IMG/VR virus record: IMGVR_UViG_3300023184_000031
Span: 42,256 to 106,255 of that record
Length of the DNA: 64,000 nucleotides
DNA from: a virus
Taxonomy: Duplodnaviria > Heunggongvirae > Uroviricota > Caudoviricetes
Reading direction: 5' to 3' (one strand)
Shown here: piece after piece, positions 1 to 64,000 of the stretch
Numbering within the stretch: position 1 is the first letter of the stretch
Layout: every line of letters begins with the position of its first letter
Made by a program: the position numbers and the translations under genes
The notes under the pieces: generated by a model
What the model was told of the DNA's origin: nothing
The model's input: only the letters and a program-made list of their open reading frames with translations
The model's database searches: none

Positions 1-534
1 CCAGTACAAGCAACTGAACCAGAAGATTTATTCATGGGTAGTGCTACAAATCCATTAGCAATGTACTTTGATAATGAACCAAATAATGATGGATCTGAAG
101 ATTTTAACAATGAAGAAGAACCAACAGCCGGCGATATAGAACCAAGCGAACCAATGTCAGCTGCAGGTAGTATGTCTGATGAAGATTATGATGCTTGGAT
201 GAAATGGAGTGATTTAAATGATCGTTTAAGTGCTACTAAATCTAATATATTAAAAGCTAAGCGTAATAAAGGTGGTAAAATTATGGGAGATATTGGTGAT
301 ACATCATCAAATGAAATACCTCGTTTAACTACTCTTAAACAATCATTAGAAGATAGAATGAATGCTTTGGTAGCAAAATCTAAATATCTTCAAAGTAAAA
401 TTGAAAAAGAAACAGGCAAAGCATACGAACCAATTGAAACGGATATTGAGGATGAAGAAGATACAATAGATGAAGCATTTAATAGAGAATACGAAATAAG
501 AAAATTACAACATTATGCTGGAATTATTAAATAA
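1..534 (+). CDS. Acidic hypothetical protein, 5'-partial; ends in an EIRKLQHYAGIIK motif
   Basis: Frame is open from base 1 (PVQATEPEDLF-MGS...), so the true start is probably outside the window; C-terminus resembles the scaffold C-terminus. Confidence 0.75.
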   Translation, partial: PVQATEPEDLFMGSATNPLAMYFDNEPNNDGSEDFNNEEEPTAGDIEPSEPMSAAGSMSDEDYDAWMKWSDLNDRLSATKSNILKAKRNKGGKIMGDIGDTSSNEIPRLTTLKQSLEDRMNALVAKSKYLQSKIEKETGKAYEPIETDIEDEEDTIDEAFNREYEIRKLQHYAGIIK

Positions 535-871
535 ATATAAAAAACAGGCATTATATATTATTATTGGTTTATTAGTAATGTATTCAATGATTTGCCTATT
601 TACACCAAAACCACCAATGCCTATTGATTATAGAGCATCTATTGATTCTCTTATTCAATCAAATAATGTATTAATAGACCATCAAAATAAAATTGATAGT
701 ATAATTATTATTTATAATGCTAAAGTAGATTCGGTAGATAATAGAATTGATAGTGTTAAAGAAAAAACCATTATCATTAAAAAGTATTATCACGAAGTAA
801 GTAGTAAAGTAGATACGTTTCAAATATCACAACTAGATTCATTTTTTAACGCAAGATATCCACAACCATGA
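515..871 (+). CDS. Membrane-anchored coiled-coil protein (possibly spanin-like)
   Basis: N-terminal hydrophobic segment YIIIGLLVMYSMICLF followed by heptad-like sequence; overlaps next gene by 4 nt (ATGA). Confidence 0.55.
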   Translation: MLELLNKYKKQALYIIIGLLVMYSMICLFTPKPPMPIDYRASIDSLIQSNNVLIDHQNKIDSIIIIYNAKVDSVDNRIDSVKEKTIIIKKYYHEVSSKVDTFQISQLDSFFNARYPQP

Positions 872-1260
872 AATATCTATTAATTATATTAATATCATTA
901 TTACCAATAGCAGTAAAATCACAAGATACATCTATTAAGATATCTACATCAACTGCTAGAAGAGTTGCTAAAGATTTAGTGATATGCGATAGTACTAAAG
1001 CAATGCTTGAGGTAACTAAAGAACAACTTTCATTAACTGAACAAAAAGTAGTATTGAAAGATAGTATTATATCTAATCATGTTAATAAAGGATTATTGTA
1101 TGAAGCACGTATTCAAAACGAACAAGATAAGTTTAAGATACAAGGAATGTGGGTTAATGATTTGCGCAAACAGAATAAAAAACTTAAAGCTAATTTAATG
1201 TTTACTAAAATAGTGCTATCAGTAGCGCTAGGTGGACTAATATTACTTTCAGCCAAATAA
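868..1260 (+). CDS. Signal-peptide, coiled-coil protein with C-terminal TM segment (possible spanin partner)
   Basis: MKYLLIILISLLPIAVKSQ signal-like N-terminus; C-terminal IVLSVALGGLILLS. Confidence 0.55.
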   Translation: MKYLLIILISLLPIAVKSQDTSIKISTSTARRVAKDLVICDSTKAMLEVTKEQLSLTEQKVVLKDSIISNHVNKGLLYEARIQNEQDKFKIQGMWVNDLRKQNKKLKANLMFTKIVLSVALGGLILLSAK

Positions 1261-1305
1261 TCGTCCTGCTACCATAGGACTGCCTATCTAGACCATAGGT
1301 GCAAG

Positions 1306-1334
1306 AGCTTAATCCCGTAAGGTTAGGCTTTTTT
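1306..1334 (+). terminator. Intrinsic terminator
   Basis: Stem AGCTTAATC/GGTTAGGCT with G-U pairs, followed by a T run. Confidence 0.65.
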
Positions 1335-1336
1335 AT

Positions 1337-1344
1337 ATATTTAT
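1337..1344 (+). promoter_or_regulatory. ATATTTAT putative late-promoter motif
   Basis: Recurring motif, 25 nt before the ATG at 1370. Confidence 0.55.
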
Positions 1345-1369
1345 TAATATAAATAACAATAAAAAAAAA

Positions 1370-1711
1370 ATGAAACAACAAATTAACGAAATCAAAAGAA
1401 TGCAAGAGTTAGCTGGCCTATCAGTAAACAATGAAGCATTTGCTTCTTTTCAAAATACATTTAAAGATACAAATGATGAAGAGCAAAAACAATCAATGAC
1501 AAGAGTATATGGAGACGCTGATGATTATCCTAAAGAATTAAATACATTAGTATCAACTTTTATAGGAGCTTCAGATAATTATGCAATCACAAAAGATGGT
1601 AACACATTTAATGTTTATAAATACAGACGTATGCTAGATGGTGTTGGTAATCCAACTCCCTTTACTAGTATAGATGATGCTAAGAAGTTTATACAAAAGG
1701 ATAATAGGTAA
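1370..1711 (+). CDS. Hypothetical protein with N-terminal INEIKRMQELAGL tag (putative internal head protein)
   Basis: Tag nearly identical to the 41292 ORF and similar to the scaffold C-terminus. Confidence 0.7.
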   Translation: MKQQINEIKRMQELAGLSVNNEAFASFQNTFKDTNDEEQKQSMTRVYGDADDYPKELNTLVSTFIGASDNYAITKDGNTFNVYKYRRMLDGVGNPTPFTSIDDAKKFIQKDNR

Positions 1712-1742
1712 AACCACTCTTAGGATAGAATCCCTTAGTTAA

Positions 1743-1769
1743 CCCAACTCCATAAGGTTGGGCTTTTTT
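1743..1769 (+). terminator. Intrinsic terminator
   Basis: Stem CCCAACT/GGTTGGG followed by T6. Confidence 0.6.
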
Positions 1770-1771
1770 AT

Positions 1772-1779
1772 ATATTTAT
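1772..1779 (+). promoter_or_regulatory. ATATTTAT putative late-promoter motif
   Basis: 21 nt before the terminase ATG. Confidence 0.55.
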
Positions 1780-1800
1780 ATACAATCAATAGTATATAAT

Positions 1801-3396
1801 ATGGCTGAACAAGCTAACATTAAAGATATAATAAAACAGGAATATATAAAATGCGCTATGGATCCCGTGCATTTTTTCCGCAAATATTGTTACATTACCC
1901 ACCCGGTTAAAGGTAGAGTATTATTTCATTTATACTCATTTCAGGAAAATACATTAAATGAATTTAGATCTAATCGTTTTTCTATTGTAAATAAATCACG
2001 TCAGTTAGGTATTTCTACTCTAGTAGCAGGATACTCATTATGGACAATGTTATTTAATAAGGATAAAACAGTATTGTGTATAGCAACAAAGCAAGAAACC
2101 GCTAAAGGTATGGTTGAGAAAGTACAGTTTATGTATAATAATCTACCAGCTTGGCTACGTGGTAATACAAAACCACTATCAGATAATAAACTCTCACTCA
2201 AATTAGCCAATAACTCTCAAATTGTAGCTACATCAGCCGCCTCAGATGCAGGTAGATCTTACGCTGTATCTTTGTTACTAATAGATGAGGCCGCGTTTAT
2301 TGAAGGTATTGATAAAATATACACGAGTATTAAACCAACAATTGCTACGGGTGGAGGAATTATTGCCTTATCATCACCAAATGGTATTGGTAACTGGTTC
2401 CATAAAATGTATACTGAAGCTCAAATTGGTAAGAATGACTTTAAGCCAATAGAACTAAAATGGAATTTACACCCAGATAGAGTGGCACCAATAGATCCAG
2501 GATGGGAAGAACGTGAACGTGCTAATATGTCTCCTAGAGAATTTGCTCAAGAGTATGACTGTGACTTTTTGGGATCAGGAAACTCAGTCGTAGATTCAGA
2601 CATATTAACCTTTTATGAGCAAACATACATCCAAGAACCAATCGAACGTCGCTTTTTGGGTGGGGATTATTGGATTTGGCAGTATCCAGATTATAGCAAG
2701 TCTTATGTGGTGTGCGCTGACATTGCCCGTGGTGATAGTAGTGACTATTCTACGTTCCATGTTATCGACATCGAATCCTGTGAACAAGTCGCAGAATATA
2801 AATCCCAAATAGGTACTAGAGATTTTGGTAATATGCTAGTATCTGTTGCTACAGAATACAACAACGCATTATTAGTACCAGAAAACTCAAATATAGGATG
2901 GGATGTTGTTAATACTATTATTGAAAAAGGATACCAAAATCTATATTATTCTCCTCGCGCTTATGGTGAACTAAATATTGATAAGTGGATGGCTAAAATG
3001 GGTACCGATCAAACAGTACCTGGGTTTACTATGTCAGTAAAGACAAGACCACTTGTTATCTCTAAAATGGAGGCGTATATTCGAGATAGACATTTTATTT
3101 TTCATTCTAAACGTTTGCTAGAAGAACTACGTGTGTTTATTTGGATGAATGGTAAACCACAAGCACAAAATGGATATAATGATGATTTGGTAATGGCCTT
3201 AGGTATTGGATTATTTATTAGAGATACTGGTATTAAATTTAATCAACAAGGTATGGATATAACTAGAAAATCTATTGATAATATATCTAGTACAAGATTG
3301 GGATATAGTAATATGGCATCCATGCCTGATGGTGTAGCTAACCCATACCAAATAGAAACCCCATATGGGTCAGAGGACATTACATGGCTAATATAA
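1801..3396 (+). CDS. terL: Terminase large subunit (T4 gp17-like)
   Basis: KSRQLGIST Walker A, LLLIDEAAFI Walker B, SSPNG motif III, nuclease CADIARGDSSDYS and NDDLVMAL. Confidence 0.95.
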   Translation: MAEQANIKDIIKQEYIKCAMDPVHFFRKYCYITHPVKGRVLFHLYSFQENTLNEFRSNRFSIVNKSRQLGISTLVAGYSLWTMLFNKDKTVLCIATKQETAKGMVEKVQFMYNNLPAWLRGNTKPLSDNKLSLKLANNSQIVATSAASDAGRSYAVSLLLIDEAAFIEGIDKIYTSIKPTIATGGGIIALSSPNGIGNWFHKMYTEAQIGKNDFKPIELKWNLHPDRVAPIDPGWEERERANMSPREFAQEYDCDFLGSGNSVVDSDILTFYEQTYIQEPIERRFLGGDYWIWQYPDYSKSYVVCADIARGDSSDYSTFHVIDIESCEQVAEYKSQIGTRDFGNMLVSVATEYNNALLVPENSNIGWDVVNTIIEKGYQNLYYSPRAYGELNIDKWMAKMGTDQTVPGFTMSVKTRPLVISKMEAYIRDRHFIFHSKRLLEELRVFIWMNGKPQAQNGYNDDLVMALGIGLFIRDTGIKFNQQGMDITRKSIDNISSTRLGYSNMASMPDGVANPYQIETPYGSEDITWLI

Positions 3397-3429
3397 TTAA
3401 TAAATATTTATTGACATAATAAAACACAA

Positions 3430-5319
3430 ATGGCTGAACAAAATACAGGTTTATTTAGTAGATTAAGACGTTTATTTAGTACTGATGTGGTAATCAGAAA
3501 TGTAGGCGGAAACCAACTAAAAACAATAGATGTTGATCGTATCCAAGCATATGGTAATGTAAAAACCAATGCTCTTATAGATAGATTTACTAAGCTACAC
3601 CGCTATGGCGCTAATATGCCATACAACCCAACAATGAACTACCAAACACTTCGTATTCAGTTGTATACTGACTATGAAGCTATGGATACTGAATCAATCA
3701 TTGCCTCTGCTCTTGATATTATTGCTGATGAATCAACACTTAAGAATGAAACACAAGAAGTATTACAAATTCGATCACCAGATGAAAATGTACAACGTAT
3801 ATTATATAATTTATTCTATGATGTATTGAATATTGAATTCAATTTATGGTTATGGATTAGAAATATGTGTAAATATGGCGACTTTTATTTACATCTTGAG
3901 ATAGCTGAAAAATTTGGTGTATATAATGTAACACCATTATCAGTTTATGATATGATTCGTGAAGAGGGTATGGATCCTCAAAATCCATCATACGTTTGTT
4001 TCAAGATTGATCCAATGGTGATCGCAGCTGGTGGTATTAATTCACGTGTTAAAGATAGAGATGGTAAAATCAAATTTGAAAACTACGAAATAGCGCATTT
4101 CAGGCTATTAACTGACGCTAACTATCTCCCTTATGGACGCTCGTACATAGAGCCTGCTCGTAAAACATATAAGCAGTATGTGCTGATGAAGGATGCAATG
4201 ATGCTCCATCGTATAACACGTGCCCCGGAAAAACGTGTATTTTATGTTGATATAGGTAATATGCCACCAAACGAGGTTGATGGATACATGGAACGTTTAA
4301 AGCAAAAAATGCAAAAAACACCATATATAGATAAAAATACAGGTGAATATAATCTGAAGTATAATATGATGAACGTGATGGAGGATTTTTATATCCCTCA
4401 ACGTGGCTCTAACTCAAATACTAAGATTGATACAATTAAAGGTCTTGAATATAATGCTATTGATGATGTAAATTTCCTACGTGATGAAATGTTAGCGGCG
4501 CTTAAGGTACCTAAAGCATTCTTTGGCTTTGAAAAAGATTTGACTGGTAAAGCTACATTAGCTGCTGAAGATATTCGTTTCGCTCGTACAGTAGAGCGTA
4601 TTCAGCGTATTGTATTATCTGAACTATATAAAATTGCATTAGTACATTTATATACTCAAGGATTTGATGGTGAAGCACTATCTAATTTTGATTTAGCATT
4701 AACAGTTCCATCAATTATATATGAGCAAGAAAAAATTGCTCTATGGAAGGAAAAGATTGCATTAGCTAAAGACATGCAGGACACTAAATTAATCCCATCT
4801 GATTGGATATTCGACAATATATTCCAATTCAGCGAAGATCAATTCGATGAAATGCGCGATCTAGTAGCTGAAGATATGAAACGTACATTCCGCTTCTCAC
4901 AAATCGAGAATGAGGGTAATGATCCGGCTAAATCAGGTAAATCATATGGCACACCACATGATCTAGCATCATTGTATGGTAAAGGTAGAGCAGGTATGAA
5001 TATAGATGGACCTGTCCCTCCAGGATATGATGAAAAACGTCCTGTTGGTCGTCCTGAAGAAAAAGCATCTATTATAGGTACACAAAAAGATCCATTAGGT
5101 AAAGATAGATTAGGTAGTAAAGAAAATGCTACATTATATACTGCTAATATTCCTGATGAAGGTAGTGGCACACCAAAAAGCTATGGTGCTTTAGCACTAG
5201 CTGAAACATTGCGATATAGAGATATGTTAAAAGGTATACCAAGATCTGATAAACAAATGGTATTCGAATCGCAACAGGAATCTTCATTATTAGACGAAAA
5301 AAATATTAAGGATATATAA
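3430..5319 (+). CDS. gp20: Portal protein (T4 gp20-like)
   Basis: YGRSYIEPARK, RAPEKRVFYVDIGNMP, EDFYIPQRG, ALKVPKAF motifs; follows terL. Confidence 0.93.
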   Translation: MAEQNTGLFSRLRRLFSTDVVIRNVGGNQLKTIDVDRIQAYGNVKTNALIDRFTKLHRYGANMPYNPTMNYQTLRIQLYTDYEAMDTESIIASALDIIADESTLKNETQEVLQIRSPDENVQRILYNLFYDVLNIEFNLWLWIRNMCKYGDFYLHLEIAEKFGVYNVTPLSVYDMIREEGMDPQNPSYVCFKIDPMVIAAGGINSRVKDRDGKIKFENYEIAHFRLLTDANYLPYGRSYIEPARKTYKQYVLMKDAMMLHRITRAPEKRVFYVDIGNMPPNEVDGYMERLKQKMQKTPYIDKNTGEYNLKYNMMNVMEDFYIPQRGSNSNTKIDTIKGLEYNAIDDVNFLRDEMLAALKVPKAFFGFEKDLTGKATLAAEDIRFARTVERIQRIVLSELYKIALVHLYTQGFDGEALSNFDLALTVPSIIYEQEKIALWKEKIALAKDMQDTKLIPSDWIFDNIFQFSEDQFDEMRDLVAEDMKRTFRFSQIENEGNDPAKSGKSYGTPHDLASLYGKGRAGMNIDGPVPPGYDEKRPVGRPEEKASIIGTQKDPLGKDRLGSKENATLYTANIPDEGSGTPKSYGALALAETLRYRDMLKGIPRSDKQMVFESQQESSLLDEKNIKDI

Positions 5320-5356
5320 TAATTATATATTTATTGGTAGTGCACACTAAACTTAT

Positions 5357-6211
5357 ATGAAAATAAAACATAGTAAATTTAAAAATACTGGTATATTATT
5401 TGAATTACTAGTACGCCAAGTAGCATCAGATACAGTATCTGGTAAAGACTCAGCTGCTATTAATTTGATTAAGAAATATTTTTCCAAGTCAGAATTGGCT
5501 AAAGAATATAAACTATACCAGGCTTTAGTTAACTCAAAAGCATTAACAGAAGGTAAAGCCGAGTCATTAATTAATGCTACGCTTGAAATATCTTCACGTT
5601 TAAATCGCTCTGCACTACGTAAAGAAAAATATAACATTATTAAGGATATTCGTGAACATTATGATTTAGAAGATTTTTTTAAATCAAAGATTAACAACTA
5701 CTCCCAATATGCTGCTGCATTTAATTTAATAGAGGCTCACAACTCACTAGAGTTTGTTGAGCCATCTCAAGTTATTGAAAATAAGGTAACACTACTTGAA
5801 CACATCATACGTAAAGAAGTAAATAAAGATGAAGTAAAAGATCGTGTAATGGAAGAATATCTTTCAATGGATAAAGGTACGCGCATTTTAGTATACAAAA
5901 CATTATTAGAAAGATTTAATAATAAATATAATGATATGTCTAACACACAGAAATCTGTGTTGAAAGAATACATTAATAATATATCTAATACTGTTAAATT
6001 ACGTGAATTTGTTAATAATCATTTCGCTGCTATTAGAGCAGAATTGAATAGATTAAATCAAACAGTAACAGACAAAACAGTACAAATTAAAATACACGAA
6101 GTGGTTAATATTCTTAAACCACTTGAGAAAAATCAAAATGTAAAAGACGACAATATTATTGCTTTACTACAATTCCACCAATTAATATCAGAATTAAAGA
6201 CAGTAAAATAA
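5357..6211 (+). CDS. Conserved-looking helical hypothetical protein in the head module
   Basis: 284-aa ORF with its own ATATTTAT motif (5327-5334), between portal and protease. Confidence 0.7.
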   Translation: MKIKHSKFKNTGILFELLVRQVASDTVSGKDSAAINLIKKYFSKSELAKEYKLYQALVNSKALTEGKAESLINATLEISSRLNRSALRKEKYNIIKDIREHYDLEDFFKSKINNYSQYAAAFNLIEAHNSLEFVEPSQVIENKVTLLEHIIRKEVNKDEVKDRVMEEYLSMDKGTRILVYKTLLERFNNKYNDMSNTQKSVLKEYINNISNTVKLREFVNNHFAAIRAELNRLNQTVTDKTVQIKIHEVVNILKPLEKNQNVKDDNIIALLQFHQLISELKTVK

Positions 6212-6879
6212 TGGATTTAAAAGAATATATCAAACAGCTTGCCCGTGAAATATTGGATGAAGAAACGGGTACAGGTGCTATTGGTGTTGGTGCTGGTCCT
6301 ATTATGACACCAAATTGGGTTGCTCCTAAAGGACAAAAAGAAAACGCTGCAACTAAAACAGCTAAAAAGCAAGGGTTTACTGTTACTAAAGGTGAAACTG
6401 AAATGCCTGGTGATTCTAAAGTAAAAGATTACGTATCATTAACAGGTAAGAAGAAAAAGAAAGTTAAAATATACCAGGAAAGCGGCTACGATGATCCATC
6501 TAAATATGGAGCAAAATCCGAATATGGAGCATCATCACCATATAGTGCTGCATCTAAATATGGCGCTGCAAGTGAGTATACAAAAAACGAATCACTGACA
6601 AATATTGTTAAAGAAGAGTTACTGAACGAAGTAACATACCATAAATTCAAAAACGAAGTTAAATTCCGCACTAAAAACGAACAACTACACAAAGCAATAC
6701 GTGAAGTAAAACGTAAATTACAAGAAATTGATCGTATTGTTGAATATACATCTCGTATGAAGCAAGAATTGAGTGAAGGTGAAGAAGGATTAAAGTACTG
6801 GAAAAAAACAGAAAGCAATATAGCAACTATATCAGAAATGATAAATCAATTAAACAACAAAATTAAAAACTTATATTAG
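6211..6879 (+). CDS. Hypothetical head-associated protein
   Basis: Coupled ORF; LAREILDEE and IVKEELLNE motifs; internal SxYGA repeats; C-terminal coiled coil. Confidence 0.65.
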   Translation: MDLKEYIKQLAREILDEETGTGAIGVGAGPIMTPNWVAPKGQKENAATKTAKKQGFTVTKGETEMPGDSKVKDYVSLTGKKKKKVKIYQESGYDDPSKYGAKSEYGASSPYSAASKYGAASEYTKNESLTNIVKEELLNEVTYHKFKNEVKFRTKNEQLHKAIREVKRKLQEIDRIVEYTSRMKQELSEGEEGLKYWKKTESNIATISEMINQLNNKIKNLY

Positions 6880-6881
6880 TA

Positions 6882-7010
6882 ATGGCTAAAGCAAAAGGAT
6901 CTAGTGATGCTAGAAAAGTTACATTTGGAGCTCGTAAAAAAGGAACAGCAAAAAAATCATTCAATAAACACACACCACGACCTAAGAAATACGTAGGTCA
7001 AGGACGATAA
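6882..7010 (+). CDS. Small highly basic peptide, 42 aa (not in ORF track)
   Basis: Manual translation MAKAKGSSDARKVTFGARKKGTAKKSFNKHTPRPKKYVGQGR; fills the gap between neighbouring ORFs. Confidence 0.7.
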   Translation: MAKAKGSSDARKVTFGARKKGTAKKSFNKHTPRPKKYVGQGR

Positions 7011-7020
7011 AAGACATACA

Positions 7021-8718
7021 ATGAAAAGTATTAAACAACAGTACATCGATCTACGTGAAGGTAATATGTCACAAGCAAATTTCATGCGTAACTTACGTAT
7101 GACCTTACCTCAATACGTTACTAATTTATCTTCATTTGAAGACTCAGTTCGTATCCTTAAAAATAAAGGTATATTGACTGAAGCTGATCTTTCTATATCA
7201 AAAGATACAGTAGATAAGATGAAAAGTGTCCTTCAAGGATTAACAGCTAATAATGATGAATATCATAGAGACGGATATACTATGGGTTTCTTTGAAGGTG
7301 AGGGTCAAGATGAAAAAGGTAAAGAAATATCTGAAACCGATACTAATTCAGGTCCAAATGCTCAGTGGTTAGGAAGCATTAAAGATATTATAGAAGATAA
7401 ATGGCAAAATGGTGAAATCAAAACATCGGCTGAATATGGTAGTGTAATGACTAAATTAAGTACTCAACCAGAAGGTATAATAGCTCAATATGGTGAAACT
7501 AGTGCTGAAGATGCTGCTAATAAATTACTTAATAGTGTATCTCATTTAGGTAGTGAATATGAGCCAGAATCAGGAGAAGATGAAGATTTTGAAAGAGATT
7601 ATGATATGGATTATAAAGACCCAAATGATCCTTTTGATATGGCTGAATCATTAAATGAAACAGTATCAGATGATGAGATCATGAAAAAATATAATGAAAT
7701 GTTTGGTAAAAATCCACAAACTAAATTTGCGGATGTAGCTAAAGCATTAAATATTCCTGAAGATCAAGTTAGTGCTGCTTTACAACCGGGAAATATACCT
7801 AAATTTGGTTTAAGAGAAGCCAAAGACGAAAAAGGTAAATGGACTAATACATCTGGTAAATCAATGTATGATCAATTTAAAGAAATTGACAATTTAAATG
7901 GTCAAGAAGTATTGATTGGTATTGATTTTGAAATGGAAAAAAACCATGATTTAACTAAACAAGAGGCTGCTAAAATTGTAATTAGGAATTTAAAGAAAAT
8001 TCCAAACTATTATACTAATTTTAAATTGTCAGGTAAAGAAGGATACGAACCAGGTTATATTGGCGGGAAATCAGCTCAACCAGAAGCACATCAGATGCAG
8101 TATCTTGATAAAAACAGGGGTAATGTAGTTGATAAGAAAAGAGGAATGCAACCAGTAAAAGGTGTTGAAAAACCTAAAAAAGATTCTGATAAAGGCGGTG
8201 AAACAAATAAAGCAGAAAAGAATATTAAATTAATGTCTCTTATCGCTAAAACAGTACGTGGCATGAAGAAAATGGATGCGACTGGTGAGAAAATGAAGAA
8301 AATTGTAATGAAAGAAGCACAATTAAATGACTTCCCAGGTGAAACACCAGGTAAAATAGCTCAACAAATACAAAATTATATTGATAGCAACCCAACATTA
8401 CAAAAATATTCAGACGAAATTACATTACAATCAAATCCTGATGGATTTTTAAGATTTGGATATTGGGAAACATTACCATCTGATGCTGCTAAAGCATTAT
8501 CATTGCAATTCAATATTGAACCAGATTATATTGATGCTGATGAAGATACTTCAGGGGGAACTTTTTACAGATTAACACCAAAACATACAGCTGGTAAAGT
8601 TAATTTAAATAAAGCTGATTTAATGAGAATGATTCGTGAAGAATTAGCTGAAATAACAGGCGTTTATAGCGGTGATGCAATGGATGCTGAAGACGGAAGT
8701 TCATACACAAACGATTAA
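7021..8718 (+). CDS. Large acidic hypothetical protein (putative internal head/core protein)
   Basis: 565 aa just upstream of the protease; several (I/L)xE sites such as DLRE, SLNE, GLRE and MIREEL. Confidence 0.65.
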   Translation: MKSIKQQYIDLREGNMSQANFMRNLRMTLPQYVTNLSSFEDSVRILKNKGILTEADLSISKDTVDKMKSVLQGLTANNDEYHRDGYTMGFFEGEGQDEKGKEISETDTNSGPNAQWLGSIKDIIEDKWQNGEIKTSAEYGSVMTKLSTQPEGIIAQYGETSAEDAANKLLNSVSHLGSEYEPESGEDEDFERDYDMDYKDPNDPFDMAESLNETVSDDEIMKKYNEMFGKNPQTKFADVAKALNIPEDQVSAALQPGNIPKFGLREAKDEKGKWTNTSGKSMYDQFKEIDNLNGQEVLIGIDFEMEKNHDLTKQEAAKIVIRNLKKIPNYYTNFKLSGKEGYEPGYIGGKSAQPEAHQMQYLDKNRGNVVDKKRGMQPVKGVEKPKKDSDKGGETNKAEKNIKLMSLIAKTVRGMKKMDATGEKMKKIVMKEAQLNDFPGETPGKIAQQIQNYIDSNPTLQKYSDEITLQSNPDGFLRFGYWETLPSDAAKALSLQFNIEPDYIDADEDTSGGTFYRLTPKHTAGKVNLNKADLMRMIREELAEITGVYSGDAMDAEDGSSYTND

Positions 8719-8724
8719 TATAAT

Positions 8725-9348
8725 ATGAAACAACTACTCATAGACCATACACCCTTTAAAATAGCTAAGCTAACGCTTACCGAAGGTAAATCTACCAACG
8801 GTAGAATGTTACTTGAAGGTAAACTACAAGAAGCTGAAGTGAAGAATGGTAACGGCCGCAGATACCCACGCGAAGTATTAGAACGTGAAGTCAACAAATA
8901 CATACAAGGACCAGTAAAAAATAACAATGCTATGGGAGAATTAGATCACCCAGAATCATCTGTTATTAATTTATCAAATGTATCACACAATATTAAAAAA
9001 GTGTGGTGGGATGGTAATGATTTGATGGGACAACTCGAATTACTTAACACACCATCAGGCAAAATTGCAATGGAACTTGTTAGTGCTGGAATACCATTAG
9101 GTATATCATCACGCGGTATGGGTTCTGTTAAGCAAATTGGCGAGACTGTAGAGGTACAAGACGATTTCGAATTATTATGTTGGGATTTAGTATCAGTACC
9201 ATCAACACCAGAAGCATATATGCATCCAGTTGGTAAACTTTCAACAATGAATGAAGGTAAAAAATATATTGTTAGAGATTATAGCAGAATCAATTCATTA
9301 ATAACTGAAATAATTTGTTCACAAACAGGTGTTTGTCCGCTCTGTTAA
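8725..9348 (+). CDS. gp21: Prohead protease (T4 gp21-like)
   Basis: NGNGRRYP, GELDHP, GISSRGMGS and WDLVSVPS motifs. Confidence 0.93.
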   Translation: MKQLLIDHTPFKIAKLTLTEGKSTNGRMLLEGKLQEAEVKNGNGRRYPREVLEREVNKYIQGPVKNNNAMGELDHPESSVINLSNVSHNIKKVWWDGNDLMGQLELLNTPSGKIAMELVSAGIPLGISSRGMGSVKQIGETVEVQDDFELLCWDLVSVPSTPEAYMHPVGKLSTMNEGKKYIVRDYSRINSLITEIICSQTGVCPLC

Positions 9349-9374
9349 ATATTTGCGGTTTTCAATATCTACAT

Positions 9375-9382
9375 ATATTTAT
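9375..9382 (+). promoter_or_regulatory. ATATTTAT motif heading the scaffold-capsid operon
   Basis: Followed by a ~120-nt leader with hairpins GGGTAGC/GCTACCC and TAAGATT/AATCTTA. Confidence 0.55.
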
Positions 9383-9485
9383 GGGTAGCCTACAATAAGC
9401 TACCCTATTTTTATCCTCATGTAGCTTTGGTATTATAAATCCACACATTAAGATTCCCAATAATCTTATTTCCGTAATTAAATTT

Positions 9486-9491
9486 AAGGAG
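9486..9491 (+). promoter_or_regulatory. Shine-Dalgarno AAGGAG before the scaffold gene
   Basis: AAGGAG 9 nt before ATG 9501; the only clear SD I noticed. Confidence 0.55.
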
Positions 9492-9500
9492 AAAATTTTT

Positions 9501-10607
9501 ATGTCAAACAAAAACCTATTTAAAGAGGCTATCGCAGATGCAAAAGCAGTTCGCGAAGCAGCGTTAGCAAACGCAAAAGCCGCTCTTGAAGAAGCTCTGA
9601 CTCCGAAACTTCAATCTATGTTAGCTGCAAAGTTAAACGAGATGGATTATGAAGGAGAAGTTGAAGATCTTGAAGAAGACGCAGAAATGGAAGAAGGATT
9701 TGCTACATCTCACGGAGATGATAGCGATGAAAATCTTGATTTCAATTTAGAAGAAAATGATGAATTGGAAGAAGATTTCGATTTATCTGAAATTTTAGCT
9801 GAACTTGATGAAGAAGAATTCAGTGAACCTTACACAGACGAAAAACCTTTTAAAGACATCAAAGGTACTGAAAGAGGCTACGTTAAAGAAGCTAAAGAAG
9901 AAGATGAAGAAGAAGAATCTGAAGAAGGTGAAGAAATGCCTGAAGAAGGTGAAGAAATGCCTGAAGATATTGATTCTTTAAAATCATTAATTCAAAGCCT
10001 TATTGCTCAGGAAATGGGTAACGAAGGTGGAGAAATGCACGATGAACCAGATGCAGATAACGCTGGTGGTCCAAGTGATCACGATGCAGATAATGCAGAT
10101 GATGAAATCAATTTAGATGAATTATTAGCTGAATTAGATGCTTTAGGCGAAAGCGATGAACTCGAAGAGCGTAAAAAATCTAAGCACGAAAAAGGTGAAA
10201 CTAAAGCTCAAGAAAAAGCAGAACATGCTTCAGGAAAAGAGAAAGCAGAGAAATCTGAAATGAAAGAAGCTATCGCTACTATCAACACTCTTCGTCATGA
10301 ATTAAATGAAGTTAACTTATTAAACGCTAAGTTACTTTATGTTAATAAGATCTTTAAAGCAAAGAACTTATCAGAATCACAAAAGTTACAAGTAATTGCG
10401 TCTTTTGACAAAGCAACTACAGCTAAAGAAGCTAAAGTTGTTTTTGAATCATTGAACGCAACATTGACCCCATCAACTGCTAAAAAGCAAATTAAAGAAT
10501 CTATGGGATTCGCTTCAAGAGCAGCTGGTGTTGCACCTAATAAAGCAATCGTTGAATCAAACGATGTTATTACTAGAATGCAAAAACTCGCAAACATTAT
10601 TAAATAA
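9501..10607 (+). CDS. Prohead core scaffold protein (gp22-like)
   Basis: Very acidic, coiled-coil ends, lies between protease and capsid; ends in TRMQKLANIIK. Confidence 0.85.
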   Translation: MSNKNLFKEAIADAKAVREAALANAKAALEEALTPKLQSMLAAKLNEMDYEGEVEDLEEDAEMEEGFATSHGDDSDENLDFNLEENDELEEDFDLSEILAELDEEEFSEPYTDEKPFKDIKGTERGYVKEAKEEDEEEESEEGEEMPEEGEEMPEDIDSLKSLIQSLIAQEMGNEGGEMHDEPDADNAGGPSDHDADNADDEINLDELLAELDALGESDELEERKKSKHEKGETKAQEKAEHASGKEKAEKSEMKEAIATINTLRHELNEVNLLNAKLLYVNKIFKAKNLSESQKLQVIASFDKATTAKEAKVVFESLNATLTPSTAKKQIKESMGFASRAAGVAPNKAIVESNDVITRMQKLANIIK

Positions 10608-10628
10608 AACAAAACAAATTTTAAACAA

Positions 10629-12278
10629 ATGAACATTCAACAACTTTTAGAATCGTCTAATCAGTACAAAGTAATTGCTGATGACGCAAAAAAACTTTCC
10701 CACAAGTGGGGTAAGTCTGGCCTTTTAGAAGGCATTAAAAGCGAAACTGATCGCAACACAATGGCTATGCTATTGGAAAATCAGGCAAAACAATTAGTTA
10801 CAGAAGCTTCTTCAACTGGTACTCAAACTCCAGGTGCTGGTGCTTATTCTGGTGAATCTTGGAACGGCGTTGCTCTTCCATTGGTACGTAGAGTATTTGG
10901 TGAAATCGCTGCTAAAGAATTCGTTAGTGTACAACCAATGAACTTACCTTCAGGTCTTGTATTCTATCTTGATTTCAAATATGGCACTAATATTAATCCA
11001 TTCACTAGTGGCGGTTCTTTGTATGGCGCTAATACTTCTACAAACGTAACTGATATTACTTCAGCTTCATTATATGGTGCTGGTAAATTTGGTTATTCAA
11101 TCAATCAGTATACTCAGTCAAGTATTACTGTAGTAAGTGGTTCTGCTACATGGGCTGATTTTAACTTTGATTCAGATTATTCATCTTCTGCTGCTGCTGG
11201 TCAATATGCTAAAATTCAAGTTCCATTACCTAATGGCTTTGATAAGAATGGTGTAAGAGCCTTTACAATTGTATCAGGTTCTACTATTGCTGCTACAGAT
11301 GTTTTACAAAACTTTACAACTCTTAATGTTGCTCAAACTACAGCTTCATTTTTTGTTACTGGTAGTAAAATTTCTCAAGCTGGTACTGGTTCTTTCGTTT
11401 TGTATTATGATTTTGCTCCTCAAGATTCTGGTAGTGGTCAATTCCGCGGTGATTTTGAAGATGGTGTTACTAAACAACCAGGTAATGCTGCTCCTTCAAC
11501 AATCAATATCCCAGAAATTAACGTTCAGTTAAAATCTGAAGCAATCGTTGCTAAAACTCGTAAGTTAAAAGCACAATGGACACCGGAATTCGCTCAAGAT
11601 CTTAACGCTTACCATAGCGTAGATGCTGAAGCTGAATTAACTGGTATCTTATCTCAATATATTTCAATGGAAATTGATTTAGAATTGTTAGATATGTTGA
11701 TTCAAAACGCATACACTACGGATGCATGGTCTGCAATTAATAACACAACTATTGCTGTTAGTGGTACTGGTACTAGTACAGTTTTATCTAACCCAACAAC
11801 TAATACAGCTGGTTATTACAATACACAAGGTGGTTGGTTCCAAACTTTAGGTACTAAATTACAAAAAGTTTCTAACAAAATCCATCAGTTGACTTTAAGA
11901 GGTGGCGCAAACTTCATGGTTTGTTCTCCTACAGTTGCTACAATTATTGAGTCAATCCCAGGATTTGCTGCTGATGGTACAGGTGAAAAATTAGAGTACA
12001 ACTTCGGTATCCAGAAAGTAGGTAGCTTGAACAGTCGCTACAAGGTTTACAAAAATCCGTATATGACTGAGAACGTTATCTTGATGGGTTACAAAGGATC
12101 TCAATTCTTGGAATGTGGTGCTGTATTTGCTCCATATGTTCCATTAATCATGACTCCATTGTTATACGATCCAAGTACATTCACACCAAGAAAAGGTTTG
12201 ATGACTAGATACGCTAAGAAAATGATCCGTCCTGATTACTATGGTAAGATCTATGTTAGTGGTTTGAATACTATCTAA
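10629..12278 (+). CDS. gp23: Major capsid protein (T4 gp23-like)
   Basis: LPLVRRVF, VQPMNLPSGLVFYLD, AKTRKLKAQWTPEFAQDLNAYH, FAPYVPL and GLMTRYA motifs. Confidence 0.97.
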   Translation: MNIQQLLESSNQYKVIADDAKKLSHKWGKSGLLEGIKSETDRNTMAMLLENQAKQLVTEASSTGTQTPGAGAYSGESWNGVALPLVRRVFGEIAAKEFVSVQPMNLPSGLVFYLDFKYGTNINPFTSGGSLYGANTSTNVTDITSASLYGAGKFGYSINQYTQSSITVVSGSATWADFNFDSDYSSSAAAGQYAKIQVPLPNGFDKNGVRAFTIVSGSTIAATDVLQNFTTLNVAQTTASFFVTGSKISQAGTGSFVLYYDFAPQDSGSGQFRGDFEDGVTKQPGNAAPSTINIPEINVQLKSEAIVAKTRKLKAQWTPEFAQDLNAYHSVDAEAELTGILSQYISMEIDLELLDMLIQNAYTTDAWSAINNTTIAVSGTGTSTVLSNPTTNTAGYYNTQGGWFQTLGTKLQKVSNKIHQLTLRGGANFMVCSPTVATIIESIPGFAADGTGEKLEYNFGIQKVGSLNSRYKVYKNPYMTENVILMGYKGSQFLECGAVFAPYVPLIMTPLLYDPSTFTPRKGLMTRYAKKMIRPDYYGKIYVSGLNTI

Positions 12279-12308
12279 TATTCGTTATAATCTCAGTATT
12301 GTAACTTT

Positions 12309-12338
12309 GAACCCAGGCCCGTAAGCCTGGGTTCTTTT
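12309..12338 (+). terminator. Strong intrinsic terminator after the capsid gene
   Basis: Perfect 10-bp stem GAACCCAGGC/GCCTGGGTTC plus TTTT. Confidence 0.85.
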
Positions 12339-12342
12339 ATTT

Positions 12343-12350
12343 ATATTTAT
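12343..12350 (+). promoter_or_regulatory. ATATTTAT motif
   Basis: Between the terminator and the phoH start. Confidence 0.5.
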
Positions 12351-12367
12351 ATGAAACTAATTTATAT

Positions 12368-13048
12368 ATGTCAAATCAAGAAAAAGAAAGTAAACAACAA
12401 CAGAAGAAAGTTTTTAAAAATGAAATAAAATACCAAATACAATTAAATGATGAACAAAAAGAAGCAAAACGATTAATAATAGATAACCAAATAGTTATAG
12501 TAACTGGTCGAGCAGGATGCGGAAAATCGCTAGTATCAGCTCAAACAGCGCTTGACTTTGTGTTTAAAAAGGAATATGACAATATATTTGTTACGCGAGC
12601 CGCCGTTGAAGTAGGCCACTCATTAGGTTTTTTACCGGGTTCATTAAATGAAAAATTTGACCCCTATTTAGAAGCATTTCAAGAAAATTTAATAAAATGT
12701 TATGATAAAGTTAAAATCGAACAGCTCATCAATGATGAAAAAATTAAAGCGCTACCTGTACAATTTATACGTGGCAAAACTGTGGACGACGTACTTGTGG
12801 TGGAGGAAGCCCAAAATCTCACTAAGGCTGAGATGCTTGCTATTATTACAAGGCTTGGGAAGAATGGTAGGATTATAATTAATGGTGATCTTGAACAGAC
12901 AGATATTAGAAATGCTGGAGATAATGGACTTAGATATATAATAGAACTTAGTAAAAAAATATCAGAAATAAAATATATTAAACTTAAACATAACCATAGA
13001 AGTGATCTTGTAGGTAAAATACTAGAGTACGAATATAGTGGCAAATAA
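12368..13048 (+). CDS. phoH: PhoH-like ATPase
   Basis: GRAGCGKS Walker A, GFLPG, FIRGKT, EEAQN, TRLG and GDLEQTD motifs. Confidence 0.92.
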   Translation: MSNQEKESKQQQKKVFKNEIKYQIQLNDEQKEAKRLIIDNQIVIVTGRAGCGKSLVSAQTALDFVFKKEYDNIFVTRAAVEVGHSLGFLPGSLNEKFDPYLEAFQENLIKCYDKVKIEQLINDEKIKALPVQFIRGKTVDDVLVVEEAQNLTKAEMLAIITRLGKNGRIIINGDLEQTDIRNAGDNGLRYIIELSKKISEIKYIKLKHNHRSDLVGKILEYEYSGK

Positions 13049-13089
13049 TAGTAATTCCAGTATATTTATACATGTTAAATACTATTTAA

Positions 13090-14259
13090 ATGGCTAATAT
13101 ACCAATTTGGAACAATAATCCTGGACCGGTATGGGGTAACACTCCATTTGGTTTCTATGATAATGACTTAGAATTCCAACAAGAAGCGCCATTATTTGCT
13201 ACATGGTGTTCTAGACGTTTAGGTTATCCTGTTGTAGAAATTGAATTACAAGATATAAATTTTTATGCTTGTTTTGAAGAAGCTATTACCACTTATGGTA
13301 ATGAAGTTTATCAATATAAGATTCGTGAAGGATACCTTGCAATGGAAGGTAATATTGTAAATAATGCAATAACCTTTAATAATAAATTAATAACACCCAA
13401 TCTTGGTTCAATTATTCGTATTGCTGAAAATTATGCATCAGAAGCTGGAGTTGGTGGTTATACAACATATTATACAGGATCAATAGAAATGACAGCTAGT
13501 GTTCAAGATTATGATTTAAAAAAATGGGCATTAGATAATGGAATATCAGGCAGTGGTATTGAAATTAAAAAAATATTTTTTGAAGCACCACCAGCAATTG
13601 TTCGTTATTTTGATCCATATGCTGGTACTGGTACTGGCATTCAATCATTATTAGAAACATTTGGATTTGGTCAGATGTCACCTGGTATTAACTTCTTGTT
13701 GATGCCTATCTATTTTGACGTTCAAAAATTACAAGCAATTGAATTGAATGATCAAATTAGAAAATCAGCATTTTCATTTGATTTAGTAAACAATAACTTA
13801 AGAATATTTCCTATACCAGGACGTAATGAACATTTATTTTTTCATTACATCAAACGGGATGAAAGAAATGATGTAACATCAGCAACACCAAATTATGATT
13901 CAGGTTCAAGTATACTAGTAACAAATGTTAGTAATGTACCATATGCTAATCCTATTTTTGGTGAAATTAATTCAGTAGGTAAACAATGGGTTAGACAATA
14001 TGCTTTAGCAGAAGTAAAAGAAACATTAGCATATGTTCGTAAAAAATATGCCACTATTCCTATCCCTGGTGCTGAGGTAACATTAAACGGAGATGATTTA
14101 TTAACAGATGCTAGAGCAGAAAAAGCAGCATTATTAGAACAATTAAGAGCAATGTTAGATATAGCATCACGCAAAACACAACTTGAAAATCAAGCTGCTG
14201 AAGCTGAATCAATGCAAAAAACATTAACTAACGTAGCACTACCAATTTATATATTTTAA
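13090..14259 (+). CDS. Neck protein (gp13-like)
   Basis: RRLGYPVVEIEL; WVRQYALAEVKETL...RKKY..IPIPG.EVTLNG; position after capsid. Confidence 0.85.
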   Translation: MANIPIWNNNPGPVWGNTPFGFYDNDLEFQQEAPLFATWCSRRLGYPVVEIELQDINFYACFEEAITTYGNEVYQYKIREGYLAMEGNIVNNAITFNNKLITPNLGSIIRIAENYASEAGVGGYTTYYTGSIEMTASVQDYDLKKWALDNGISGSGIEIKKIFFEAPPAIVRYFDPYAGTGTGIQSLLETFGFGQMSPGINFLLMPIYFDVQKLQAIELNDQIRKSAFSFDLVNNNLRIFPIPGRNEHLFFHYIKRDERNDVTSATPNYDSGSSILVTNVSNVPYANPIFGEINSVGKQWVRQYALAEVKETLAYVRKKYATIPIPGAEVTLNGDDLLTDARAEKAALLEQLRAMLDIASRKTQLENQAAEAESMQKTLTNVALPIYIF

Positions 14260-14597
14260 TGATTAAATTACAAGACATATTATTAGAAGCTGTTAGTTTA
14301 GATAAAATAGATGTATTAATTAAAACATCTACTGATATAAACAAAGTAGATATATATAATCAAATTAGAGCACTTGCTGGTGTGGTTGTTGTAACTGTAG
14401 AGCAAAGCGAATTTTTAGATAGTAAAGCAACAGATAAATTTGAATATTCATTGTTACATATGAAATATATTGTAACAGCAGATTCTAAAACAGATATTAA
14501 TAAAATTAAAATAAATGCTCTAGTAACAACACGTATACCAGGACTATTACAATTTATTCCAAGATATAAAACAGCACAAAACGTAGGTAAATACTAA
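14259..14597 (+). CDS. Hypothetical protein with MIKLQDILLE leader
   Basis: Coupled ORF; leader shared with the 15266 and 49091 ORFs. Confidence 0.7.
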   Translation: MIKLQDILLEAVSLDKIDVLIKTSTDINKVDIYNQIRALAGVVVVTVEQSEFLDSKATDKFEYSLLHMKYIVTADSKTDINKIKINALVTTRIPGLLQFIPRYKTAQNVGKY

Positions 14598-14602
14598 ATA
14601 AC

Positions 14603-14707
14603 ATGGCTTATTTATATAGACATATAAGATTAGATAAAAATAAACCTTTTTATGTAGGTATAGGGGATAATGACAACAATAATTATAAAAGAGCACACTC
14701 TAAGTAA
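14603..14707 (+). pseudogene. Truncated GIY-YIG-type homing endonuclease remnant (34 aa)
   Basis: Manual translation MAYLYRHIRLDKNKPFYVGIGDNDNNNYKRAHSK-stop: GIY-YIG-like start (YLY...FYVG...R) with no body. Confidence 0.6.
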
Positions 14708-14726
14708 AATATAAAATAAATTTAGT

Positions 14727-15263
14727 ATGAGTCTTTATGGAGGGAACCGTGATGTTAGTCTATTTAGACACTTAAATAGAGAATTGCTGAATAATATTAT
14801 TGAGCAAAAGGTAGGATATTATAAAATTAATTTAGATAAATCTCCATCAAACATGTATGGTGAATCTACTAAAAAAATATATAACGATCCTGTATTATTA
14901 AACTGTTTAATTGAAAGAGGGGATACAGCTCCATTAACAAATGACTTTGGTATGGATGTTACTCGTCCTATGAAATTTCGTTTTTTAAGAGATGATCTAG
15001 CAGGAATAGATTTAAGTACAGATCAACTGGCAGATGGATTAGGATTTACATATAATATAGTACCAGAAGTTGGTGATATTATTTTATGGAATAATGACTA
15101 TTATGAAGCAAATAACGTAAATGAAAACCAATTAGTAGTAGGTAAAGATCCATTATATTCATATTCAACAGACACAGACGGATATGGTAGCTCTTGGTCT
15201 ATAATACTAGAATGTTTCTATATACGTCCAGAAAAAGTAGGTATAACAAAAGAAAGATTATAA
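14727..15263 (+). CDS. Neck / head-completion protein (gp14-like)
   Basis: N(M)YGES...Y.DPV; PEVGDIILWNNDYYE motif; synteny. Confidence 0.75.
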   Translation: MSLYGGNRDVSLFRHLNRELLNNIIEQKVGYYKINLDKSPSNMYGESTKKIYNDPVLLNCLIERGDTAPLTNDFGMDVTRPMKFRFLRDDLAGIDLSTDQLADGLGFTYNIVPEVGDIILWNNDYYEANNVNENQLVVGKDPLYSYSTDTDGYGSSWSIILECFYIRPEKVGITKERL

Positions 15264-15265
15264 CA

Positions 15266-15610
15266 ATGATAAAACTAACTGATTTAATTAAGGAATTAAG
15301 CAAGCCAGAAAATATATATTCTCCTGGAGTAAATCCTGATGAACCCTCTGATGATTTTTTAAAGAAAGGATTCAGAATGAAAGATACAACAACAAATCCT
15401 GAAACAGGAACAACAATATCTAATGTAGAATATTTACCTAATTTTGATAGAATTAAAATGGAAATTGGTAACTTTGCTAAAACATTTAGAACATATAAGT
15501 TTAGCGCTGACCCTGATATTGCATCAGTAGCAACTAAATTAGTTACATCTTTAAACAAAGCAGATCAATTAACTACTGTACTAAAAGAAATGATTAAGAA
15601 CAGAAGATAA
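15266..15610 (+). CDS. Hypothetical protein with MIKLTDLIKE leader
   Basis: Start reassigned from 15194 to ATG 15266, which removes the overlap with the previous gene and gives the shared leader. Confidence 0.7.
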   Translation: MIKLTDLIKELSKPENIYSPGVNPDEPSDDFLKKGFRMKDTTTNPETGTTISNVEYLPNFDRIKMEIGNFAKTFRTYKFSADPDIASVATKLVTSLNKADQLTTVLKEMIKNRR

Positions 15611-16464
15611 TGGCTAGACCACTAAAACCAATACCGAAAAACCAATCAGAGGTAACTCATGAGCTGATTAATCCATATTTGGAAAATGTTCAAGGTAGAC
15701 TTGATAGCGAAACGGTATTTGATCATAATCGCGGTACAGATTATTCTATGAAGAATGATACTGTAAAGGATATTAGTATTGGTTTAGAGGATATTGATAG
15801 TGCTATAATGTATTATTTTACTAATGTAATTAAACCCAACGTATTTCACAACGGAAATCAACTAGAAGTTCCTGTAATATACGGCTCACCTGAAAGATGG
15901 AAATCCGTACAAGTAGACGGCTTTTACCGCGATAATAGTGGCCGTTTAATGGTACCACTTATAATGTTTAAACGTGAAACTGTTGAAAAAGATAGATCAA
16001 TAGGTAATAAATTAGATGGTAATCAAGTACATAATTATCAAGTAGTAGGATCAAAATATAATATTAGAAATGCATATGATCAATTTGATATAATTAACAA
16101 TAGAACACCCTCTGAACAATATTACATAACAACTGTACCTGATTATATAACAGTGACGTATAACTGTATTATATTTACGGATTATGTTGAACAAAACAAC
16201 AAAATAGTAGAGGCAGTTGAATTTGCCTCAGATTCATATTGGGGTGATCCGGCAAGATGGAAGTTTAGAGCAATGATTGATTCTATTGCTACAACAACAA
16301 TGTTAAACGAGAGTGAAGATAGAGCAGCAAAATCATCATTTAATATTAAAGTAAATGGATATATATTACCAAATACAGTTAATAAAGATATGGCCACAGC
16401 ACGTAGTAAATTTTATACTAAGTCACAAGTGGTATTTACAATGGAAACAACAGGAAGTATATAA
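15610..16464 (+). CDS. Tail completion / sheath terminator (gp15-like)
   Basis: VPVIYGSPERW, PLIMFKR, VPDYITVTY and F.IKVNGYI motifs. Confidence 0.85.
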   Translation: MARPLKPIPKNQSEVTHELINPYLENVQGRLDSETVFDHNRGTDYSMKNDTVKDISIGLEDIDSAIMYYFTNVIKPNVFHNGNQLEVPVIYGSPERWKSVQVDGFYRDNSGRLMVPLIMFKRETVEKDRSIGNKLDGNQVHNYQVVGSKYNIRNAYDQFDIINNRTPSEQYYITTVPDYITVTYNCIIFTDYVEQNNKIVEAVEFASDSYWGDPARWKFRAMIDSIATTTMLNESEDRAAKSSFNIKVNGYILPNTVNKDMATARSKFYTKSQVVFTMETTGSI

Positions 16465-16474
16465 ATAAAATAAT

Positions 16475-16840
16475 ATGGCAGCAGGAAAATATTCATTATT
16501 AATAGAACAAGGCACAACATTAAATCTTAGTTTAGCATATAAAGATGCTAATAATGTTCCTATTGATTTAACAGATTATAGTGCTCAAATGCAAATTAAA
16601 AATAATTATGCCGATAGCGCTACAACAACATATTTTTCATTAAGTAGTACATTAGACCCAGATGGTACTGGTATAACACTAGGTGGAGTATCAGGTACAA
16701 TAGGAATATTTATTTCAGCTGTTTCCACATCAGCTGCTAATTTTGATACCGCATACTATGATTTAGAAATAACATCGGGTAGTATTGTAACACGTTTAAT
16801 TGAAGGAACTGTTAAATTAAGTAAAGAAGTAACTAGATAA
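16475..16840 (+). CDS. Small virion beta-sandwich-like protein
   Basis: IEQGTT...PIDLTDYSAQMQIK...YYDLEI...RLIEG pattern typical of phage fibre-adaptor proteins. Confidence 0.6.
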   Translation: MAAGKYSLLIEQGTTLNLSLAYKDANNVPIDLTDYSAQMQIKNNYADSATTTYFSLSSTLDPDGTGITLGGVSGTIGIFISAVSTSAANFDTAYYDLEITSGSIVTRLIEGTVKLSKEVTR

Positions 16841-17955
16841 TGTCTAATAATCAAGTACATATATTAAATTTTAATCACAATAATGTAAATGTTGTTCCGG
16901 AGAACAATTTGATTATTATTACAGACAATAATCTAAATAAACCATATCCTTCTATTAATATACCTCAACCGGTAACTAAAATATTACAGATTAATACTCC
17001 TGGACCACAAGGCCCAGCTGGAACTGGAGGTGGTGGTAGTATAGATACTGGATCATTTGCAACAACAGGCTCAAATACATTTACGAGTAATCAAATAGTA
17101 AGTGGCTCAATAACAACTAATAATAATATAATAATAAAACACTATCCTGGAGGATTTATTCATGCAACAGAAGATTACCAGCCGGGAAGTATAGGAACAA
17201 TACTTTATACTAGTGTAGGAGCTCAAACGGGAAATACTTTTGTTGAACTTGCAGTAAGACAAGGTGGGGGAACATTATCTTCTGGAGTATTAGCATTAAA
17301 TGCAAATGGTGGTGGTTCTGTTACTATTGGAAAATCAACAGCAACACCTGATTCTGTTTTAGATATAAATGGAAATACAGTATTATCGGGTTCACTAACA
17401 ATATCAGGTTCATTAAAACAGAACGGATACGAAGTAAAGCCATACAAAGCATATACAGCTTTATTAACACAAAATGGTGGAGATACCCCTCAGGATTGGG
17501 ATAGTGGATCAGGACCATTAATATTAGGTTATACTTATCAAATAAATAGTAATGATGGAGGAACTGCTGACTTTACAAACATTGGAGCTCCTAACAATGA
17601 AGTCGGAACTTATTTTGTAGCTACAGGAACTATCCCTAATAGTTGGGGAGTTAGTAATAATGGTGGTTTATCAGGTAATGGAGGAGCTCCAGTAGCAACA
17701 GTTCTTGAGAATACTCTTGGAAATATATGGTTTACATTTAATAATGCTGATGGAGAATATCAAATAAAATCAAATGGTTTATTTATAAATAATAAAACAT
17801 GGATAATTTGTCCAGCAAGTACGGGTCAAGGAAATACAAATATACTTGGAGTTACCAATGTAAATACTATAGAGTTGGCAACAAGTAATAATTCAGATAT
17901 TTTGGTTAATACTTTATTAGACAACACATCAATAGAAATACGTGTCTACAATTAA
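16840..17955 (+). CDS. Fibre-like structural protein
   Basis: GPQGPAG collagen triplets, GSFATTGSN module, G/T/N-rich body, C-terminal IEIRVYN. Confidence 0.65.
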   Translation: MSNNQVHILNFNHNNVNVVPENNLIIITDNNLNKPYPSINIPQPVTKILQINTPGPQGPAGTGGGGSIDTGSFATTGSNTFTSNQIVSGSITTNNNIIIKHYPGGFIHATEDYQPGSIGTILYTSVGAQTGNTFVELAVRQGGGTLSSGVLALNANGGGSVTIGKSTATPDSVLDINGNTVLSGSLTISGSLKQNGYEVKPYKAYTALLTQNGGDTPQDWDSGSGPLILGYTYQINSNDGGTADFTNIGAPNNEVGTYFVATGTIPNSWGVSNNGGLSGNGGAPVATVLENTLGNIWFTFNNADGEYQIKSNGLFINNKTWIICPASTGQGNTNILGVTNVNTIELATSNNSDILVNTLLDNTSIEIRVYN

Positions 17956-17963
17956 AATAAGTT

Positions 17964-18356
17964 ATGTTACAAGCTACACAAATAACATGGGATCAAGCCC
18001 ATAATTTATGGAATGACTATAAATTAGGTGATTTATATACAAAATATCTTCTAGATACATACGGTATAACAGTAGAAGCAGGTGGTAGAGTTATATGGGA
18101 TCATGTATTAAATGTTATTGAAGTTACTATTACTCCCGGTGGCGCTCCTCTACAGGATGGTGTTATTGGAGGAAAAACAAAAGTAGCACGGAAGAAAATC
18201 AAGCTGATATTTATAATGGGCGATGTACACACTACTCAAACAAAAGAAGTAAAAGATATTATCGCACCACAGATCATATCTGATATACAAAATAAAATAT
18301 CAGAACAGTTACAAACAAAAATATCATTAAGCGATGTACAAATTATTAAAGGATAA
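17964..18356 (+). CDS. Hypothetical protein
   Basis: 130-aa ORF in the fibre cluster. Confidence 0.6.
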   Translation: MLQATQITWDQAHNLWNDYKLGDLYTKYLLDTYGITVEAGGRVIWDHVLNVIEVTITPGGAPLQDGVIGGKTKVARKKIKLIFIMGDVHTTQTKEVKDIIAPQIISDIQNKISEQLQTKISLSDVQIIKG

Positions 18357-18924
18357 GAATAACGAATTTCATTGTGAGATTAAATTAGAAGGAGCTAGCA
18401 TTAATAATGCTACAGCACGTTTATTTCTAGAAGCAGATGGCGCTGAATACTCATTCAAAGGTGAGATTGATGGTAATAAGTGTACAATACCAATGGGTAA
18501 ACTGAAAAAGTTTGCTAATCTATTAGAGAATGGAAAAATACGCTTAGAAGTTTTGGCTGACGATACTTTGTTCGTACCTTATGAGAGTAATTATGTATTG
18601 GAAGCAGAGAAAAGTGTTACGGTAGAGGTAAAACAACAAGCAGAAGCGCCTAAAAAACCAATGATGGAAGTTAAGGTGCAAGAGGTTGCTCCTACACCAC
18701 AACCTAAGGTTGAAGTTAAACCCCAACCTAAACCAGTAATGAAAAAATCAAAAGATCCATTAAACGAAATAATAAGCTATTTTGCTTTTAAAACAAATTT
18801 CGATGGATCTCCAAAGAGTTTTCATACATTGATAAAGAATCAACAACATAAAAACTTCTTCAATAGTATTTGTGAAGTAAATGGCTTAGATAAAGTATCG
18901 GTTATAAAGCAAATATTAAAGTAA
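18334..18924 (+). CDS. Hypothetical protein
   Basis: 196 aa; beta-rich N-terminus, Pro/Lys linker. Confidence 0.6.
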   Translation: MYKLLKDKNNEFHCEIKLEGASINNATARLFLEADGAEYSFKGEIDGNKCTIPMGKLKKFANLLENGKIRLEVLADDTLFVPYESNYVLEAEKSVTVEVKQQAEAPKKPMMEVKVQEVAPTPQPKVEVKPQPKPVMKKSKDPLNEIISYFAFKTNFDGSPKSFHTLIKNQQHKNFFNSICEVNGLDKVSVIKQILK

Positions 18925-18937
18925 GTTATGAATTATT

Positions 18938-21900
18938 ATGGCAATACCATCACTATTAGGATCCTATATTGATCAAACATACCAGCGAATTGTACAAACT
19001 ACAGGTAGTGGTACTGAATTTGCTGATGGTTTAGGTAATCCAATTACATTCGGCACAACTAATACAGGTAGCTTATTAACAACAGCATCTGTAGTGCTAA
19101 ATACAATCACCTTTAAAAAAGGGGATGGAACTACTTTCCCTATCACAGTAAATACAGGATCGGGAGGTGGAGTAGCTTTTCCATACACAGGTAGCGCCAC
19201 AATAACAGGTAGCTTAGTAATAACAGGTAGTACAGCATCATCATTAGGATTTACTGGTTCATTATTAGGAACAGCATCATATGTTTCTGGTTCTGTATTT
19301 ACTAGTACTAATCCTGCATTGAGTGCCTCGTTTGCATTAAGTGCATCACGAGCAGTAAGTGCATCATATGCTACTACAGCATCATACGCTTTAAATGCTA
19401 GAGCAGGGGGGGCTAACACTCAGTTACAATATAATAGCGGTAGTATATTAGCCGGTACAAACGGACTAACATGGGAAGCTGAACTGCCAGGTACATCTTC
19501 AAATTATCTTGTTAATACAGGATATTATATACTAGATTTTCCACTTAATGGTGGTGGTGGATTACTAGGTAGAGGTAGTAATTATAACCTATTCCAAATG
19601 GGCTTTAACGCTCAAGCTCAATATGGGGGAACATTAGGAACTATATCAGGTAACCAATTCTTTATATATAATTTTCAAAGAGACCCAACAGGTGGAGTAA
19701 CAAATTATTTGTGGGGATTCAATAACAATGGTGACAATTTCTGGGGTTGGGATTCTACATATTATACTGTAAAAATACAACAACCACTAGAGGGTGGTAC
19801 CCCCGACTATGGCAATATAGTACCATTAGAAATAAAACTAGATAATACTGATTATACTAACACATCAGGAGCTAATAGTCATCTTGTACTAAATAATCCA
19901 AATGATGGAGTTGCCCAAACCTCTATAACATCCATTATAAATGGAAATACTGTAGCAAAATGGAGAACGGATTATGCTGGTAATATTTATTGGACTGCTG
20001 GATCAAGCGGTAGTCATGCCTTTTACACTAATGGTGATTTTGGCGTAGGACAATCTAGAATGGATATTTTTAATAATGGAAATATATTAATTAAAAATAG
20101 TGCTGTAGGTGTAGTCAATATAGATAGTGGTTATAAGTTAGATGTATCAGGCTCAGGAGTATCAGGTTCAGTTCGTTTTCAGAATGGGTTAAAAGTAACA
20201 GGATCCATTTCAGAGGGATTAACTAGCTATACTATTGGTGATTATTCACATGCTGAAGGTTATAAAACAACAACCGGCCTATATGCATACCAATCAGTAA
20301 GTATAAGTGGAGGTAACATTGTTTTAAATGCTTCTTATGGTAATGTATTAGATCAATTTACATTACCTTTGTCTATAGTACTTGATGATAGTGCTGTAGA
20401 TAATATTTACGGAAGACAAATATTTTCAGTAAATGCTGTATCATGGAATGGAGCAGAGGTAAAAATTACCTTAGTTGATACATCAGTAACAACTACTCAA
20501 GCAAATATAGGTGTTATAGGAATAATAAATCCAACCAATGCTGATCAAACCATAGGTGGAACTTATGCACATACTGAAGGTATAGAAACAATAGCATTAG
20601 CTAATAATCAACACGTACAAGGACAATACAACATACCTACTTTAGGTGGATCTGCTTTTATTATAGGTAATGGTGTTGATAATGTTAATAGAAGTAATTT
20701 ATTATATGCTAGTGGTTCTGGAGTACAAATAACAGGTTCATTAAAAATAAAGGGCCCTGATTCTTCATTTCTACCTATAGTCGAATTTTCAAATGATACT
20801 GCAGGTACTAATTATCCAATTCAAATATTAATATCAGATGAATTTCTTTCTGTTGGTTATCCTGCACCTCAAGGTTCTATTGGAAGTAGTACTGGTACTT
20901 TACAATTAAAATATGGAGCAGGTGATACTGAATGGGGACTTATAGTATATGAAAATGCCTCAGGAATAATGTCATCTCCAACAGCATCATATGCCCTAAC
21001 AGCATCATATGCTATGAACTCCGGCGGTAGTCCGGTTGAAGTAAAAAACCAAGGTACAACTATTACAACCGGAGTAACCTCCATTAATTTTACAGGAACA
21101 GGTGTTACAGCAACAAATGCTGGAGATGCGGTAACTGTAACTATACCAGGTGGTACAGGAGCACCAGGCGGCTCAAACACACAAGTACAATTTAATGCAA
21201 ATGGTGCCTTTAGTGGCTCTAGCGCTTTAACATTTAATAGTGGATCCAATACATTAACATTAACGGGTAGTTTATCAATCAGTGGTAGTGGAATAACAGT
21301 AACTGGATCTTTAAAAATATCAGGTTCAATAACCGGTTCGTTGTTAGGAACAGCATCATATGCCACAACTGCCTCTTATGTATTATTTACTACAAGTGCA
21401 TCATATGCTTCTGGTAGTACGTCTGCTTCTTATGCAAGTTCATCTACAAGCGCATCGTACGCATCAGGCAGTACAAGTGCATCATATGCCTCTAGTAGCA
21501 CAAGCGCATCTTATGCTAGCAGTAGCACATCTGCTTCTTATGCCTCTGCTTCTACAAGTGCATCATATGCTAGCAGCAGTACATCTGCTAGTTATGCTAG
21601 CAGTAGTACTAGTGCTAGTTATTCATTAACAGCATCATATGCAATGAATGGAGGAGGAAGTGGAACACCAGGCGGCTCAAACACACAAGTACAATTTAAT
21701 GCTAATAATGCATTTAGCGGTTCGCCTAATTTTACATTTAATAGTGGATCCAATACATTAACATTAACAGGTTCACTTAATATAACTGGTTCTACAACAC
21801 AGATAGGTAATCAAACAATAACAGGATCTATAACATCAACATTAGGATTTACAGGCTCATTACAAGGTACAGCAAGCTACGCTAGTCAGTCTTTAAGTGC

Positions 21901-23044
21901 TTCATATGCATCAAATGGTGGTGTAACACAAATACTACAAGGCTCAAATATTACAGTAAGTGGAAATGGTACAGGCCAAGTAACAATATCATCAACAGGA
22001 GGCGGAAGTAGTTATAACACGGCAACTGGATCATATGGTTCATTTTATAGTACAGTTACACAAACTAATGTAGCTAGCACTGCTATGTCAATGTCACTTA
22101 ATGTGACAGATATTTCAAATGGGGTATCAATCTCAGGCTCAATAGATCCATATAACACATATATTAAAACAGCAAATGCTGGGGTGTATAACATACAGTT
22201 TTCTGCACAAATAGATAAAACAGACTCAGGAACAGATAATATATATGTTTGGGTTAGAAAAAATGGATCAGATCTTAGTGACACAGCTACATCCGTTACC
22301 TTAGTAGGTAATAGTGCACAATATGTAGCGGCTTGGAACTTTTTTGTAAACTCATCAGCAAATGATTATTACCAACTAATGTGGTATTCACCCGATGCTA
22401 ACGTACGATTACACGCAGAAGCTGGTTTCGGAGTTGTACCAGGTATTCCTTCATTAATCGTCACTGTAAATAGAGTAGATCAATTTTTATCAAATACAGG
22501 GTCATTTAGTGGATCATTTACAGGAGCATTTACTGGTTCATTACAAGGTACTGCTAGTTGGGCTACAAACTTTGTATCAGCTTCTAATTATGTTTTAAAT
22601 AGTGCTACAAGCTCATTTGTACAAAACAGTCAAACAAGTTCAATGACTGTTGCTACTGCGTCATACGTAACAGGGTCTGTATTTACTAGTACTAATCCTG
22701 CTTTAAGTGCATCTTATGCTGTAACAGCTTCATACGCTTTAGTATCAGCAGGAGGTAGTGGTGGAACATCTAGAATAGTATCCTCCTCGATAACAACTAA
22801 TATTACAGCAGCAGCTGCAGCAAGTACAGACTATGTTTATTTAGTATCAGGATCAGCCACTGTTACATTACCAACAGCAGTGGGCAATACTAACCTATAT
22901 ACAATAAAAAGAACAAGTACAAATATAGTAACTGTGGCAGCATCTGGATCACAAACAATAGACGGTAGCTCAACAATATCATTAAATGTACAGTACCAAG
23001 CAGTAGGTCTTATAAGCGATAACGCTAACTGGAATATAATATAA
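18938..23044 (+). CDS. Large tail-fibre / receptor-binding protein, 1368 aa
   Basis: SASYA repeats; YadA-head-like SHAEG/AHTEG/QHVQGQYN; C1q/BclA-like segment GVYNIQFSAQ...VWVRKNG; TVTLP...YTIKR C-terminal domain. Confidence 0.8.
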   Translation: MAIPSLLGSYIDQTYQRIVQTTGSGTEFADGLGNPITFGTTNTGSLLTTASVVLNTITFKKGDGTTFPITVNTGSGGGVAFPYTGSATITGSLVITGSTASSLGFTGSLLGTASYVSGSVFTSTNPALSASFALSASRAVSASYATTASYALNARAGGANTQLQYNSGSILAGTNGLTWEAELPGTSSNYLVNTGYYILDFPLNGGGGLLGRGSNYNLFQMGFNAQAQYGGTLGTISGNQFFIYNFQRDPTGGVTNYLWGFNNNGDNFWGWDSTYYTVKIQQPLEGGTPDYGNIVPLEIKLDNTDYTNTSGANSHLVLNNPNDGVAQTSITSIINGNTVAKWRTDYAGNIYWTAGSSGSHAFYTNGDFGVGQSRMDIFNNGNILIKNSAVGVVNIDSGYKLDVSGSGVSGSVRFQNGLKVTGSISEGLTSYTIGDYSHAEGYKTTTGLYAYQSVSISGGNIVLNASYGNVLDQFTLPLSIVLDDSAVDNIYGRQIFSVNAVSWNGAEVKITLVDTSVTTTQANIGVIGIINPTNADQTIGGTYAHTEGIETIALANNQHVQGQYNIPTLGGSAFIIGNGVDNVNRSNLLYASGSGVQITGSLKIKGPDSSFLPIVEFSNDTAGTNYPIQILISDEFLSVGYPAPQGSIGSSTGTLQLKYGAGDTEWGLIVYENASGIMSSPTASYALTASYAMNSGGSPVEVKNQGTTITTGVTSINFTGTGVTATNAGDAVTVTIPGGTGAPGGSNTQVQFNANGAFSGSSALTFNSGSNTLTLTGSLSISGSGITVTGSLKISGSITGSLLGTASYATTASYVLFTTSASYASGSTSASYASSSTSASYASGSTSASYASSSTSASYASSSTSASYASASTSASYASSSTSASYASSSTSASYSLTASYAMNGGGSGTPGGSNTQVQFNANNAFSGSPNFTFNSGSNTLTLTGSLNITGSTTQIGNQTITGSITSTLGFTGSLQGTASYASQSLSASYASNGGVTQILQGSNITVSGNGTGQVTISSTGGGSSYNTATGSYGSFYSTVTQTNVASTAMSMSLNVTDISNGVSISGSIDPYNTYIKTANAGVYNIQFSAQIDKTDSGTDNIYVWVRKNGSDLSDTATSVTLVGNSAQYVAAWNFFVNSSANDYYQLMWYSPDANVRLHAEAGFGVVPGIPSLIVTVNRVDQFLSNTGSFSGSFTGAFTGSLQGTASWATNFVSASNYVLNSATSSFVQNSQTSSMTVATASYVTGSVFTSTNPALSASYAVTASYALVSAGGSGGTSRIVSSSITTNITAAAAASTDYVYLVSGSATVTLPTAVGNTNLYTIKRTSTNIVTVAASGSQTIDGSSTISLNVQYQAVGLISDNANWNII
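21392..21625 (+). repeat. Nonapeptide tandem repeat TSASYAS(S/G/A)S, 8 copies plus a partial
   Basis: 27-nt period, near-perfect in protein, synonymously diverged in DNA. Confidence 0.85.
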
Positions 23045-23051
23045 TAAAACT

Positions 23052-23498
23052 ATGGCATACAATCCACAAAATGCAAACGGACAAACTACAATGGCTAACT
23101 CAGCCCCGGTAACTATTGCATCAAATCAATCAACATTAAACGTTACTACTCTAGCAACTGGATCTGGAGGATACAGTGTAACAGGTAGCACATTAACAAA
23201 TACAGTAGTAAACATTGGAACACCAAATACACCTGGAGTAGTAGCAGGATGGTATATATACAATTCAAATAATGTTGTAACATATGTGCAATTTTTTAAT
23301 ACAGGATCGGCAGCTGTAACATTAGGAACAACAGCTCCTGCCTATTCAATAGGTATTCCAGCTTTATCAGCAGCTAACTTAATGTCACCTACAGGTATAG
23401 CACACACTACTGCTATTAGTATAGCAGCAACAACAGCAAGATCAGGAAGTACCGCTCCTGGAACAGCTATTGATATGAATATCTTTTACAAACAATAA
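23052..23498 (+). CDS. Small beta-rich virion-like protein
   Basis: T/A/G-rich 148 aa in the fibre cluster. Confidence 0.6.
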   Translation: MAYNPQNANGQTTMANSAPVTIASNQSTLNVTTLATGSGGYSVTGSTLTNTVVNIGTPNTPGVVAGWYIYNSNNVVTYVQFFNTGSAAVTLGTTAPAYSIGIPALSAANLMSPTGIAHTTAISIAATTARSGSTAPGTAIDMNIFYKQ

Positions 23499-23501
23499 TC
23501 A

Positions 23502-24734
23502 ATGAATATATTAACACCATCAGGATATAAAAATATAATGAGCTGTAGCATCGGAGACGAAGTTATAGCTTACGATATGAATGATGGGCATATTATATAT
23601 AATACAATTGAAGCGATAGAAGAATGGAATAGCAATAATGATAGTGAATTTAGTTCATCTTTCTACCTCGTTAATGACACCTATACCATGTATAAATGGC
23701 AAAGTGTATGGGCAAATGGAAATGTAACTCATGTTAATCAACTAAAAGTAGGTGATATAATATACGATGATGAAAATCAAGATATTATTATCACAAGTAT
23801 TACACCTACACCCCCTCAAACAGTATGGTATAGGTTAGAAATATCAGGAGACCACTCTTACATAGCCGATGGAATAACACTCCATAATGCATCAAGATTT
23901 TGGGTAGGAGGAACAGGTACTTGGGATGCTTCAAGCACAACTAACTGGTCTGCTACAACAGGCGGAGGTAGTGGTGCGTCTGTGCCTGGAGCTGCTGATA
24001 CAGTGACATTTGATGGCTCTTCAGGTACAGGAACAGTTACATTAAATACAGATGTTACTATAGTAAATATTACTATAGCTAATACAACAAATGTTATGAC
24101 ATTTAACTTTGCTACAAATAATAATAGTTTTACTCTTACAGGAAACTTTACTTACACAGGTGGTACACCCGCAAATAGAATAATAAATTATGGAAGCAAT
24201 ACAATAACGATAGGTGGAGCTGGTACTAATTTTAGTGCAGCAGCTATTGGTGGGGGTAATGATTTAAGTAACTGCACTCTTATTTTTACAAATACGACAA
24301 CAAGCACTGTTACAGTTAATCTCGTAACAGGATCTATAGGTACAGTTACTTTTAATAGAGGGGCAAGTACAGGTATAAACCAGTTTGCTCAAGGACCTGG
24401 TACGATAACAAATCTTAATGATATAGGAACAGCAGCTCACACTTTAAGATTTCAACAAGGTAGAACTTGGACTATTGGGAATTTTAATGTTAGAGGTTCA
24501 GCAGGAAATCTTGTAACAGTAGATACAAATGGTACTGCTGCTGCTACTTTAACAAAACTACCACTTGGTGTAGTGAATACAGATTATATAACAAGCGGAT
24601 CAATAACTGGACCAGTGAATGTAACGCCTGCAACACTAACTTGGTATGCAGGAGCAAATAGTAACCCATCAGGTTCAGGATGGATTACATCAAGCATGCC
24701 TCCAAGAAAAATGGGATCAGCAGGAGTAGGATAA
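23502..24734 (+). CDS. N-terminal Hint (intein-like) domain fused to a beta-solenoid-like structural passenger
   Basis: ILTPSGYKNI...IGDEV start; YRLEISGDHSYIADGITLHN end (Asn129); passenger begins ASRFWVGGTGTWD. Confidence 0.8.
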   Translation: MNILTPSGYKNIMSCSIGDEVIAYDMNDGHIIYNTIEAIEEWNSNNDSEFSSSFYLVNDTYTMYKWQSVWANGNVTHVNQLKVGDIIYDDENQDIIITSITPTPPQTVWYRLEISGDHSYIADGITLHNASRFWVGGTGTWDASSTTNWSATTGGGSGASVPGAADTVTFDGSSGTGTVTLNTDVTIVNITIANTTNVMTFNFATNNNSFTLTGNFTYTGGTPANRIINYGSNTITIGGAGTNFSAAAIGGGNDLSNCTLIFTNTTTSTVTVNLVTGSIGTVTFNRGASTGINQFAQGPGTITNLNDIGTAAHTLRFQQGRTWTIGNFNVRGSAGNLVTVDTNGTAAATLTKLPLGVVNTDYITSGSITGPVNVTPATLTWYAGANSNPSGSGWITSSMPPRKMGSAGVG

Positions 24735-24795
24735 ATAAATTTGGTTGGTCTCTATTTTTTGTATATATTTATATCAAACAAAAACAAATTAAATT

Positions 24796-25062
24796 ATGTT
24801 ATTTACAATTATCGTTATCGTAGTAGTAGCAGCTCTAGTAGTTTATGTTACTAAAAAAACCAAATCAACTTCTCCAACAGCATTACATGCAGAAGATGCT
24901 ATTGTTACTCCTTCAATTCATGAAGAAATTACTAAAACAGTAAAAGAAGCTAAAGCACAAGCTCCTATTGCTAATGAAGTTTCTAAAACTTCTAAAGTTA
25001 AATCTGCTCCTAAAATGAGCACCAAATCAGCTAAAAAATCAGCAACTAAAAATAAACAATAA
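24796..25062 (+). CDS. Membrane-anchored protein with Lys/Ser/Ala-rich tail
   Basis: N-terminal TM IIVIVVVAALVVYV; basic C-terminus; ATATTTAT at 24765-24772. Confidence 0.65.
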   Translation: MLFTIIVIVVVAALVVYVTKKTKSTSPTALHAEDAIVTPSIHEEITKTVKEAKAQAPIANEVSKTSKVKSAPKMSTKSAKKSATKNKQ

Positions 25063-25295
25063 TGCTTAAATTAGTAGAAATTGCTAAGGCTTGGATAGCC
25101 GCAGCTAACCCTACTCCTGAGCAGCAACAAATAGCAAATATTAGAATATCTATTTGTGATAGTTGTCCTAATAAAAAACCGCTACCACAGTTTAATATAT
25201 ATTCTTGTGGATTATGTGGTTGCCCCTTAGATAAAAAAATATTTTCACCCTTACCTGGCGAACAGGCATGCCCTGATAAGCGCTGGACAAAATAA
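25062..25295 (+). CDS. Small Cys-rich putative metal-binding protein
   Basis: CDSC...CGLCGC...C pattern. Confidence 0.65.
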   Translation: MLKLVEIAKAWIAAANPTPEQQQIANIRISICDSCPNKKPLPQFNIYSCGLCGCPLDKKIFSPLPGEQACPDKRWTK

Positions 25296-25301
25296 AAATT
25301 T

Positions 25302-25574
25302 ATGTCAGAAACAAAAAAACTAACAGCAGAAGAATTACAACAAATTAGCGAACTTCAAACACAATACAATAAGTTTGTATTTGAATTAGGTAGTGTTGAA
25401 GCACAACTCCAGTCTTTATTACATCAAAAATCACTATTAGAAACCGAAAAAAATGGTATTCTTAGTGATATTAAAACATTAAGTGTAAATGAAAAAGAAA
25501 TAGTATCATCACTACAAGAAAAATACGGTACTGGAAACATCAACCCACAAACCGGTGAAATAACTCCGTTCTAA
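25302..25574 (+). CDS. Small coiled-coil protein
   Basis: Heptad-rich; ends KYGTGNINPQTGEI. Confidence 0.65.
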   Translation: MSETKKLTAEELQQISELQTQYNKFVFELGSVEAQLQSLLHQKSLLETEKNGILSDIKTLSVNEKEIVSSLQEKYGTGNINPQTGEITPF

Positions 25575-25662
25575 TTCGAATTACTTCTGCGTTTTATATG
25601 GCTTTGTAGATATTTATTATTAGGTAACTCTAAATAATCTAAATCTAAACAAATATCATAAA

Positions 25663-27822
25663 ATGTCAGAAGTTATTCTTTCCCCTGGTGTATTCCAGAT
25701 CGAATCAGACCAAAGCTTATATACGCAGGCTCCACCAGCTCTTGGTGCTGCTATTGTAGGCCCTACAGTAGGTGGTCGCCCAATGGTACCTACTTACGTT
25801 ACTACTTATAGTCAATACTTATCAATTTTTGGTGATGTATTCAAAAGTAGTAGCTACTATTATGAATATCTTACATCAATGGCTGCTAGAGAATATTTTC
25901 AAAATGGCGGTCAATCATTATTAGTAACTAGAATCATTAGTGGTAGCAACAATATTAGTACATACGCTCAAGCAACTGTACCTAATACAGCAGCAACAGT
26001 TGCAGGAACTTCCGCTTCTGCTTCATTTGCAGCCGCTGCAGGAGATACAGGATCATGGATCCAAACAGTAATTAATGCTAGCACAGCTTATGGTACTGTA
26101 ACTTATAATATTATTAATAATCCATGGCTTATACCTCCTAATAATTATTCTGGTGGTGCTAATACTATATATCTTGGTATTGGAAATGGTGCTGGTGTTC
26201 CTAATGTATCATTAACAGAATGGGCAGGTTATATGGCAACTGCTATTAATAGTGCTACTAGCCTAGGTTCAACTGGTATAGGTAGTGCTCTTACAGCGTC
26301 CGCTATTGGTGGTACTTTAACTATTACCTCTAAATTAACTGGAACTGCCGCAAACGCATTTAGCGTTACTCATAGCTACAATTATGGTGTTTCAAATCCT
26401 CCAGCACAACAATTTGTAGGAGGTGTTGATTCTATTACCGGTACTTCATTTACTCTTGAAACATTAGATTGGGGTGATACTCAAAATAATACTTCAAGTT
26501 TATCAAGTGGTTCATTAGCAAGCGGATCAGCGTATAATGTACGTTGGGAAGTAACTAACGCAAATACTGGCTCAAACGGTGGTACATTTACAATTGTAGT
26601 TCGTAGAGGTGATGATAATAATACTCAAAAGAATATCTTAGAAACATGGGCTAACGTAAGTTTAGACCCACAACTTCCTAACTATATATCTCGTGTTATT
26701 GGTGATCTAAAACCAGTATACAATGTATCAACAGGACAAATTGACTATCAAGGTACATATGCTAATCAATCACAATATGTTCGTGTAGCATCAGTTGCTA
26801 TTCCAAACGTAGATTCATTAGATAATCTTGGTAATTTTAAATCAGGATCATATGGTACTACATTACCTGCAGTAGGTAGTGGTTCATACGGTGGTTCATT
26901 TAGTGGCGGTGCTACTGATACAACTCAACCAAAATTAATGAATGAAGCTATTACAACAACTAACATTCAAGGATTTGCACCTTCTGATTATAACACAGCA
27001 TTCACATTATTAACAAATAAAGATGAATACAGCTACAATATCTTATTAGCACCAGGTATTGGATTAGATTGTTCAGCTGCATCTAATATGATTGCAACTG
27101 TTGAAAGTAGAGGAGATGCAATTGCTATTACAGGAGCTGGTGTTTATGGAACAACAATAAATCAAGCAACTACAAACGCTGCTGGTCAATCAAGTAATTA
27201 CGCTGCAACCTATTATCCTTGGGTTCAATTATACTCAAGTGGTTTAGGTAAAACTGTATGGTGTCCTCCATCAACTGTAATAGGTGGTGTATTAGCATTC
27301 AACGACCAAGTAGGCGCTGAATGGTTCGCACCAGCTGGTTTGAACAGAGGTGGTATTCCATCAGTAGTAAGAGCAGAACGCAGATTATCTCAAACAGATC
27401 GTGATACACTATACACTCAAAATGTTAATCCATTAGCAACATTCCCAGGAACTGGGGTTGTAGTATGGGGTCAAAAAACACTACAACGTAAACCAACATC
27501 TCTTGATCGTGTAAATGTTCGTAGATTGTTGATTGCATTAAAAGATTACATTGGTGGTGTTTCTCGTAATTTAGTATTCGAACAAAATACAACAGTAACT
27601 CGTAATAGATTCTTATCACAAGTTAATCCATACTTATCATCAGTAGTACAACGTCAAGGATTATATGCTTATAAAGTAATAATGGACGATTCAAACAATA
27701 CTCCTGATGTAGTAGATCGTAACCAATTAGTAGGTCAGATTTATATCCAACCAACTAAAACAGCAGAATTTATTATCTTGAACTTCAATATTCTTCCTAC
27801 TGGCGCTACATTCCCTGCATAA
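25663..27822 (+). CDS. gp18: Tail sheath protein (gp18-like)
   Basis: SPGVFQIESDQS start; WFAPAGLNRGGI, VVWGQKTL, LDRVNVRRLL, FEQN and NNTPDVVDRNQLVG motifs. Confidence 0.96.
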   Translation: MSEVILSPGVFQIESDQSLYTQAPPALGAAIVGPTVGGRPMVPTYVTTYSQYLSIFGDVFKSSSYYYEYLTSMAAREYFQNGGQSLLVTRIISGSNNISTYAQATVPNTAATVAGTSASASFAAAAGDTGSWIQTVINASTAYGTVTYNIINNPWLIPPNNYSGGANTIYLGIGNGAGVPNVSLTEWAGYMATAINSATSLGSTGIGSALTASAIGGTLTITSKLTGTAANAFSVTHSYNYGVSNPPAQQFVGGVDSITGTSFTLETLDWGDTQNNTSSLSSGSLASGSAYNVRWEVTNANTGSNGGTFTIVVRRGDDNNTQKNILETWANVSLDPQLPNYISRVIGDLKPVYNVSTGQIDYQGTYANQSQYVRVASVAIPNVDSLDNLGNFKSGSYGTTLPAVGSGSYGGSFSGGATDTTQPKLMNEAITTTNIQGFAPSDYNTAFTLLTNKDEYSYNILLAPGIGLDCSAASNMIATVESRGDAIAITGAGVYGTTINQATTNAAGQSSNYAATYYPWVQLYSSGLGKTVWCPPSTVIGGVLAFNDQVGAEWFAPAGLNRGGIPSVVRAERRLSQTDRDTLYTQNVNPLATFPGTGVVVWGQKTLQRKPTSLDRVNVRRLLIALKDYIGGVSRNLVFEQNTTVTRNRFLSQVNPYLSSVVQRQGLYAYKVIMDDSNNTPDVVDRNQLVGQIYIQPTKTAEFIILNFNILPTGATFPA

Positions 27823-27872
27823 GGGGATGTAGTTCCTAATATTTATTAATAGCAATAAAATAACAATATAAA

Positions 27873-28361
27873 ATGGCAGTACTTAATCCGAACGAAATAA
27901 TGTTCACAGCGTATGAACCGAAGGTTGCAAATCGCTTTATAATGTACATAGACGGTATTCCGGCATATTTAATTAAAAAGATATCAGCTCCTGGATTTGA
28001 CGCTGGTGAAATCATATTAGAACATATTAACGTTTACCGTAAAGTAAAAGGTAAAGTTAGATGGAATGATATGACAATGGAATTATACGATCCGATCACT
28101 CCAAGTGGTGCTCAAGCTGTAATGGAATGGGCTCGTTTGGCACATGAATCAGTAACAGGTAGAGATGGTTATAGTGATTTCTATAAAAGAGATATCACAT
28201 TGAATATCCTAGGACCAGTTGGTGATATCGTTGGTGAATGGATTGTTAAAGGTGCTTATGTTAAAACAGCAACTTTTGGCGATTACGATTGGGCTACAGG
28301 AGATGCAGCAATTACACTTAGTGTAACAATGGCTATGGATTATTGTGTATTGAACTTCTAA
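27873..28361 (+). CDS. gp19: Tail tube protein (gp19-like)
   Basis: Follows sheath; EPKVANRF, WNDMTMELYD and W...GA(Y)V...FGDYDW motifs. Confidence 0.9.
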   Translation: MAVLNPNEIMFTAYEPKVANRFIMYIDGIPAYLIKKISAPGFDAGEIILEHINVYRKVKGKVRWNDMTMELYDPITPSGAQAVMEWARLAHESVTGRDGYSDFYKRDITLNILGPVGDIVGEWIVKGAYVKTATFGDYDWATGDAAITLSVTMAMDYCVLNF

Positions 28362-28387
28362 TCACTTCTCATATTTCTTTTCTTTGG

Positions 28388-28419
28388 AGCGTCTGCCGTT
28401 TGGTAGACGCTTTTGTTTT
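28388..28419 (+). terminator. Intrinsic terminator after the tube gene
   Basis: Stem AGCGTCTGCC/GGTAGACGCT plus TTTGTTTT. Confidence 0.8.
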
Positions 28420-28446
28420 ACTTATATTTATACGAAATAAAGTAAT

Positions 28447-28773
28447 ATGCCTCGTACACCCATTCATCCAATAGATGACCCATCACCAATTTCAAACCAA
28501 CCAGTAACACCACAACCACCCACTTATGTAATTCAACCTAATCCGGGACTGGTAGGATCATTTGATAAAACAAATTTGGATATAGAAAATCCAAAACCAA
28601 ATGGGGGTATTCCATATAAGCAAGATAAAGACCCTACAACATATCCCCCTACAGTACACCATACCATTCCTGAACGTGGATATTTTGCTACTCCAGGAGA
28701 AGCAGCATCTAAATTTGAGCAAAAATATAGTCCAAAGAAAACATATTTAGATTCTATGAAAGATTATATTTAA
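28447..28773 (+). CDS. Pro-rich hypothetical protein
   Basis: Own ATATTTAT motif at 28424-28431. Confidence 0.6.
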   Translation: MPRTPIHPIDDPSPISNQPVTPQPPTYVIQPNPGLVGSFDKTNLDIENPKPNGGIPYKQDKDPTTYPPTVHHTIPERGYFATPGEAASKFEQKYSPKKTYLDSMKDYI

Positions 28774-28822
28774 AATTTATCTTTTATATATTTATATACG
28801 AACAAAAAAATAAATAACGTTT

Positions 28823-29581
28823 ATGGCAGAATTAAAGTTACCGACAGAAATGGTTTCATTACCATCAAAAGGTTTATTGTATCCTAAAGACTCACCACTT
28901 GCTAAAGGTGAAATTGAAATGAAATATATGACAGCTAAGGAAGAAGATATTCTTACCAATACTAATTATATTCGCCAAGGTACAGTGGTTGATAAATTAT
29001 TACAATCTCTAATTATTACTCCTATCACATATGATGACCTATTAATTGGTGATAAAAATGCAATATTAATTGCAGCACGTATCTTAGGATATGGTTCTGA
29101 ATATGCATTCAAATACACTAATGAACGTGGACAAGAGATAGATGCTAAAGTTGATTTATCAACATTAGAAGAAAAAGTATTAGATGAATCATTATTTAAA
29201 ACTGGTGTAAATGAATTTACATTTAATTTACCAAAATCAGGCAATGTAGTAACATTCAAATTGTTAACACATGGTGATGAGAAGAAAATTGAAGGTGAAA
29301 TTAAAGGATTACAAAAAATCAATCCAAACTCTACAACAGACGTTACAACAAGAATGAAATATGTTATCACCTCCATTAATGGTGATCGTGATCAAAAAGC
29401 AATACGTGAGTTTGTAGATAATTATCTATTAGCCCCAGATGCAAGAGCATTACGTGAATATTATGCTAAAATCCAGCCAGATATTGAAATGAAATATATA
29501 CCTGAAGATGATAGTTATACAGGGGAGGGTATAACTATTCCGATTTCTCTTAACTTTTTTTGGCCTGACGCCGGAATATAG
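28823..29581 (+). CDS. Baseplate hub assembly / tail-chaperone protein (gp26-like)
   Basis: LPSKGLLYP, MTAKEEDIL, LLIGDKNAILIAAR motifs; ends NFFWPD. Confidence 0.85.
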   Translation: MAELKLPTEMVSLPSKGLLYPKDSPLAKGEIEMKYMTAKEEDILTNTNYIRQGTVVDKLLQSLIITPITYDDLLIGDKNAILIAARILGYGSEYAFKYTNERGQEIDAKVDLSTLEEKVLDESLFKTGVNEFTFNLPKSGNVVTFKLLTHGDEKKIEGEIKGLQKINPNSTTDVTTRMKYVITSINGDRDQKAIREFVDNYLLAPDARALREYYAKIQPDIEMKYIPEDDSYTGEGITIPISLNFFWPDAGI

Positions 29582-29831
29582 ACCTATATTCTTTAAACAA
29601 ATACATGAAATAGTATTTCATGGAAAAGGTGGATATGATTGGGAAACTGTTTATAATATGCCATTATGGTTGCGTAGAACTACGTTTAACATGATGAAGG
29701 AACATTACGATAAGGAGGCAGAAGAAGCAGAAAAACAACAAAACATGCTAAAAAACAACAGCAAAAGTGAAATAGCACGACCAAACATAACTCCAACACC
29801 TAATTATACTACAAAGGCGCCTAAAAAATAG
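29556..29831 (+). CDS. Start-less +1-frame ORF (gp51-like), probably the frameshifted extension of the gp26-like gene
   Basis: Manual translation FFGLTPEYRPIFFKQIHEIVFHGKGGYDWETVYNMPLWLRRTTF...; first ATG only at 29658. Confidence 0.7.
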   Translation, partial: FFGLTPEYRPIFFKQIHEIVFHGKGGYDWETVYNMPLWLRRTTFNMMKEHYDKEAEEAEKQQNMLKNNSKSEIARPNITPTPNYTTKAPKK

Positions 29832-29839
29832 GCGCTTTT
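29814..29839 (+). terminator. Intrinsic terminator overlapping the end of the +1-frame ORF
   Basis: Stem AAGGCGCCT/AGGCGCTTT. Confidence 0.65.
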
Positions 29840-29840
29840 A

Positions 29841-29848
29841 ATATTTAT
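29841..29848 (+). promoter_or_regulatory. ATATTTAT motif
   Basis: 18 nt before the tape-measure ATG. Confidence 0.55.
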
Positions 29849-29866
29849 ATGCATAATACTGTATAA

Positions 29867-32152
29867 ATGGCATCAGCACCAACACCACAAGAATTACAAG
29901 AATTAATAAATTTATATCAACAGGTTGATAATTTAACTGCTCAACAAGCCCAATTAATGGCCAATGTTGCCACAAATGCAGGAAATGTTAATAAAGAAAT
30001 ATCAAGACTAAAAAATGAATTAACTTCTGTTAATAATACTTTTGGTAGTATAGCTCAGTCTTTAAAAGATTCTATTCAAGAATTTTCAAGACTTAATACA
30101 ACAGCATCTAGCACCAAAAAATCCTTCATCTCATTACAAAGTATAGCATCTAAGCTACTACATGACCAATCAGGATATGCTCAATTATCTGAAAAAGAAT
30201 TAAATAGATTAAAAGAAAAAACAACATTAGAATTTCAAAATTTACGCATAAACATAGCATCTGGGAAATTATCAACAGATCAACGACAAGAAGCACTTGA
30301 TGTTGGTATAAGAACGGTTAGACTTATCAGATTATTACGTGAAAGATTAGAATTAGAAAAAAACATCACTAAAAATTTAGGTTTAACAGGTAAAGCATAT
30401 AAAGGAATTCAATCCACTCTACAAAAACTAGGAGTAGATAGTCAAGTTCTAGATAATATGAATGAAAAATTAAGAGAGGCTGCGGAAAAGGGAAAAGTTG
30501 GATTTAAAAAATTATTTGAAGTTACTAAAGAAGGTTTTAAAGAAGCAATGGAAGATCCTGCTTTTCGTTTTGCTGTTGGAATGAAATTATTAACATCTGC
30601 TTTTAATGATATTAAAAAAGCATTTGAAATATGGAAAGAATTTAATGCTATTTTAGTAGAAACCTCTCGCAACTTAGGCCAATCAGTAGAACAAGTCACT
30701 AAAATGGCTCAAGGTGCTAAGGAGGTTCAAGGTAGATTTGATGGTAATGTTTATACACTCAAACAAACAGCACAAGCTATATCTAATATCAATGATGAAT
30801 TAAACTTATCTGTTCAAATTAGTGGCGAAACATTAAATGAATTTACAGCAATGACAAACCAAATGGGTTTGACAGCGGCTGAAGCAAGTAAAATTCAAAA
30901 GCTAGGTTTATTAAATAATTTATCTTTAAAAGATACTAATAAAACTATAGCAGCAGGGATAATAGCTACTCAAAAATCAACTGGTGTTCAAATTAGTGCT
31001 AAGCAAGTATTTCAAGAGATAGGTAAACTTAGTGCTGGTATAACAGCTAAGTTCCAACAGAATCCTAGATTAATAGCAGAAGCAGTAGCTCAAGCTAAAG
31101 CATTAGGTACTAATTTAGAAACAATAGATAAAATTGGAGAATCATTATTAAATTGGGAATCATCAATTGAAAATGAATTAGAAGCTGAATTAATAACTGG
31201 CAGAAAGATCAATGTTGAAAAAGCACGTTATGCTGCTTTAACAGGTGATCAATTATCTTTAACTAAGGAAATAGCAGATCAAGTAGGTAACCTAGCCGAC
31301 TTCCAAAACATGAATGTTATTGCTCAAACTTCATTAGCTAAAGCATTTGGATTAAGTAAAGATGAATTGGCTCAGATGCTTCAACAACAAGAAGTATTTA
31401 ATAAATTAGGAGATGTATCTGGAAAATCAGCAGCTGAGCAATTAAAAATAGCTAGAGAAAGAGGATTAACTGAAACTGATTCATTAGTGGTAAATTTACA
31501 ACAACAAGCAGCAACTGAAAAATTAGCAGCTACCTGGGATAGTATAAAATTAGCATTAGCTGATATACTTAATGGTCCTTTTAGTGGTCTTGTAAGTATG
31601 ATGGGATTTTTTGCAAAAAATTCCTGGGCTGCATATACTGCTTTAAGTTTAATGGGAGCAATATCAATTGCAAAATTAATAACAGGTTTAATAACAATGG
31701 CAACAACATTAGGAATATCTGCCATAGAAGCCTTAACATTACTAAGTGCTCTTACATTAGGAGTAGGAATTGCAGTAGCTATAGCTGGTATGATAGCTGG
31801 TAAATCAGCAATGGAATCTCAATCAGCCGATCTTGCAAATAATGCTCCTAAATTTGCTAAGGGAGGTATTGTAACTGGAGAAATAAGAAATGCAACAATA
31901 GGTGAAGCTGGTGCTGAAGCTATTATTCCTCTAAATTCACCAAAAGCAGATAATATATTAGGTGGTGGCAATAACAATAATGCTATGGCTCAAACTATAG
32001 GTGATAAACTAGATAAACATTTTCAAGCAATTGCTGGTTTTGTACAAAGACCTGCTGTTATACATGGTGAAAATGCATTTGTAAATAATCTAGGACGAAA
32101 TTCAAATTTAGGTACCGCTCAAAATATAAATACTAAGTATCAATTAGCATAA
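29867..32152 (+). CDS. Tape-measure protein
   Basis: Long A/L/K/Q-rich helical protein after tube and chaperone; hydrophobic segments near the C-terminus; FAKGGIV...GEAGAEAIIPL motif. Confidence 0.85.
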   Translation: MASAPTPQELQELINLYQQVDNLTAQQAQLMANVATNAGNVNKEISRLKNELTSVNNTFGSIAQSLKDSIQEFSRLNTTASSTKKSFISLQSIASKLLHDQSGYAQLSEKELNRLKEKTTLEFQNLRINIASGKLSTDQRQEALDVGIRTVRLIRLLRERLELEKNITKNLGLTGKAYKGIQSTLQKLGVDSQVLDNMNEKLREAAEKGKVGFKKLFEVTKEGFKEAMEDPAFRFAVGMKLLTSAFNDIKKAFEIWKEFNAILVETSRNLGQSVEQVTKMAQGAKEVQGRFDGNVYTLKQTAQAISNINDELNLSVQISGETLNEFTAMTNQMGLTAAEASKIQKLGLLNNLSLKDTNKTIAAGIIATQKSTGVQISAKQVFQEIGKLSAGITAKFQQNPRLIAEAVAQAKALGTNLETIDKIGESLLNWESSIENELEAELITGRKINVEKARYAALTGDQLSLTKEIADQVGNLADFQNMNVIAQTSLAKAFGLSKDELAQMLQQQEVFNKLGDVSGKSAAEQLKIARERGLTETDSLVVNLQQQAATEKLAATWDSIKLALADILNGPFSGLVSMMGFFAKNSWAAYTALSLMGAISIAKLITGLITMATTLGISAIEALTLLSALTLGVGIAVAIAGMIAGKSAMESQSADLANNAPKFAKGGIVTGEIRNATIGEAGAEAIIPLNSPKADNILGGGNNNNAMAQTIGDKLDKHFQAIAGFVQRPAVIHGENAFVNNLGRNSNLGTAQNINTKYQLA

Positions 32153-32190
32153 ACTATCAATATTTATTGACACAATAAAACAATAAAAAC

Positions 32191-32553
32191 ATGGCATCAG
32201 TACTTGACCAATTACCAACCAGTAACTTTAGCTTACCAGGTAATAACCTTAGAGCAAATCCTTCGCAACCAGCATGGGGGTATAAAGATAGCACAGGTAA
32301 TTTAGATCCTGCACAAAGTAAACTACAATATACTTACTCAGTAGATGGTAATCCTAATGAACGTATTGTAGATTTTAATAGAGCAGCATTAGGCGGTGTT
32401 ACATCAGTAAAACCACCAGCTACATTAGATGAATTAGATCGTAACGCACCAAATAATACTCAAGCGGGTATGGGCGGTGTTGTATCTCAAATATACAAAT
32501 CACCAAGCGGCCGTCGATATAAAGATTTAGGACCTCAACCAGGAAGATACTAA
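32191..32553 (+). CDS. Hypothetical tail-region protein
   Basis: ATATTTAT at 32160-32167; 120 aa. Confidence 0.6.
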   Translation: MASVLDQLPTSNFSLPGNNLRANPSQPAWGYKDSTGNLDPAQSKLQYTYSVDGNPNERIVDFNRAALGGVTSVKPPATLDELDRNAPNNTQAGMGGVVSQIYKSPSGRRYKDLGPQPGRY

Positions 32554-32564
32554 TAGTTATATAA

Positions 32565-34532
32565 ATGCCTTTAATAAACCTACGAACAAACTTAAAGTCC
32601 CTTAAGTATGGACATGATCGTCCTGATGGGGGAAGTAGTGCTCAGCCTTATATCCAAACAGATATTAATAAGGCGAACAGTGGAATCCCGTTTGATGAAG
32701 GACTTATTAGAGGTGGTGCTATAGGTGCTGCAAAATCATCAATAACTGATACACTTCGTATTAGTAAATTCTTTACTGATTTACCTAAAGGTCCATTGTT
32801 TATAGCTAAACAAATTGGACTACAGTTATCTAATCCACGATTAGAGGTACCTAAAAATCCAATAAACATAGCAGCAGGTGGATTAAATAATGCATTAGCT
32901 GCATCTACAGGTGGATTGTTATCCCCAACACGTATATATAATTTAGGTATTAATACAATAGCACAAATACCAGTTACGGCATTTGGTCTTCATTTTAACA
33001 GACATGGTTTATTACCTATCCAAGATAAAGATAGTAAATATGAAGCTGTAGTAAAGGCTAATAATAATTTAAGCGATCAAGCAAATATAGCAAACACTGC
33101 TATTCAGTCCGTATTTGGATTTAATCCTAAATTTACTCAATTAACAGCTAATAGATTAGTACTATTAAAAAGTAAATTTAAATTAGGAGATAGAGTTCCT
33201 AATGATCCATTAAATGGAAACCAATTAATAATAGATCAATATATTGCCGGTCCTGGTTCTGTTTATGGTGTAGGTAATACAATCATCCATAGAGCAGAAG
33301 GTAGTAACACAGAAAATGGAGCCGCAATATCGGGATCATTAGATAATAGTAGACATTTTGCTGGTTATACTAGAAATGATAAAGGAGATCAACAAAATGT
33401 AAATTATACTAGTGGATTAGGTAAAGGTAGTAATGCTATATCAACTGCAATTCCCCCAGCATTTAGTGATAAAACTGAAATAAATAAAGGAATATCTAAT
33501 AATGTTATTCAATATAATCTAAATTCATCTATAGGAAAATACACTCAGTTACAATCTCAAATTCAGAAACAACAACAACTTAAAATATATAAAAATAGTA
33601 TTAGTGGAAGTGGAGGTATAGATAATTCTAAAGGAGCATATTCTACTGATCCTATTGAAGTAAAATATAAAAATACATATGGTGATGTAATTACAACTAC
33701 AGGTTTTGATAATTGGTCAAAAATATCTCGTGAAAATAGAGTTGGTGATTTCGGACCAACTGCTCAATATAAAAATGGTAGAAAAGATTCTATCAATTTA
33801 ACACCATTATTTACAGAAGGATCATATTTTGGAAATGATGTTACTCCCGATGGATTACATAATACACGCGATTTAGTAAAATTTAGAATCCAAGCTGTAA
33901 ATACACACAACCCCTCTTCAGGAGTATGGATGATATTCAGAGCATTATTAACAAATTTTACAGACAATGTTGATGCTAAATGGACTGATATAAATTATGT
34001 TGGTAGAGGTAATCCATTTCATATATATAATGGATTTAGTCGTAAAATACAAATTGGATTTAAAGTAGCAGCATTATCCGCTGAAGAAATGCAACCAATG
34101 TATTCTAAATTAAATTATTTAATGTCTAATTTAATGCCTGACTATACTGATTCTAGTGGTAACCCTAGCATCTTAATGAAGGGTCCATTAGTTAGAATGA
34201 CAGTAGGTAATTATTTAGATTCTCAACTTGGAAAATTAGATTCTATTTCATATACTGTACAAAACGAATCACCTTGGGAAATAGCATTAGATGAACCAGA
34301 AGGTGGAACAAAACAACTGATACTACCCCATATTATAGAGGTATCGTTAGGATTTACACCAATTGGCGCTGAAACCAGACAACGTAATAAAATTGAAGCT
34401 AAGAGTAGTACTACTTCATACTTGGCTCAAAATAATACAGGGGCCGATTTTAAAACAATACAATACGTTGATAAAGCAGAAAATTCTGTTACTCCTGGAC
34501 AAACTAGTGGTCTTAATCTTACAGGATTTTAA
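32565..34532 (+). CDS. Baseplate / tail-tube initiator-like protein (gp48/gp54-like C-terminal domain)
   Basis: C-terminal FRALLTNFTD..W..INYVGR...Y.GFSRKIQIGFKV tube-fold pattern; synteny. Confidence 0.65.
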   Translation: MPLINLRTNLKSLKYGHDRPDGGSSAQPYIQTDINKANSGIPFDEGLIRGGAIGAAKSSITDTLRISKFFTDLPKGPLFIAKQIGLQLSNPRLEVPKNPINIAAGGLNNALAASTGGLLSPTRIYNLGINTIAQIPVTAFGLHFNRHGLLPIQDKDSKYEAVVKANNNLSDQANIANTAIQSVFGFNPKFTQLTANRLVLLKSKFKLGDRVPNDPLNGNQLIIDQYIAGPGSVYGVGNTIIHRAEGSNTENGAAISGSLDNSRHFAGYTRNDKGDQQNVNYTSGLGKGSNAISTAIPPAFSDKTEINKGISNNVIQYNLNSSIGKYTQLQSQIQKQQQLKIYKNSISGSGGIDNSKGAYSTDPIEVKYKNTYGDVITTTGFDNWSKISRENRVGDFGPTAQYKNGRKDSINLTPLFTEGSYFGNDVTPDGLHNTRDLVKFRIQAVNTHNPSSGVWMIFRALLTNFTDNVDAKWTDINYVGRGNPFHIYNGFSRKIQIGFKVAALSAEEMQPMYSKLNYLMSNLMPDYTDSSGNPSILMKGPLVRMTVGNYLDSQLGKLDSISYTVQNESPWEIALDEPEGGTKQLILPHIIEVSLGFTPIGAETRQRNKIEAKSSTTSYLAQNNTGADFKTIQYVDKAENSVTPGQTSGLNLTGF

Positions 34533-34542
34533 TAAATAATAA

Positions 34543-34851
34543 ATGGCAACAAGATACGATAATCCAACTATACTAATCACTTCACAAGGTGTACCGTATG
34601 AAAAGGGTAAATTTTATCCTAATATACCTCCATCTGATACAGATGTTTATGTTATCACAACAGTAGGAGATAGATTGGATTACTTAGCTTATACTTATTA
34701 TAATGACTCTGAAATGTGGTGGGTAATAGCAGCTGCAAATAATAATGTAACTAATGGATTATTATTTCCTATACCAGGCACACAATTAAGAATACCAACT
34801 GATTTAAGTAGTGTTTTACGTTTAACTAATCAATTTAATAAAGCCAGATAA
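34543..34851 (+). CDS. LysM-like baseplate protein (gp53 / tail X-like)
   Basis: GDRLDYLAYTYYNDSEMWWVIAAAN...GTQLRIP. Confidence 0.85.
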   Translation: MATRYDNPTILITSQGVPYEKGKFYPNIPPSDTDVYVITTVGDRLDYLAYTYYNDSEMWWVIAAANNNVTNGLLFPIPGTQLRIPTDLSSVLRLTNQFNKAR

Positions 34852-34861
34852 ATGTTATGTT

Positions 34862-35401
34862 ATGACTAAGGAAGAAAGAAAAGAATATAATAAGCTTTAT
34901 TATATTAATAATAAAGAAACTATTATAAAACAAACCCAACAGTATTATACTGATAATAAAGAAACTATTAATGAACGTAATAGAAAATATTCTAAAAATC
35001 ATTATAAAAAAAACTCAGAACGTTATAAATTATGTATGATTAATCGTTACAAAAACGATCCTCAAACTAAATTATCTTTATTATTAAGAGTTAGATTAAA
35101 TAATGCTTTAAAAAAATCAAAAAAATCCTATAGTTCTTTTAAATTATTAGGATGTTCTATTTATGATTATAAGCAATATTTAGAAAATCAATTTAAATTA
35201 GGTATGACATGGGATAATCATGGTGATATATGGGAGATAGATCATATTAAACCATGTAATAGTTTTGATTTAACAAATATAGAACAACAAAAACAATGCT
35301 TTCATTATACTAATTTACAACCATTATTTAAAACCACAGAAATAGCTAAATCTCTAGGGCATATTAATGAAATGGGTAATAGAAATAAATCTGATAATTA
35401 A
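34862..35401 (+). mobile_element. Free-standing HNH-type homing endonuclease in the baseplate operon
   Basis: K/Y-rich N-terminal repeats; LGCS...LE.QF..GMTWDNHG..WEIDHIKPC...FHYTNLQPL. Confidence 0.8.
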
Positions 35402-35403
35402 AA

Positions 35404-38400
35404 ATGTCGATATTCAAAAGTTCATTTTCTCAAGCAGTACAAGATCAATTAAAAGTACGCCAGGGCGCAATGCGGACCCGTACTGTTAATAACCTTCAGT
35501 ACCTAAACTCCCGTAACGCTTGGATTAGAATGACATCTAGTGTTAACGTTAATGGTACAAATGACTTAGCTAAAAAATATATCTTACAGGGTGGTACATT
35601 AAATCTAGATTCAAAATCTAAAGATCTAAAAGGATTAAATAAAAAATCCGGAATAGGAGATTTTAATAGTGCTTATAGCACAGGCATTGACCCAAAAAAT
35701 CCATATCAACGAGGAATAAGACCAATGCCTGGTATAGTATCAGCAGACATTAAATCCAAAACAGCATATGGTTCATTAAGAGAAGTAGTAATGAATTTTC
35801 AATGCTGGGATATACAGCAATTAGAAGATTTAGAAGTACTATATATGCGCCCTGGCTATACAGTATTAGTAGAATGGGGATGGACACCATATTTAAATAA
35901 TAAAGGCGAATATAAATCAGATTTTACTGATTATTATGATATAATAAATTCACCATCTCAAGATAGAACAGCACTATTTAAAGCACTATTTGATAAATCA
36001 GTATTATATGGTGGTAACTATGATGCTATGTTTGGCTATGTAAAAAATTATCAATGGTCAGCTAGAATGGATGGTGGATATGATTGTCAAACAACAATCA
36101 TTACTACAGGTGAGATTATTGAATCTCTTAAAGTAAATTATATATTACCACTGGATATAAAATCAATAACACAGCAACAACAAACTGTTACAAATTATAT
36201 CCAAAATGGAGGAACAACACCACAACAATCAGTTATACCCTTTGCTCCTGCTCCTCCACCACCCGCACCAACATTATCCGCTCTATTACCATCAGGAGTA
36301 CAACAAGTAGCTACTAATGCTGGTAATACAGGGGGATTATTAACAGATGAATTTACTGGGCCCGGAACATCAATAAGTTCTTGGTCACCAGCATATCAAC
36401 AAAACGTATTAGCAGGTGTATGGGCTGAAACATTTTGGAAAATTAAAAAAGATGTTCTTGAAAAAACAATAGAATTTAGTACTAATGCTAATAGTGCTTT
36501 TGTAATGAATGGTGGTGCTGGTGCTTGTACAAGTTTTATTCCTATCATAGAAACAATTAATAATCCAAATAGCTTAGCACAAGGAAGTGGCCCTAATCAG
36601 GTTTATATCTCAATAGGGGCTATGTGTGAGATTCTTAATAAATATATTATAGCAAAAGGATCAGATGGTCAACCATTAATAAGATTATCTGTAAAGGCAA
36701 ACGAATACGATCAAACATCACCAACAGGAAGTTATTTATATTGCACTGCTCATCCACTACAGGTATCTGTAGATCCTAGTGTGTGCTTAATAAAAAATCC
36801 ATTATGGATAGGAGGTGATGTTATTAATACAGTATCTGCTAGTATTGCTCCTATTACTTATACAACAGAAGCAGAAGCAGTATTTAGCTTATTAGTAAAA
36901 GGATTTAAAGATAAGGGTACTAATCCTACAAAGTTAAAAGAAGGATTTGCTTTATTAGCTAGCTATGGAAAGGATAAAGGACTACAGGTATATTATATAG
37001 TAGAACAATTTATGGCTGATAAAAAATCTAGTAATACTAGTTTTACTGAGAATTATGGTAGTATACAAGAAATGCTTAATAAAGAATTAGGAATTGGAAA
37101 CGGTAATGACATGCAAAAAATATATGAATCCTTACAAGTTATAGGAGTAAACGCAACTTGGGTAGATAATGGTTTTTTTGGATCTAATTTTTCAAGCCCA
37201 GGAGTATCTAATATTGTTATTACTGCACCTCCAAGCACAGCAAATACAGCAGCACTAACTACTATAGCAACAAAATCACCACAAGCTCTTTCTAATTTAG
37301 AATTTCTAAAAGATTTACCATTAGATTATTTTTATGAAAATAAGCCTGAATCTGAAATAGGAGTTATTAAAAATATCTTTGTAAATGTAGATTATCTTTA
37401 TCAAAGAGCACTAGACACAGGTCTCCAATCAGGTGATCAAAATCAAAGAAATGAAATCAGTTTATATACTTATCTAAAAAAAGTAATATCTGATATACAA
37501 GCCGCTATAGGTAATGTTAGTAGTTTTGAAATACATGTTGATCCTGTAGACAATAACGTAGCAAGAATAATTGATATTAATTATACTGAACCTAACAAAG
37601 CAACATACGATAAACTATTTGAATTACAGGTACATAACCTAGATTCAGTCGTTAGATCATATTCATTGCAATCCCAAATATTTCCAAATCAAAGTGCTTT
37701 AATAGCTATTGGCTCACAAGCTAAAGGAGGTCAATTAGGTATGCAGACTAATACTATGATTGATTTCAATAGAAGTTTAACCGATAGAATAATTACTGAA
37801 AAAGTAGATGGTATAGGAAGTAGAATTGGTGTTAATAGTAATAAACAACCAACAATAACAAACGGGTTAGCTAATATAATTTCATTATTTTCATCTCTTA
37901 ATCAATCAAAATCATCAACTGAATCAACAACAGACCAAAAAACAGATTATAGTGTTTTAGCATCAGGAGCTAAAAATTCATTACGTGATTTAATAGTTTA
38001 TTTTCAATCAATTGTAAAATCACCAGGTAGTAATAGAAATCTTATACCAACAAAATTTTCATGTGAAATGGATGGTATAGGAGGATTAGTAATAGGTCAT
38101 ATGTTTAGATTACCAGATAATATAATGCCTAGAGGATATAGAGGTGAAGGTATTGGTTCTAAATTAGGAAATGCTATTACCTCTATTGGACATACTATAT
38201 CTAATGGAGACTGGTCAACAAAAATAGATACATTAAATATTGTGTTAGATGATTCTAAATCACAATTCGCTATATTGGATTTAAGTCAAATAAAATCATT
38301 ACTTTTTGAAAGTATTAATAAGGAAACAGGAGGAAAAGCAACTATAAATCCTAATACAGCAGCCAATTTTGGACAAGTAGATTCTAGTATACCATCTTGG

Positions 38401-38976
38401 GGAAAAGCTATTCTAGATACAATAGCATACACAGAAGGAACAGCACGCTCCGGTCAAAATGGATATGATATTTTAGTTAATTATAATAAAATTCCAAATT
38501 GGACAGCAGATACTACCATTGGTCATCCAAATATACCTATAGATTGGGGAGGTGGCACAAGTACAGCAGCAGGAAGATATCAATTTTTATATAAGTCATG
38601 GCTTGGAATTAATGGAAATAAAAATGTTGCTATTAATAAAGCAAACCAAGATAATGCAGGATGGAAACTAGTAAAACAAAGAATATCAGGCGGAGAAAAT
38701 ACAGCTAAATCAGCATATAATATTGCTGCTGGTGGAGAAAAAGATGTTACTAAAAATGAATCTTTCCTTATTATGCTAGGGGTACAAAAAAGTGGATTAG
38801 CAGGAACATGGGCTTCTATTTGTGATAGATACGGCTCCTATCCATACACAAACCAAGGCTCAGGACTAACAACTCAAGAAATATACAATATTTATTTAGA
38901 AGCAATAAGTAAAAATGGTGGAAGTATTACAACATCTACTACTACTTCAACATTTTCATTAGCTCCTCGTATTTAA
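35404..38976 (+). CDS. Baseplate hub protein with C-terminal lambda-type lysozyme
   Basis: N-terminal RPMPGI, LYMRPGYTVLVEWGW; C-terminal AILDTIAYTEGT...GYDIL...STAAGRYQFL...WAS. Confidence 0.85.
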   Translation: MSIFKSSFSQAVQDQLKVRQGAMRTRTVNNLQYLNSRNAWIRMTSSVNVNGTNDLAKKYILQGGTLNLDSKSKDLKGLNKKSGIGDFNSAYSTGIDPKNPYQRGIRPMPGIVSADIKSKTAYGSLREVVMNFQCWDIQQLEDLEVLYMRPGYTVLVEWGWTPYLNNKGEYKSDFTDYYDIINSPSQDRTALFKALFDKSVLYGGNYDAMFGYVKNYQWSARMDGGYDCQTTIITTGEIIESLKVNYILPLDIKSITQQQQTVTNYIQNGGTTPQQSVIPFAPAPPPPAPTLSALLPSGVQQVATNAGNTGGLLTDEFTGPGTSISSWSPAYQQNVLAGVWAETFWKIKKDVLEKTIEFSTNANSAFVMNGGAGACTSFIPIIETINNPNSLAQGSGPNQVYISIGAMCEILNKYIIAKGSDGQPLIRLSVKANEYDQTSPTGSYLYCTAHPLQVSVDPSVCLIKNPLWIGGDVINTVSASIAPITYTTEAEAVFSLLVKGFKDKGTNPTKLKEGFALLASYGKDKGLQVYYIVEQFMADKKSSNTSFTENYGSIQEMLNKELGIGNGNDMQKIYESLQVIGVNATWVDNGFFGSNFSSPGVSNIVITAPPSTANTAALTTIATKSPQALSNLEFLKDLPLDYFYENKPESEIGVIKNIFVNVDYLYQRALDTGLQSGDQNQRNEISLYTYLKKVISDIQAAIGNVSSFEIHVDPVDNNVARIIDINYTEPNKATYDKLFELQVHNLDSVVRSYSLQSQIFPNQSALIAIGSQAKGGQLGMQTNTMIDFNRSLTDRIITEKVDGIGSRIGVNSNKQPTITNGLANIISLFSSLNQSKSSTESTTDQKTDYSVLASGAKNSLRDLIVYFQSIVKSPGSNRNLIPTKFSCEMDGIGGLVIGHMFRLPDNIMPRGYRGEGIGSKLGNAITSIGHTISNGDWSTKIDTLNIVLDDSKSQFAILDLSQIKSLLFESINKETGGKATINPNTAANFGQVDSSIPSWGKAILDTIAYTEGTARSGQNGYDILVNYNKIPNWTADTTIGHPNIPIDWGGGTSTAAGRYQFLYKSWLGINGNKNVAINKANQDNAGWKLVKQRISGGENTAKSAYNIAAGGEKDVTKNESFLIMLGVQKSGLAGTWASICDRYGSYPYTNQGSGLTTQEIYNIYLEAISKNGGSITTSTTTSTFSLAPRI

Positions 38977-38989
38977 TAAAAATTAATAT

Positions 38990-39517
38990 ATGGCATTAAG
39001 AATACCTAAAAATAAAATACAAGAAGGTAAGTATACCGCTGGTGGAGAGTATATAGTAGAATCAACAAATACTATATATCAAGGATATTATTATGAAGTA
39101 AATAGCGTATTTTATGCTGGTAAATCTTTTGATGTTAATGCTCTTAAATTAATACCAATAAAGGATAGGAATACTTTACTGAATAGAGGATTATCATTAG
39201 CTTTATTTTCTACAATATCTAAAATCACATCACAAACATTACAACAACCAAAAATAACTAGTATTCCTAATGGTCCTACTACTAATAGAAATATAACATC
39301 TAATACTGATAGATTTTATTGTAGTAAAATAAATCAACAACCTATTATAATAAAAGAAATTGATGAAACTACCTATACTTCTCTCAAATCAAATTCTTTA
39401 TATAAAGTTACATCAGTAAAATTTGTACCATCACCTGGATATGCTCAAGGAATACCTCAGAATCTAGATCAAGCAGAAAAAGAGCTTCCTGGTATAAGAA
39501 TTTTCTTGCTAGGCTAA
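38990..39517 (+). CDS. Hypothetical baseplate-region protein
   Basis: 175-aa ORF closing the structural module. Confidence 0.6.
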   Translation: MALRIPKNKIQEGKYTAGGEYIVESTNTIYQGYYYEVNSVFYAGKSFDVNALKLIPIKDRNTLLNRGLSLALFSTISKITSQTLQQPKITSIPNGPTTNRNITSNTDRFYCSKINQQPIIIKEIDETTYTSLKSNSLYKVTSVKFVPSPGYAQGIPQNLDQAEKELPGIRIFLLG

Positions 39518-39554
39518 ACTTCCTTTCGTATCTTCAATTCAAAGGTTATGAAAT

Positions 39555-40847
39555 ATGTTTTACATTATAGAAAGACAAGAGCAATTAGATAAATTAGGTC
39601 CGTTTAATGATTGCTTCGTACAATTCATTCAACAAAACGATAATTACCATCCCAAATTAAGCCCACTAAGTTTAATTTATGTTCGTGATATAACACAACA
39701 TAAAGGGTATATGTTATGCTTAGATCACAATGAATCATTTGCATTAGATAAACAAACAACATTAAATTGGTTATTAGGTAATACTGATAGAATGTTTGTA
39801 CTAAATAAAAAAGAATCACTGTATCATTTTAGCTACCCAGACAAACTATTCGACATCAACTTTATTGAATTTCCAGACCTAACAGGCGTATTCACACCAT
39901 GTCATACATTCTATTACAAACAACACACAGCAAGTCCAATAACAAATAAACTAATTCCAATTAGTAAACATTATGAAGAATGCGAGAAAATGTTTGATGT
40001 AGTACTTCCAATAATACAAAAGTTCCGATCAGATAACGTTGTTTATGTGTTTAATAATGGCCCTTTAACGCGTGTGTTTCACACTATAGAGTCAAATGGT
40101 ATTAAGGTAGATAAACAATGCTTTATTGATGCTTATGGCGCTAACTTATCATACCCACAATTAAATCTTAGCAAAGGTAGAATATACAGTCAATACAACT
40201 TATACACATTAACAGGCAGACCATCAAACACATACAACAGCATTAATTTTGCTGCATTAGATAAAAATAGTGGTGAGCGTTTATGCTACAGACCCACAAA
40301 TGATACATTCTATGAATTTGATATTCAGGGGTATCATCCACGCATATTAGGTGATATGGTTGATTTTAACTTCGGTGATAGAAACACATATGAGCTACTA
40401 AGTGAATTATTAGGTGTATCAGCACAAGAAGCTAAGGAATTAACATTCAAACAATTTTATGGTGGTGTGTGGGCTGAATATAGAGATCAACCATTTTTTA
40501 GAGACATAGTAACACTAACAGACGGCATATGGGATGAATATAATTATAACAGAGCATATCCCACTAGGAACCGGATATTTATACATGACCCTGACATGAC
40601 TCAATCAAAGTTATTGAATTACATAATCCAAAGTTATGAGACTTCAACCAATGTTGCGATGTTAGATAACATATTGAATTACCTAAGCGATAAGAAAACT
40701 AAATTAGTGTTATACACGTATGATGCATTCTTATTTGACTACAGTAAGGAAGATGGCAAAGACCTATTAACAACATTAAAAAGTATGATACACTATCCCA
40801 TTAACATTAAACATGGTAAATCATACCACGGTTTAGAAAAACTATAA
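39555..40847 (+). CDS. Short family-A DNA polymerase-like protein
   Basis: TLTGRPS (motif 2), FDIQGYHPR (motif A), AKELTFKQFYG (motif B), YTYDAFLF (motif C). Confidence 0.8.
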   Translation: MFYIIERQEQLDKLGPFNDCFVQFIQQNDNYHPKLSPLSLIYVRDITQHKGYMLCLDHNESFALDKQTTLNWLLGNTDRMFVLNKKESLYHFSYPDKLFDINFIEFPDLTGVFTPCHTFYYKQHTASPITNKLIPISKHYEECEKMFDVVLPIIQKFRSDNVVYVFNNGPLTRVFHTIESNGIKVDKQCFIDAYGANLSYPQLNLSKGRIYSQYNLYTLTGRPSNTYNSINFAALDKNSGERLCYRPTNDTFYEFDIQGYHPRILGDMVDFNFGDRNTYELLSELLGVSAQEAKELTFKQFYGGVWAEYRDQPFFRDIVTLTDGIWDEYNYNRAYPTRNRIFIHDPDMTQSKLLNYIIQSYETSTNVAMLDNILNYLSDKKTKLVLYTYDAFLFDYSKEDGKDLLTTLKSMIHYPINIKHGKSYHGLEKL

Positions 40848-40853
40848 ATATTT

Positions 40854-41288
40854 ATGGCGGAACAACTAAATGGATTCTTTGATTTGAACAAACTATTCTG
40901 TACATTTACCTCTCCTGCTGACCTGGAGGAAACTGTATCCACAATCAACAAGCGTTATTCAATATTATTCAGCAAGATCTTCATACTAGAATCACCACAA
41001 AGTGATGAACTAATATGTACTTATAATATTGATACAGGAAATATGGCACAACAGCCAATGGCTCACACTATCCTATTGCATCGCAAAAAGGAAAGTAATA
41101 CACTGTATACTATCAATGCATTAAACACGTTGATTAGGTCGTTGAATGGTGGACGTTTAAATAAGAATTTCATTATTGAATGGAGCGGCTACAAAAATTG
41201 CATATTATTAACTAATGGTCCCGATATTCGTCGTTTAGATACAGCTATTCATAAAATTATTGATTTTAGTAGACAACAATATTTATAG
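40854..41288 (+). CDS. Hypothetical protein
   Basis: 144-aa ORF; no recognised motif. Confidence 0.6.
   Translation: MAEQLNGFFDLNKLFCTFTSPADLEETVSTINKRYSILFSKIFILESPQSDELICTYNIDTGNMAQQPMAHTILLHRKKESNTLYTINALNTLIRSLNGGRLNKNFIIEWSGYKNCILLTNGPDIRRLDTAIHKIIDFSRQQYL
41279..41286 (+). promoter_or_regulatory. ATATTTAT motif inside the replication region
   Basis: Directly precedes the RMQQLAG-tagged ORF. Confidence 0.5.
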
Positions 41289-41291
41289 TAT

Positions 41292-41555
41292 ATGAAACAA
41301 CCTATCAACGAAATCAAAAGAATGCAGCAATTAGCTGGATTGATTAAAGAAAATAAATCATTTGATTACCAGGAAGATAAAATTGTAATGGATGATGATA
41401 CTAAAGATGCTATTTTAGATGATGAAGAATTACAACAATTTATCACTCCTAAATCATTTGTTAGAAATAAAATGGGTCAAATAGTTTTATGGGTTGATTG
41501 GATGGAACCTGAACAATTTGATAAGTTGGCAAAGTTCTTAGGAATAGAGTATTAA
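41292..41555 (+). CDS. Hypothetical protein with N-terminal INEIKRMQQLAGLIKE tag
   Basis: 20-nt identity (AACGAAATCAAAAGAATGCA) with the 5' end of the 1370 ORF. Confidence 0.7.
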   Translation: MKQPINEIKRMQQLAGLIKENKSFDYQEDKIVMDDDTKDAILDDEELQQFITPKSFVRNKMGQIVLWVDWMEPEQFDKLAKFLGIEY

Positions 41556-41568
41556 CATAAATAATAAA

Positions 41569-41588
41569 GAGCCTTCGCAAGAAGGCTC
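41569..41588 (+). terminator. GNRA hairpin, possible terminator
   Basis: GAGCCTTC-GCAA-GAAGGCTC; no clear plus-strand U tract. Confidence 0.45.
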
Positions 41589-41627
41589 AAAATTTGATAT
41601 TTATTATCGACTAAAATACAAATATCG

Positions 41628-42284
41628 ATGATAAATACAACGAAAATCTACCTCGTTACGAATATCAATAACGACCCTAATAAAGTTTACATAGGTAAAA
41701 CTAAGGACAGTAGAGAAAACAAGCACAAAAAATCCTTTGGCTCTCAAATTACTTATACTTATATTGATGAAGTAAATTCCCTTAATAAGGAAGATTGGGA
41801 ACCATTAGAAACAAAATGGATACAACATTATATTAATTTAGGGTATGATGTTGTTAATATTCGTAGGAAAGGAGGAAGTGGACCTGAATATCTAAGTGAA
41901 GAAACTAGACAGAAGAAGAGTAAGGCTATGATTGGTAAAAAACATAGTGAAGAAACACTTCAAAAAATGCGCAAACCTAAGTCTAATACAGACAAAATGC
42001 GTAAACCAAAATCTACTTCTGAAAAACTACGTAAACCTAAAAGTAAACAGCATATACAAAATATGCGTAAACCTAAACCTAAAGAATTTGGGTTAAAAAT
42101 ATCAAAACCTGTACTGCAATATAATATAGATGGTACTTTTATTAAAGAATGGTCTTCAATTAAAGAAGCTAATATCTATACAAAAGTAAACAGAAGCAAC
42201 ATATCAGCATGCTGTAAACATAGATATAAAACAGCAGGTAACTTTATATGGAAATATAAAGATGTTTTGGAAAAGCAAAGTTAG
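41628..42284 (+). mobile_element. GIY-YIG homing endonuclease with NUMOD3-like repeats and NUMOD1 HTH
   Basis: KIYL...KVYIGKT; KKHSEET and KMRKPKS repeats; KPVLQYNIDGTFIKEWSSIKEA...ISACC...GNFIWKY. Confidence 0.88.
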
Positions 42285-42343
42285 AATCATAGATTCAATT
42301 ATTATTCGTGATCATAGATCACTTCATTTAAAACACATATACT

Positions 42344-43168
42344 ATGGACTTAAGTCTCATCAAACAGAAGTTGTCCGCTTCTCAAAACAAAGGACAAAAA
42401 CGTGAAAAGATTGATTATGGAAAGATATTCTGGAAACCTAAACCAGGCAAATATCAGATCCGAATTCTCCCCTCAAAATTTGACAAATCAAATCCGTTTC
42501 GTGAAGTTTACTTCCACTATGGTTTCTCCAAAGGACCAATTTTAGCCCTTACAAACTGGAATGAAAAAGATCCTATTGCTGAATTTGCAAAGAATCTTAG
42601 AAAGTCTGCCGATAAGGAGGACTGGATGCTCGCCAAGAAGATTGAACCAAAACTCCGCTATTTCGTTCCAGTAGTAGTACGTGGTGAAGAAGCACAAGGC
42701 CCTCGCCTATGGGAATTTGGTAAATTGATCTATGAGCAATTGTTAGGTATTGCAGCAGACGAAGATTATGGTGATTTCACAGACATTACTGATGGACGTG
42801 ACTTTACAATCGATGCGGTTGAAGACACAGTTGCTGGTAGAAAAGGTATCAAATGTAACATTCGTGTTAAACCTAAAACATCAGCTATCTCTGAAGATGC
42901 TGCTGTGGTAGAGAAAGCATTGGATGAACAACCAGATATCTTTAGCATCAACAAACACTATTCATTTGATGAATTGAAAGATTTATTGGATAAGTGGTTA
43001 AATCCAGATAGCGAAGAAGATACTGACGCTCCAATCGCATCTAAGGATGAAGAAGAGGAAGATGATTTCCTAGCTGAAATGAATAAGCCAGTAGAACAAA
43101 CCTACAAGCTAGACACTACAGCAGCAAAGACGTCTAACGCAGACAAATTCGACGATTTATTCAGTTAA
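42344..43168 (+). CDS. gp32: Single-stranded DNA-binding protein (T4 gp32-like)
   Basis: FWKPKPG.YQIRILP, D+DITDGRDF pattern, acidic tail ending DKFDDLFS. Confidence 0.85.
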   Translation: MDLSLIKQKLSASQNKGQKREKIDYGKIFWKPKPGKYQIRILPSKFDKSNPFREVYFHYGFSKGPILALTNWNEKDPIAEFAKNLRKSADKEDWMLAKKIEPKLRYFVPVVVRGEEAQGPRLWEFGKLIYEQLLGIAADEDYGDFTDITDGRDFTIDAVEDTVAGRKGIKCNIRVKPKTSAISEDAAVVEKALDEQPDIFSINKHYSFDELKDLLDKWLNPDSEEDTDAPIASKDEEEEDDFLAEMNKPVEQTYKLDTTAAKTSNADKFDDLFS

Positions 43169-43182
43169 TTTAAACAACATTT

Positions 43183-44265
43183 ATGGCAAAAAGTAAGAGC
43201 TCACTGAGTGAGGTGGTAAGCAATTCGCTTAACAAGACATTTGATCTGTCTTCATTCAAAAAGAGCAAGTTTTTAGATCAATCAGTTAAATTCAAACCAC
43301 AAAAATGGATTCAGCTGTCTAAAGCCTTCCAAGATGTCATTTCATTGCCTGGTATTCCGATGGGCCACATCACACTCTTGCGTGGCCACTCGGATACGGG
43401 TAAAACAACAGCAATGCTAGAAGCAGCTGTAGCAGCACAGAAGATGGGTGTATTACCTGTTCTTATTGTAACTGAGATGAAATGGAATTGGGAGCACGCA
43501 CAACAAATGGGTTTTGAAATGGAACCAGTTGTTGATGAAACAACAGGTGAAATTGTAGATTACAAAGGATTCTTCCTATATGTAGATAGAGGTTCACTAA
43601 ACACAATCGAAGATGTAGCTGCATTCATAGCTGATCTATTGAGTGAACAAGCACAAGGCAAATTACCATTTAATTTATGTTTCTTCTGGGATTCAGTAGG
43701 ATCTATACCATGTAGATTATCTGTTGAATCGAATAAGAATAACAACGAATGGAATGCAGGTGCTATGTCTCAGCAGTTTGGTAACTTTATCAACCAAAAG
43801 ATCATATTGTCCCGTAAGGAAAACCAACCATACACTAATACACTGGTAGCAGTTAATAAGGTATGGGTTGCTAAACCAAATTCACCAATGGAACAACCTA
43901 AGATGAAAAATAAGGGCGGTGATACAATGTTCTTTGATTCGTCTTTAGTAGTAACATTTGGTAACATATCAAATAGCGGTACTAGTAAGATTAAAGCAAC
44001 TAAGGATGGTAAGGATGTAGAATTTGCTAAACGTACTAAAATATCAGTTGATAAAAACCACGTTACAGGTGTACAGACAAAAGGTACTGTAACAATGACA
44101 GTACACGGGTTTATTGATGATGATAAGAAAGCAATTGATGTATATAAGAAAGAACATTCTAAAGATTGGTTATCAATATTAGGTACTGATTCATTCGATA
44201 TTGTTGAGGAAGATGAAATGAAAGAAAATTTTGGCGAAATAAATCTAGTAGATATTGAAGAATAA
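43183..44265 (+). CDS. uvsX: RecA/UvsX-like recombinase
   Basis: GIPMGHITLLRGHSDTGKTT Walker A; FFWDSVGS Walker B; KGG..MFF. Confidence 0.88.
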   Translation: MAKSKSSLSEVVSNSLNKTFDLSSFKKSKFLDQSVKFKPQKWIQLSKAFQDVISLPGIPMGHITLLRGHSDTGKTTAMLEAAVAAQKMGVLPVLIVTEMKWNWEHAQQMGFEMEPVVDETTGEIVDYKGFFLYVDRGSLNTIEDVAAFIADLLSEQAQGKLPFNLCFFWDSVGSIPCRLSVESNKNNNEWNAGAMSQQFGNFINQKIILSRKENQPYTNTLVAVNKVWVAKPNSPMEQPKMKNKGGDTMFFDSSLVVTFGNISNSGTSKIKATKDGKDVEFAKRTKISVDKNHVTGVQTKGTVTMTVHGFIDDDKKAIDVYKKEHSKDWLSILGTDSFDIVEEDEMKENFGEINLVDIEE

Positions 44266-45280
44266 ATATAAAGACATATTGTTCCAAGTCAATAATGATC
44301 AGCGTGGAGTCTCAGACTCCATTCTGATTGTTGATGGACTGAATACATTCCTAAGATCATTCACTATGATAAACCACATAAACCCCGATGGTCATCATAT
44401 TGGTGGCTTGACGGGGTTTTTGAAATCAATTGGTTATGCTATCAAAATGATAGAACCAACCAAAGTGGTTATTGTGTTTGATGGTGTGGGTGGTTCAAAC
44501 GCAAAACGAAACTTATATCCTGAATACAAAGCAAACAGGAATAAGAATCGTATGACTAACTATTCTATATTTAGCTCTAAAGATGAAGAGAACGAATCGA
44601 TCAATAATCAGATGGCAAGATTAATTCAGTATCTTCAATGCCTACCAATATCAATGATTTGTATAGATGGTATTGAGGCGGATGATACAATTGGTTATTT
44701 GGTGGGTAAATTTCAAAAACACACATCAACAAACGAGGTAACTATAATGTCTGCTGATGGCGACTTCCTACAGCTAGTATCTGATAAGGTTAAAGTATAT
44801 TCTCCAACCAAAAAGAAAATATACAAACCAGCAGATGTATTAGAAGAGTATAATGTGAGCTGCTATAATTTCGTTAATTATAAGATACTTATGGGCGATA
44901 CAAGTGATAATCTTCCTGGAGTGAATGGGCTTGGGCCAAAGAAATTACTTAAATTATTTCCAGCATTAGCAAGCGACACACCATTACAACTAGCAGATAT
45001 TGTGATTGAAGCAGAATATAAAGTAAATGAACATGCTTTATATGGTAAGATAGTTGAGCGTAAACATCAATTAATAATTAATGAACGGCTAATGAATTTG
45101 CAGACCATACCTATTTCAGACGCTAATGTGGAACAAATACAAGCTAGTTTTAAAGCGCCATATGAATTGAATTCACATATGTTTATGCAAATGTATACTG
45201 CAGACAAGTTAGGCGAATCAATACCTAATACACCATCTTGGTTAAATCAAGTGTTTGGACCTTTAAATTCTTTTAAGTAA
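44255..45280 (+). CDS. 5'-3' exonuclease (PolI N-terminal / T4 RNase H-like)
   Basis: LIVDGLN, VFDG, YPEYKANR, IEADD, SADGDFLQL and GDTSDNLPGV.GLGPK motifs; TTG start. Confidence 0.92.
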   Translation: MKNKYKDILFQVNNDQRGVSDSILIVDGLNTFLRSFTMINHINPDGHHIGGLTGFLKSIGYAIKMIEPTKVVIVFDGVGGSNAKRNLYPEYKANRNKNRMTNYSIFSSKDEENESINNQMARLIQYLQCLPISMICIDGIEADDTIGYLVGKFQKHTSTNEVTIMSADGDFLQLVSDKVKVYSPTKKKIYKPADVLEEYNVSCYNFVNYKILMGDTSDNLPGVNGLGPKKLLKLFPALASDTPLQLADIVIEAEYKVNEHALYGKIVERKHQLIINERLMNLQTIPISDANVEQIQASFKAPYELNSHMFMQMYTADKLGESIPNTPSWLNQVFGPLNSFK

Positions 45281-45286
45281 ATTTAT

Positions 45287-45511
45287 ATGACAGCAAAAGA
45301 AAAAGCAAAAGATCTACTTCATAAGTTCTACTTCTCATTACCAAACAATGGTGGCTTTACAGGACTTTGTAATATCAATCAGAGATGGGAGGAAGGTAAG
45401 ATATGTGCTTTAATAGCACTAAGAGAAACAATTTGGGGGTATCTAGACCAGTACCCTATTGAGATTCAAAACTATTGGCAAGAAGTAAAACAAGAAATAG
45501 AAAAATTATGA
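45287..45511 (+). CDS. Hypothetical protein
   Basis: MTAKEKA...YWQEVKQEIEKL; coupled to the helicase by ATGA. Confidence 0.6.
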   Translation: MTAKEKAKDLLHKFYFSLPNNGGFTGLCNINQRWEEGKICALIALRETIWGYLDQYPIEIQNYWQEVKQEIEKL

Positions 45512-46890
45512 CAACATTAAGTAAGTTAAATCAGTACGGCAACGCGTTTCAGGTAAAGGTACTAGGCGCACTACTAACACAACGAGATTTCCTATTAAAC
45601 ATTGCTGATTCATTAGATAGTGAATACTTTGAATCGCAAGCACATAAGTGGACGATCGAATATATAATAAAATATTTCAACCAGTACCACACATACCCAA
45701 CTATAGAAACATTATCAATTGAAATTAAAAAACTAGATAATGAAGTATTAAGAATATCACTTACAGATTCACTACGTGAAGCATATAAAATGTCTGATGT
45801 AGCTGATTTGGAATGGGTTGAAAAAGAATTTAGTGATTTCTGTAAGAACCAACAGATGAAGAAAGCCATTATGACATCAGTAGATCTACTCAATATGGGT
45901 GATTATGATGGTATTAGAGGTTTGATTAATGATGCAATGAAAGCGGGTGAAGAAAAGAATGTAGGTTTAGATTACAATATAGATATTGAAACAAGATATC
46001 GTGATGATGATCGTCGTGTAATACCATTCCCATGGCAAACATTTAATGATCTTACACAAGGTGGATATGGTAAAGGCGATCTAGTATTATTATTCGGTAA
46101 TCCAGGTGGTGGTAAATCATGGGGCGTAATGGCAATGGGTGCTTACGCAGCAGCATTAGGATATAATGTAGTACACTACACACTAGAATTATCTGAAGGT
46201 TATGTTGGTAAACGTTACGATGCTATATTCTCAGGTATCGATGTTGATAAATTAAAAGATCATCGTGCTGAGGTAGAAGTAGCAATTGGTAAGGTGAAAG
46301 GTAAGATTATGGTTAAGGAATATGCTCCTAAACGAGCATCATTAGATACAATCGAATCACATATACAACAATTAAAACACCAGAACGAATTTGAACCAGA
46401 TATGATTATCATCGATTATCTAGATTTACTACGCACTAAAGGTAGAAAAGAACGTAAAGATGAGATTGATGATGTTTATACTGATGCAAAAGGATTAGCT
46501 AAAGAATTAGGCATACCAGTCATATCACCATCACAAGCAAATAGAACGGGTGCTGAAGAAGGTATTTTACAGGCGAAAAATGCGGCTGGATCTTATGACA
46601 AAATAATGATCGGAGATATTATTATCTCATTAGCTCGCGGCCGTAAAGACAAAGTAAACGGTAGTGGTAATTGGCACTTTATAAAAAATAGATATGGTGC
46701 AGATGGGTTGACTTTTGGTTCAAAAATTAACACAGCAAACGGCTATATTGATATATACACTCAGCCATTAGATGATGAAGCGTTTGAATCAAAAGGCAAT
46801 AATAAGTCATCAAACTCATTCTCAGAAGTAGGAGTAGAAGATAAGTACGTTCTTCGAAGTAAGTTTGCTAAATTTGAAGAAGAAGCGTAG
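45508..46890 (+). CDS. dnaB: DnaB-like replicative helicase (gp41-like)
   Basis: GNPGGGKS, YTLELS, IIIDYLDLL, SQANR and KNRYG motifs; start moved to ATG 45508. Confidence 0.92.
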   Translation: MTTLSKLNQYGNAFQVKVLGALLTQRDFLLNIADSLDSEYFESQAHKWTIEYIIKYFNQYHTYPTIETLSIEIKKLDNEVLRISLTDSLREAYKMSDVADLEWVEKEFSDFCKNQQMKKAIMTSVDLLNMGDYDGIRGLINDAMKAGEEKNVGLDYNIDIETRYRDDDRRVIPFPWQTFNDLTQGGYGKGDLVLLFGNPGGGKSWGVMAMGAYAAALGYNVVHYTLELSEGYVGKRYDAIFSGIDVDKLKDHRAEVEVAIGKVKGKIMVKEYAPKRASLDTIESHIQQLKHQNEFEPDMIIIDYLDLLRTKGRKERKDEIDDVYTDAKGLAKELGIPVISPSQANRTGAEEGILQAKNAAGSYDKIMIGDIIISLARGRKDKVNGSGNWHFIKNRYGADGLTFGSKINTANGYIDIYTQPLDDEAFESKGNNKSSNSFSEVGVEDKYVLRSKFAKFEEEA

Positions 46891-46926
46891 ATTGTATTAT
46901 ATTTATAATTACAAAATCAATAATTT

Positions 46927-47199
46927 ATGTTAGTAGTAAAACGTTATACTGCCGCTTGGTGTCAACCTTGCAAGCAGCTCGCCCCCGTATTTGATCAATT
47001 ACAAAGTGAAATGACAAACGAACCAGACCAGGTTATATTTCAAACAATTGATGTTGATATGAGTAGAGATGAAGCACTAGAAAAAGGCATTTCATCTGTT
47101 CCAACAGTAATATTAGAAAAAAATGGACAACAAGTATATCGTTTTAGTGGTGTTTTACCAAAAACCACAATAGCAGGACTTATCAGACAACATTTATAA
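46927..47199 (+). CDS. trx: Thioredoxin
   Basis: WCQPC active site; SVP cis-Pro. Confidence 0.92.
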   Translation: MLVVKRYTAAWCQPCKQLAPVFDQLQSEMTNEPDQVIFQTIDVDMSRDEALEKGISSVPTVILEKNGQQVYRFSGVLPKTTIAGLIRQHL

Positions 47200-47222
47200 A
47201 CAATTTTAAAGAACAATTAAAA

Positions 47223-49079
47223 ATGAACGTAGAACAAAGTATTCTTAGTGACATCACCGTCTACATGAAGTATGCCAAATACAACTCAGGTCAGAAGCGT
47301 AGAGAAACATGGGAAGAATTAGTAACAAGAAACAAACAAATGCACCAGGAAAAATTTCCACAGTTGCATGATGAAATTGAAAAAGTATATCAGTTAGTGT
47401 ATGAAAAGAAAGTATTGCCTTCAATGCGTTCTCTCCAATTTGCTGGAAGACCCATTGAGCTTAATAATACTCGTATATTTAATTGCTCTTTTCTCCCTAT
47501 TGATGACTGGAGAGCATTTAGTGAAATAATGTTCCTATTATTATCAGGAACAGGAGTGGGTTATAGTGTACAAACACATCACATTGATAACTTACCAGAA
47601 ATAACATTACCAATTAAACACAAGCGCTACTTGGTAGGCGACAGTATTGAAGGGTGGGCGGATGCAGTCAGAATGTTATGTAAAGCGTATTTTACAGGCG
47701 GGGCGCTACCATTATTTGATTTTAGAGATATTCGACCAAAAGGAGCTCAATTAATCACGGTAGGAGGTAAAGCGCCTGGTCCTGAACCATTGAAGGAATG
47801 TCTATTCCAATTGCAGAAAATATTCGATCGTAAAAAAAGCGGAGAAAAACTCACATCAGTAGAAGTACATGATATGGCTTGCCATATAGCAGATGCAGTA
47901 TTATCAGGTGGCATTCGTAGAGCAGCATTAATCGCTCTATTCAACCTAGATGATGAAGGAATGTTAACATGTAAATTCGGTAACTGGTGGGAAGAAAATC
48001 CTCAACGCGGCAGAGCTAATAACTCAGCTGTAGTAATGCGTCATAAAATTGATGAAGAGGAATTTTTCAAACTATGGAAAAAAATCGAACTAAGCGGTTC
48101 AGGCGAGCCAGGTATTTACTTTTCCAATGATAAAGACTGGGGAACAAACCCATGTTGCGAGATTGCACTCCGCCCCTTTCAATTCTGTAACTTGTGTGAA
48201 GTAAATGTTTCGAATGTTGTAGATCAAGCCGATTTGAATGCTAGAGTAGAGGCAGCAGCGTTCATAGGAACACTACAAGCGGCTTATACTGATTTTCATT
48301 ATTTAAGAGATATATGGCGTAAAACAACTGAGAAAGACGCTTTATTAGGTGTTGGAATGACAGGTATTGGATCAGGTGCTGTATTAGATTTAGATTTGAA
48401 GCAAGCAGCTAAAATAGCTGTAGATACAAATGAAATAGTAGCAGCACAAATTGGTGTTAATAAAGCAGCTCGTGTCACTACAGTTAAACCATCAGGTACA
48501 TCATCATTAGTATTAGGAACATCAAGTGGCATTCACGCTTGGCATAACGACTACTATATCAGACGTATTAGAGTAGGTAAGAACGAAGCTATTTATACTC
48601 ACCTAGCTATTCATCATCCTGAATTAGTTGAAGATGATTTCTTCAAACCAACAATACAAGCAGTAATTTCAGTACCACAACGTGCACCAGAAGGATCAAT
48701 CCTAAGAACTGAAAACGTTATTGACATGTTAGAGCGTGTTAAACTATTTAACACAAAGTGGGTTAAGAAAGGACATCGCAAAGGAGCAAATACAAATAAC
48801 GTATCAGCTACTGTATCTGTTAAAACAGATGAATGGGAAAAAGTAGGTAAATGGATGTGGGAAAATAAAGAAACATTTAATGGCTTATCAGTATTACCAT
48901 ATTTCTCATCCGACACAACTTATCCACAATTACCATTTGAAGACATTACTGAAGAGAAATTTAATGAATTAGTACAACACCTACATGGTCTTAATTTAAG
49001 TCAAGTAGTTGAGTTTGATGATAACACAGCATTAGGTGATAACATTGCCTGTGGAGCAGGAGGCTGCGAAATAGTGTAA
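47223..49079 (+). CDS. nrdJ: Class II (B12-dependent, monomeric-type) ribonucleotide reductase
   Basis: LPSMRSLQ, FNCS, GGIRRAA, TNPCCEI, TVKPSGT motifs; C-terminal ACGAGGCEI; no adjacent beta subunit. Confidence 0.9.
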   Translation: MNVEQSILSDITVYMKYAKYNSGQKRRETWEELVTRNKQMHQEKFPQLHDEIEKVYQLVYEKKVLPSMRSLQFAGRPIELNNTRIFNCSFLPIDDWRAFSEIMFLLLSGTGVGYSVQTHHIDNLPEITLPIKHKRYLVGDSIEGWADAVRMLCKAYFTGGALPLFDFRDIRPKGAQLITVGGKAPGPEPLKECLFQLQKIFDRKKSGEKLTSVEVHDMACHIADAVLSGGIRRAALIALFNLDDEGMLTCKFGNWWEENPQRGRANNSAVVMRHKIDEEEFFKLWKKIELSGSGEPGIYFSNDKDWGTNPCCEIALRPFQFCNLCEVNVSNVVDQADLNARVEAAAFIGTLQAAYTDFHYLRDIWRKTTEKDALLGVGMTGIGSGAVLDLDLKQAAKIAVDTNEIVAAQIGVNKAARVTTVKPSGTSSLVLGTSSGIHAWHNDYYIRRIRVGKNEAIYTHLAIHHPELVEDDFFKPTIQAVISVPQRAPEGSILRTENVIDMLERVKLFNTKWVKKGHRKGANTNNVSATVSVKTDEWEKVGKWMWENKETFNGLSVLPYFSSDTTYPQLPFEDITEEKFNELVQHLHGLNLSQVVEFDDNTALGDNIACGAGGCEIV

Positions 49080-49086
49080 TATTTAT
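49079..49086 (+). promoter_or_regulatory. ATATTTAT motif before the kinase-like gene
   Basis: 4 nt before ATG 49091. Confidence 0.45.
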
Positions 49087-49090
49087 TTAT

Positions 49091-49681
49091 ATGATAAAAC
49101 TAACAGATATATTAAAAGAAATATATGATAAAAATTTAATAGGAGCACAGCGTGGAGAAGGAGGACAACATGTTGTTTATCAATACGATAAAGATAAAAT
49201 AATTAAATTTGGTCATTATGGTAAAGTAGAGGATAATGTGAAAATATTTGATAAATATCCTGATGTTTTTCCAAAAGTATACGACATAGGAGATGATTAT
49301 ATTATTTTAGAAGAATTAGATGATAATAAAGCAGCTTCGGAAATAAGAAAAATCAAATCGTATTTATTTTCACAATCATCTGAAATTTCACCCAAAAACC
49401 AACATATCGCTAAATTAGTTCAAAGATCTCGAAAAAATGGACCTGATTGGTATAATAATAATTTAACTCAATTAATGTATAATAATTTAGACGATGATGA
49501 ATTGAAATCTCAACTTCAAAAAGAATTACCAAATGATTTATATAATTCTTTAATTAAAAATTATTACCCTTTACTCCAGAAAATAAAAAACATACCATGG
49601 GATTCAAAAATTGAAAAAGACATAAATGATGAAAATTTTGGATATACTTTAGAAGGAAATTTAAAGTTACTAGATGTATAA
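49091..49681 (+). CDS. Minimal protein-kinase-fold protein with MIKLTDILKE leader
   Basis: GEGGQHVVY G-loop, K39, IILEEL hinge, D177-INDE-N182 catalytic loop, terminal LLD195V. Confidence 0.7.
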   Translation: MIKLTDILKEIYDKNLIGAQRGEGGQHVVYQYDKDKIIKFGHYGKVEDNVKIFDKYPDVFPKVYDIGDDYIILEELDDNKAASEIRKIKSYLFSQSSEISPKNQHIAKLVQRSRKNGPDWYNNNLTQLMYNNLDDDELKSQLQKELPNDLYNSLIKNYYPLLQKIKNIPWDSKIEKDINDENFGYTLEGNLKLLDV

Positions 49682-49841
49682 ACTAACAGAAGGCGTTCAC
49701 TACATAATAAATGAGGATGGTAGGGTCGTATTTACGGCCCTATACCTCATTCAACAAGGTAAATGTTGTGGTAATGGTTGTAAAAATTGTCCTTATGATC
49801 CTAAACACACTAAAGGAAATTTGGTTTTGGCAAAACAATAA
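49674..49841 (+). CDS. Small Cys-rich protein, 55 aa (DUF5522-like; not in ORF track)
   Basis: Manual translation MYKLTEGVHYIINEDGRVVFTALYLIQQGKCCGNGCKNCPYDPKHTKGNLVLAKQ. Confidence 0.7.
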   Translation: MYKLTEGVHYIINEDGRVVFTALYLIQQGKCCGNGCKNCPYDPKHTKGNLVLAKQ

Positions 49842-49855
49842 ATTAAATTAACGTT

Positions 49856-50035
49856 ATGAATTTAGAACAATTAGAAAACGAAGCAAACGAGTTAAAGTCA
49901 TTAAACTTAACTAATCTTCCCCCTGAACAATTATCTCAATTAGTAGAGAAATTATCAGCAATGTTAGAGAAAAGCGAAACATTATTATCAACAATTAAAC
50001 TAGAAGATATTAACGATGAAACAGATAATTCATGA
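49856..50035 (+). CDS. Small helical protein, 59 aa (not in ORF track)
   Basis: Manual translation MNLEQLENEANELKSL...DETDNS; fills the gap. Confidence 0.6.
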   Translation: MNLEQLENEANELKSLNLTNLPPEQLSQLVEKLSAMLEKSETLLSTIKLEDINDETDNS

Positions 50036-50219
50036 TATTCTCCTCGTAATAGGAATAGTAATGTTAGCAATGATATTACTTGGTGGTCCATTAATGCTAT
50101 TATGGAACTGGACAATACCCACAATATTTGGTTTACCTGAAATTGGATTTTGGCAAGCATGTGGCTTGCAGTTATTAGCAACAATATTATTTAAAGCAAA
50201 TATAAACGTAAAAAAATAA
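50016..50219 (+). CDS. Small membrane protein
   Basis: Hydrophobic; LWNWTIPTIFGLPEIGFWQA. Confidence 0.65.
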   Translation: MKQIIHDILLVIGIVMLAMILLGGPLMLLWNWTIPTIFGLPEIGFWQACGLQLLATILFKANINVKK

Positions 50220-50224
50220 GTTAT

Positions 50225-50683
50225 ATGTTTCAATCAACAAAGTTGTTTGACGGCTACAGTACTGTATTTCGTCAATGGAAAGCTGAAGGCACGCACTGTC
50301 GCTTCCTACATGGTTATGGAGTGTCATTTAGAGTATGGTTCGAAGGCGAATTAGACGAGAAAAACTGGGTATTTGATTTTGGAGGCATGAAACGTGCTAA
50401 AGGAACTATTGATGGTATGAATCCTAAAGTATGGATGGATTATATGTTCGATCATACTACAATAGTAGCGGAAGATGATCCCGGTATTGGTGGATTTAAA
50501 ACAATGGACCAATTAGGAATTATTCAGTTACGTATTCTACCAGCTACTGGAGCAGAGCAATTTGCAAAATACATTTTTGAAAAATTAAATACATTTGTTC
50601 AAGAAGAAACGAGTGGTAGGGTTAAAGTAAGACGAGTTGAGTTTATGGAACACGCTAAAAACACTGCAATATATGAAGGTTAG
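50225..50683 (+). CDS. queD: 6-carboxy-5,6,7,8-tetrahydropterin synthase
   Basis: HCRFLHGY, WVFDFG, FDHT, A..FAKYI motifs; cluster context. Confidence 0.9.
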   Translation: MFQSTKLFDGYSTVFRQWKAEGTHCRFLHGYGVSFRVWFEGELDEKNWVFDFGGMKRAKGTIDGMNPKVWMDYMFDHTTIVAEDDPGIGGFKTMDQLGIIQLRILPATGAEQFAKYIFEKLNTFVQEETSGRVKVRRVEFMEHAKNTAIYEG

Positions 50684-51458
50684 TCACGAACTACCATTAT
50701 CGCTAATGCATAATGGTTATGAATGGAATGATTATGATTATTGTCTACCACATCTAATAGACAAATATCTCCAATACAGAATATATTTTCAAAAATCCAG
50801 TCTAGATGGTCGTTTTATTATTATGGATAATGGATTATTTGAAGGAGTAGAACACACAACAGAAGATTTAATTGAAAAAATTAATCTAATAATCCCTGAT
50901 GTGTTTATTGTCCCTGATGCTTGGAATGACTCAGCAATAACACTGCGTAACGCTAAAGAATGGATGAATAACCATATCCATAAATTACCCGAAGGTGTTA
51001 ACTTAATGGCTGTATGTCAAGGAGAATCATTAGGTGAACTAATATCAACATACCAAACACTATTAGATTTAGGTTATACACACATAGCATTCAATCATTC
51101 AAGTGCTGCTTATCAAACTATGTATCCTAATCTAGATCCATTAAAAGCTCAAATGTATGGTAGAATGGAGTTTATTAGAAGACTAGTAGCAGAAAATATA
51201 ATAAATAGAAGAGTATATCATCATTTATTAGGGTGTTCATTACCGCAGGAATTCATGTCATATAAAGATTGGCCATTCATTCAATCATGTGACACATCAA
51301 ATCCAATTTTAGTTGGAGCTGAAGGTATAAGATACACTGATAGTGGTTTAACATGGAAACCAAAAGAAAAATTAGAGTTTTATCTTGAAAAAGATTTGAG
51401 TGGCAAAACAAAAGATATTATATTCAATGTACAAAAATTTAAAGATTATGTTAAATAA
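50673..51458 (+). CDS. TGT-fold (tRNA/DNA guanine transglycosylase-like) protein, candidate DpdA-like
   Basis: IIMDNGLFE, IVPD, AVCQG, HLLGC and SCDTS occur in the order of the TGT catalytic-core motifs; start moved to ATG 50673. Confidence 0.65.
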   Translation: MKVSHELPLSLMHNGYEWNDYDYCLPHLIDKYLQYRIYFQKSSLDGRFIIMDNGLFEGVEHTTEDLIEKINLIIPDVFIVPDAWNDSAITLRNAKEWMNNHIHKLPEGVNLMAVCQGESLGELISTYQTLLDLGYTHIAFNHSSAAYQTMYPNLDPLKAQMYGRMEFIRRLVAENIINRRVYHHLLGCSLPQEFMSYKDWPFIQSCDTSNPILVGAEGIRYTDSGLTWKPKEKLEFYLEKDLSGKTKDIIFNVQKFKDYVK

Positions 51459-51732
51459 ACAACAACAACCAATAGATATGTTCTCATTGTATGACTATCT
51501 AGGCCACGCAGCCGGAAATAAATTAGGTAAACAAGTAGCATCTTATGCTAAGCTTAGAAAAGCAAAACACGCTACTAAGCATGTTAGCAATCCCTCTTAT
51601 ACAGGTGAAGTAATGATGTATACTAAAGCGTTCTTAGATGAATGTTTTAATGCTAAAAAAGTATTTGAACCTAAACATGAAGATCTAACAGAATTAAACA
51701 CACAATTAGCAAACGACAATTTACCATTTTAA
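51448..51732 (+). CDS. Hypothetical protein in the deazaguanine cluster
   Basis: SLYDYLGHAAG; ATG 51448 preferred over 51400. Confidence 0.6.
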   Translation: MLNKQQQPIDMFSLYDYLGHAAGNKLGKQVASYAKLRKAKHATKHVSNPSYTGEVMMYTKAFLDECFNAKKVFEPKHEDLTELNTQLANDNLPF

Positions 51733-51733
51733 T

Positions 51734-52552
51734 ATGAAACAAGCAGTATTATCTCTCTCAGGCGGTATGGATAGTAGTACATTATTATTGCATCTATTAT
51801 CTACTGGATATCAAGTAACAGCATTATCATTTGATTACGGACAAAAACACCGTGTTGAATTAGAGCGTGCACAACAACTAATTACATACGTTAATGAGAA
51901 TTTATTTAAACAAAATAAACCATTAGTACGTTACCAAACAATTCGATTAGATGGACTATCAGATCTACTCAGTTCAGCACTAGTAACAGGTGGATCAGAT
52001 GTACCAGAAGGACACTACGCTCATGAAAATATGAAGGATACTGTAGTACCAAATCGCAATAAAATATTTAGTTCTATTATTCAAGCAGTAGCGTTATCAA
52101 TTGCTACTAAGAATGGAAAACAAGATGTAGCTATTGCGATGGGAATACATGCTGGTGATTTCAGTGTTTATCCTGACTGCAGACAAGAATTTAGAGATGC
52201 TGATATGGAAGCTTTTAAATTAGGTAACTGGGATAGCGAATATGTTGGATTCTACACACCTTATTTAGAAGTAACAAAACATGAAATACTAGAAGATGGA
52301 ATATGGGCCTGTAATAAATTAGGTCTTGATTTTGATGAAGTATACAAGCGTACTAATACATCATATAAACCAATTTTAATAGACGGTATCTGGTACTCTG
52401 ATTATAAGTCAGCAGCCTCTGTAGAGCGCATTGAGGCTTTTCTAAAACTAGATCGTCCTGATCCTGTAAGTTATGCTGATGAAGATGGAGTTGCTAATTG
52501 GGAAAAAGCATCCGCTCATGTTAAAGAAGTACTAGCAGTTTATGGAAAATAA
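51734..52552 (+). CDS. queC: 7-cyano-7-deazaguanine synthase
   Basis: SLSGGMDSST, FDYGQKH, VVPNRN and YPDCRQEF motifs. Confidence 0.93.
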   Translation: MKQAVLSLSGGMDSSTLLLHLLSTGYQVTALSFDYGQKHRVELERAQQLITYVNENLFKQNKPLVRYQTIRLDGLSDLLSSALVTGGSDVPEGHYAHENMKDTVVPNRNKIFSSIIQAVALSIATKNGKQDVAIAMGIHAGDFSVYPDCRQEFRDADMEAFKLGNWDSEYVGFYTPYLEVTKHEILEDGIWACNKLGLDFDEVYKRTNTSYKPILIDGIWYSDYKSAASVERIEAFLKLDRPDPVSYADEDGVANWEKASAHVKEVLAVYGK

Positions 52553-52611
52553 ATATTTGGAGATCAGTCGCGTTTTTTAGATGGTCACCATATTTATTGG
52601 AAACAACAATT

Positions 52612-53052
52612 ATGGAAAAACAAATATGCTCTAAGTGTAAAAATGAATATCCATTTACATTAGATTACTTCGGTAAACATAAAGTAAGAGGTTTAGACAC
52701 ATATTGCAAAACATGTAGAAAAGCAACCACTAAATCTAATTATTATGCTAATAAAGAAAAATGGAATGCCACTACAAGACGGAATAAAAAATTACAACGT
52801 GAACGAATAAATGAATTAAAAGATTCATTATTATGTTTAAAATGCGGAGAAAATAGAAATCATTTACTTGATTTTCATCATATTGATCCTAATCAAAAAG
52901 ACTTTCAAATAAGTCAAGGCGAACAATATGGATGGGAAAAAATAAAACAAGAAATAGATAAATGTATAGTATTATGCTCTAATTGCCATAGAGATTTTCA
53001 TTATCAAGAAAAACAAAGTGGGATAGGTATAAAAGAATATCTGGCAAAATAA
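52612..53052 (+). mobile_element. HNH endonuclease with Zn-finger N-terminus
   Basis: CSKC...CKTC; CLKCGE...LDFHHIDP...KCIVLCSNCHR; ATG 52612 preferred; ATATTTAT at 52590-52597. Confidence 0.85.
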
Positions 53053-53091
53053 AAATCTTATATTTAAGTAAACAAAAACCCAAGTATAGTT

Positions 53092-53328
53092 ATGAGTTAT
53101 CAAACAAACGTTCGTGCGAACTATTTAAACCGCACAGCAAAATTAGCTTTCTTTAAAGCTCGTCAACGCCAAGGAGATGTAAATCGTATTTCTGAAGAAA
53201 CAGGTTACAGTCCTCGTATGGTGTATTACACACTAACTGGTGAGCGTAAAGTAAACAATACTATTGCTGATGCAATGTATACAATTTCTTGCAGACGTCA
53301 AAAGAACAACGAATACGCAAACGCGTAA
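53092..53328 (+). CDS. Small putative HTH DNA-binding protein
   Basis: GDVNRISEETGYSPRMVYYTLTG helix-turn-helix pattern. Confidence 0.6.
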   Translation: MSYQTNVRANYLNRTAKLAFFKARQRQGDVNRISEETGYSPRMVYYTLTGERKVNNTIADAMYTISCRRQKNNEYANA

Positions 53329-53345
53329 TTTGTAAAACAAACCCT

Positions 53346-53378
53346 AATATCCCTGTTGAAAGGCAGGGATATTTTTTT
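53346..53378 (+). terminator. Intrinsic terminator
   Basis: Stem AATATCCCTGTT/GGCAGGGATATT, GAAA loop, T run. Confidence 0.8.
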
Positions 53379-53389
53379 AACTTTCAACT

Positions 53390-53611
53390 ATGACAGTAAA
53401 AGAATTAATAGAACATCTACAAACACTAGATCCCGATCTACGTGTATTCATTAAAGGATATGAAGGTGGTGTTGATGATAAAACTTCAATATCAGAACCA
53501 GTTGACATTACACTAAATGTTCACACAGAGTGGTATTATGGCGAGCATGACTACACTGATATAGGATATGAACCAGCAAATAAACAAATAGTAAAAGGTA
53601 TAGTATTATGA
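53390..53611 (+). CDS. Hypothetical protein
   Basis: MTVKELIEHLQTLDPDLRVFIKGYEGG. Confidence 0.65.
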   Translation: MTVKELIEHLQTLDPDLRVFIKGYEGGVDDKTSISEPVDITLNVHTEWYYGEHDYTDIGYEPANKQIVKGIVL

Positions 53612-54450
53612 GTAAAATAGATCCAAATAAGCTGTTAATCAGCTCAGACTTCTACTCCGTTCAAGGAGAAGGTATATCAACAGGAATACCATCATATTTC
53701 GTTCGCTTAGGATTATGTAACCTAACTTGCGGTATGAGTAGAAAATTCACTAACGCTTTATTAAAAGAAGCAGCACTAGCCGATGGTGAAATATTCAAAG
53801 GCGATTTAGAGTTAGAAGGTAAAGCAACATGGACTTGTGATAGTGTATCTCAATGGCTATGGAGAGGTGAAGATAAAGAGTTTCAATATCTAATTGATAG
53901 ATGGAAGGAACAAGGCATCTATGATGATATTAAGAACGGTACTATCCATATCATTTGGACTGGTGGTGAACCTACAATTAAAGGACATCAGGAAGCAATT
54001 GCTAACTTTACTAGCTATTGGTTTGCTAACACAGGAGGATATTTAGGAGATTTTAAACCATACTACGAAATAGAAACAAACGGTACAGTAGTAATTGACG
54101 ATAGACTATGGGGTTCATTAGATCAAATCAACTGCTCACCAAAGCTATCTAACTCAGGTATGACTGAGAAACAACGTATTAACCCAGACGCAATCAAGCG
54201 TATAATGGAACATTCCAATTACCAATTCAAGTTTGTAATCAGCCATGAAGAAGACATTAAAGAATTATTCCGTGACTTTGTCGTACCATTTAGCATACCT
54301 CTTGCCAACGTGGTTTGTATGCCAGGACTAGATAGTCAAACTGATTTCCATGAGCGTACTCAATTCGTATTAGAGATGGCTAAGAAGTATAAATTTAGAG
54401 GCTTAACAAGATTACATATCTCAGCTTGGGATAAAACATTAAACGTATAA
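53608..54450 (+). CDS. queE: 7-carboxy-7-deazaguanine synthase (radical SAM)
   Basis: FYSVQGEG, FVRLGLCNLTC...WTCDS, TGGEP, EIETNG, CSPKLSNSG and KFV motifs. Confidence 0.92.
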   Translation: MSKIDPNKLLISSDFYSVQGEGISTGIPSYFVRLGLCNLTCGMSRKFTNALLKEAALADGEIFKGDLELEGKATWTCDSVSQWLWRGEDKEFQYLIDRWKEQGIYDDIKNGTIHIIWTGGEPTIKGHQEAIANFTSYWFANTGGYLGDFKPYYEIETNGTVVIDDRLWGSLDQINCSPKLSNSGMTEKQRINPDAIKRIMEHSNYQFKFVISHEEDIKELFRDFVVPFSIPLANVVCMPGLDSQTDFHERTQFVLEMAKKYKFRGLTRLHISAWDKTLNV

Positions 54451-54647
54451 TGACAGTCGATGAAATCGAAATAGCTCAAAAGGTGATTTGGGAATTGATA
54501 GAGAACCATAAAAGTGAAAAGCAAGCTCTTATGAAACAGCTTGGAGCGCTTACTGATACAAATCCATTTCCAATCGCTAAAAGATCAGAGCTTTTTAAAC
54601 TGTACGACTGCTATGATCTACTAGAGCAAGAAAAAACAAAACATTAA
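54450..54647 (+). CDS. Hypothetical protein
   Basis: Coupled 65-aa ORF. Confidence 0.55.
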   Translation: MTVDEIEIAQKVIWELIENHKSEKQALMKQLGALTDTNPFPIAKRSELFKLYDCYDLLEQEKTKH

Positions 54648-54665
54648 ACGTATAAAATATAAACA

Positions 54666-55391
54666 ATGGAAAATACACGCAGAAAAATTACTAATGTAGA
54701 GACATTAGAAACAGCACAATCCGGATTTGCAAACGGTATTTCAACCCAATTAGCAGGTGTACTTAGTAGAGGCGATCATCGCTCACTCAACGCCCAAGAA
54801 AAACAAATCATTATCGAAAATGCTGAAAAAGCATACGGCGATTTCCTAACAGCACTAGGTGTTGATTGGAAAAGCGATCCAAACAGTATGGAAACACCTC
54901 GTCGTGTAGCTAAAGCATATGTAATGGATTTGTGGAAAGGTAGATATGAATTACCAACAGATATAACAGCATTCCCAAGTGATGGATATGATGGTATTGT
55001 ATTAGAAAGAGATATTCCAATCGTTAGTATGTGCTCACATCACCACCAAGCAATCCTAGGTAAAGCACACATCGCTTATATTCCAGGAGCAGAGGGTAAA
55101 GTAGTAGGTTTATCTAAATTGAATCGCATTGTAGAGCATTTCGCTCGTAGAGGTGCTATTCAGGAACAACTTACAGTAGCTATCCACAATGCTATTCAAG
55201 CAGTAGCTGAAACTGAAAACGTAATGATAATAGTACACAGCACACACAATTGTGTCTCATGTAGGGGCGTTAAACATTGGGGTGCTAGTATGGTTACAAG
55301 CGAAGTAAGTGGCGTATTTGCTGATCACAATAGAACAGCTAAGCAAGAAGTAATGAGTATGCTTACACTTCATCTTCAAACATATTGTTAA
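54666..55391 (+). CDS. folE: GTP cyclohydrolase I
   Basis: ETPRRVAK, SMCSHHH, GLSKLNRIVEHFARR..IQE, H.CVSCRGV motifs. Confidence 0.95.
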   Translation: MENTRRKITNVETLETAQSGFANGISTQLAGVLSRGDHRSLNAQEKQIIIENAEKAYGDFLTALGVDWKSDPNSMETPRRVAKAYVMDLWKGRYELPTDITAFPSDGYDGIVLERDIPIVSMCSHHHQAILGKAHIAYIPGAEGKVVGLSKLNRIVEHFARRGAIQEQLTVAIHNAIQAVAETENVMIIVHSTHNCVSCRGVKHWGASMVTSEVSGVFADHNRTAKQEVMSMLTLHLQTYC

Positions 55392-55396
55392 TAGAT

Positions 55397-55419
55397 TACG
55401 TTCCTCTACAAGGAACGTA
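55397..55419 (+). terminator. Hairpin between folE and the endonuclease
   Basis: TACGTTCCT-CTACA-AGGAACGTA, abutting ATATTTAT at 55419-55426. Confidence 0.5.
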
Positions 55420-55431
55420 TATTTATTATCG

Positions 55432-56082
55432 ATGATAGGAATATATAAAATAACAAGTCCAACTAATAGAATATATATTGGTCAATCTAGAAATATTGAA
55501 CGTAGATGGAGATATTATTATTCTAATATAATAACAATAAAACAACATATTAAACTACACCGTAGTATATTAAAACATGGAGTTGAAAATCATAAGTTTG
55601 AAGTTATTGAAGAGTGTAATATTGAACAGTTAGATGAACGTGAAATATATTGGATAAATTATTATGATAGTATTAAACAAGGATTGAATGTTGGTTTAGG
55701 AGGTAGTGGAGGAAATGGATTACTAAATAAAGGTAAAAAACATGCCTCCACTACTATTAATAAAATGAAACAATGGTGGAATATGAATAAAAAATCAAGA
55801 CCACAAGAAGTAATAGATAAAATAAAACAAACTAAACGAAATAATCCTCGTATTACTACTAATGAAATGATTTTAAAGTATAGAGAAAATGCTCCTAATA
55901 AAAAAATAGTTGAACAATATTCATTAGACGGAACTAAATTAGCTGAATTTAATAGTATAAATGAAGCCGCTAGGCAAACTAATAGTAGTAAAGATGGTAT
56001 TTCATTTTGCTGTAATGGTAGACAAAATACATCAAATGGATTTATTTGGAAATTTAAATTAAATATGGAAGGCTACAGATAA
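55432..56082 (+). mobile_element. GIY-YIG homing endonuclease with NUMOD1 HTH
   Basis: MIGIYKIT...IYIGQSRNIERR...E.YWI...GLN; VEQYSLDG...SINEAAR...GFIWKF. Confidence 0.9.
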
Positions 56083-56270
56083 TGGAATATAAAGTTAAAT
56101 ATAAAAATATGCAACCAAAAGAAAGCAAATCAAATAAACATTTTTGGATCAGTATGATTAAATCAGGATTAAGATTATTTGGATGTTGGTATCTATCAAT
56201 GGGAGATCTTGTAGCAACAGCAGTAGTATTTGCAATAGCTGAAATACTTGGAATTATAGAAGAACTTTAG
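56082..56270 (+). CDS. Small membrane protein
   Basis: HFWISMIKSGLRLFG...AEILGIIEEL. Confidence 0.6.
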   Translation: MEYKVKYKNMQPKESKSNKHFWISMIKSGLRLFGCWYLSMGDLVATAVVFAIAEILGIIEEL

Positions 56271-56288
56271 TATATTTAAAATAAAAAC

Positions 56289-56819
56289 ATGTTAAACGCA
56301 CAACAAATATTAGACGAAGGTCTATTAAAATTAGAACACGCACAAGGTAAACCAGCACAAGTTGGATACGATCTAACACTTAAGCAAGTCAACATTATTG
56401 GGAATATGCAGCGCTTGCACCAAGAAGGTATAAACGGGAAGATAGGTAAAGTACTAAAAGATAAAACACATTTGACTGACTACAGACCGTACGAGTTAAT
56501 GAACTTAGATGGCATTACAGGTTGGCTGCTTTACAAAGGTACTTACGACATTACATTTAACGAAGGATGTAAGTTACCAGAAAATAGAGTAGCATTTATC
56601 AAACAACGCTCATCATTATATCGCAACGGCACTACTATTAATAGTCCAGTGTTTGATCCTGGATTTGAAACTGAATTTATGGGTACATTAATGTATGTTC
56701 ATGAAACAATATTCATTGAAGAAAATGCTCGAGTAGCACAAATATATTTCCACGAATGTGAACCTGCAGAGCTCTACGCTGGCCAATGGCAAGGTGATAA
56801 GCAAAGAAATCAACAATAA
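56289..56819 (+). CDS. Trimeric dUTPase / dCTP deaminase superfamily protein
   Basis: GYDLTL, QRSSL, FDPGF, RVAQI and Y.GQWQG motifs. Confidence 0.85.
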   Translation: MLNAQQILDEGLLKLEHAQGKPAQVGYDLTLKQVNIIGNMQRLHQEGINGKIGKVLKDKTHLTDYRPYELMNLDGITGWLLYKGTYDITFNEGCKLPENRVAFIKQRSSLYRNGTTINSPVFDPGFETEFMGTLMYVHETIFIEENARVAQIYFHECEPAELYAGQWQGDKQRNQQ

Positions 56820-56845
56820 ACCATACTCCTTCCCACCAAAACTTA

Positions 56846-56870
56846 TAGCCCCTCATTTGAGGGGTTATTT
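56846..56870 (+). terminator. Intrinsic terminator
   Basis: Stem TAGCCCCTC/GAGGGGTTA plus TTT. Confidence 0.7.
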
Positions 56871-56877
56871 GCTTTGC

Positions 56878-56885
56878 ATATTTAT
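56878..56885 (+). promoter_or_regulatory. ATATTTAT motif
   Basis: 20 nt before the giant fibre gene. Confidence 0.55.
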
Positions 56886-56905
56886 ATGTAAACGCACTAT
56901 ATAAA

Positions 56906-59900
56906 ATGGGCTTAATATTACGTCAAACACTTACCCCCAACTCAGGAAACGGATTATCAATTAAAGGATTCGCATTATCTTATGCAGAAGGTGATGGTAA
57001 CTTTATGTACCTCCTGACTAATATGTCAGGTAGTAATATATCAATCACAGGTTCTACAGGGATAATAGGTAATTTTCAATCCGTAGGTACAGTTAATTTT
57101 CCTAGTTTAACTAATTCTACCCAAACAAATATTTTAACATATAATTCTGCTTCTGGACAATTATATTATTTAGGAACAGGATCATTAACAGTAGGTACAG
57201 CATCATGGGTAAGTTCATCTAACGTATATGGACCTTATGGATTTGATTCTATAAAAAGTGCTTCATATGCTTCTAGTTCATTTTCATCAGTAAGTGCTTC
57301 ATATGCAAGTACAGCATCATTTGTTTTAAGTGCATCATATGCACTAAGTTCTTCTCGTGCCACAACAGCTTCTTATGTTTTAAGTGCATCATATGCTTCA
57401 ACAGCATCATATGCTTTAAGTTCATCATATTCATTAAGTAGCTCATTTGCATCAACCGCATCTTATGTTTTAAGTGCATCATATGCTTTAACATCGTCGG
57501 TAGCAATAAGTGCATCATATGCTTCAACAGCATCATTTGTACTTAGCAGCTCATATGCTTTAACAGCATCACAAGCTACAAGTGCATCATATGCTTTAAG
57601 TTCATCATATACTTTAAGTAGTTCATTTGCATCAACAGCATCATTTGTATTAAGTAGCTCATATGCAACCAGTGCCTCACAGGCTAATAGTGCATCAACA
57701 ATACTTACTACAGTAGCAGGTGTAAATCAAAGTTATTATCCAACATTTGTTGATTCAACAAGTAATGGAAATCATGCTTTATATGATAATGGTAACTTAA
57801 CATACAACCCAGTAACTCAGTTATTAACAGCAACGGCTTCTTGGGCTCAATCGGCATCCTTCACTGTTAGTGCATCCTATGCTACTAGTGCTTCTCAAGC
57901 AGTAACAGCATCATATACGGTAAGTAGCTCATATGCCTCTACAGCATCAATAGCAACAAGTGCTTCATATGCTTTAACATCATCATATACATTAAGCAGT
58001 TCATATGCTACATCAGCATCAATAGCTAGTACAGCATCATATACAGTAAGTAGCTCATATGCTACTTCAGCATCTCAAGCAGCAACTGCTTCCTACACAG
58101 TAAGTAGTTCATTTGCTTCAACCGCATCCTTCACTGTTAGTGCATCCTATGCTACTAGTGCTTCTCGCGCTGTAACAGCATCATATACTGTAAGTAGCTC
58201 ATATGCAACAACAGCATCCTATACACTTAGTAGTTCATATGCAACAACATCATCATATACTTTAAGTAGTTCATTCGCTACTACAGCATCATATACATTA
58301 AGCAGCTCATTTGCTAGTACAGCATCATATACATTAAGCAGCTCATTCGCTAGTACAGCATCATATACACTTAGTAGCTCATATGCAACAAGTGCTTCTA
58401 TAGCTAATGTAACTCCAAATGTGTATGTAACAGCAGTAGCTCTAAATCAAAATTACTACCCATTATTTGTTGATGGTACAAATTCCTCAATACACGCAGT
58501 AGATGTAAATGGACAATTAACATATAATCCATCAACTCAGTTATTAACAGCAACTGCTTCTTGGGCTCAATCATCATCATACACAGTAAGTTCATCATTT
58601 GCTAGTACAGCAAGTTATGTTGTAAGTAGCTCATATGCTACTTCAGCATCTCAAGCAGCAACAGCATCATATACACTTAGTAGTTCATATGCTTCAACAG
58701 CATCATTTGTACTTAGCAGCTCATACGCAACTAGTGCATCACAAGCTACTAGTGCATCATATGCCTCTACAGCATCGTTTGTGCTTAGCAGCTCATATGC
58801 CTCAACAGCATCGTATGTTTTAAGTTCATCATTTGCTTCTACAGCATCATATGTTTTAAGTGCATCATATGCTGCTAGTGCTTCACGAGCAGTAAGTAGC
58901 TCTTATGCTGCTACGGCATCTTATGTTATTAGTGCATCATATGCTACTAGTGCATCACAAGCCACAAGCGCATCATATACATTAAGTTCATCATATGCCT
59001 CAACAGCATCTTATGTTATAAGTAGTTCATATGCAACTACAGCATCGTATGTTGCTAGTGCATCATATGCTACTAGTGCATCACAAGCAACAAGTGCTTC
59101 ATATACGCTTAGTAGCTCATATGCCTCTACAGCATCATTTGTTAATAGTGCATCTTTTGCAACAACTTCATCATATACAGTAAGTAGCTCATTTGCTGAT
59201 ACAGCAAATGTAACTCCAAATGTATATGTAACAGTAGCAGCTCAAAATCAAAGCTACTACCCATTATTTGTTGATGGTACAAATTCCACAATACACGCAG
59301 TAGATGTAAATGGTAATTTAACTTACAATCCAGTAACTCAGCTATTAACAGCAACATCATCGTGGGCTCAATCGGCATCCTTTACTGTTAGTGCATCCTA
59401 TGCTACTAGTGCTTCTCGCGCTGTAACAGCATCATATACCCTTAGCAGCTCATATGCCTCAACAGCATCGTATGTACTTAGCTCATCATATGCCTCTACA
59501 GCATCCTATGTTTTAAGTGCCTCATACGCAACTAGTGCATCACAAGCATTAAGTTCATCATATTCATTAAGTAGCTCATATGCAACTAGTGCATCACAAG
59601 CTACAAGTGCATCATATGCCTCAACAGCATCGTTTGTGCTTAGCAGCTCATATGCCTCAACAGCATCATTTGTATTGAGTTCATCATATGCCTCTACAGC
59701 ATCAATAGCAACCAGTGCATCATATGCTTCAACAGCATCGTTTGTGCTTAGTAGTTCATATGCTTTATCTTCATCACAAGCAACAAGCGCATCACATGCC
59801 GCTACAGCATCATATGTTTTAAGTAGCTCATATGCAACTAGTGCTTCATATGCCTCTACAGCATCGTTTGTGCTTAGCAGCTCATATGCTTCAACAGCAT

Positions 59901-62900
59901 CGTTTGTGCTTAGCAGTTCATATGCAACAAGTGCATCACAAGCTACAAGTGCATCATACGCGTCTACAGCATCGTTTGTGCTTAGCAGCTCATATGCCTC
60001 TACAGCATCATTTGTACTTAGCAGCTCATATGCAACAAGTGCATCATATGCTACTAGTGCATCATACGCCTTTAATAGTACAACAGCATCATATGTTAAT
60101 CTAACAGCAGGACCAGGTATTACAATTAATGCAACAACGATTACAGCATCTGTTAGAGCAGTAAACGGGATAGGACCAGATAATATTACAGGTAACATAG
60201 CAACATCATTAACAGCTGTAAAAACAGGTTTATCATCATCCGGTACTAATAATCTTGTAGTATCTTCATCAGGAGCATTAACAGGTTCCATACCTCAAGG
60301 ATTAATTTGGGTTGTTTCAGGAGAAACAGGACCTAAATCAGGAAGTAATGGTGAAGCTTGGATATTTGTCCCATCTGGATCATCTCCAGGAGTAACAACA
60401 GGTTCATGGTACCTATTATCAGGAATTAATTCAGCAGCAATAGGTGCTTCTTATCTACCATTAGCTGGTGGTACAATGACTGGTAATATTACTATGGGTT
60501 CTGGTATTAGTTTACTTGGTACTGCTAGTTGGGCTGCAAGTGCATCAAATGCAGTAAGTTCTCAAACGGCATCTTATCTACCAGTAGCAACATATCAAAT
60601 AACATCAAGTTGGGCAGTAAGCTCATCTCAAGCTGTATCATCATCATATGCAACAACATCATCATATACATTAAGCAGCTCATTCGCTAGTACAGCATCA
60701 TATACACTTAGTAGTTCATATGCAACAACAGCATCCTATACACTTAGTAGTTCATATGCAACAACATCATCATATACGCTTAGTAGCTCATTCGCTAATA
60801 CAGCATCATATACTTTAAGTAGTTCATTCGCTACTACAGCATCATATGTCTTAAGTGCATCATATGCCGCTACAGCATCATATACGCTTAGTAGCTCATA
60901 TGCTGGAACTTCTTCACTTGTTAATATCCTATCATCAAGTGCAAATCAATCATATAGTGTACTTTTCACTCCAGAAACTTCAGGATCACAAGCATTATAT
61001 GTTGATAGTAGTACTGGTTCTTTAACTTATAATCCAAGTACTAATATATTAACCGCTACAGCATCATATGCTCTTGTAGCATCACAATCACAATATCCAT
61101 TTTCAACAACAGGATCTACAATATATTCAACATATCCTGCAGCAGGTCCTTTTTCTATAACCCCAATATATAGTATTATTATAGGTCAAAGTGCTGGTCA
61201 AAATGCTATTGGGGCTAATACTTCAATTTTTATAGGTTCAGGATCAGGTCAACTTGCTATTAATGCTGATAACTCAGTATTTCTAGGAAACAAAGCAGGA
61301 TACAATTCCAGTGCTGCAAATAATTCAACATTTATAGGTCAAAATGCAGGAGGCAATGCAGGTAATGCAAATAATTCAACATTTATAGGTCAAAGTGCTG
61401 GTAATGGTGCAACAAAGGCTATTAATTCTATATTCATTGGCACTTCTACTGGTCAATATCAATCAGCAACTTCATATTCTATAGCATTAGGAAATGGAGC
61501 TGGACAAAATTTTACAGGTGTTGCTGCTGGTAATATGGGATCTAATAATATTATAATAGGTACAAGAATAACAGTAGCTGTAGGACAATCAAATAGTATT
61601 AATATTGGTGGTTTAATATTTGGAACAGGATCAAATTTTGCAACCTCCGGTGCTCCATCATCTGGATCAGCAGGCGGTAAAATAGGTATTAATGTCCCTG
61701 CTCCATCATATAATTTCCAAGTATCAGGTACTGTAGCATTTAGTAATTTAGATGATAATGCACTATTACCGCTAGTACGTGTTGTAATGGCTGATAGCAA
61801 TGGCCAATTATTCTACACAGCATCATCAGCAATAGGAGGTGGTGGAGGAGGCGGTGGAACACCACAAGGCAATAACACAGAGATACAATATAATAATAAC
61901 GGTGTGTTTGGTGGATTAAGCGTTTTAACATACGACGCTACACCAGGTGCCGGATTAGTAGGAACAGGTTCATTTACCGGTTCATTCAGCGGATCATTAT
62001 TCGGATCAGCTAGTTATGCTACTTCAGCTTCCTTTGCAACAACAGCATCGTATGCCCTTAGCGCATCATATGCTTTAAGTAGTAGTTATGCTACTACGGC
62101 ATCATATGCAACAACCGCAGTAACATCCTCATATCCATTATCAACAATAGGTACAGCATTATATCCAACCTACGTTACAACTAGTGATTTTGCAACTCTT
62201 CACTCTGTATTCCTAGGCCAAAATGCTGGTACTTATACATCAGGGGGAACTGGAGCTACTCTTACTGCTTATACTACAATGATAGGTCAAGATGCAGGTA
62301 GTGGTTCACAATATGCTAGACACTCTAATTTTATAGGATATAGAGCAGGTAATGTAGGTGGTTTAAGCTCAGTAACGAATGAATCTAACTTTATAGGTAA
62401 ACAATCAGGGGAATATGCTTACTTTGCTAACGCCTCAAATTTCTTTGGAGGATTAGCTGGTGGTTCAGCTACAAGCGCTTCAAACTCTAATTTCTTTGGC
62501 TCTCAAGCAGGTCAAAACTCATCAAATGCTTCAAACTCTAATTTCTTTGGTCAACAAGCAGGTAGACAAGCAATAAGTGCTAGTTATTCAACGTTTATTG
62601 GTTATAAAGTAGGACTTGCTCCTACTACTGCTAATAGTGTTGGTTCTAATAACATTATAATAGGTACAAATATTACATTACCTATAACGGCGTCTAATGC
62701 TATTAATATAGGTGGTGTATTATTTGGATCTGGATCATATGCAACAACAACCGGCAATCCATCATCTGGATCAGCAGGCGGTAAAATAGGTATTAATGTT
62801 CCTCTCCCATCATATAGTCTCCATGTATCAGGTACTGTTGGATTTACAAATTTAGTAACATCATCTGCTGCTGTTACAAACGTAGTAGTAGCTGATGGTA

Positions 62901-63190
62901 ATGGCCAATTATGGGTTACAGCATCATCAGCAGTAGGACCTACAACTCCTGCCGGTGTAAAAGCAGGATCAGGCTCAGTAGCTTCATTTACAGGTAACCC
63001 ATCATCATCTGCAGTAACATTCGGAACATCATTTGGTAATAATTTATATGCTGTAGCAGTAACAGGGGAAGATGAAAGATCATGGACTATAGTAAGCAAA
63101 TCAGCAACCGGATTTACAATAAATTCAAATTCAATTGTACCATTAACAGGACCTGTTTATTGGATAGCAACACCATTTAGTAACGCATAA
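56906..63190 (+). CDS. Giant Ser/Ala/Thr hexapeptide-repeat fibre protein, 2094 aa
   Basis: N-terminal IKG.ALSYAEGDGNF attachment-like motif; [ST][AS]S[YF]xx arrays; YYP.FV...LTYNP spacers; two NS.FIG-repeat head units. Confidence 0.8.
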   Translation: MGLILRQTLTPNSGNGLSIKGFALSYAEGDGNFMYLLTNMSGSNISITGSTGIIGNFQSVGTVNFPSLTNSTQTNILTYNSASGQLYYLGTGSLTVGTASWVSSSNVYGPYGFDSIKSASYASSSFSSVSASYASTASFVLSASYALSSSRATTASYVLSASYASTASYALSSSYSLSSSFASTASYVLSASYALTSSVAISASYASTASFVLSSSYALTASQATSASYALSSSYTLSSSFASTASFVLSSSYATSASQANSASTILTTVAGVNQSYYPTFVDSTSNGNHALYDNGNLTYNPVTQLLTATASWAQSASFTVSASYATSASQAVTASYTVSSSYASTASIATSASYALTSSYTLSSSYATSASIASTASYTVSSSYATSASQAATASYTVSSSFASTASFTVSASYATSASRAVTASYTVSSSYATTASYTLSSSYATTSSYTLSSSFATTASYTLSSSFASTASYTLSSSFASTASYTLSSSYATSASIANVTPNVYVTAVALNQNYYPLFVDGTNSSIHAVDVNGQLTYNPSTQLLTATASWAQSSSYTVSSSFASTASYVVSSSYATSASQAATASYTLSSSYASTASFVLSSSYATSASQATSASYASTASFVLSSSYASTASYVLSSSFASTASYVLSASYAASASRAVSSSYAATASYVISASYATSASQATSASYTLSSSYASTASYVISSSYATTASYVASASYATSASQATSASYTLSSSYASTASFVNSASFATTSSYTVSSSFADTANVTPNVYVTVAAQNQSYYPLFVDGTNSTIHAVDVNGNLTYNPVTQLLTATSSWAQSASFTVSASYATSASRAVTASYTLSSSYASTASYVLSSSYASTASYVLSASYATSASQALSSSYSLSSSYATSASQATSASYASTASFVLSSSYASTASFVLSSSYASTASIATSASYASTASFVLSSSYALSSSQATSASHAATASYVLSSSYATSASYASTASFVLSSSYASTASFVLSSSYATSASQATSASYASTASFVLSSSYASTASFVLSSSYATSASYATSASYAFNSTTASYVNLTAGPGITINATTITASVRAVNGIGPDNITGNIATSLTAVKTGLSSSGTNNLVVSSSGALTGSIPQGLIWVVSGETGPKSGSNGEAWIFVPSGSSPGVTTGSWYLLSGINSAAIGASYLPLAGGTMTGNITMGSGISLLGTASWAASASNAVSSQTASYLPVATYQITSSWAVSSSQAVSSSYATTSSYTLSSSFASTASYTLSSSYATTASYTLSSSYATTSSYTLSSSFANTASYTLSSSFATTASYVLSASYAATASYTLSSSYAGTSSLVNILSSSANQSYSVLFTPETSGSQALYVDSSTGSLTYNPSTNILTATASYALVASQSQYPFSTTGSTIYSTYPAAGPFSITPIYSIIIGQSAGQNAIGANTSIFIGSGSGQLAINADNSVFLGNKAGYNSSAANNSTFIGQNAGGNAGNANNSTFIGQSAGNGATKAINSIFIGTSTGQYQSATSYSIALGNGAGQNFTGVAAGNMGSNNIIIGTRITVAVGQSNSINIGGLIFGTGSNFATSGAPSSGSAGGKIGINVPAPSYNFQVSGTVAFSNLDDNALLPLVRVVMADSNGQLFYTASSAIGGGGGGGGTPQGNNTEIQYNNNGVFGGLSVLTYDATPGAGLVGTGSFTGSFSGSLFGSASYATSASFATTASYALSASYALSSSYATTASYATTAVTSSYPLSTIGTALYPTYVTTSDFATLHSVFLGQNAGTYTSGGTGATLTAYTTMIGQDAGSGSQYARHSNFIGYRAGNVGGLSSVTNESNFIGKQSGEYAYFANASNFFGGLAGGSATSASNSNFFGSQAGQNSSNASNSNFFGQQAGRQAISASYSTFIGYKVGLAPTTANSVGSNNIIIGTNITLPITASNAINIGGVLFGSGSYATTTGNPSSGSAGGKIGINVPLPSYSLHVSGTVGFTNLVTSSAAVTNVVVADGNGQLWVTASSAVGPTTPAGVKAGSGSVASFTGNPSSSAVTFGTSFGNNLYAVAVTGEDERSWTIVSKSATGFTINSNSIVPLTGPVYWIATPFSNA

Positions 63191-63205
63191 TATTTATATT
63201 AAAAC

Positions 63206-64000
63206 ATGGCCATATTCACTTCAGACTCAGGTAGCTTTTATGATTTAAGAGTATCTAGTAGTTTAGCAGTATCAGGATCAACTTATTTAACTTTAGCCAC
63301 ATCATCAACAACAGTTATTAATGTTGTAATGGTTAATACAGCATCCGGTCAACTATATTATACAGCATCAACAGCAGTTGCTAATGCTTCCGTATTCCCT
63401 TATACTGGTAGTGCAATAATAACAGGCTCACTAGTTGTAACAGGAGCAATATCTTCTATATCAGGAGGATTTACAGGATCATTATTTGGAACTGCATCAT
63501 ATGTTTCTGGATCTGTATATACTAGTTTTAATCCTGCATTAAGTGCATCATATGCTTCCGGCTCTACAAGTGCATCATATGCCTTAAGCTCATCACGTGC
63601 TGTAACATCATCATATGCATTAAGTGCATCTGTAGCAACAAGTGCATCATATGCATTAAGTGCATCTGTAGCAACAAGTGCATCATATGCATTAAGTGCA
63701 TCTGTAGCAACAAGTGCATCATATGCCCAATCAGCGGCTACTGCTTCAAATATAGTTGTTGCTGTACCTAGTGCCGCTAATACAACTTACTATATAACAT
63801 TTGTAACAGCATCTACTAGTGCACCACAACCACTAGATGTAACGGGTAATTTAACATATAATAATACTTCACAATTATTAAATGCTACAGCATCATGGGC
63901 TCAATCATCTTCTATTGCTATTAGTGCATCATATGCATTAAGTAGTAGCTATGCTCTAAGTAGCTCATATGCATTAAGTAGCTCATATGCATTAAGTGCA
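63206..64000 (+). CDS. Further SASYA-repeat fibre protein, 3'-partial (not in ORF track)
   Basis: ATG 63206 after ATATTTAT at 63190-63197; MAIFTSDSGSFYDLRVSSS...FPYTGSAIITGS...; open to the window end. Confidence 0.8.
   Translation, partial: MAIFTSDSGSFYDLRVSSSLAVSGSTYLTLATSSTTVINVVMVNTASGQLYYTASTAVANASVFPYTGSAIITGSLVVTGAISSISGGFTGSLFGTASYVSGSVYTSFNPALSASYASGSTSASYALSSSRAVTSSYALSASVATSASYALSASVATSASYALSASVATSASYAQSAATASNIVVAVPSAANTTYYITFVTASTSAPQPLDVTGNLTYNNTSQLLNATASWAQSSSIAISASYALSSSYALSSSYALSSSYALSA
63611..63718 (+). repeat. Perfect 36-bp tandem repeat, 3 copies
   Basis: TCATATGCATTAAGTGCATCTGTAGCAACAAGTGCA encoding SYALSASVATSA. Confidence 0.9.

Follow-up and report, generated by a model that had tools for sequence, protein, structure and literature searches.

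A peptide matching the scaffold C-terminal tail at the ends of unrelated proteins of a T4-like Bacteroidota phage: a probable removable prohead-targeting tag

Introduction

The internal proteins IPI-III and Alt of phage T4 carry a capsid targeting sequence (CTS; Mullaney and Black 1996; PMC9026906, PMC3012670). These CTS propeptides direct the internal proteins to the core, and the T4 protease gp21 cuts after L/I-x-E (PMC9026906). How the T4 CTS is recognized has been an open question since the 1990s. In phage 80alpha, the coat N-arm is bound by an 11-residue scaffold helix together with a 5-residue hook, RIIK, an element that SaPI1 CpmB also has (PMC5644958). The 80alpha scaffold ends in ..EIARQKRIIKN.

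In herpesviruses (UL26/UL26.5) and lambda (C/Nu3), the protease and the scaffold have a common C-terminus through nested genes, and a second protein enters the procapsid via the coat-binding tail of the scaffold. Encapsulin cargo-loading peptides are short C- or N-terminal peptides which send diverse cargo into an HK97-fold shell. In phiKZ and SPN3US, many head proteins are reportedly processed by a gp21-like protease after Glu; we know of no portable common leader or scaffold-tail mimicry among their propeptides.

Here we analysed a 64,000-nt stretch (the window; positions 42,256 to 106,255 of IMG/VR record IMGVR_UViG_3300023184_000031) and the 170,255-bp genome from which it comes, that of a 170-kb T4-like phage of Bacteroidota. 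The phage is of the far-T4 lineage, and its scaffold is gp22-like. The original prediction for the window was that the C-terminal helix of the scaffold (RMQxLAG) is reused as a portable tag on unrelated proteins.

Results

The genome encodes a T4-type set of gp21-type protease, gp22-like scaffold, gp23 coat and gp20 portal, and these genes form the head module of the window:

3430..5319, + strand: portal of the T4 gp20 type (Pfam Portal_T4, 6.9e-69)
7021..8718, + strand: 565-aa protein of the head module; the motif ..LMRMIREELAE.. is close to its C-terminus
8725..9348, + strand: prohead protease of family S77, T4 gp21 type (Pfam Peptidase_S77)
9501..10607, + strand: scaffolding protein, very acidic, between the protease and the MCP
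10557..10604, + strand: C-terminal peptide of the scaffold, SNDVITRMQKLANIIK, preceded by a conserved IVE site
10629..12278, + strand: major capsid protein (MCP), gp23 type (Pfam Gp23)

The protease has both the His (GELDHPE) and the Ser (SSRGMGS) motifs present in T4 gp21, and the MCP has a conserved propeptide site, ..QLVTE/AS.., of which E59 is invariant. The scaffold was assigned by its position, its composition and its gp22-like N-terminus (LFKEAIADAKAV, similar to LKEQLIAEAQKI of T4 gp22).

The scaffold ends in ..NDVITRMQKLANIIK. RMQxLA[GN][IL][IL], a short amphipathic helix to which a hydrophobic tail is attached, is first of all a conserved scaffold C-terminus: the same motif ends the scaffolds of about 70 relatives, whose MCP identity is 58-86%, and also those of phages immuto, Mel-JY01, RM378 and LR756508. 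AlphaFold2, run with an alignment of the tail, predicted a helix from N31 to L40 (10 residues) followed by a non-helical 5-residue ANIIK, with a pLDDT of about 85. On this model the tail would resemble the 80alpha SP/CpmB element (PDB 6B0X, 6B23) in lying at the extreme scaffold C-terminus, in having a helix of about 10-11 residues with a 5-residue tail containing IIK, and in being reused by a second, unrelated protein. In 80alpha, however, a single competing satellite protein resizes the capsid, whereas hundreds of phage-encoded proteins are concerned here, and the 80alpha element has neither N-terminal use nor an adjacent protease site of such kind. Homology between the two tails was not detectable, the likeness of the hooks being limited to a few residues and statistically unsupported, and a PDB profile search with the scaffold tail recovered no scaffold chain. 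A match of the tail profile to human APC16 (QVARMEKLAGL) in the PDB was non-significant (E of 0.15) and was attributed to chance.

Throughout the genome, the motif [RK][MLW][QK]x[LY]A[GN] was found in seven copies, three N-terminal and four C-terminal. Its position is strictly terminal, with 7/7 copies in the coding frame and at the extreme end of the protein, and a six-frame regex scan of the window found it only in the coding frames of the scaffold and of the three tagged ORFs listed below. By chance, 0.07 matches in total and 0.004 terminal matches would be expected (2000 residue shuffles of the proteome). All four of the motif sequences named in the original prediction were recovered at the coordinates given there, and three extra copies lie outside the window (N-terminal at g112545; C-terminal at g140713 and g35806). 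The tagged genes of the window other than the scaffold are as follows:

1..534, + strand: C-tagged ORF, which forms the C-terminal half of an acidic protein of 345 aa (genome 41752-42789)
475..531, + strand: C-terminal tag AFNREYEIRKLQHYAGIIK of this ORF, with an IDE site immediately before it
1370..1711, + strand: N-tagged ORFan of 113 aa, with the leader MKQQINEIKRMQELAGL at 1370-1420
41292..41555, + strand: N-tagged protein of 87 aa, with the leader MKQPINEIKRMQQLAGLIKE at 41292-41351

ORF 1..534 ends in ..EYEIRKLQHYAGIIK; the full 345-aa protein has an N-terminal LRKLIREAITEVLNE leader plus the C-terminal tag, and its family retains the C-terminal tag in seven related loci. ORF 41292 had been described as an island among replication genes. 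It is located at the boundary between the tail and replication genes, directly ahead of a NUMOD homing endonuclease, after which come gp32, a RecA-like protein, a 5'-3' exonuclease and a DnaB-like helicase.

ORFs 1370 and 41292 have in common a 20-nt run, AACGAAATCAAAAGAATGCA, which agrees with the 20 identical nucleotides noted before, and their similarity ends where the tag ends. This pattern, and the exchange of leaders between orthologues described below, would be accounted for if the leaders were a DNA-level feature, namely, recombination junctions or translation-initiation cassettes without a common protein function. We consider this highly improbable, because the same peptide is also present at C-termini and at internal junctions, and because it is conserved as a protein in relatives down to 39% MCP identity, with synonymous differences between leader copies within the genome. 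A DNA-level feature alone would also not preserve the Glu at +4 (see below) or match the scaffold tail.

The scan was extended to relatives, many of which proved to have tagged proteins. Among related loci, 79 motif matches were C-terminal, 36 were N-terminal and 5 were internal, and in a pattern scan of IMG/VR with position unspecified, 79 of the 85 distinct matches began at the first ATG. The N-terminal form comprises 20 residues, MKQxINEIKRMQxLAG[IL][IL]xE, and a profile of this leader matched 1,518 clusters at 50% identity in a library of 1.8 billion proteins (E<=0.001), a known family being absent from nearly all of them. The phages with this tag system make up a very large uncultured clade. 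The 249 N-tagged proteins that were sampled fell into 127 body clusters, which, with the three N-terminal and four C-terminal copies in the genome, bears out the proposal of a module portable to either terminus of unrelated proteins. Whereas the herpesvirus and lambda tails are shared through in-frame overlapping genes, the tag is carried here by independent genes genome-wide, and coat binding is so far a candidate function. Encapsulins differ in having no scaffold, protease or DNA packaging, the shell here being a phage prohead. Encapsulin cargo-loading peptides were rejected as a match, since their glycine-rich GSLxIGSLKG-like consensus was not found and the shell is a T4-type phage head.

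Polyproteins with tag and body in tandem were also found, as were fusions. In relatives, the synteny often places an N-tagged gene between the protease and the scaffold, and in one relative the position ahead of gp32 is taken by another tagged body. Trp at motif position 2 of the N-terminal tag was limited to genomes with a Trp scaffold (4/14 versus 0/18; Fisher p=0.03, not corrected for phylogeny). In 50,697 phage records, the 25-residue leader had no tblastn match and the C-terminal domain of the scaffold matched only immuto, Mel-JY01 and LR756508; therefore, this search led to no cultured relative whose virion proteome has been published. A full-text literature search for the motif strings returned nothing relevant.

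Sites of the (I/L)xE kind flank the tag. Glu was at +4 after LAG in 112/125 distinct N-terminal tags and in 60/85 matches of the position-unbiased scan, and an [IL]xE site was located within 16 residues upstream of the tag in 61/66 C-terminal tags, the background for such a site being 4.4% per 8-residue window. In ORF 1370, a canonical (I/L)xE site was absent after the leader. Judging from its sequence, the Glu at +4 of the N-terminal form would make a T4 gp21-type (I/L)xE site, although it could belong to the binding motif instead of a cut site. Orthologues of the 41292 body were headed by one or another of three distinct leaders, and the junction was in every case the invariant E20. RMQxLAG thus belongs to a set of interchangeable leaders that numbers at least three or four.

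In these respects, the leader would be comparable to the T4 CTS, a short N-terminal propeptide on unrelated, fast-evolving proteins which ends in (L/I)xE for a gp21-type protease. Homologues of gp20, gp21, gp22 and gp23 are common to the two phages, and each has variable gene slots that retain only the leader. The leader of this phage is different in being 20 residues rather than 10, in its sequence, in occurring also at C-termini and internal junctions, and in being a copy of the C-terminal tail of the scaffold. Furthermore, the putative cargo is acidic here, the cargo of T4 being basic, and there are at least three interchangeable leader types. No resemblance was found between the RMQxLAG leader and the T4 CTS MKTYQEFIAE; a similar pattern was seen only in MIKLxDLLxE, a separate leader.

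Both N-tagged genes of the window were found to have their own upstream motif, ATATTTAT, as the original prediction had it:

1337..1344, + strand: ATATTTAT, 33 nt upstream of the start of ORF 1370
9375..9382, + strand: ATATTTAT, 126 nt upstream of the scaffold gene
41279..41286, + strand: ATATTTAT, 13 nt upstream of ORF 41292

The genome has 59 copies, of which 48 are within 60 nt upstream of a + strand ORF. The motif is ahead of five of the six non-scaffold tagged genes and of most structural genes, including those for terminase, portal, sheath and tube, and on this distribution it is likely a late-promoter motif.

Discussion

The helix of the scaffold tail is present on many protein ends with a likely protease site beside it, and a removable head-loading label is therefore the most probable explanation. 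We consider it probable that the tag is a prohead-targeting peptide which copies the scaffold tail and which can be removed by a gp21-type protease. We infer binding, packaging and cleavage, and with them the receptor, along the following lines. Copies of the scaffold's C-terminal peptide would have been added to many proteins, at the N- or the C-terminus, these proteins being unrelated to one another and for the most part small and acidic. During head assembly, the tag would occupy the site of the scaffold tail, and the protein would thereby be targeted to the prohead (capsid or core). The gp21-type S77 prohead protease would then remove the tag at the adjacent (I/L)xE, as with the T4 CTS.

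Terminal peptides might alternatively be degrons or adaptor tags for cytoplasmic proteolysis or chaperoning, with the ClpP homologue of the phage or a Cpn60/Cpn10 pair as candidate partners. A ClpP-family protease gene is directly upstream of the C-tagged gene g140713, Cpn10 and Cpn60 genes are near the N-tagged gene g112545, and recognition signals of the ClpX type are known from N-termini as well as from C-termini. The best PHROG matches of the ClpP homologue, however, are head-maturation proteases, which points to the head. In addition, the tags end in IIK, IKK or IIG, corresponding to no known ClpX motif class (e.g., C-terminal LAA), the motif is the conserved tail of the scaffold, and the flanking (I/L)xE sites, head-module synteny and late promoter motif would be left unexplained. 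A role as degrons or adaptors is hence one to which we give very little credence.

Returning to a prohead-targeting tag, the leader is the same peptide as the scaffold tail, which leads to the hypothesis that its receptor is the docking site of that tail. The coat N-arm is suggested as this receptor by analogy with 80alpha, and the scaffold core by analogy with T4 internal proteins; the portal would be a further candidate. If the receptor were the scaffold core and not the coat, the tags would co-assemble with gp22-like helices, and the tail of the scaffold itself would serve for self-association. In T4, the internal proteins co-purify with gp22 and enter naked cores formed without gp23 (PMC9026906), the T4 CTS MKTYQEFIAEA is similar to the gp22 N-terminus MLKEQLIAEAQ, and both termini of the 345-aa tagged protein are scaffold-like. 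Against this, the partner in the one solved similar helix-and-hook, that of 80alpha, is the coat N-arm, and we regard a scaffold-core receptor as rather unlikely. A complex prediction for the coat protein with a 40-residue N-terminal leader gave a score of 0.00, with controls not run, and weighs neither way.

The likeness of the T4 CTS to the gp22 N-terminus suggests that leaders mimic scaffold ends. From sequence comparison, the RMQxLAGII leader appears to copy the C-terminal helix-and-hook of the scaffold, and the ..L[KR]xIIREEL leader resembles its N-terminus. We tentatively raise the possibility that the cargo leaders of T4-like phages in general are mimics of the scaffold's own termini. 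If so, any protein gaining such an end would compete for the scaffold docking site, be taken up into the prohead and then be freed by the protease, and more than 1,500 tagged ORFan families would be a predictable set of encapsidated, possibly injected proteins. The 20-residue leader flags over a thousand uncharacterised phage families, from sequence only, as probable head-internal proteins, which are candidate injected anti-defence factors or accessory core proteins. It may also serve as a natural modular tag by which foreign proteins could be loaded into the capsids of Bacteroidota and cyanobacterial phages.

Regarding the tagged bodies, no family from Pfam or PHROGs was found for the tagged proteins of the genome, and among 73 N-tagged IMG/VR proteins only two or three had a Pfam match (Imm5-like, DUF6926 and a weak RasGAP_C). 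ORF 41292 matched a PHROG 'major head protein' family at an E of 0.0075, which was given no weight. The AlphaFold model of its product consists of a confidently folded alpha/beta domain with the leader as a detached, low-confidence helix, and no significant fold match was found in PDB or BFVD. The net charge was negative for 88% of tagged bodies versus 51% of the small proteins of the phage. Since the tagged bodies are mostly acidic, unlike the basic internal proteins of T4, they may be expendable components of the core and not cargo for delivery. In relative P0132, the 41292 body is fused behind the LMRMIREELAE motif of the counterpart of the 565-aa protein, despite there being no significant BLASTP match between this body and the 565-aa head protein of the window. 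Some of the tagged genes are located among replication or chaperonin genes, which speaks against a prohead-targeting tag, as does the lack of a canonical (I/L)xE site in ORF 1370.

A conserved scaffold tail in a T4-type head module

The window (bases 42256-106255) belongs to a phage genome of 170,255 bp with 32% GC and carries a T4-type head module, listed here in window coordinates, as used below unless a position is marked as genome (g):

1801-3396, large terminase
3430-5319, gp20 portal
8725-9348, S77 gp21-type prohead protease
9501-10607, acidic scaffold
10629-12278, gp23 coat protein

Among cultured phages, coat protein identity is highest with Flavobacterium phage immuto (60%), followed by Microcystis phage Mel-JY01 (51%) and Rhodothermus phage RM378 (39%). 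Within the module, at 6882-7010, lies an ORF of 42 aa that is extremely basic and has no Pfam match (MAKAKGSSDARKVTFGARKKG..); in the Mel-JY01 head module, an annotated ribosomal protein S21 gene is flanked by protease and scaffold.

Across 78 related IMG/VR loci (coat identity 58-86%), R[MWF][QK]xLA[GN]I..K ended the ORF directly 5' of the coat gene in essentially all loci containing that ORF, and the motif is a conserved scaffold tail. Scaffold ends elsewhere were SRWQKLAGIIK (immuto), ERMKKLAGIVK (Mel-JY01), ERIKRLAGL (RM378) and SRMQKLADIS (the 484-kb phage LR756508), and the T4 gp22 C-terminus, EDIVSVYAKVASRF, could be aligned only loosely. The AlphaFold2 model from the tail alignment had NDVITRMQKL as a 10-residue helix and the next five residues, ANIIK, as non-helical, with a pLDDT of ~85. 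This predicted tail can be likened, by analogy, to that of the 80alpha scaffold (..EIARQKRIIKN), of which an 11-residue amphipathic helix and a 5-residue RIIK hook were seen bound beside the coat N-arm (PMC5644958). SaPI1 CpmB has the same helix-hook element and competes for its coat site (PMC5644958). The 80alpha chain was not retrieved by a profile search with the scaffold tail.

The scaffold tail recurs at the ends of unrelated proteins

The original prediction held that this helix (RMQxLAG type) is reused as a tag on unrelated proteins, at either terminus. The four sequences behind it were each found where they had been placed, and in a six-frame scan [RK][ML]Qx[LYF]A[GN][IL] matched the window in those four only, confining the tag to coding frames. 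A scan of the full genome gave seven copies, all seven at extreme protein ends, against 0.07 matches (0.004 terminal) in residue-shuffled proteomes:

1370, N-terminus of a 113-aa protein
41292, N-terminus of an 87-aa protein
g112545, N-terminus (MKQYINEVKRLQKLAGIDE)
9501-10607, C-terminus of the scaffold
1-534, C-terminus of a 345-aa protein
g140713, C-terminus (..EMKRMQKLANVK, then stop)
g35806, C-terminus (..ERLKKLANIIG, then stop)

A 66-aa ORF at genome 162986-163186, with ATATTTAT upstream and ..QRIKKLANIKE/N.. at residues 25-35, may be an eighth copy, a variant with a longer leader.

Both the use of either terminus and the variety of carriers were borne out in related loci, which gave 79 C-terminal (mostly scaffolds), 36 N-terminal and 5 internal copies on more than 30 unrelated body families. 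When ORF 41292 (87 aa) was searched against 5.8 billion proteins, ~44 true orthologues were obtained, together with ~75 further proteins alike only over the first ~20 residues (the leader), at 80-95% identity. The back-translated pattern NExKRxQxLAG was found in at least 119 IMG/VR stretches and, among the matches listed, 79 of 85 distinct ones start at the first ATG of an ORF. A leader profile matched 1,518 clusters (50% identity) at E<=0.001 among 1.84 billion representatives; nearly all of the best 150 match at residues 1-30, several with two copies. In each of two complete relatives (183 and 169 kb), the strict motif matched four times, every time on the coding strand; a reversed control pattern had no match.

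The 249 N-tagged proteins sampled fell into 127 body clusters with a median length of 119 aa, and 88% were net acidic compared with 51% of the small proteins of this phage. Nearly all N-tagged proteins are without a known family, one exception being a tandem tag-Imm5-like protein at locus L038 (12521-13849; L171:7352-8677). Its 442 residues form two repeats, each with a leader (..NEIKRMQKLAGLNE..) ahead of an Imm5-like immunity-protein domain; this is possibly a tagged polyprotein with an anti-toxin or anti-defence function. Trp occurred at motif position 2 of N-tags only in genomes with a Trp in the scaffold motif as well (4/14 versus 0/18, p=0.03, uncorrected for relatedness).

Protease-type sites adjoin the tag

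In N-terminal copies the sequence runs ..LAG-[LI]-[IL]-x-E. Glu occupies +4 in 112 of 125 distinct N-tagged proteins and, among the matches listed in a scan with a pattern leaving those positions free, in 60 of 85; the background rate of an [IL]xE site is 4.4% per 8-residue window. C-terminal copies are without that Glu and have an [IL]xE site upstream instead, which is IVE, six residues ahead of the motif, in scaffolds and LDE, IQE, IDE or LKE in other families. T4 gp21 cleaves after L/I-x-E, and the propeptides of the T4 capsid targeting sequence (CTS) are removed that way (PMC9026906). An invariant Glu in the coat protein (..QLVTE/AS..) matches the T4 gp23 site (..FLTE/AE..). AlphaFold modelled the first 20 residues of ORF 41292 as a helix of low confidence, followed by a disordered linker around E20 and, over residues 24-87, a confidently predicted alpha/beta domain. 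The best-supported reading is that the tag is a putative T4 CTS-like propeptide: a copy of the scaffold tail would target its carrier to the prohead, and the leader would then be cut off by the S77 protease.

Leaders are interchangeable

Orthologues of the ORF 41292 body begin with the RMQxLAG leader, M.NFDLKKFLxE[GN]KLLKE, MKKSELKQIIKEEIxKVLNE or no leader, and every variant joins the body at the same invariant Glu. Fusions were also found: a g140713-like body, tag and 41292 body (P0122); leader, body, tag and 41292 body (P0123); and, in P0132, the 41292 body placed after the ..LKEMIREILDE.. motif of a protein homologous to the 565-aa head protein of the window. Tandem tag-body repeats occur in P0135, P0141 and L038. 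A docking peptide accounts better than a fold element for a tag that is found at both termini as well as at internal junctions. That the shared leaders mark a purely DNA-level cassette junction is conceivable but accounts for the data much less well than a prohead-targeting propeptide.

Two more leader types, a third (..L[KR]xIIREEL..) and a fourth (M.NFDLKKFLxENKL..LKE), stand in for the RMQxLAG leader in ORF 41292 orthologues. They lie at protein ends in immuto, in the 484-kb LR756508 and in this genome (g6716, C-terminus ..LRRIIREELKK, then stop; g39110; g41752, N-terminus; in the window, the N-terminus at 6211 and a site near the C-terminus of 7021-8718); loci L079 and L088 carry them too. 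A second leader, MIKLx[DN][LI]LxE, begins ~8 ORFs in this genome (window 14259, MIKLQDILLEA, and 49091, MIKLTDILKE; genome 23423, 28960, 29202, 33402 and 37916) and 19 in related loci. Its 10 residues, ending LxE, share their pattern with the T4 CTS MKTYQEFIAE.

The T4 CTS (MKTYQEFIAEA; ipII and ipIII, L221) in turn resembles the T4 gp22 N-terminus (MLKEQLIAEAQ; L082), with [QE][QE][FL]IAEA in common, a likeness that we did not find stated in the T4 reviews consulted. The scaffold N-terminus is itself kept from this lineage (LFKEAIADAKAV) to T4 gp22 (LKEQLIAEAQKI). As a lead and not a result, this suggests that mimicry of scaffold ends by leaders may be a general rule. As candidate receptor of the tag, the coat N-arm is suggested by the 80alpha analogy and the scaffold core by T4 internal proteins, which co-purify with gp22 and are incorporated into naked cores (PMC9026906). 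The acidic tagged bodies may be either delivered cargo or expendable core components.

Promoter motif and neighbours of the tagged genes

Of the 59 copies of ATATTTAT in the genome, 48 lie no more than 60 nt upstream of + strand ORFs, which include those for terminase, portal, sheath and tube as well as further structural genes. Five of the six non-scaffold tagged genes have the motif in front of them, and it also lies 126 nt upstream of the scaffold gene. In the form ATATTTAT[AT], it stands 12-35 nt ahead of the start codon in most structural genes and in three genes for GIY-YIG/NUMOD endonucleases (for example at 1337, 1772, 3404, 5327, 12343, 25610, 27839 and 41279) and is probably the late promoter of this phage, unlike T4 TATAAATA.

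Outside the window, genome 140151-141090 (L085:14151-15090) encodes a protease of the ClpP family, matched best in PHROGs by head-maturation proteases, and directly 3' of it a 125-aa protein with a tail of the scaffold type (..RMQKLANVK). Together they resemble a second protease-plus-scaffold-like module, in addition to the S77 protease. Cpn10 and Cpn60 chaperonin homologues are encoded at genome 113751-115910 (L084:7496-9652), ~1 kb 3' of N-tagged g112545. Because this ClpP homologue adjoins a tagged gene and the phage has the Cpn10/Cpn60 pair, the tag could conceivably act as a degron or chaperone tag in the cytoplasm, but this explains the data much less well than a prohead-targeting propeptide. 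The timing and location of the tagged genes fit head assembly. An N-tagged gene is flanked by protease and scaffold in many relatives, and the slot before gp32, held here by ORF 41292, contains another body with the same leader in a relative.

Follow-up and report, generated by a model that had tools for sequence, protein, structure and literature searches.

Gene content of the tail-module locus

The window, a 64,000-nucleotide stretch of one strand, comes from the record of a complete virus of 170,255 bp with terminal repeats. Its positions 23502..24734 (+) encode a 410-residue protein in which a Hint domain precedes a putative beta-helical passenger. The stop-to-stop frame of this ORF is 411 codons long and cannot be extended upstream, as it is closed two codons before. 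A 148-residue protein is encoded in the same frame at 23052..23498 (+). It ends in ...NIFYKQ, followed by a TAA at 23496-23498, a single TCA codon and the ATG of the Hint ORF. The first-pass annotation had described just such an in-frame upstream gene, ending in TAA and without a terminal Cys, and the sequence bears this out. The 148-residue protein gene is a syntenic neighbour of the passenger in Hint-bearing and Hint-less phages alike, with homologues of 64-68% identity directly upstream in the loci L084 and L085.

At 18938..23044 (+) lies a gene for a Ser/Ala/Thr-rich long fibre of 1368 residues, which has partial homologues upstream in syntenic loci. The fibre contains long Ser/Ala/Thr hexapeptide arrays (TSASYASS repeats), it has no match in Pfam or PHROG, and its conservation in related loci is limited to its ends. 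A T4-like structural module surrounds the ORF and includes genes for a major head protein and a head-tail adaptor. The tail sheath and tail tube genes span 25663..28361 (+) and match PHROG families phrog_23 (sheath, E 1e-70) and phrog_4542 (tube, E 7e-19). The gene order is the 1368-residue fibre, the 148-residue protein, the Hint ORF, three small genes, sheath, tube and a baseplate hub-like gene. By these profile matches, the sheath and tube genes place the Hint ORF in the tail module of a predicted myovirus. The Hint-bearing homologue of a GC-rich, unrelated phage (L004) closes the tail module, ahead of the endolysin.

Two of the small downstream genes, within 25062-25574, have counterparts of 75% and 69% identity in the same place in a Hint-less sister (L088). 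One encodes 77 residues with CxxC...CGLCGC motifs, and the other 90 residues with weak, sub-threshold Pfam matches to helical and oligomerisation domains.

An AlphaFold model of the 410-residue protein is confident overall (pLDDT 90.4, pTM 0.85). The passenger, residues 130-410 plus stop (23889..24734, +), is predicted to be a 28.3-kDa right-handed parallel beta-helix of tailspike-like form. VIA-align matches it to CBA120 TSP2 with a Z of 13.1 (225 residues aligned over model residues 130-397), a value that for repeat folds shows the architecture of the passenger only. Further matches are to phi29 gp12 and pertactin-type helices. On the model, residues 130-398 adopt the right-handed beta-helix fold of phage tailspikes.

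Fold and catalytic residues of the Hint domain

Residues 1-129, encoded at 23502..23888 (+), constitute a predicted 14.7-kDa self-removing cap. Modeling with AlphaFold, a check suggested at first reading, yields a confident Hint fold for these residues. VIA-align places them at Z 13-15.5 against more than 20 intein, BIL and Hedgehog structures, the best being the gp41-1 intein (Z 15.5, rmsd 1.9 over 115 residues). The top Foldseek matches are Tetrahymena BIL2, gp41-1, CthBIL and DnaB/RecA inteins, with E values of 1e-6 to 1e-3. Among PDB entries, a profile built from 80 family members (A1) likewise picks out the intein gp41-1 (E 2e-5) and the BIL domain of C. thermocellum (E 5.6e-5). The identity of the domain as a Hint is far beyond chance, and its modeled structure belongs to the horseshoe-shaped, all-beta Hint superfamily. 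Against Pfam PT-HINT (PF07591) the domain scores 21.4 bits (E 3.3e-4), below the 27.7-bit gathering cut-off; a relative with an internal Hint, P0192, reaches 28.1 bits. Searches with the Hint protein returned no matching model in NCBIfam, no match among GenBank phage records and, in the ESM Atlas, unnamed viral clusters alone, with scores below 0.8.

In the structural alignment, the modeled domain (residues 1-129) covers intein positions 6 to about 125. Residue 1 of the model falls on chain residue 6 in 10 of the intein and BIL alignments listed by VIA-align, and the HMM alignment agrees in setting Met1 opposite Thr6 of gp41-1. The first five residues of an intein, including Cys1, are therefore absent, such that the proposal of a domain without a position-1 nucleophile or first strand is upheld by both alignments. 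The sole Cys within the Hint domain is Cys15.

We mapped the catalytic blocks by HMM alignment to gp41-1, and assessed conservation over 209 aligned Hint domains that had been preselected for a His-Asn ending. The His position of the block-B TxxH motif is occupied by Ser68 (codon 23703..23705, +), where 'KWQS' stands opposite 'SEEH' of gp41-1, in agreement with the earlier remark that this motif is absent. Ser is found here in 96% of the family, and the pair Gln67-Ser68 in 95-96%. The block-F Asp position (F:4), which holds Cys in class 3 inteins, is Arg111 (codon 23832..23834, +; aligned to gp41-1 Asp107), and is Arg in 81% and Lys in 11% of members. The block-F His assists Asn cyclisation in inteins. 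It corresponds to His118 (codon 23853..23855, +) in a GDHSY motif aligned to the 'SGNH' His of gp41-1, and is kept in 90%. The codons of His128-Asn129 occupy 23883..23888 (+), which puts the predicted scissile bond between 23888 and 23889. The next residue is Ala130 (codon 23889-23891), as the first-pass annotation had read it.

This residue inventory can be compared with each known class. Of the features of class 1 inteins, the C-terminal His-Asn and the block-F His are present (His118, His128 and Asn129), and Cys/Ser/Thr at position 1, the block-B TxxH (here Ser68) and a +1 Cys/Ser/Thr (here Ala130) are missing. Class 2 (KlbA-type) inteins use a +1 Cys to attack the N-terminal junction; the phage protein has neither a +1 nucleophile nor an N-extein. 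Arg111 takes the place of the block-F Cys (F:4) that belongs to the WCT triad of class 3. A split-intein C-fragment would pair with an N-fragment encoded at another site and be followed by a +1 nucleophile; here +1 is Ala, and the 170-kb genome contains a single Hint match. With A-type BIL domains, the phage domain shares a C-terminal His-Asn without a required +1 nucleophile and an occurrence in variable, non-conserved proteins, and it lacks their N-terminal Cys1, as do 179 of 211 relatives. By its sequence, then, the phage Hint fails the defining N-terminal features of the three intein classes and of A-type BILs.

The combination of Ala at +1, Arg at F:4 and Ser in block B argues that any known splicing route is excluded. 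More broadly, the protein has no N-extein, Cys1, first strand, block-B His, F:4 Asp or Cys, or +1 nucleophile, and therefore is predicted to carry out cleavage only. As judged from sequence and model together, splicing or thioester chemistry cannot occur in this domain.

The passenger junction and Hint-less relatives

The whole 410-residue protein has 496 matches in a database clustered at 90% identity. The Hint domain alone matches 444 clusters at 50% identity, 179 of them with E values below 1e-10. When relatives are counted without selecting for His-Asn, this dipeptide ends the domain in 222 of 223. The +1 residue among the 222 is Ala in 207, Pro in five, Lys in four, Ser in three and Cys or Thr in none. 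The Hint lies five or fewer residues from the start of the protein in 179 of 211 relatives, most of which begin directly with Met. About a dozen carry a signal-peptide-like leader before it, and in another dozen the Hint is internal yet still Cys-less. Among close relatives of the window protein, the Hints are 91-95% identical compared to 50-85% for the passengers. This pattern, together with the near-universal His-Asn, speaks against a decaying domain, which had been raised as an outcome that would undermine the cleavage proposal. The sequences instead point to a large, constrained family that is not decaying.

The passenger is predicted to begin, at 23889..23912 (+), with ASRFWVGG, of which the Ala is the +1 residue. 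Across the family this N-terminal motif reads A-x-R-F/Y-W-V-G-G, and Arg132 is invariant in the alignment of the 80 members of profile A1. Passenger homologues without a Hint, a search for which had been suggested from the outset, exist. These proteins of ∼280 residues are 71-77% identical to the window passenger (and up to 87% identical to the passenger of a sister), and start Met-Ala-[Ala/Ser/Asn]-Arg-Phe-Trp-Val-Gly-Gly, exactly at the +1 site. Met-Ala starts at +1 account for most of the best 80 IMG/VR loci and for most metagenome loci among the matches listed, the latter being relatives at 48% identity or less, and total at least about 130 loci among the matches listed. Sec-type signal peptides precede the motif in at least 12 metagenome loci, of which at least 11 end AxA|ASRFW and one TAR|ADRFW. 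Thus, the same N-terminus appears to be made in three ways: by a Met-Ala start, by an AxA| signal peptide and by the Hint as HN|ASRFW.

The boundary is equally sharp in the DNA. Starting at the +1 codon, 90 nucleotides of the window match syntenic Hint-less loci at 86-87% identity, and immediately upstream of the junction no similarity between them is visible in the compared sequences. The first reading of this gene, as a cleavage-only Hint that releases a passenger starting ASRFWVGG, is strongly supported by the Hint-less starts, the AxA| signal peptides and this DNA boundary. The alternative N-termini are the strongest evidence for the predicted cut at Asn129|Ala130. Because three unrelated devices yield the same end, the passenger family probably needs a free Ala N-terminus.

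Syntenic Hint-less loci also reveal what may occupy the position of the Hint. In the close relative L088 (the same as L009), neighbouring proteins are 88-92% identical to those of the window, and a Hint-less passenger sits in the same slot. Seven syntenic Hint-less loci carry a conserved gene for an 82-residue protein between the homologue of the 148-residue protein gene and the passenger (L084:4456-4704, L085:5323-5574 and L088:5748-5996; also L086, L106, L143 and L145). Its stop overlaps the passenger ATG as TAATG in L084, and the gene is predicted to be translationally coupled to that of the passenger. We sought it in the genome of the window, where it is absent, and the Hint occupies that position. 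With one Hint-bearing context set against seven Hint-less ones, the Hint and the 82-residue protein gene look like alternative cassettes.

The 82-residue protein was considered as a degenerate Hint and rejected: the BLASTP E value is 0.19, and its model consists of a small sheet and two helices, with fold matches to uncharacterised phage proteins only. Read-through into, or fusion with, the upstream gene was also discarded, since Hint-less loci share the same C-terminus and stop of that gene and in 179 relatives the Hint lies no more than five residues from the protein start.

Proposed role of the Hint as a cap, and alternatives

We consider it probable that the Hint serves as a self-cleaving cap, in which a cut at Asn129|Ala130 frees the beta-helix passenger and the Hint acts as a pro-domain. 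The 43-kDa precursor would be made with its first 129 residues forming a Hint reduced to a single reaction. Asn129, aided by the penultimate His128 and the block-F His118, would cyclise to a succinimide, thereby breaking the Asn129|Ala130 bond to give a 14.7-kDa Hint and a 28.3-kDa beta-helix with an Ala-Ser-Arg-Phe-Trp N-terminus. This mechanism is modeled on the chemistry of inteins and A-type BIL domains, the latter of which need no +1 nucleophile for Asn-dependent cleavage of their C-terminus (Dassa et al. 2004, as summarised in PMC7765530). On the basis of the conserved residues and the junction pattern, cleavage is likely.

A role for the Hint in chaperoning or timing would be a guess. 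The Hint might be an N-terminal pro-domain or cap that guards the first rung of the helix, which would need a free N-terminus, or helps it to fold. It might also stand in for the 82-residue protein of the Hint-less sister phages. The reading of the Hint as a true intramolecular chaperone or guard of the first rung, interchangeable with the 82-residue protein acting in trans, is therefore set out only tentatively, and we hold it to be rather doubtful. If it were true, the Hint would mirror, at the N-terminus, the S74 auto-chaperone that tailspikes carry at the C-terminus. Its relatives would then form a new natural family, of very large size, of asparagine lyases that perform a single reaction, and would be a ready source of traceless self-removing tags.

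Some observations count against a self-cleaving cap. Many inteins cyclise their Asn only slowly when the reaction is uncoupled from the N-terminal steps. Pro at +1 disfavours cleavage in engineered inteins, and five family members carry it. Moreover, Hint-less homologues at up to 87% passenger identity evidently work, and therefore the Hint is not essential for folding.

A selfish or neutral relic is the strongest competing explanation. The Hint would be an intein-like passenger that came to lie at the very N-terminus, where it can be excised without any ligation, and would bring no benefit. The chemistry would be the same as in the cap, and the domain would stay intact only because the fibre fails until self-removal has taken place. 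Its distribution is indeed patchy. A quick tree of 312 tips, built from the initial 120 residues of the passenger, shows 40-47 changes of state (47 for Hint, start and signal), compared to a mean of 105 (minimum 91) with shuffled labels, and the nearest neighbour is Hint-less for 25 of the 179 Hint-bearing passengers. These counts point to repeated gain, loss or recombination of the module. Hints that are 93-95% identical on passengers just 50-55% identical, the clean indel boundary at the +1 codon and the functioning of Hint-less homologues without the domain would fit the same explanation. However, there is no homing endonuclease or other mobility device, and the module occurs with a single passenger family, A-x-R-F/Y-W, instead of in conserved essential genes. 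The slot is otherwise filled in syntenic phages by the conserved 82-residue protein gene with its presumed translational coupling. The Hint also recurs behind signal peptides, on very large proteins secreted by bacteria of the Candidate Phyla Radiation (CPR), and inside multi-domain proteins, which suggests use rather than parasitism. On balance, we regard a relic without benefit as unlikely.

Still less probable is a structural domain that does not cleave, i.e. a permanent N-terminal adaptor (docking, for example, to the baseplate or to the neighbouring 148-residue protein) whose His-Asn is structural. Tailspike N-terminal domains commonly anchor them to the virion, and all N-terminal catalytic residues of the Hint are gone. 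AlphaFold sets both domains together confidently across the junction (pTM 0.85), which would fit a stable two-domain protein as well as a precursor. Nonetheless, His-Asn in 222 of 223 relatives and a block-F His in 90% are hard to explain structurally, and Hint-less and signal-peptide homologues begin exactly at +1. Furthermore, the same Hint stands in front of passengers whose lengths run from 280 to over 1,700 residues, on secreted proteins of bacteria as well as in phages, and so is not a phage-specific adaptor.

The remaining alternative, that the Hint is the C-terminal piece of an atypically split intein whose Cys-starting fragment, encoded elsewhere, would trans-splice or ligate the passenger, draws on the VidaL and AceL structures among the fold matches, on the roughly five missing residues and on the existence in phage metagenomes of atypical split inteins with very short N-fragments, but is close to refuted by Ala at +1 (Cys or Thr in 0 of 222 relatives), the replaced block-B His and F:4 Asp/Cys, the single Hint match in the genome, an upstream gene that ends NIFYKQ in Hint-bearing and Hint-less loci and so supplies no intein N-fragment, and signal-peptide forms whose Hint N-terminus would be free outside the cell. 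The suggestion that the missing strand is supplied in trans finds no support, given the one Hint copy in the genome, the unchanged upstream C-terminus in Hint-less loci and the Ala, Arg and Ser at +1, F:4 and the block-B His position.

Relation to known Hint systems and spread of the family

Known Hint roles are splicing in inteins, cholesterol transfer in Hedgehog proteins and cutting at one or both ends in BIL and pre-toxin HINT domains. The best structural match to the phage Hint is gp41-1, a cyanophage-like class 1 mini-intein (PDB 6qaz/6riz), with which it shares the block-F His and the block-G His-Asn. Unlike class 1 mini-inteins, the phage Hint is predicted not to splice, does not interrupt a conserved protein of its host and lacks a homing endonuclease.

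A-type BIL and pre-toxin HINT domains (PF07591; C. thermocellum BIL, PDB 2lwy) share the Hint fold (2lwy, Z 15.3), a C-terminal His-Asn, the lack of a +1 nucleophile and an association with hypervariable surface and fibre proteins. In these domains, Asn-based C-terminal cleavage frees the downstream module (PMC7765530, PMC3482391). They start with Cys1, follow a large N-extein and directly precede a toxin or other module at the C-terminus, whereas the phage Hint has no Cys1 or first strand, has Ser in block B and is the first element of its protein. The phage domain also resembles an engineered C1A intein tag placed at the N-terminus, although here the N-terminal chemistry was lost naturally and throughout the family, and not through an engineered point mutation. 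Engineered C1A tags for C-terminal cleavage, used in protein purification, leave a native N-terminus. By analogy, the Hint protein probably works like an A-type BIL, a pre-toxin HINT or a C1A tag.

Peptidase S74 domains, the C-terminal auto-cleaving chaperones, offer a functional analogy, being self-removing domains on phage beta-helix or fibre proteins. They act at the opposite terminus, have an unrelated fold and use a Ser-Lys dyad where the Hint would use Asn cyclisation; no sequence or fold match between Peptidase S74 and the Hint protein was seen. In the literature searched, no paper describes a Cys-less Hint at the N-terminus of a fibre or beta-helix protein. A preprint on the detachable tailspike of RcGTA proved unrelated and makes no mention of a Hint or intein. 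The family is uncatalogued, and its members appear to cap the N-terminus of beta-helix fibre and surface proteins and then to remove themselves.

A clade of this kind would have been reduced by evolution to Asn cyclisation alone and moved to the extreme N-terminus. It spans several kinds of phage as well as giant secreted proteins of CPR and other bacteria, and might serve as a natural experiment on which intein residues are needed for C-terminal cleavage once N-terminal coupling is gone. For phage biology, it would represent a second way, at the opposite end, to mature beta-helix fibres. A natural domain of 129 residues that is predicted to remove itself and leave a native N-terminus could also be useful in protein engineering.

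The exact junction pattern recurs in genomes of Paceibacterota, Staskawiczbacteria, Saccharibacteria, Omnitrophota, Negativicutes, Sterolibacterium and Bradyrhizobium. In four MAG contigs of Paceibacterota/Staskawiczbacteria (L167, L168, L170 and L171), the Hint comes no more than 4-5 residues after a signal peptide, and the passengers behind it exceed 1,600 residues in L170 and L171. One Staskawiczbacteria contig carries two signal-peptide and Hint copies. Six large proteins (P0192, P0215, P0225, P0230, P0235 and P0239) hold a Cys-less Hint and an ASRYWVGG junction 120-590 residues from their start. Among the internal-Hint proteins, one has FG-GAP repeats and one a peptidoglycan-binding domain. 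A cut in such proteins would split a polyprotein and not remove a cap.

Apart from one extended relative, P0112, a canonical Cys-Phe-x-x-Gly start is seen only in outgroup PT-HINT matches, the weakest of the set. P0112 and a second extended relative, P0089, have a leader of 13-14 residues and an intact first strand, which starts CFALG (Cys) in the former and YFALP (Tyr) in the latter. These two may bridge A-type BIL domains and the truncated clade. Another six Hints (P0016, P0020, P0026, P0029, P0065 and P0087) contain an insertion of ∼55-60 residues after about residue 40, and some of these proteins come from Bradyrhizobium and Mesorhizobium genomes. The insertion weakly resembles a duplicated '...DL.VGD.IY.D......ITSIE' half of the domain, with local alignment scores of 44-51.
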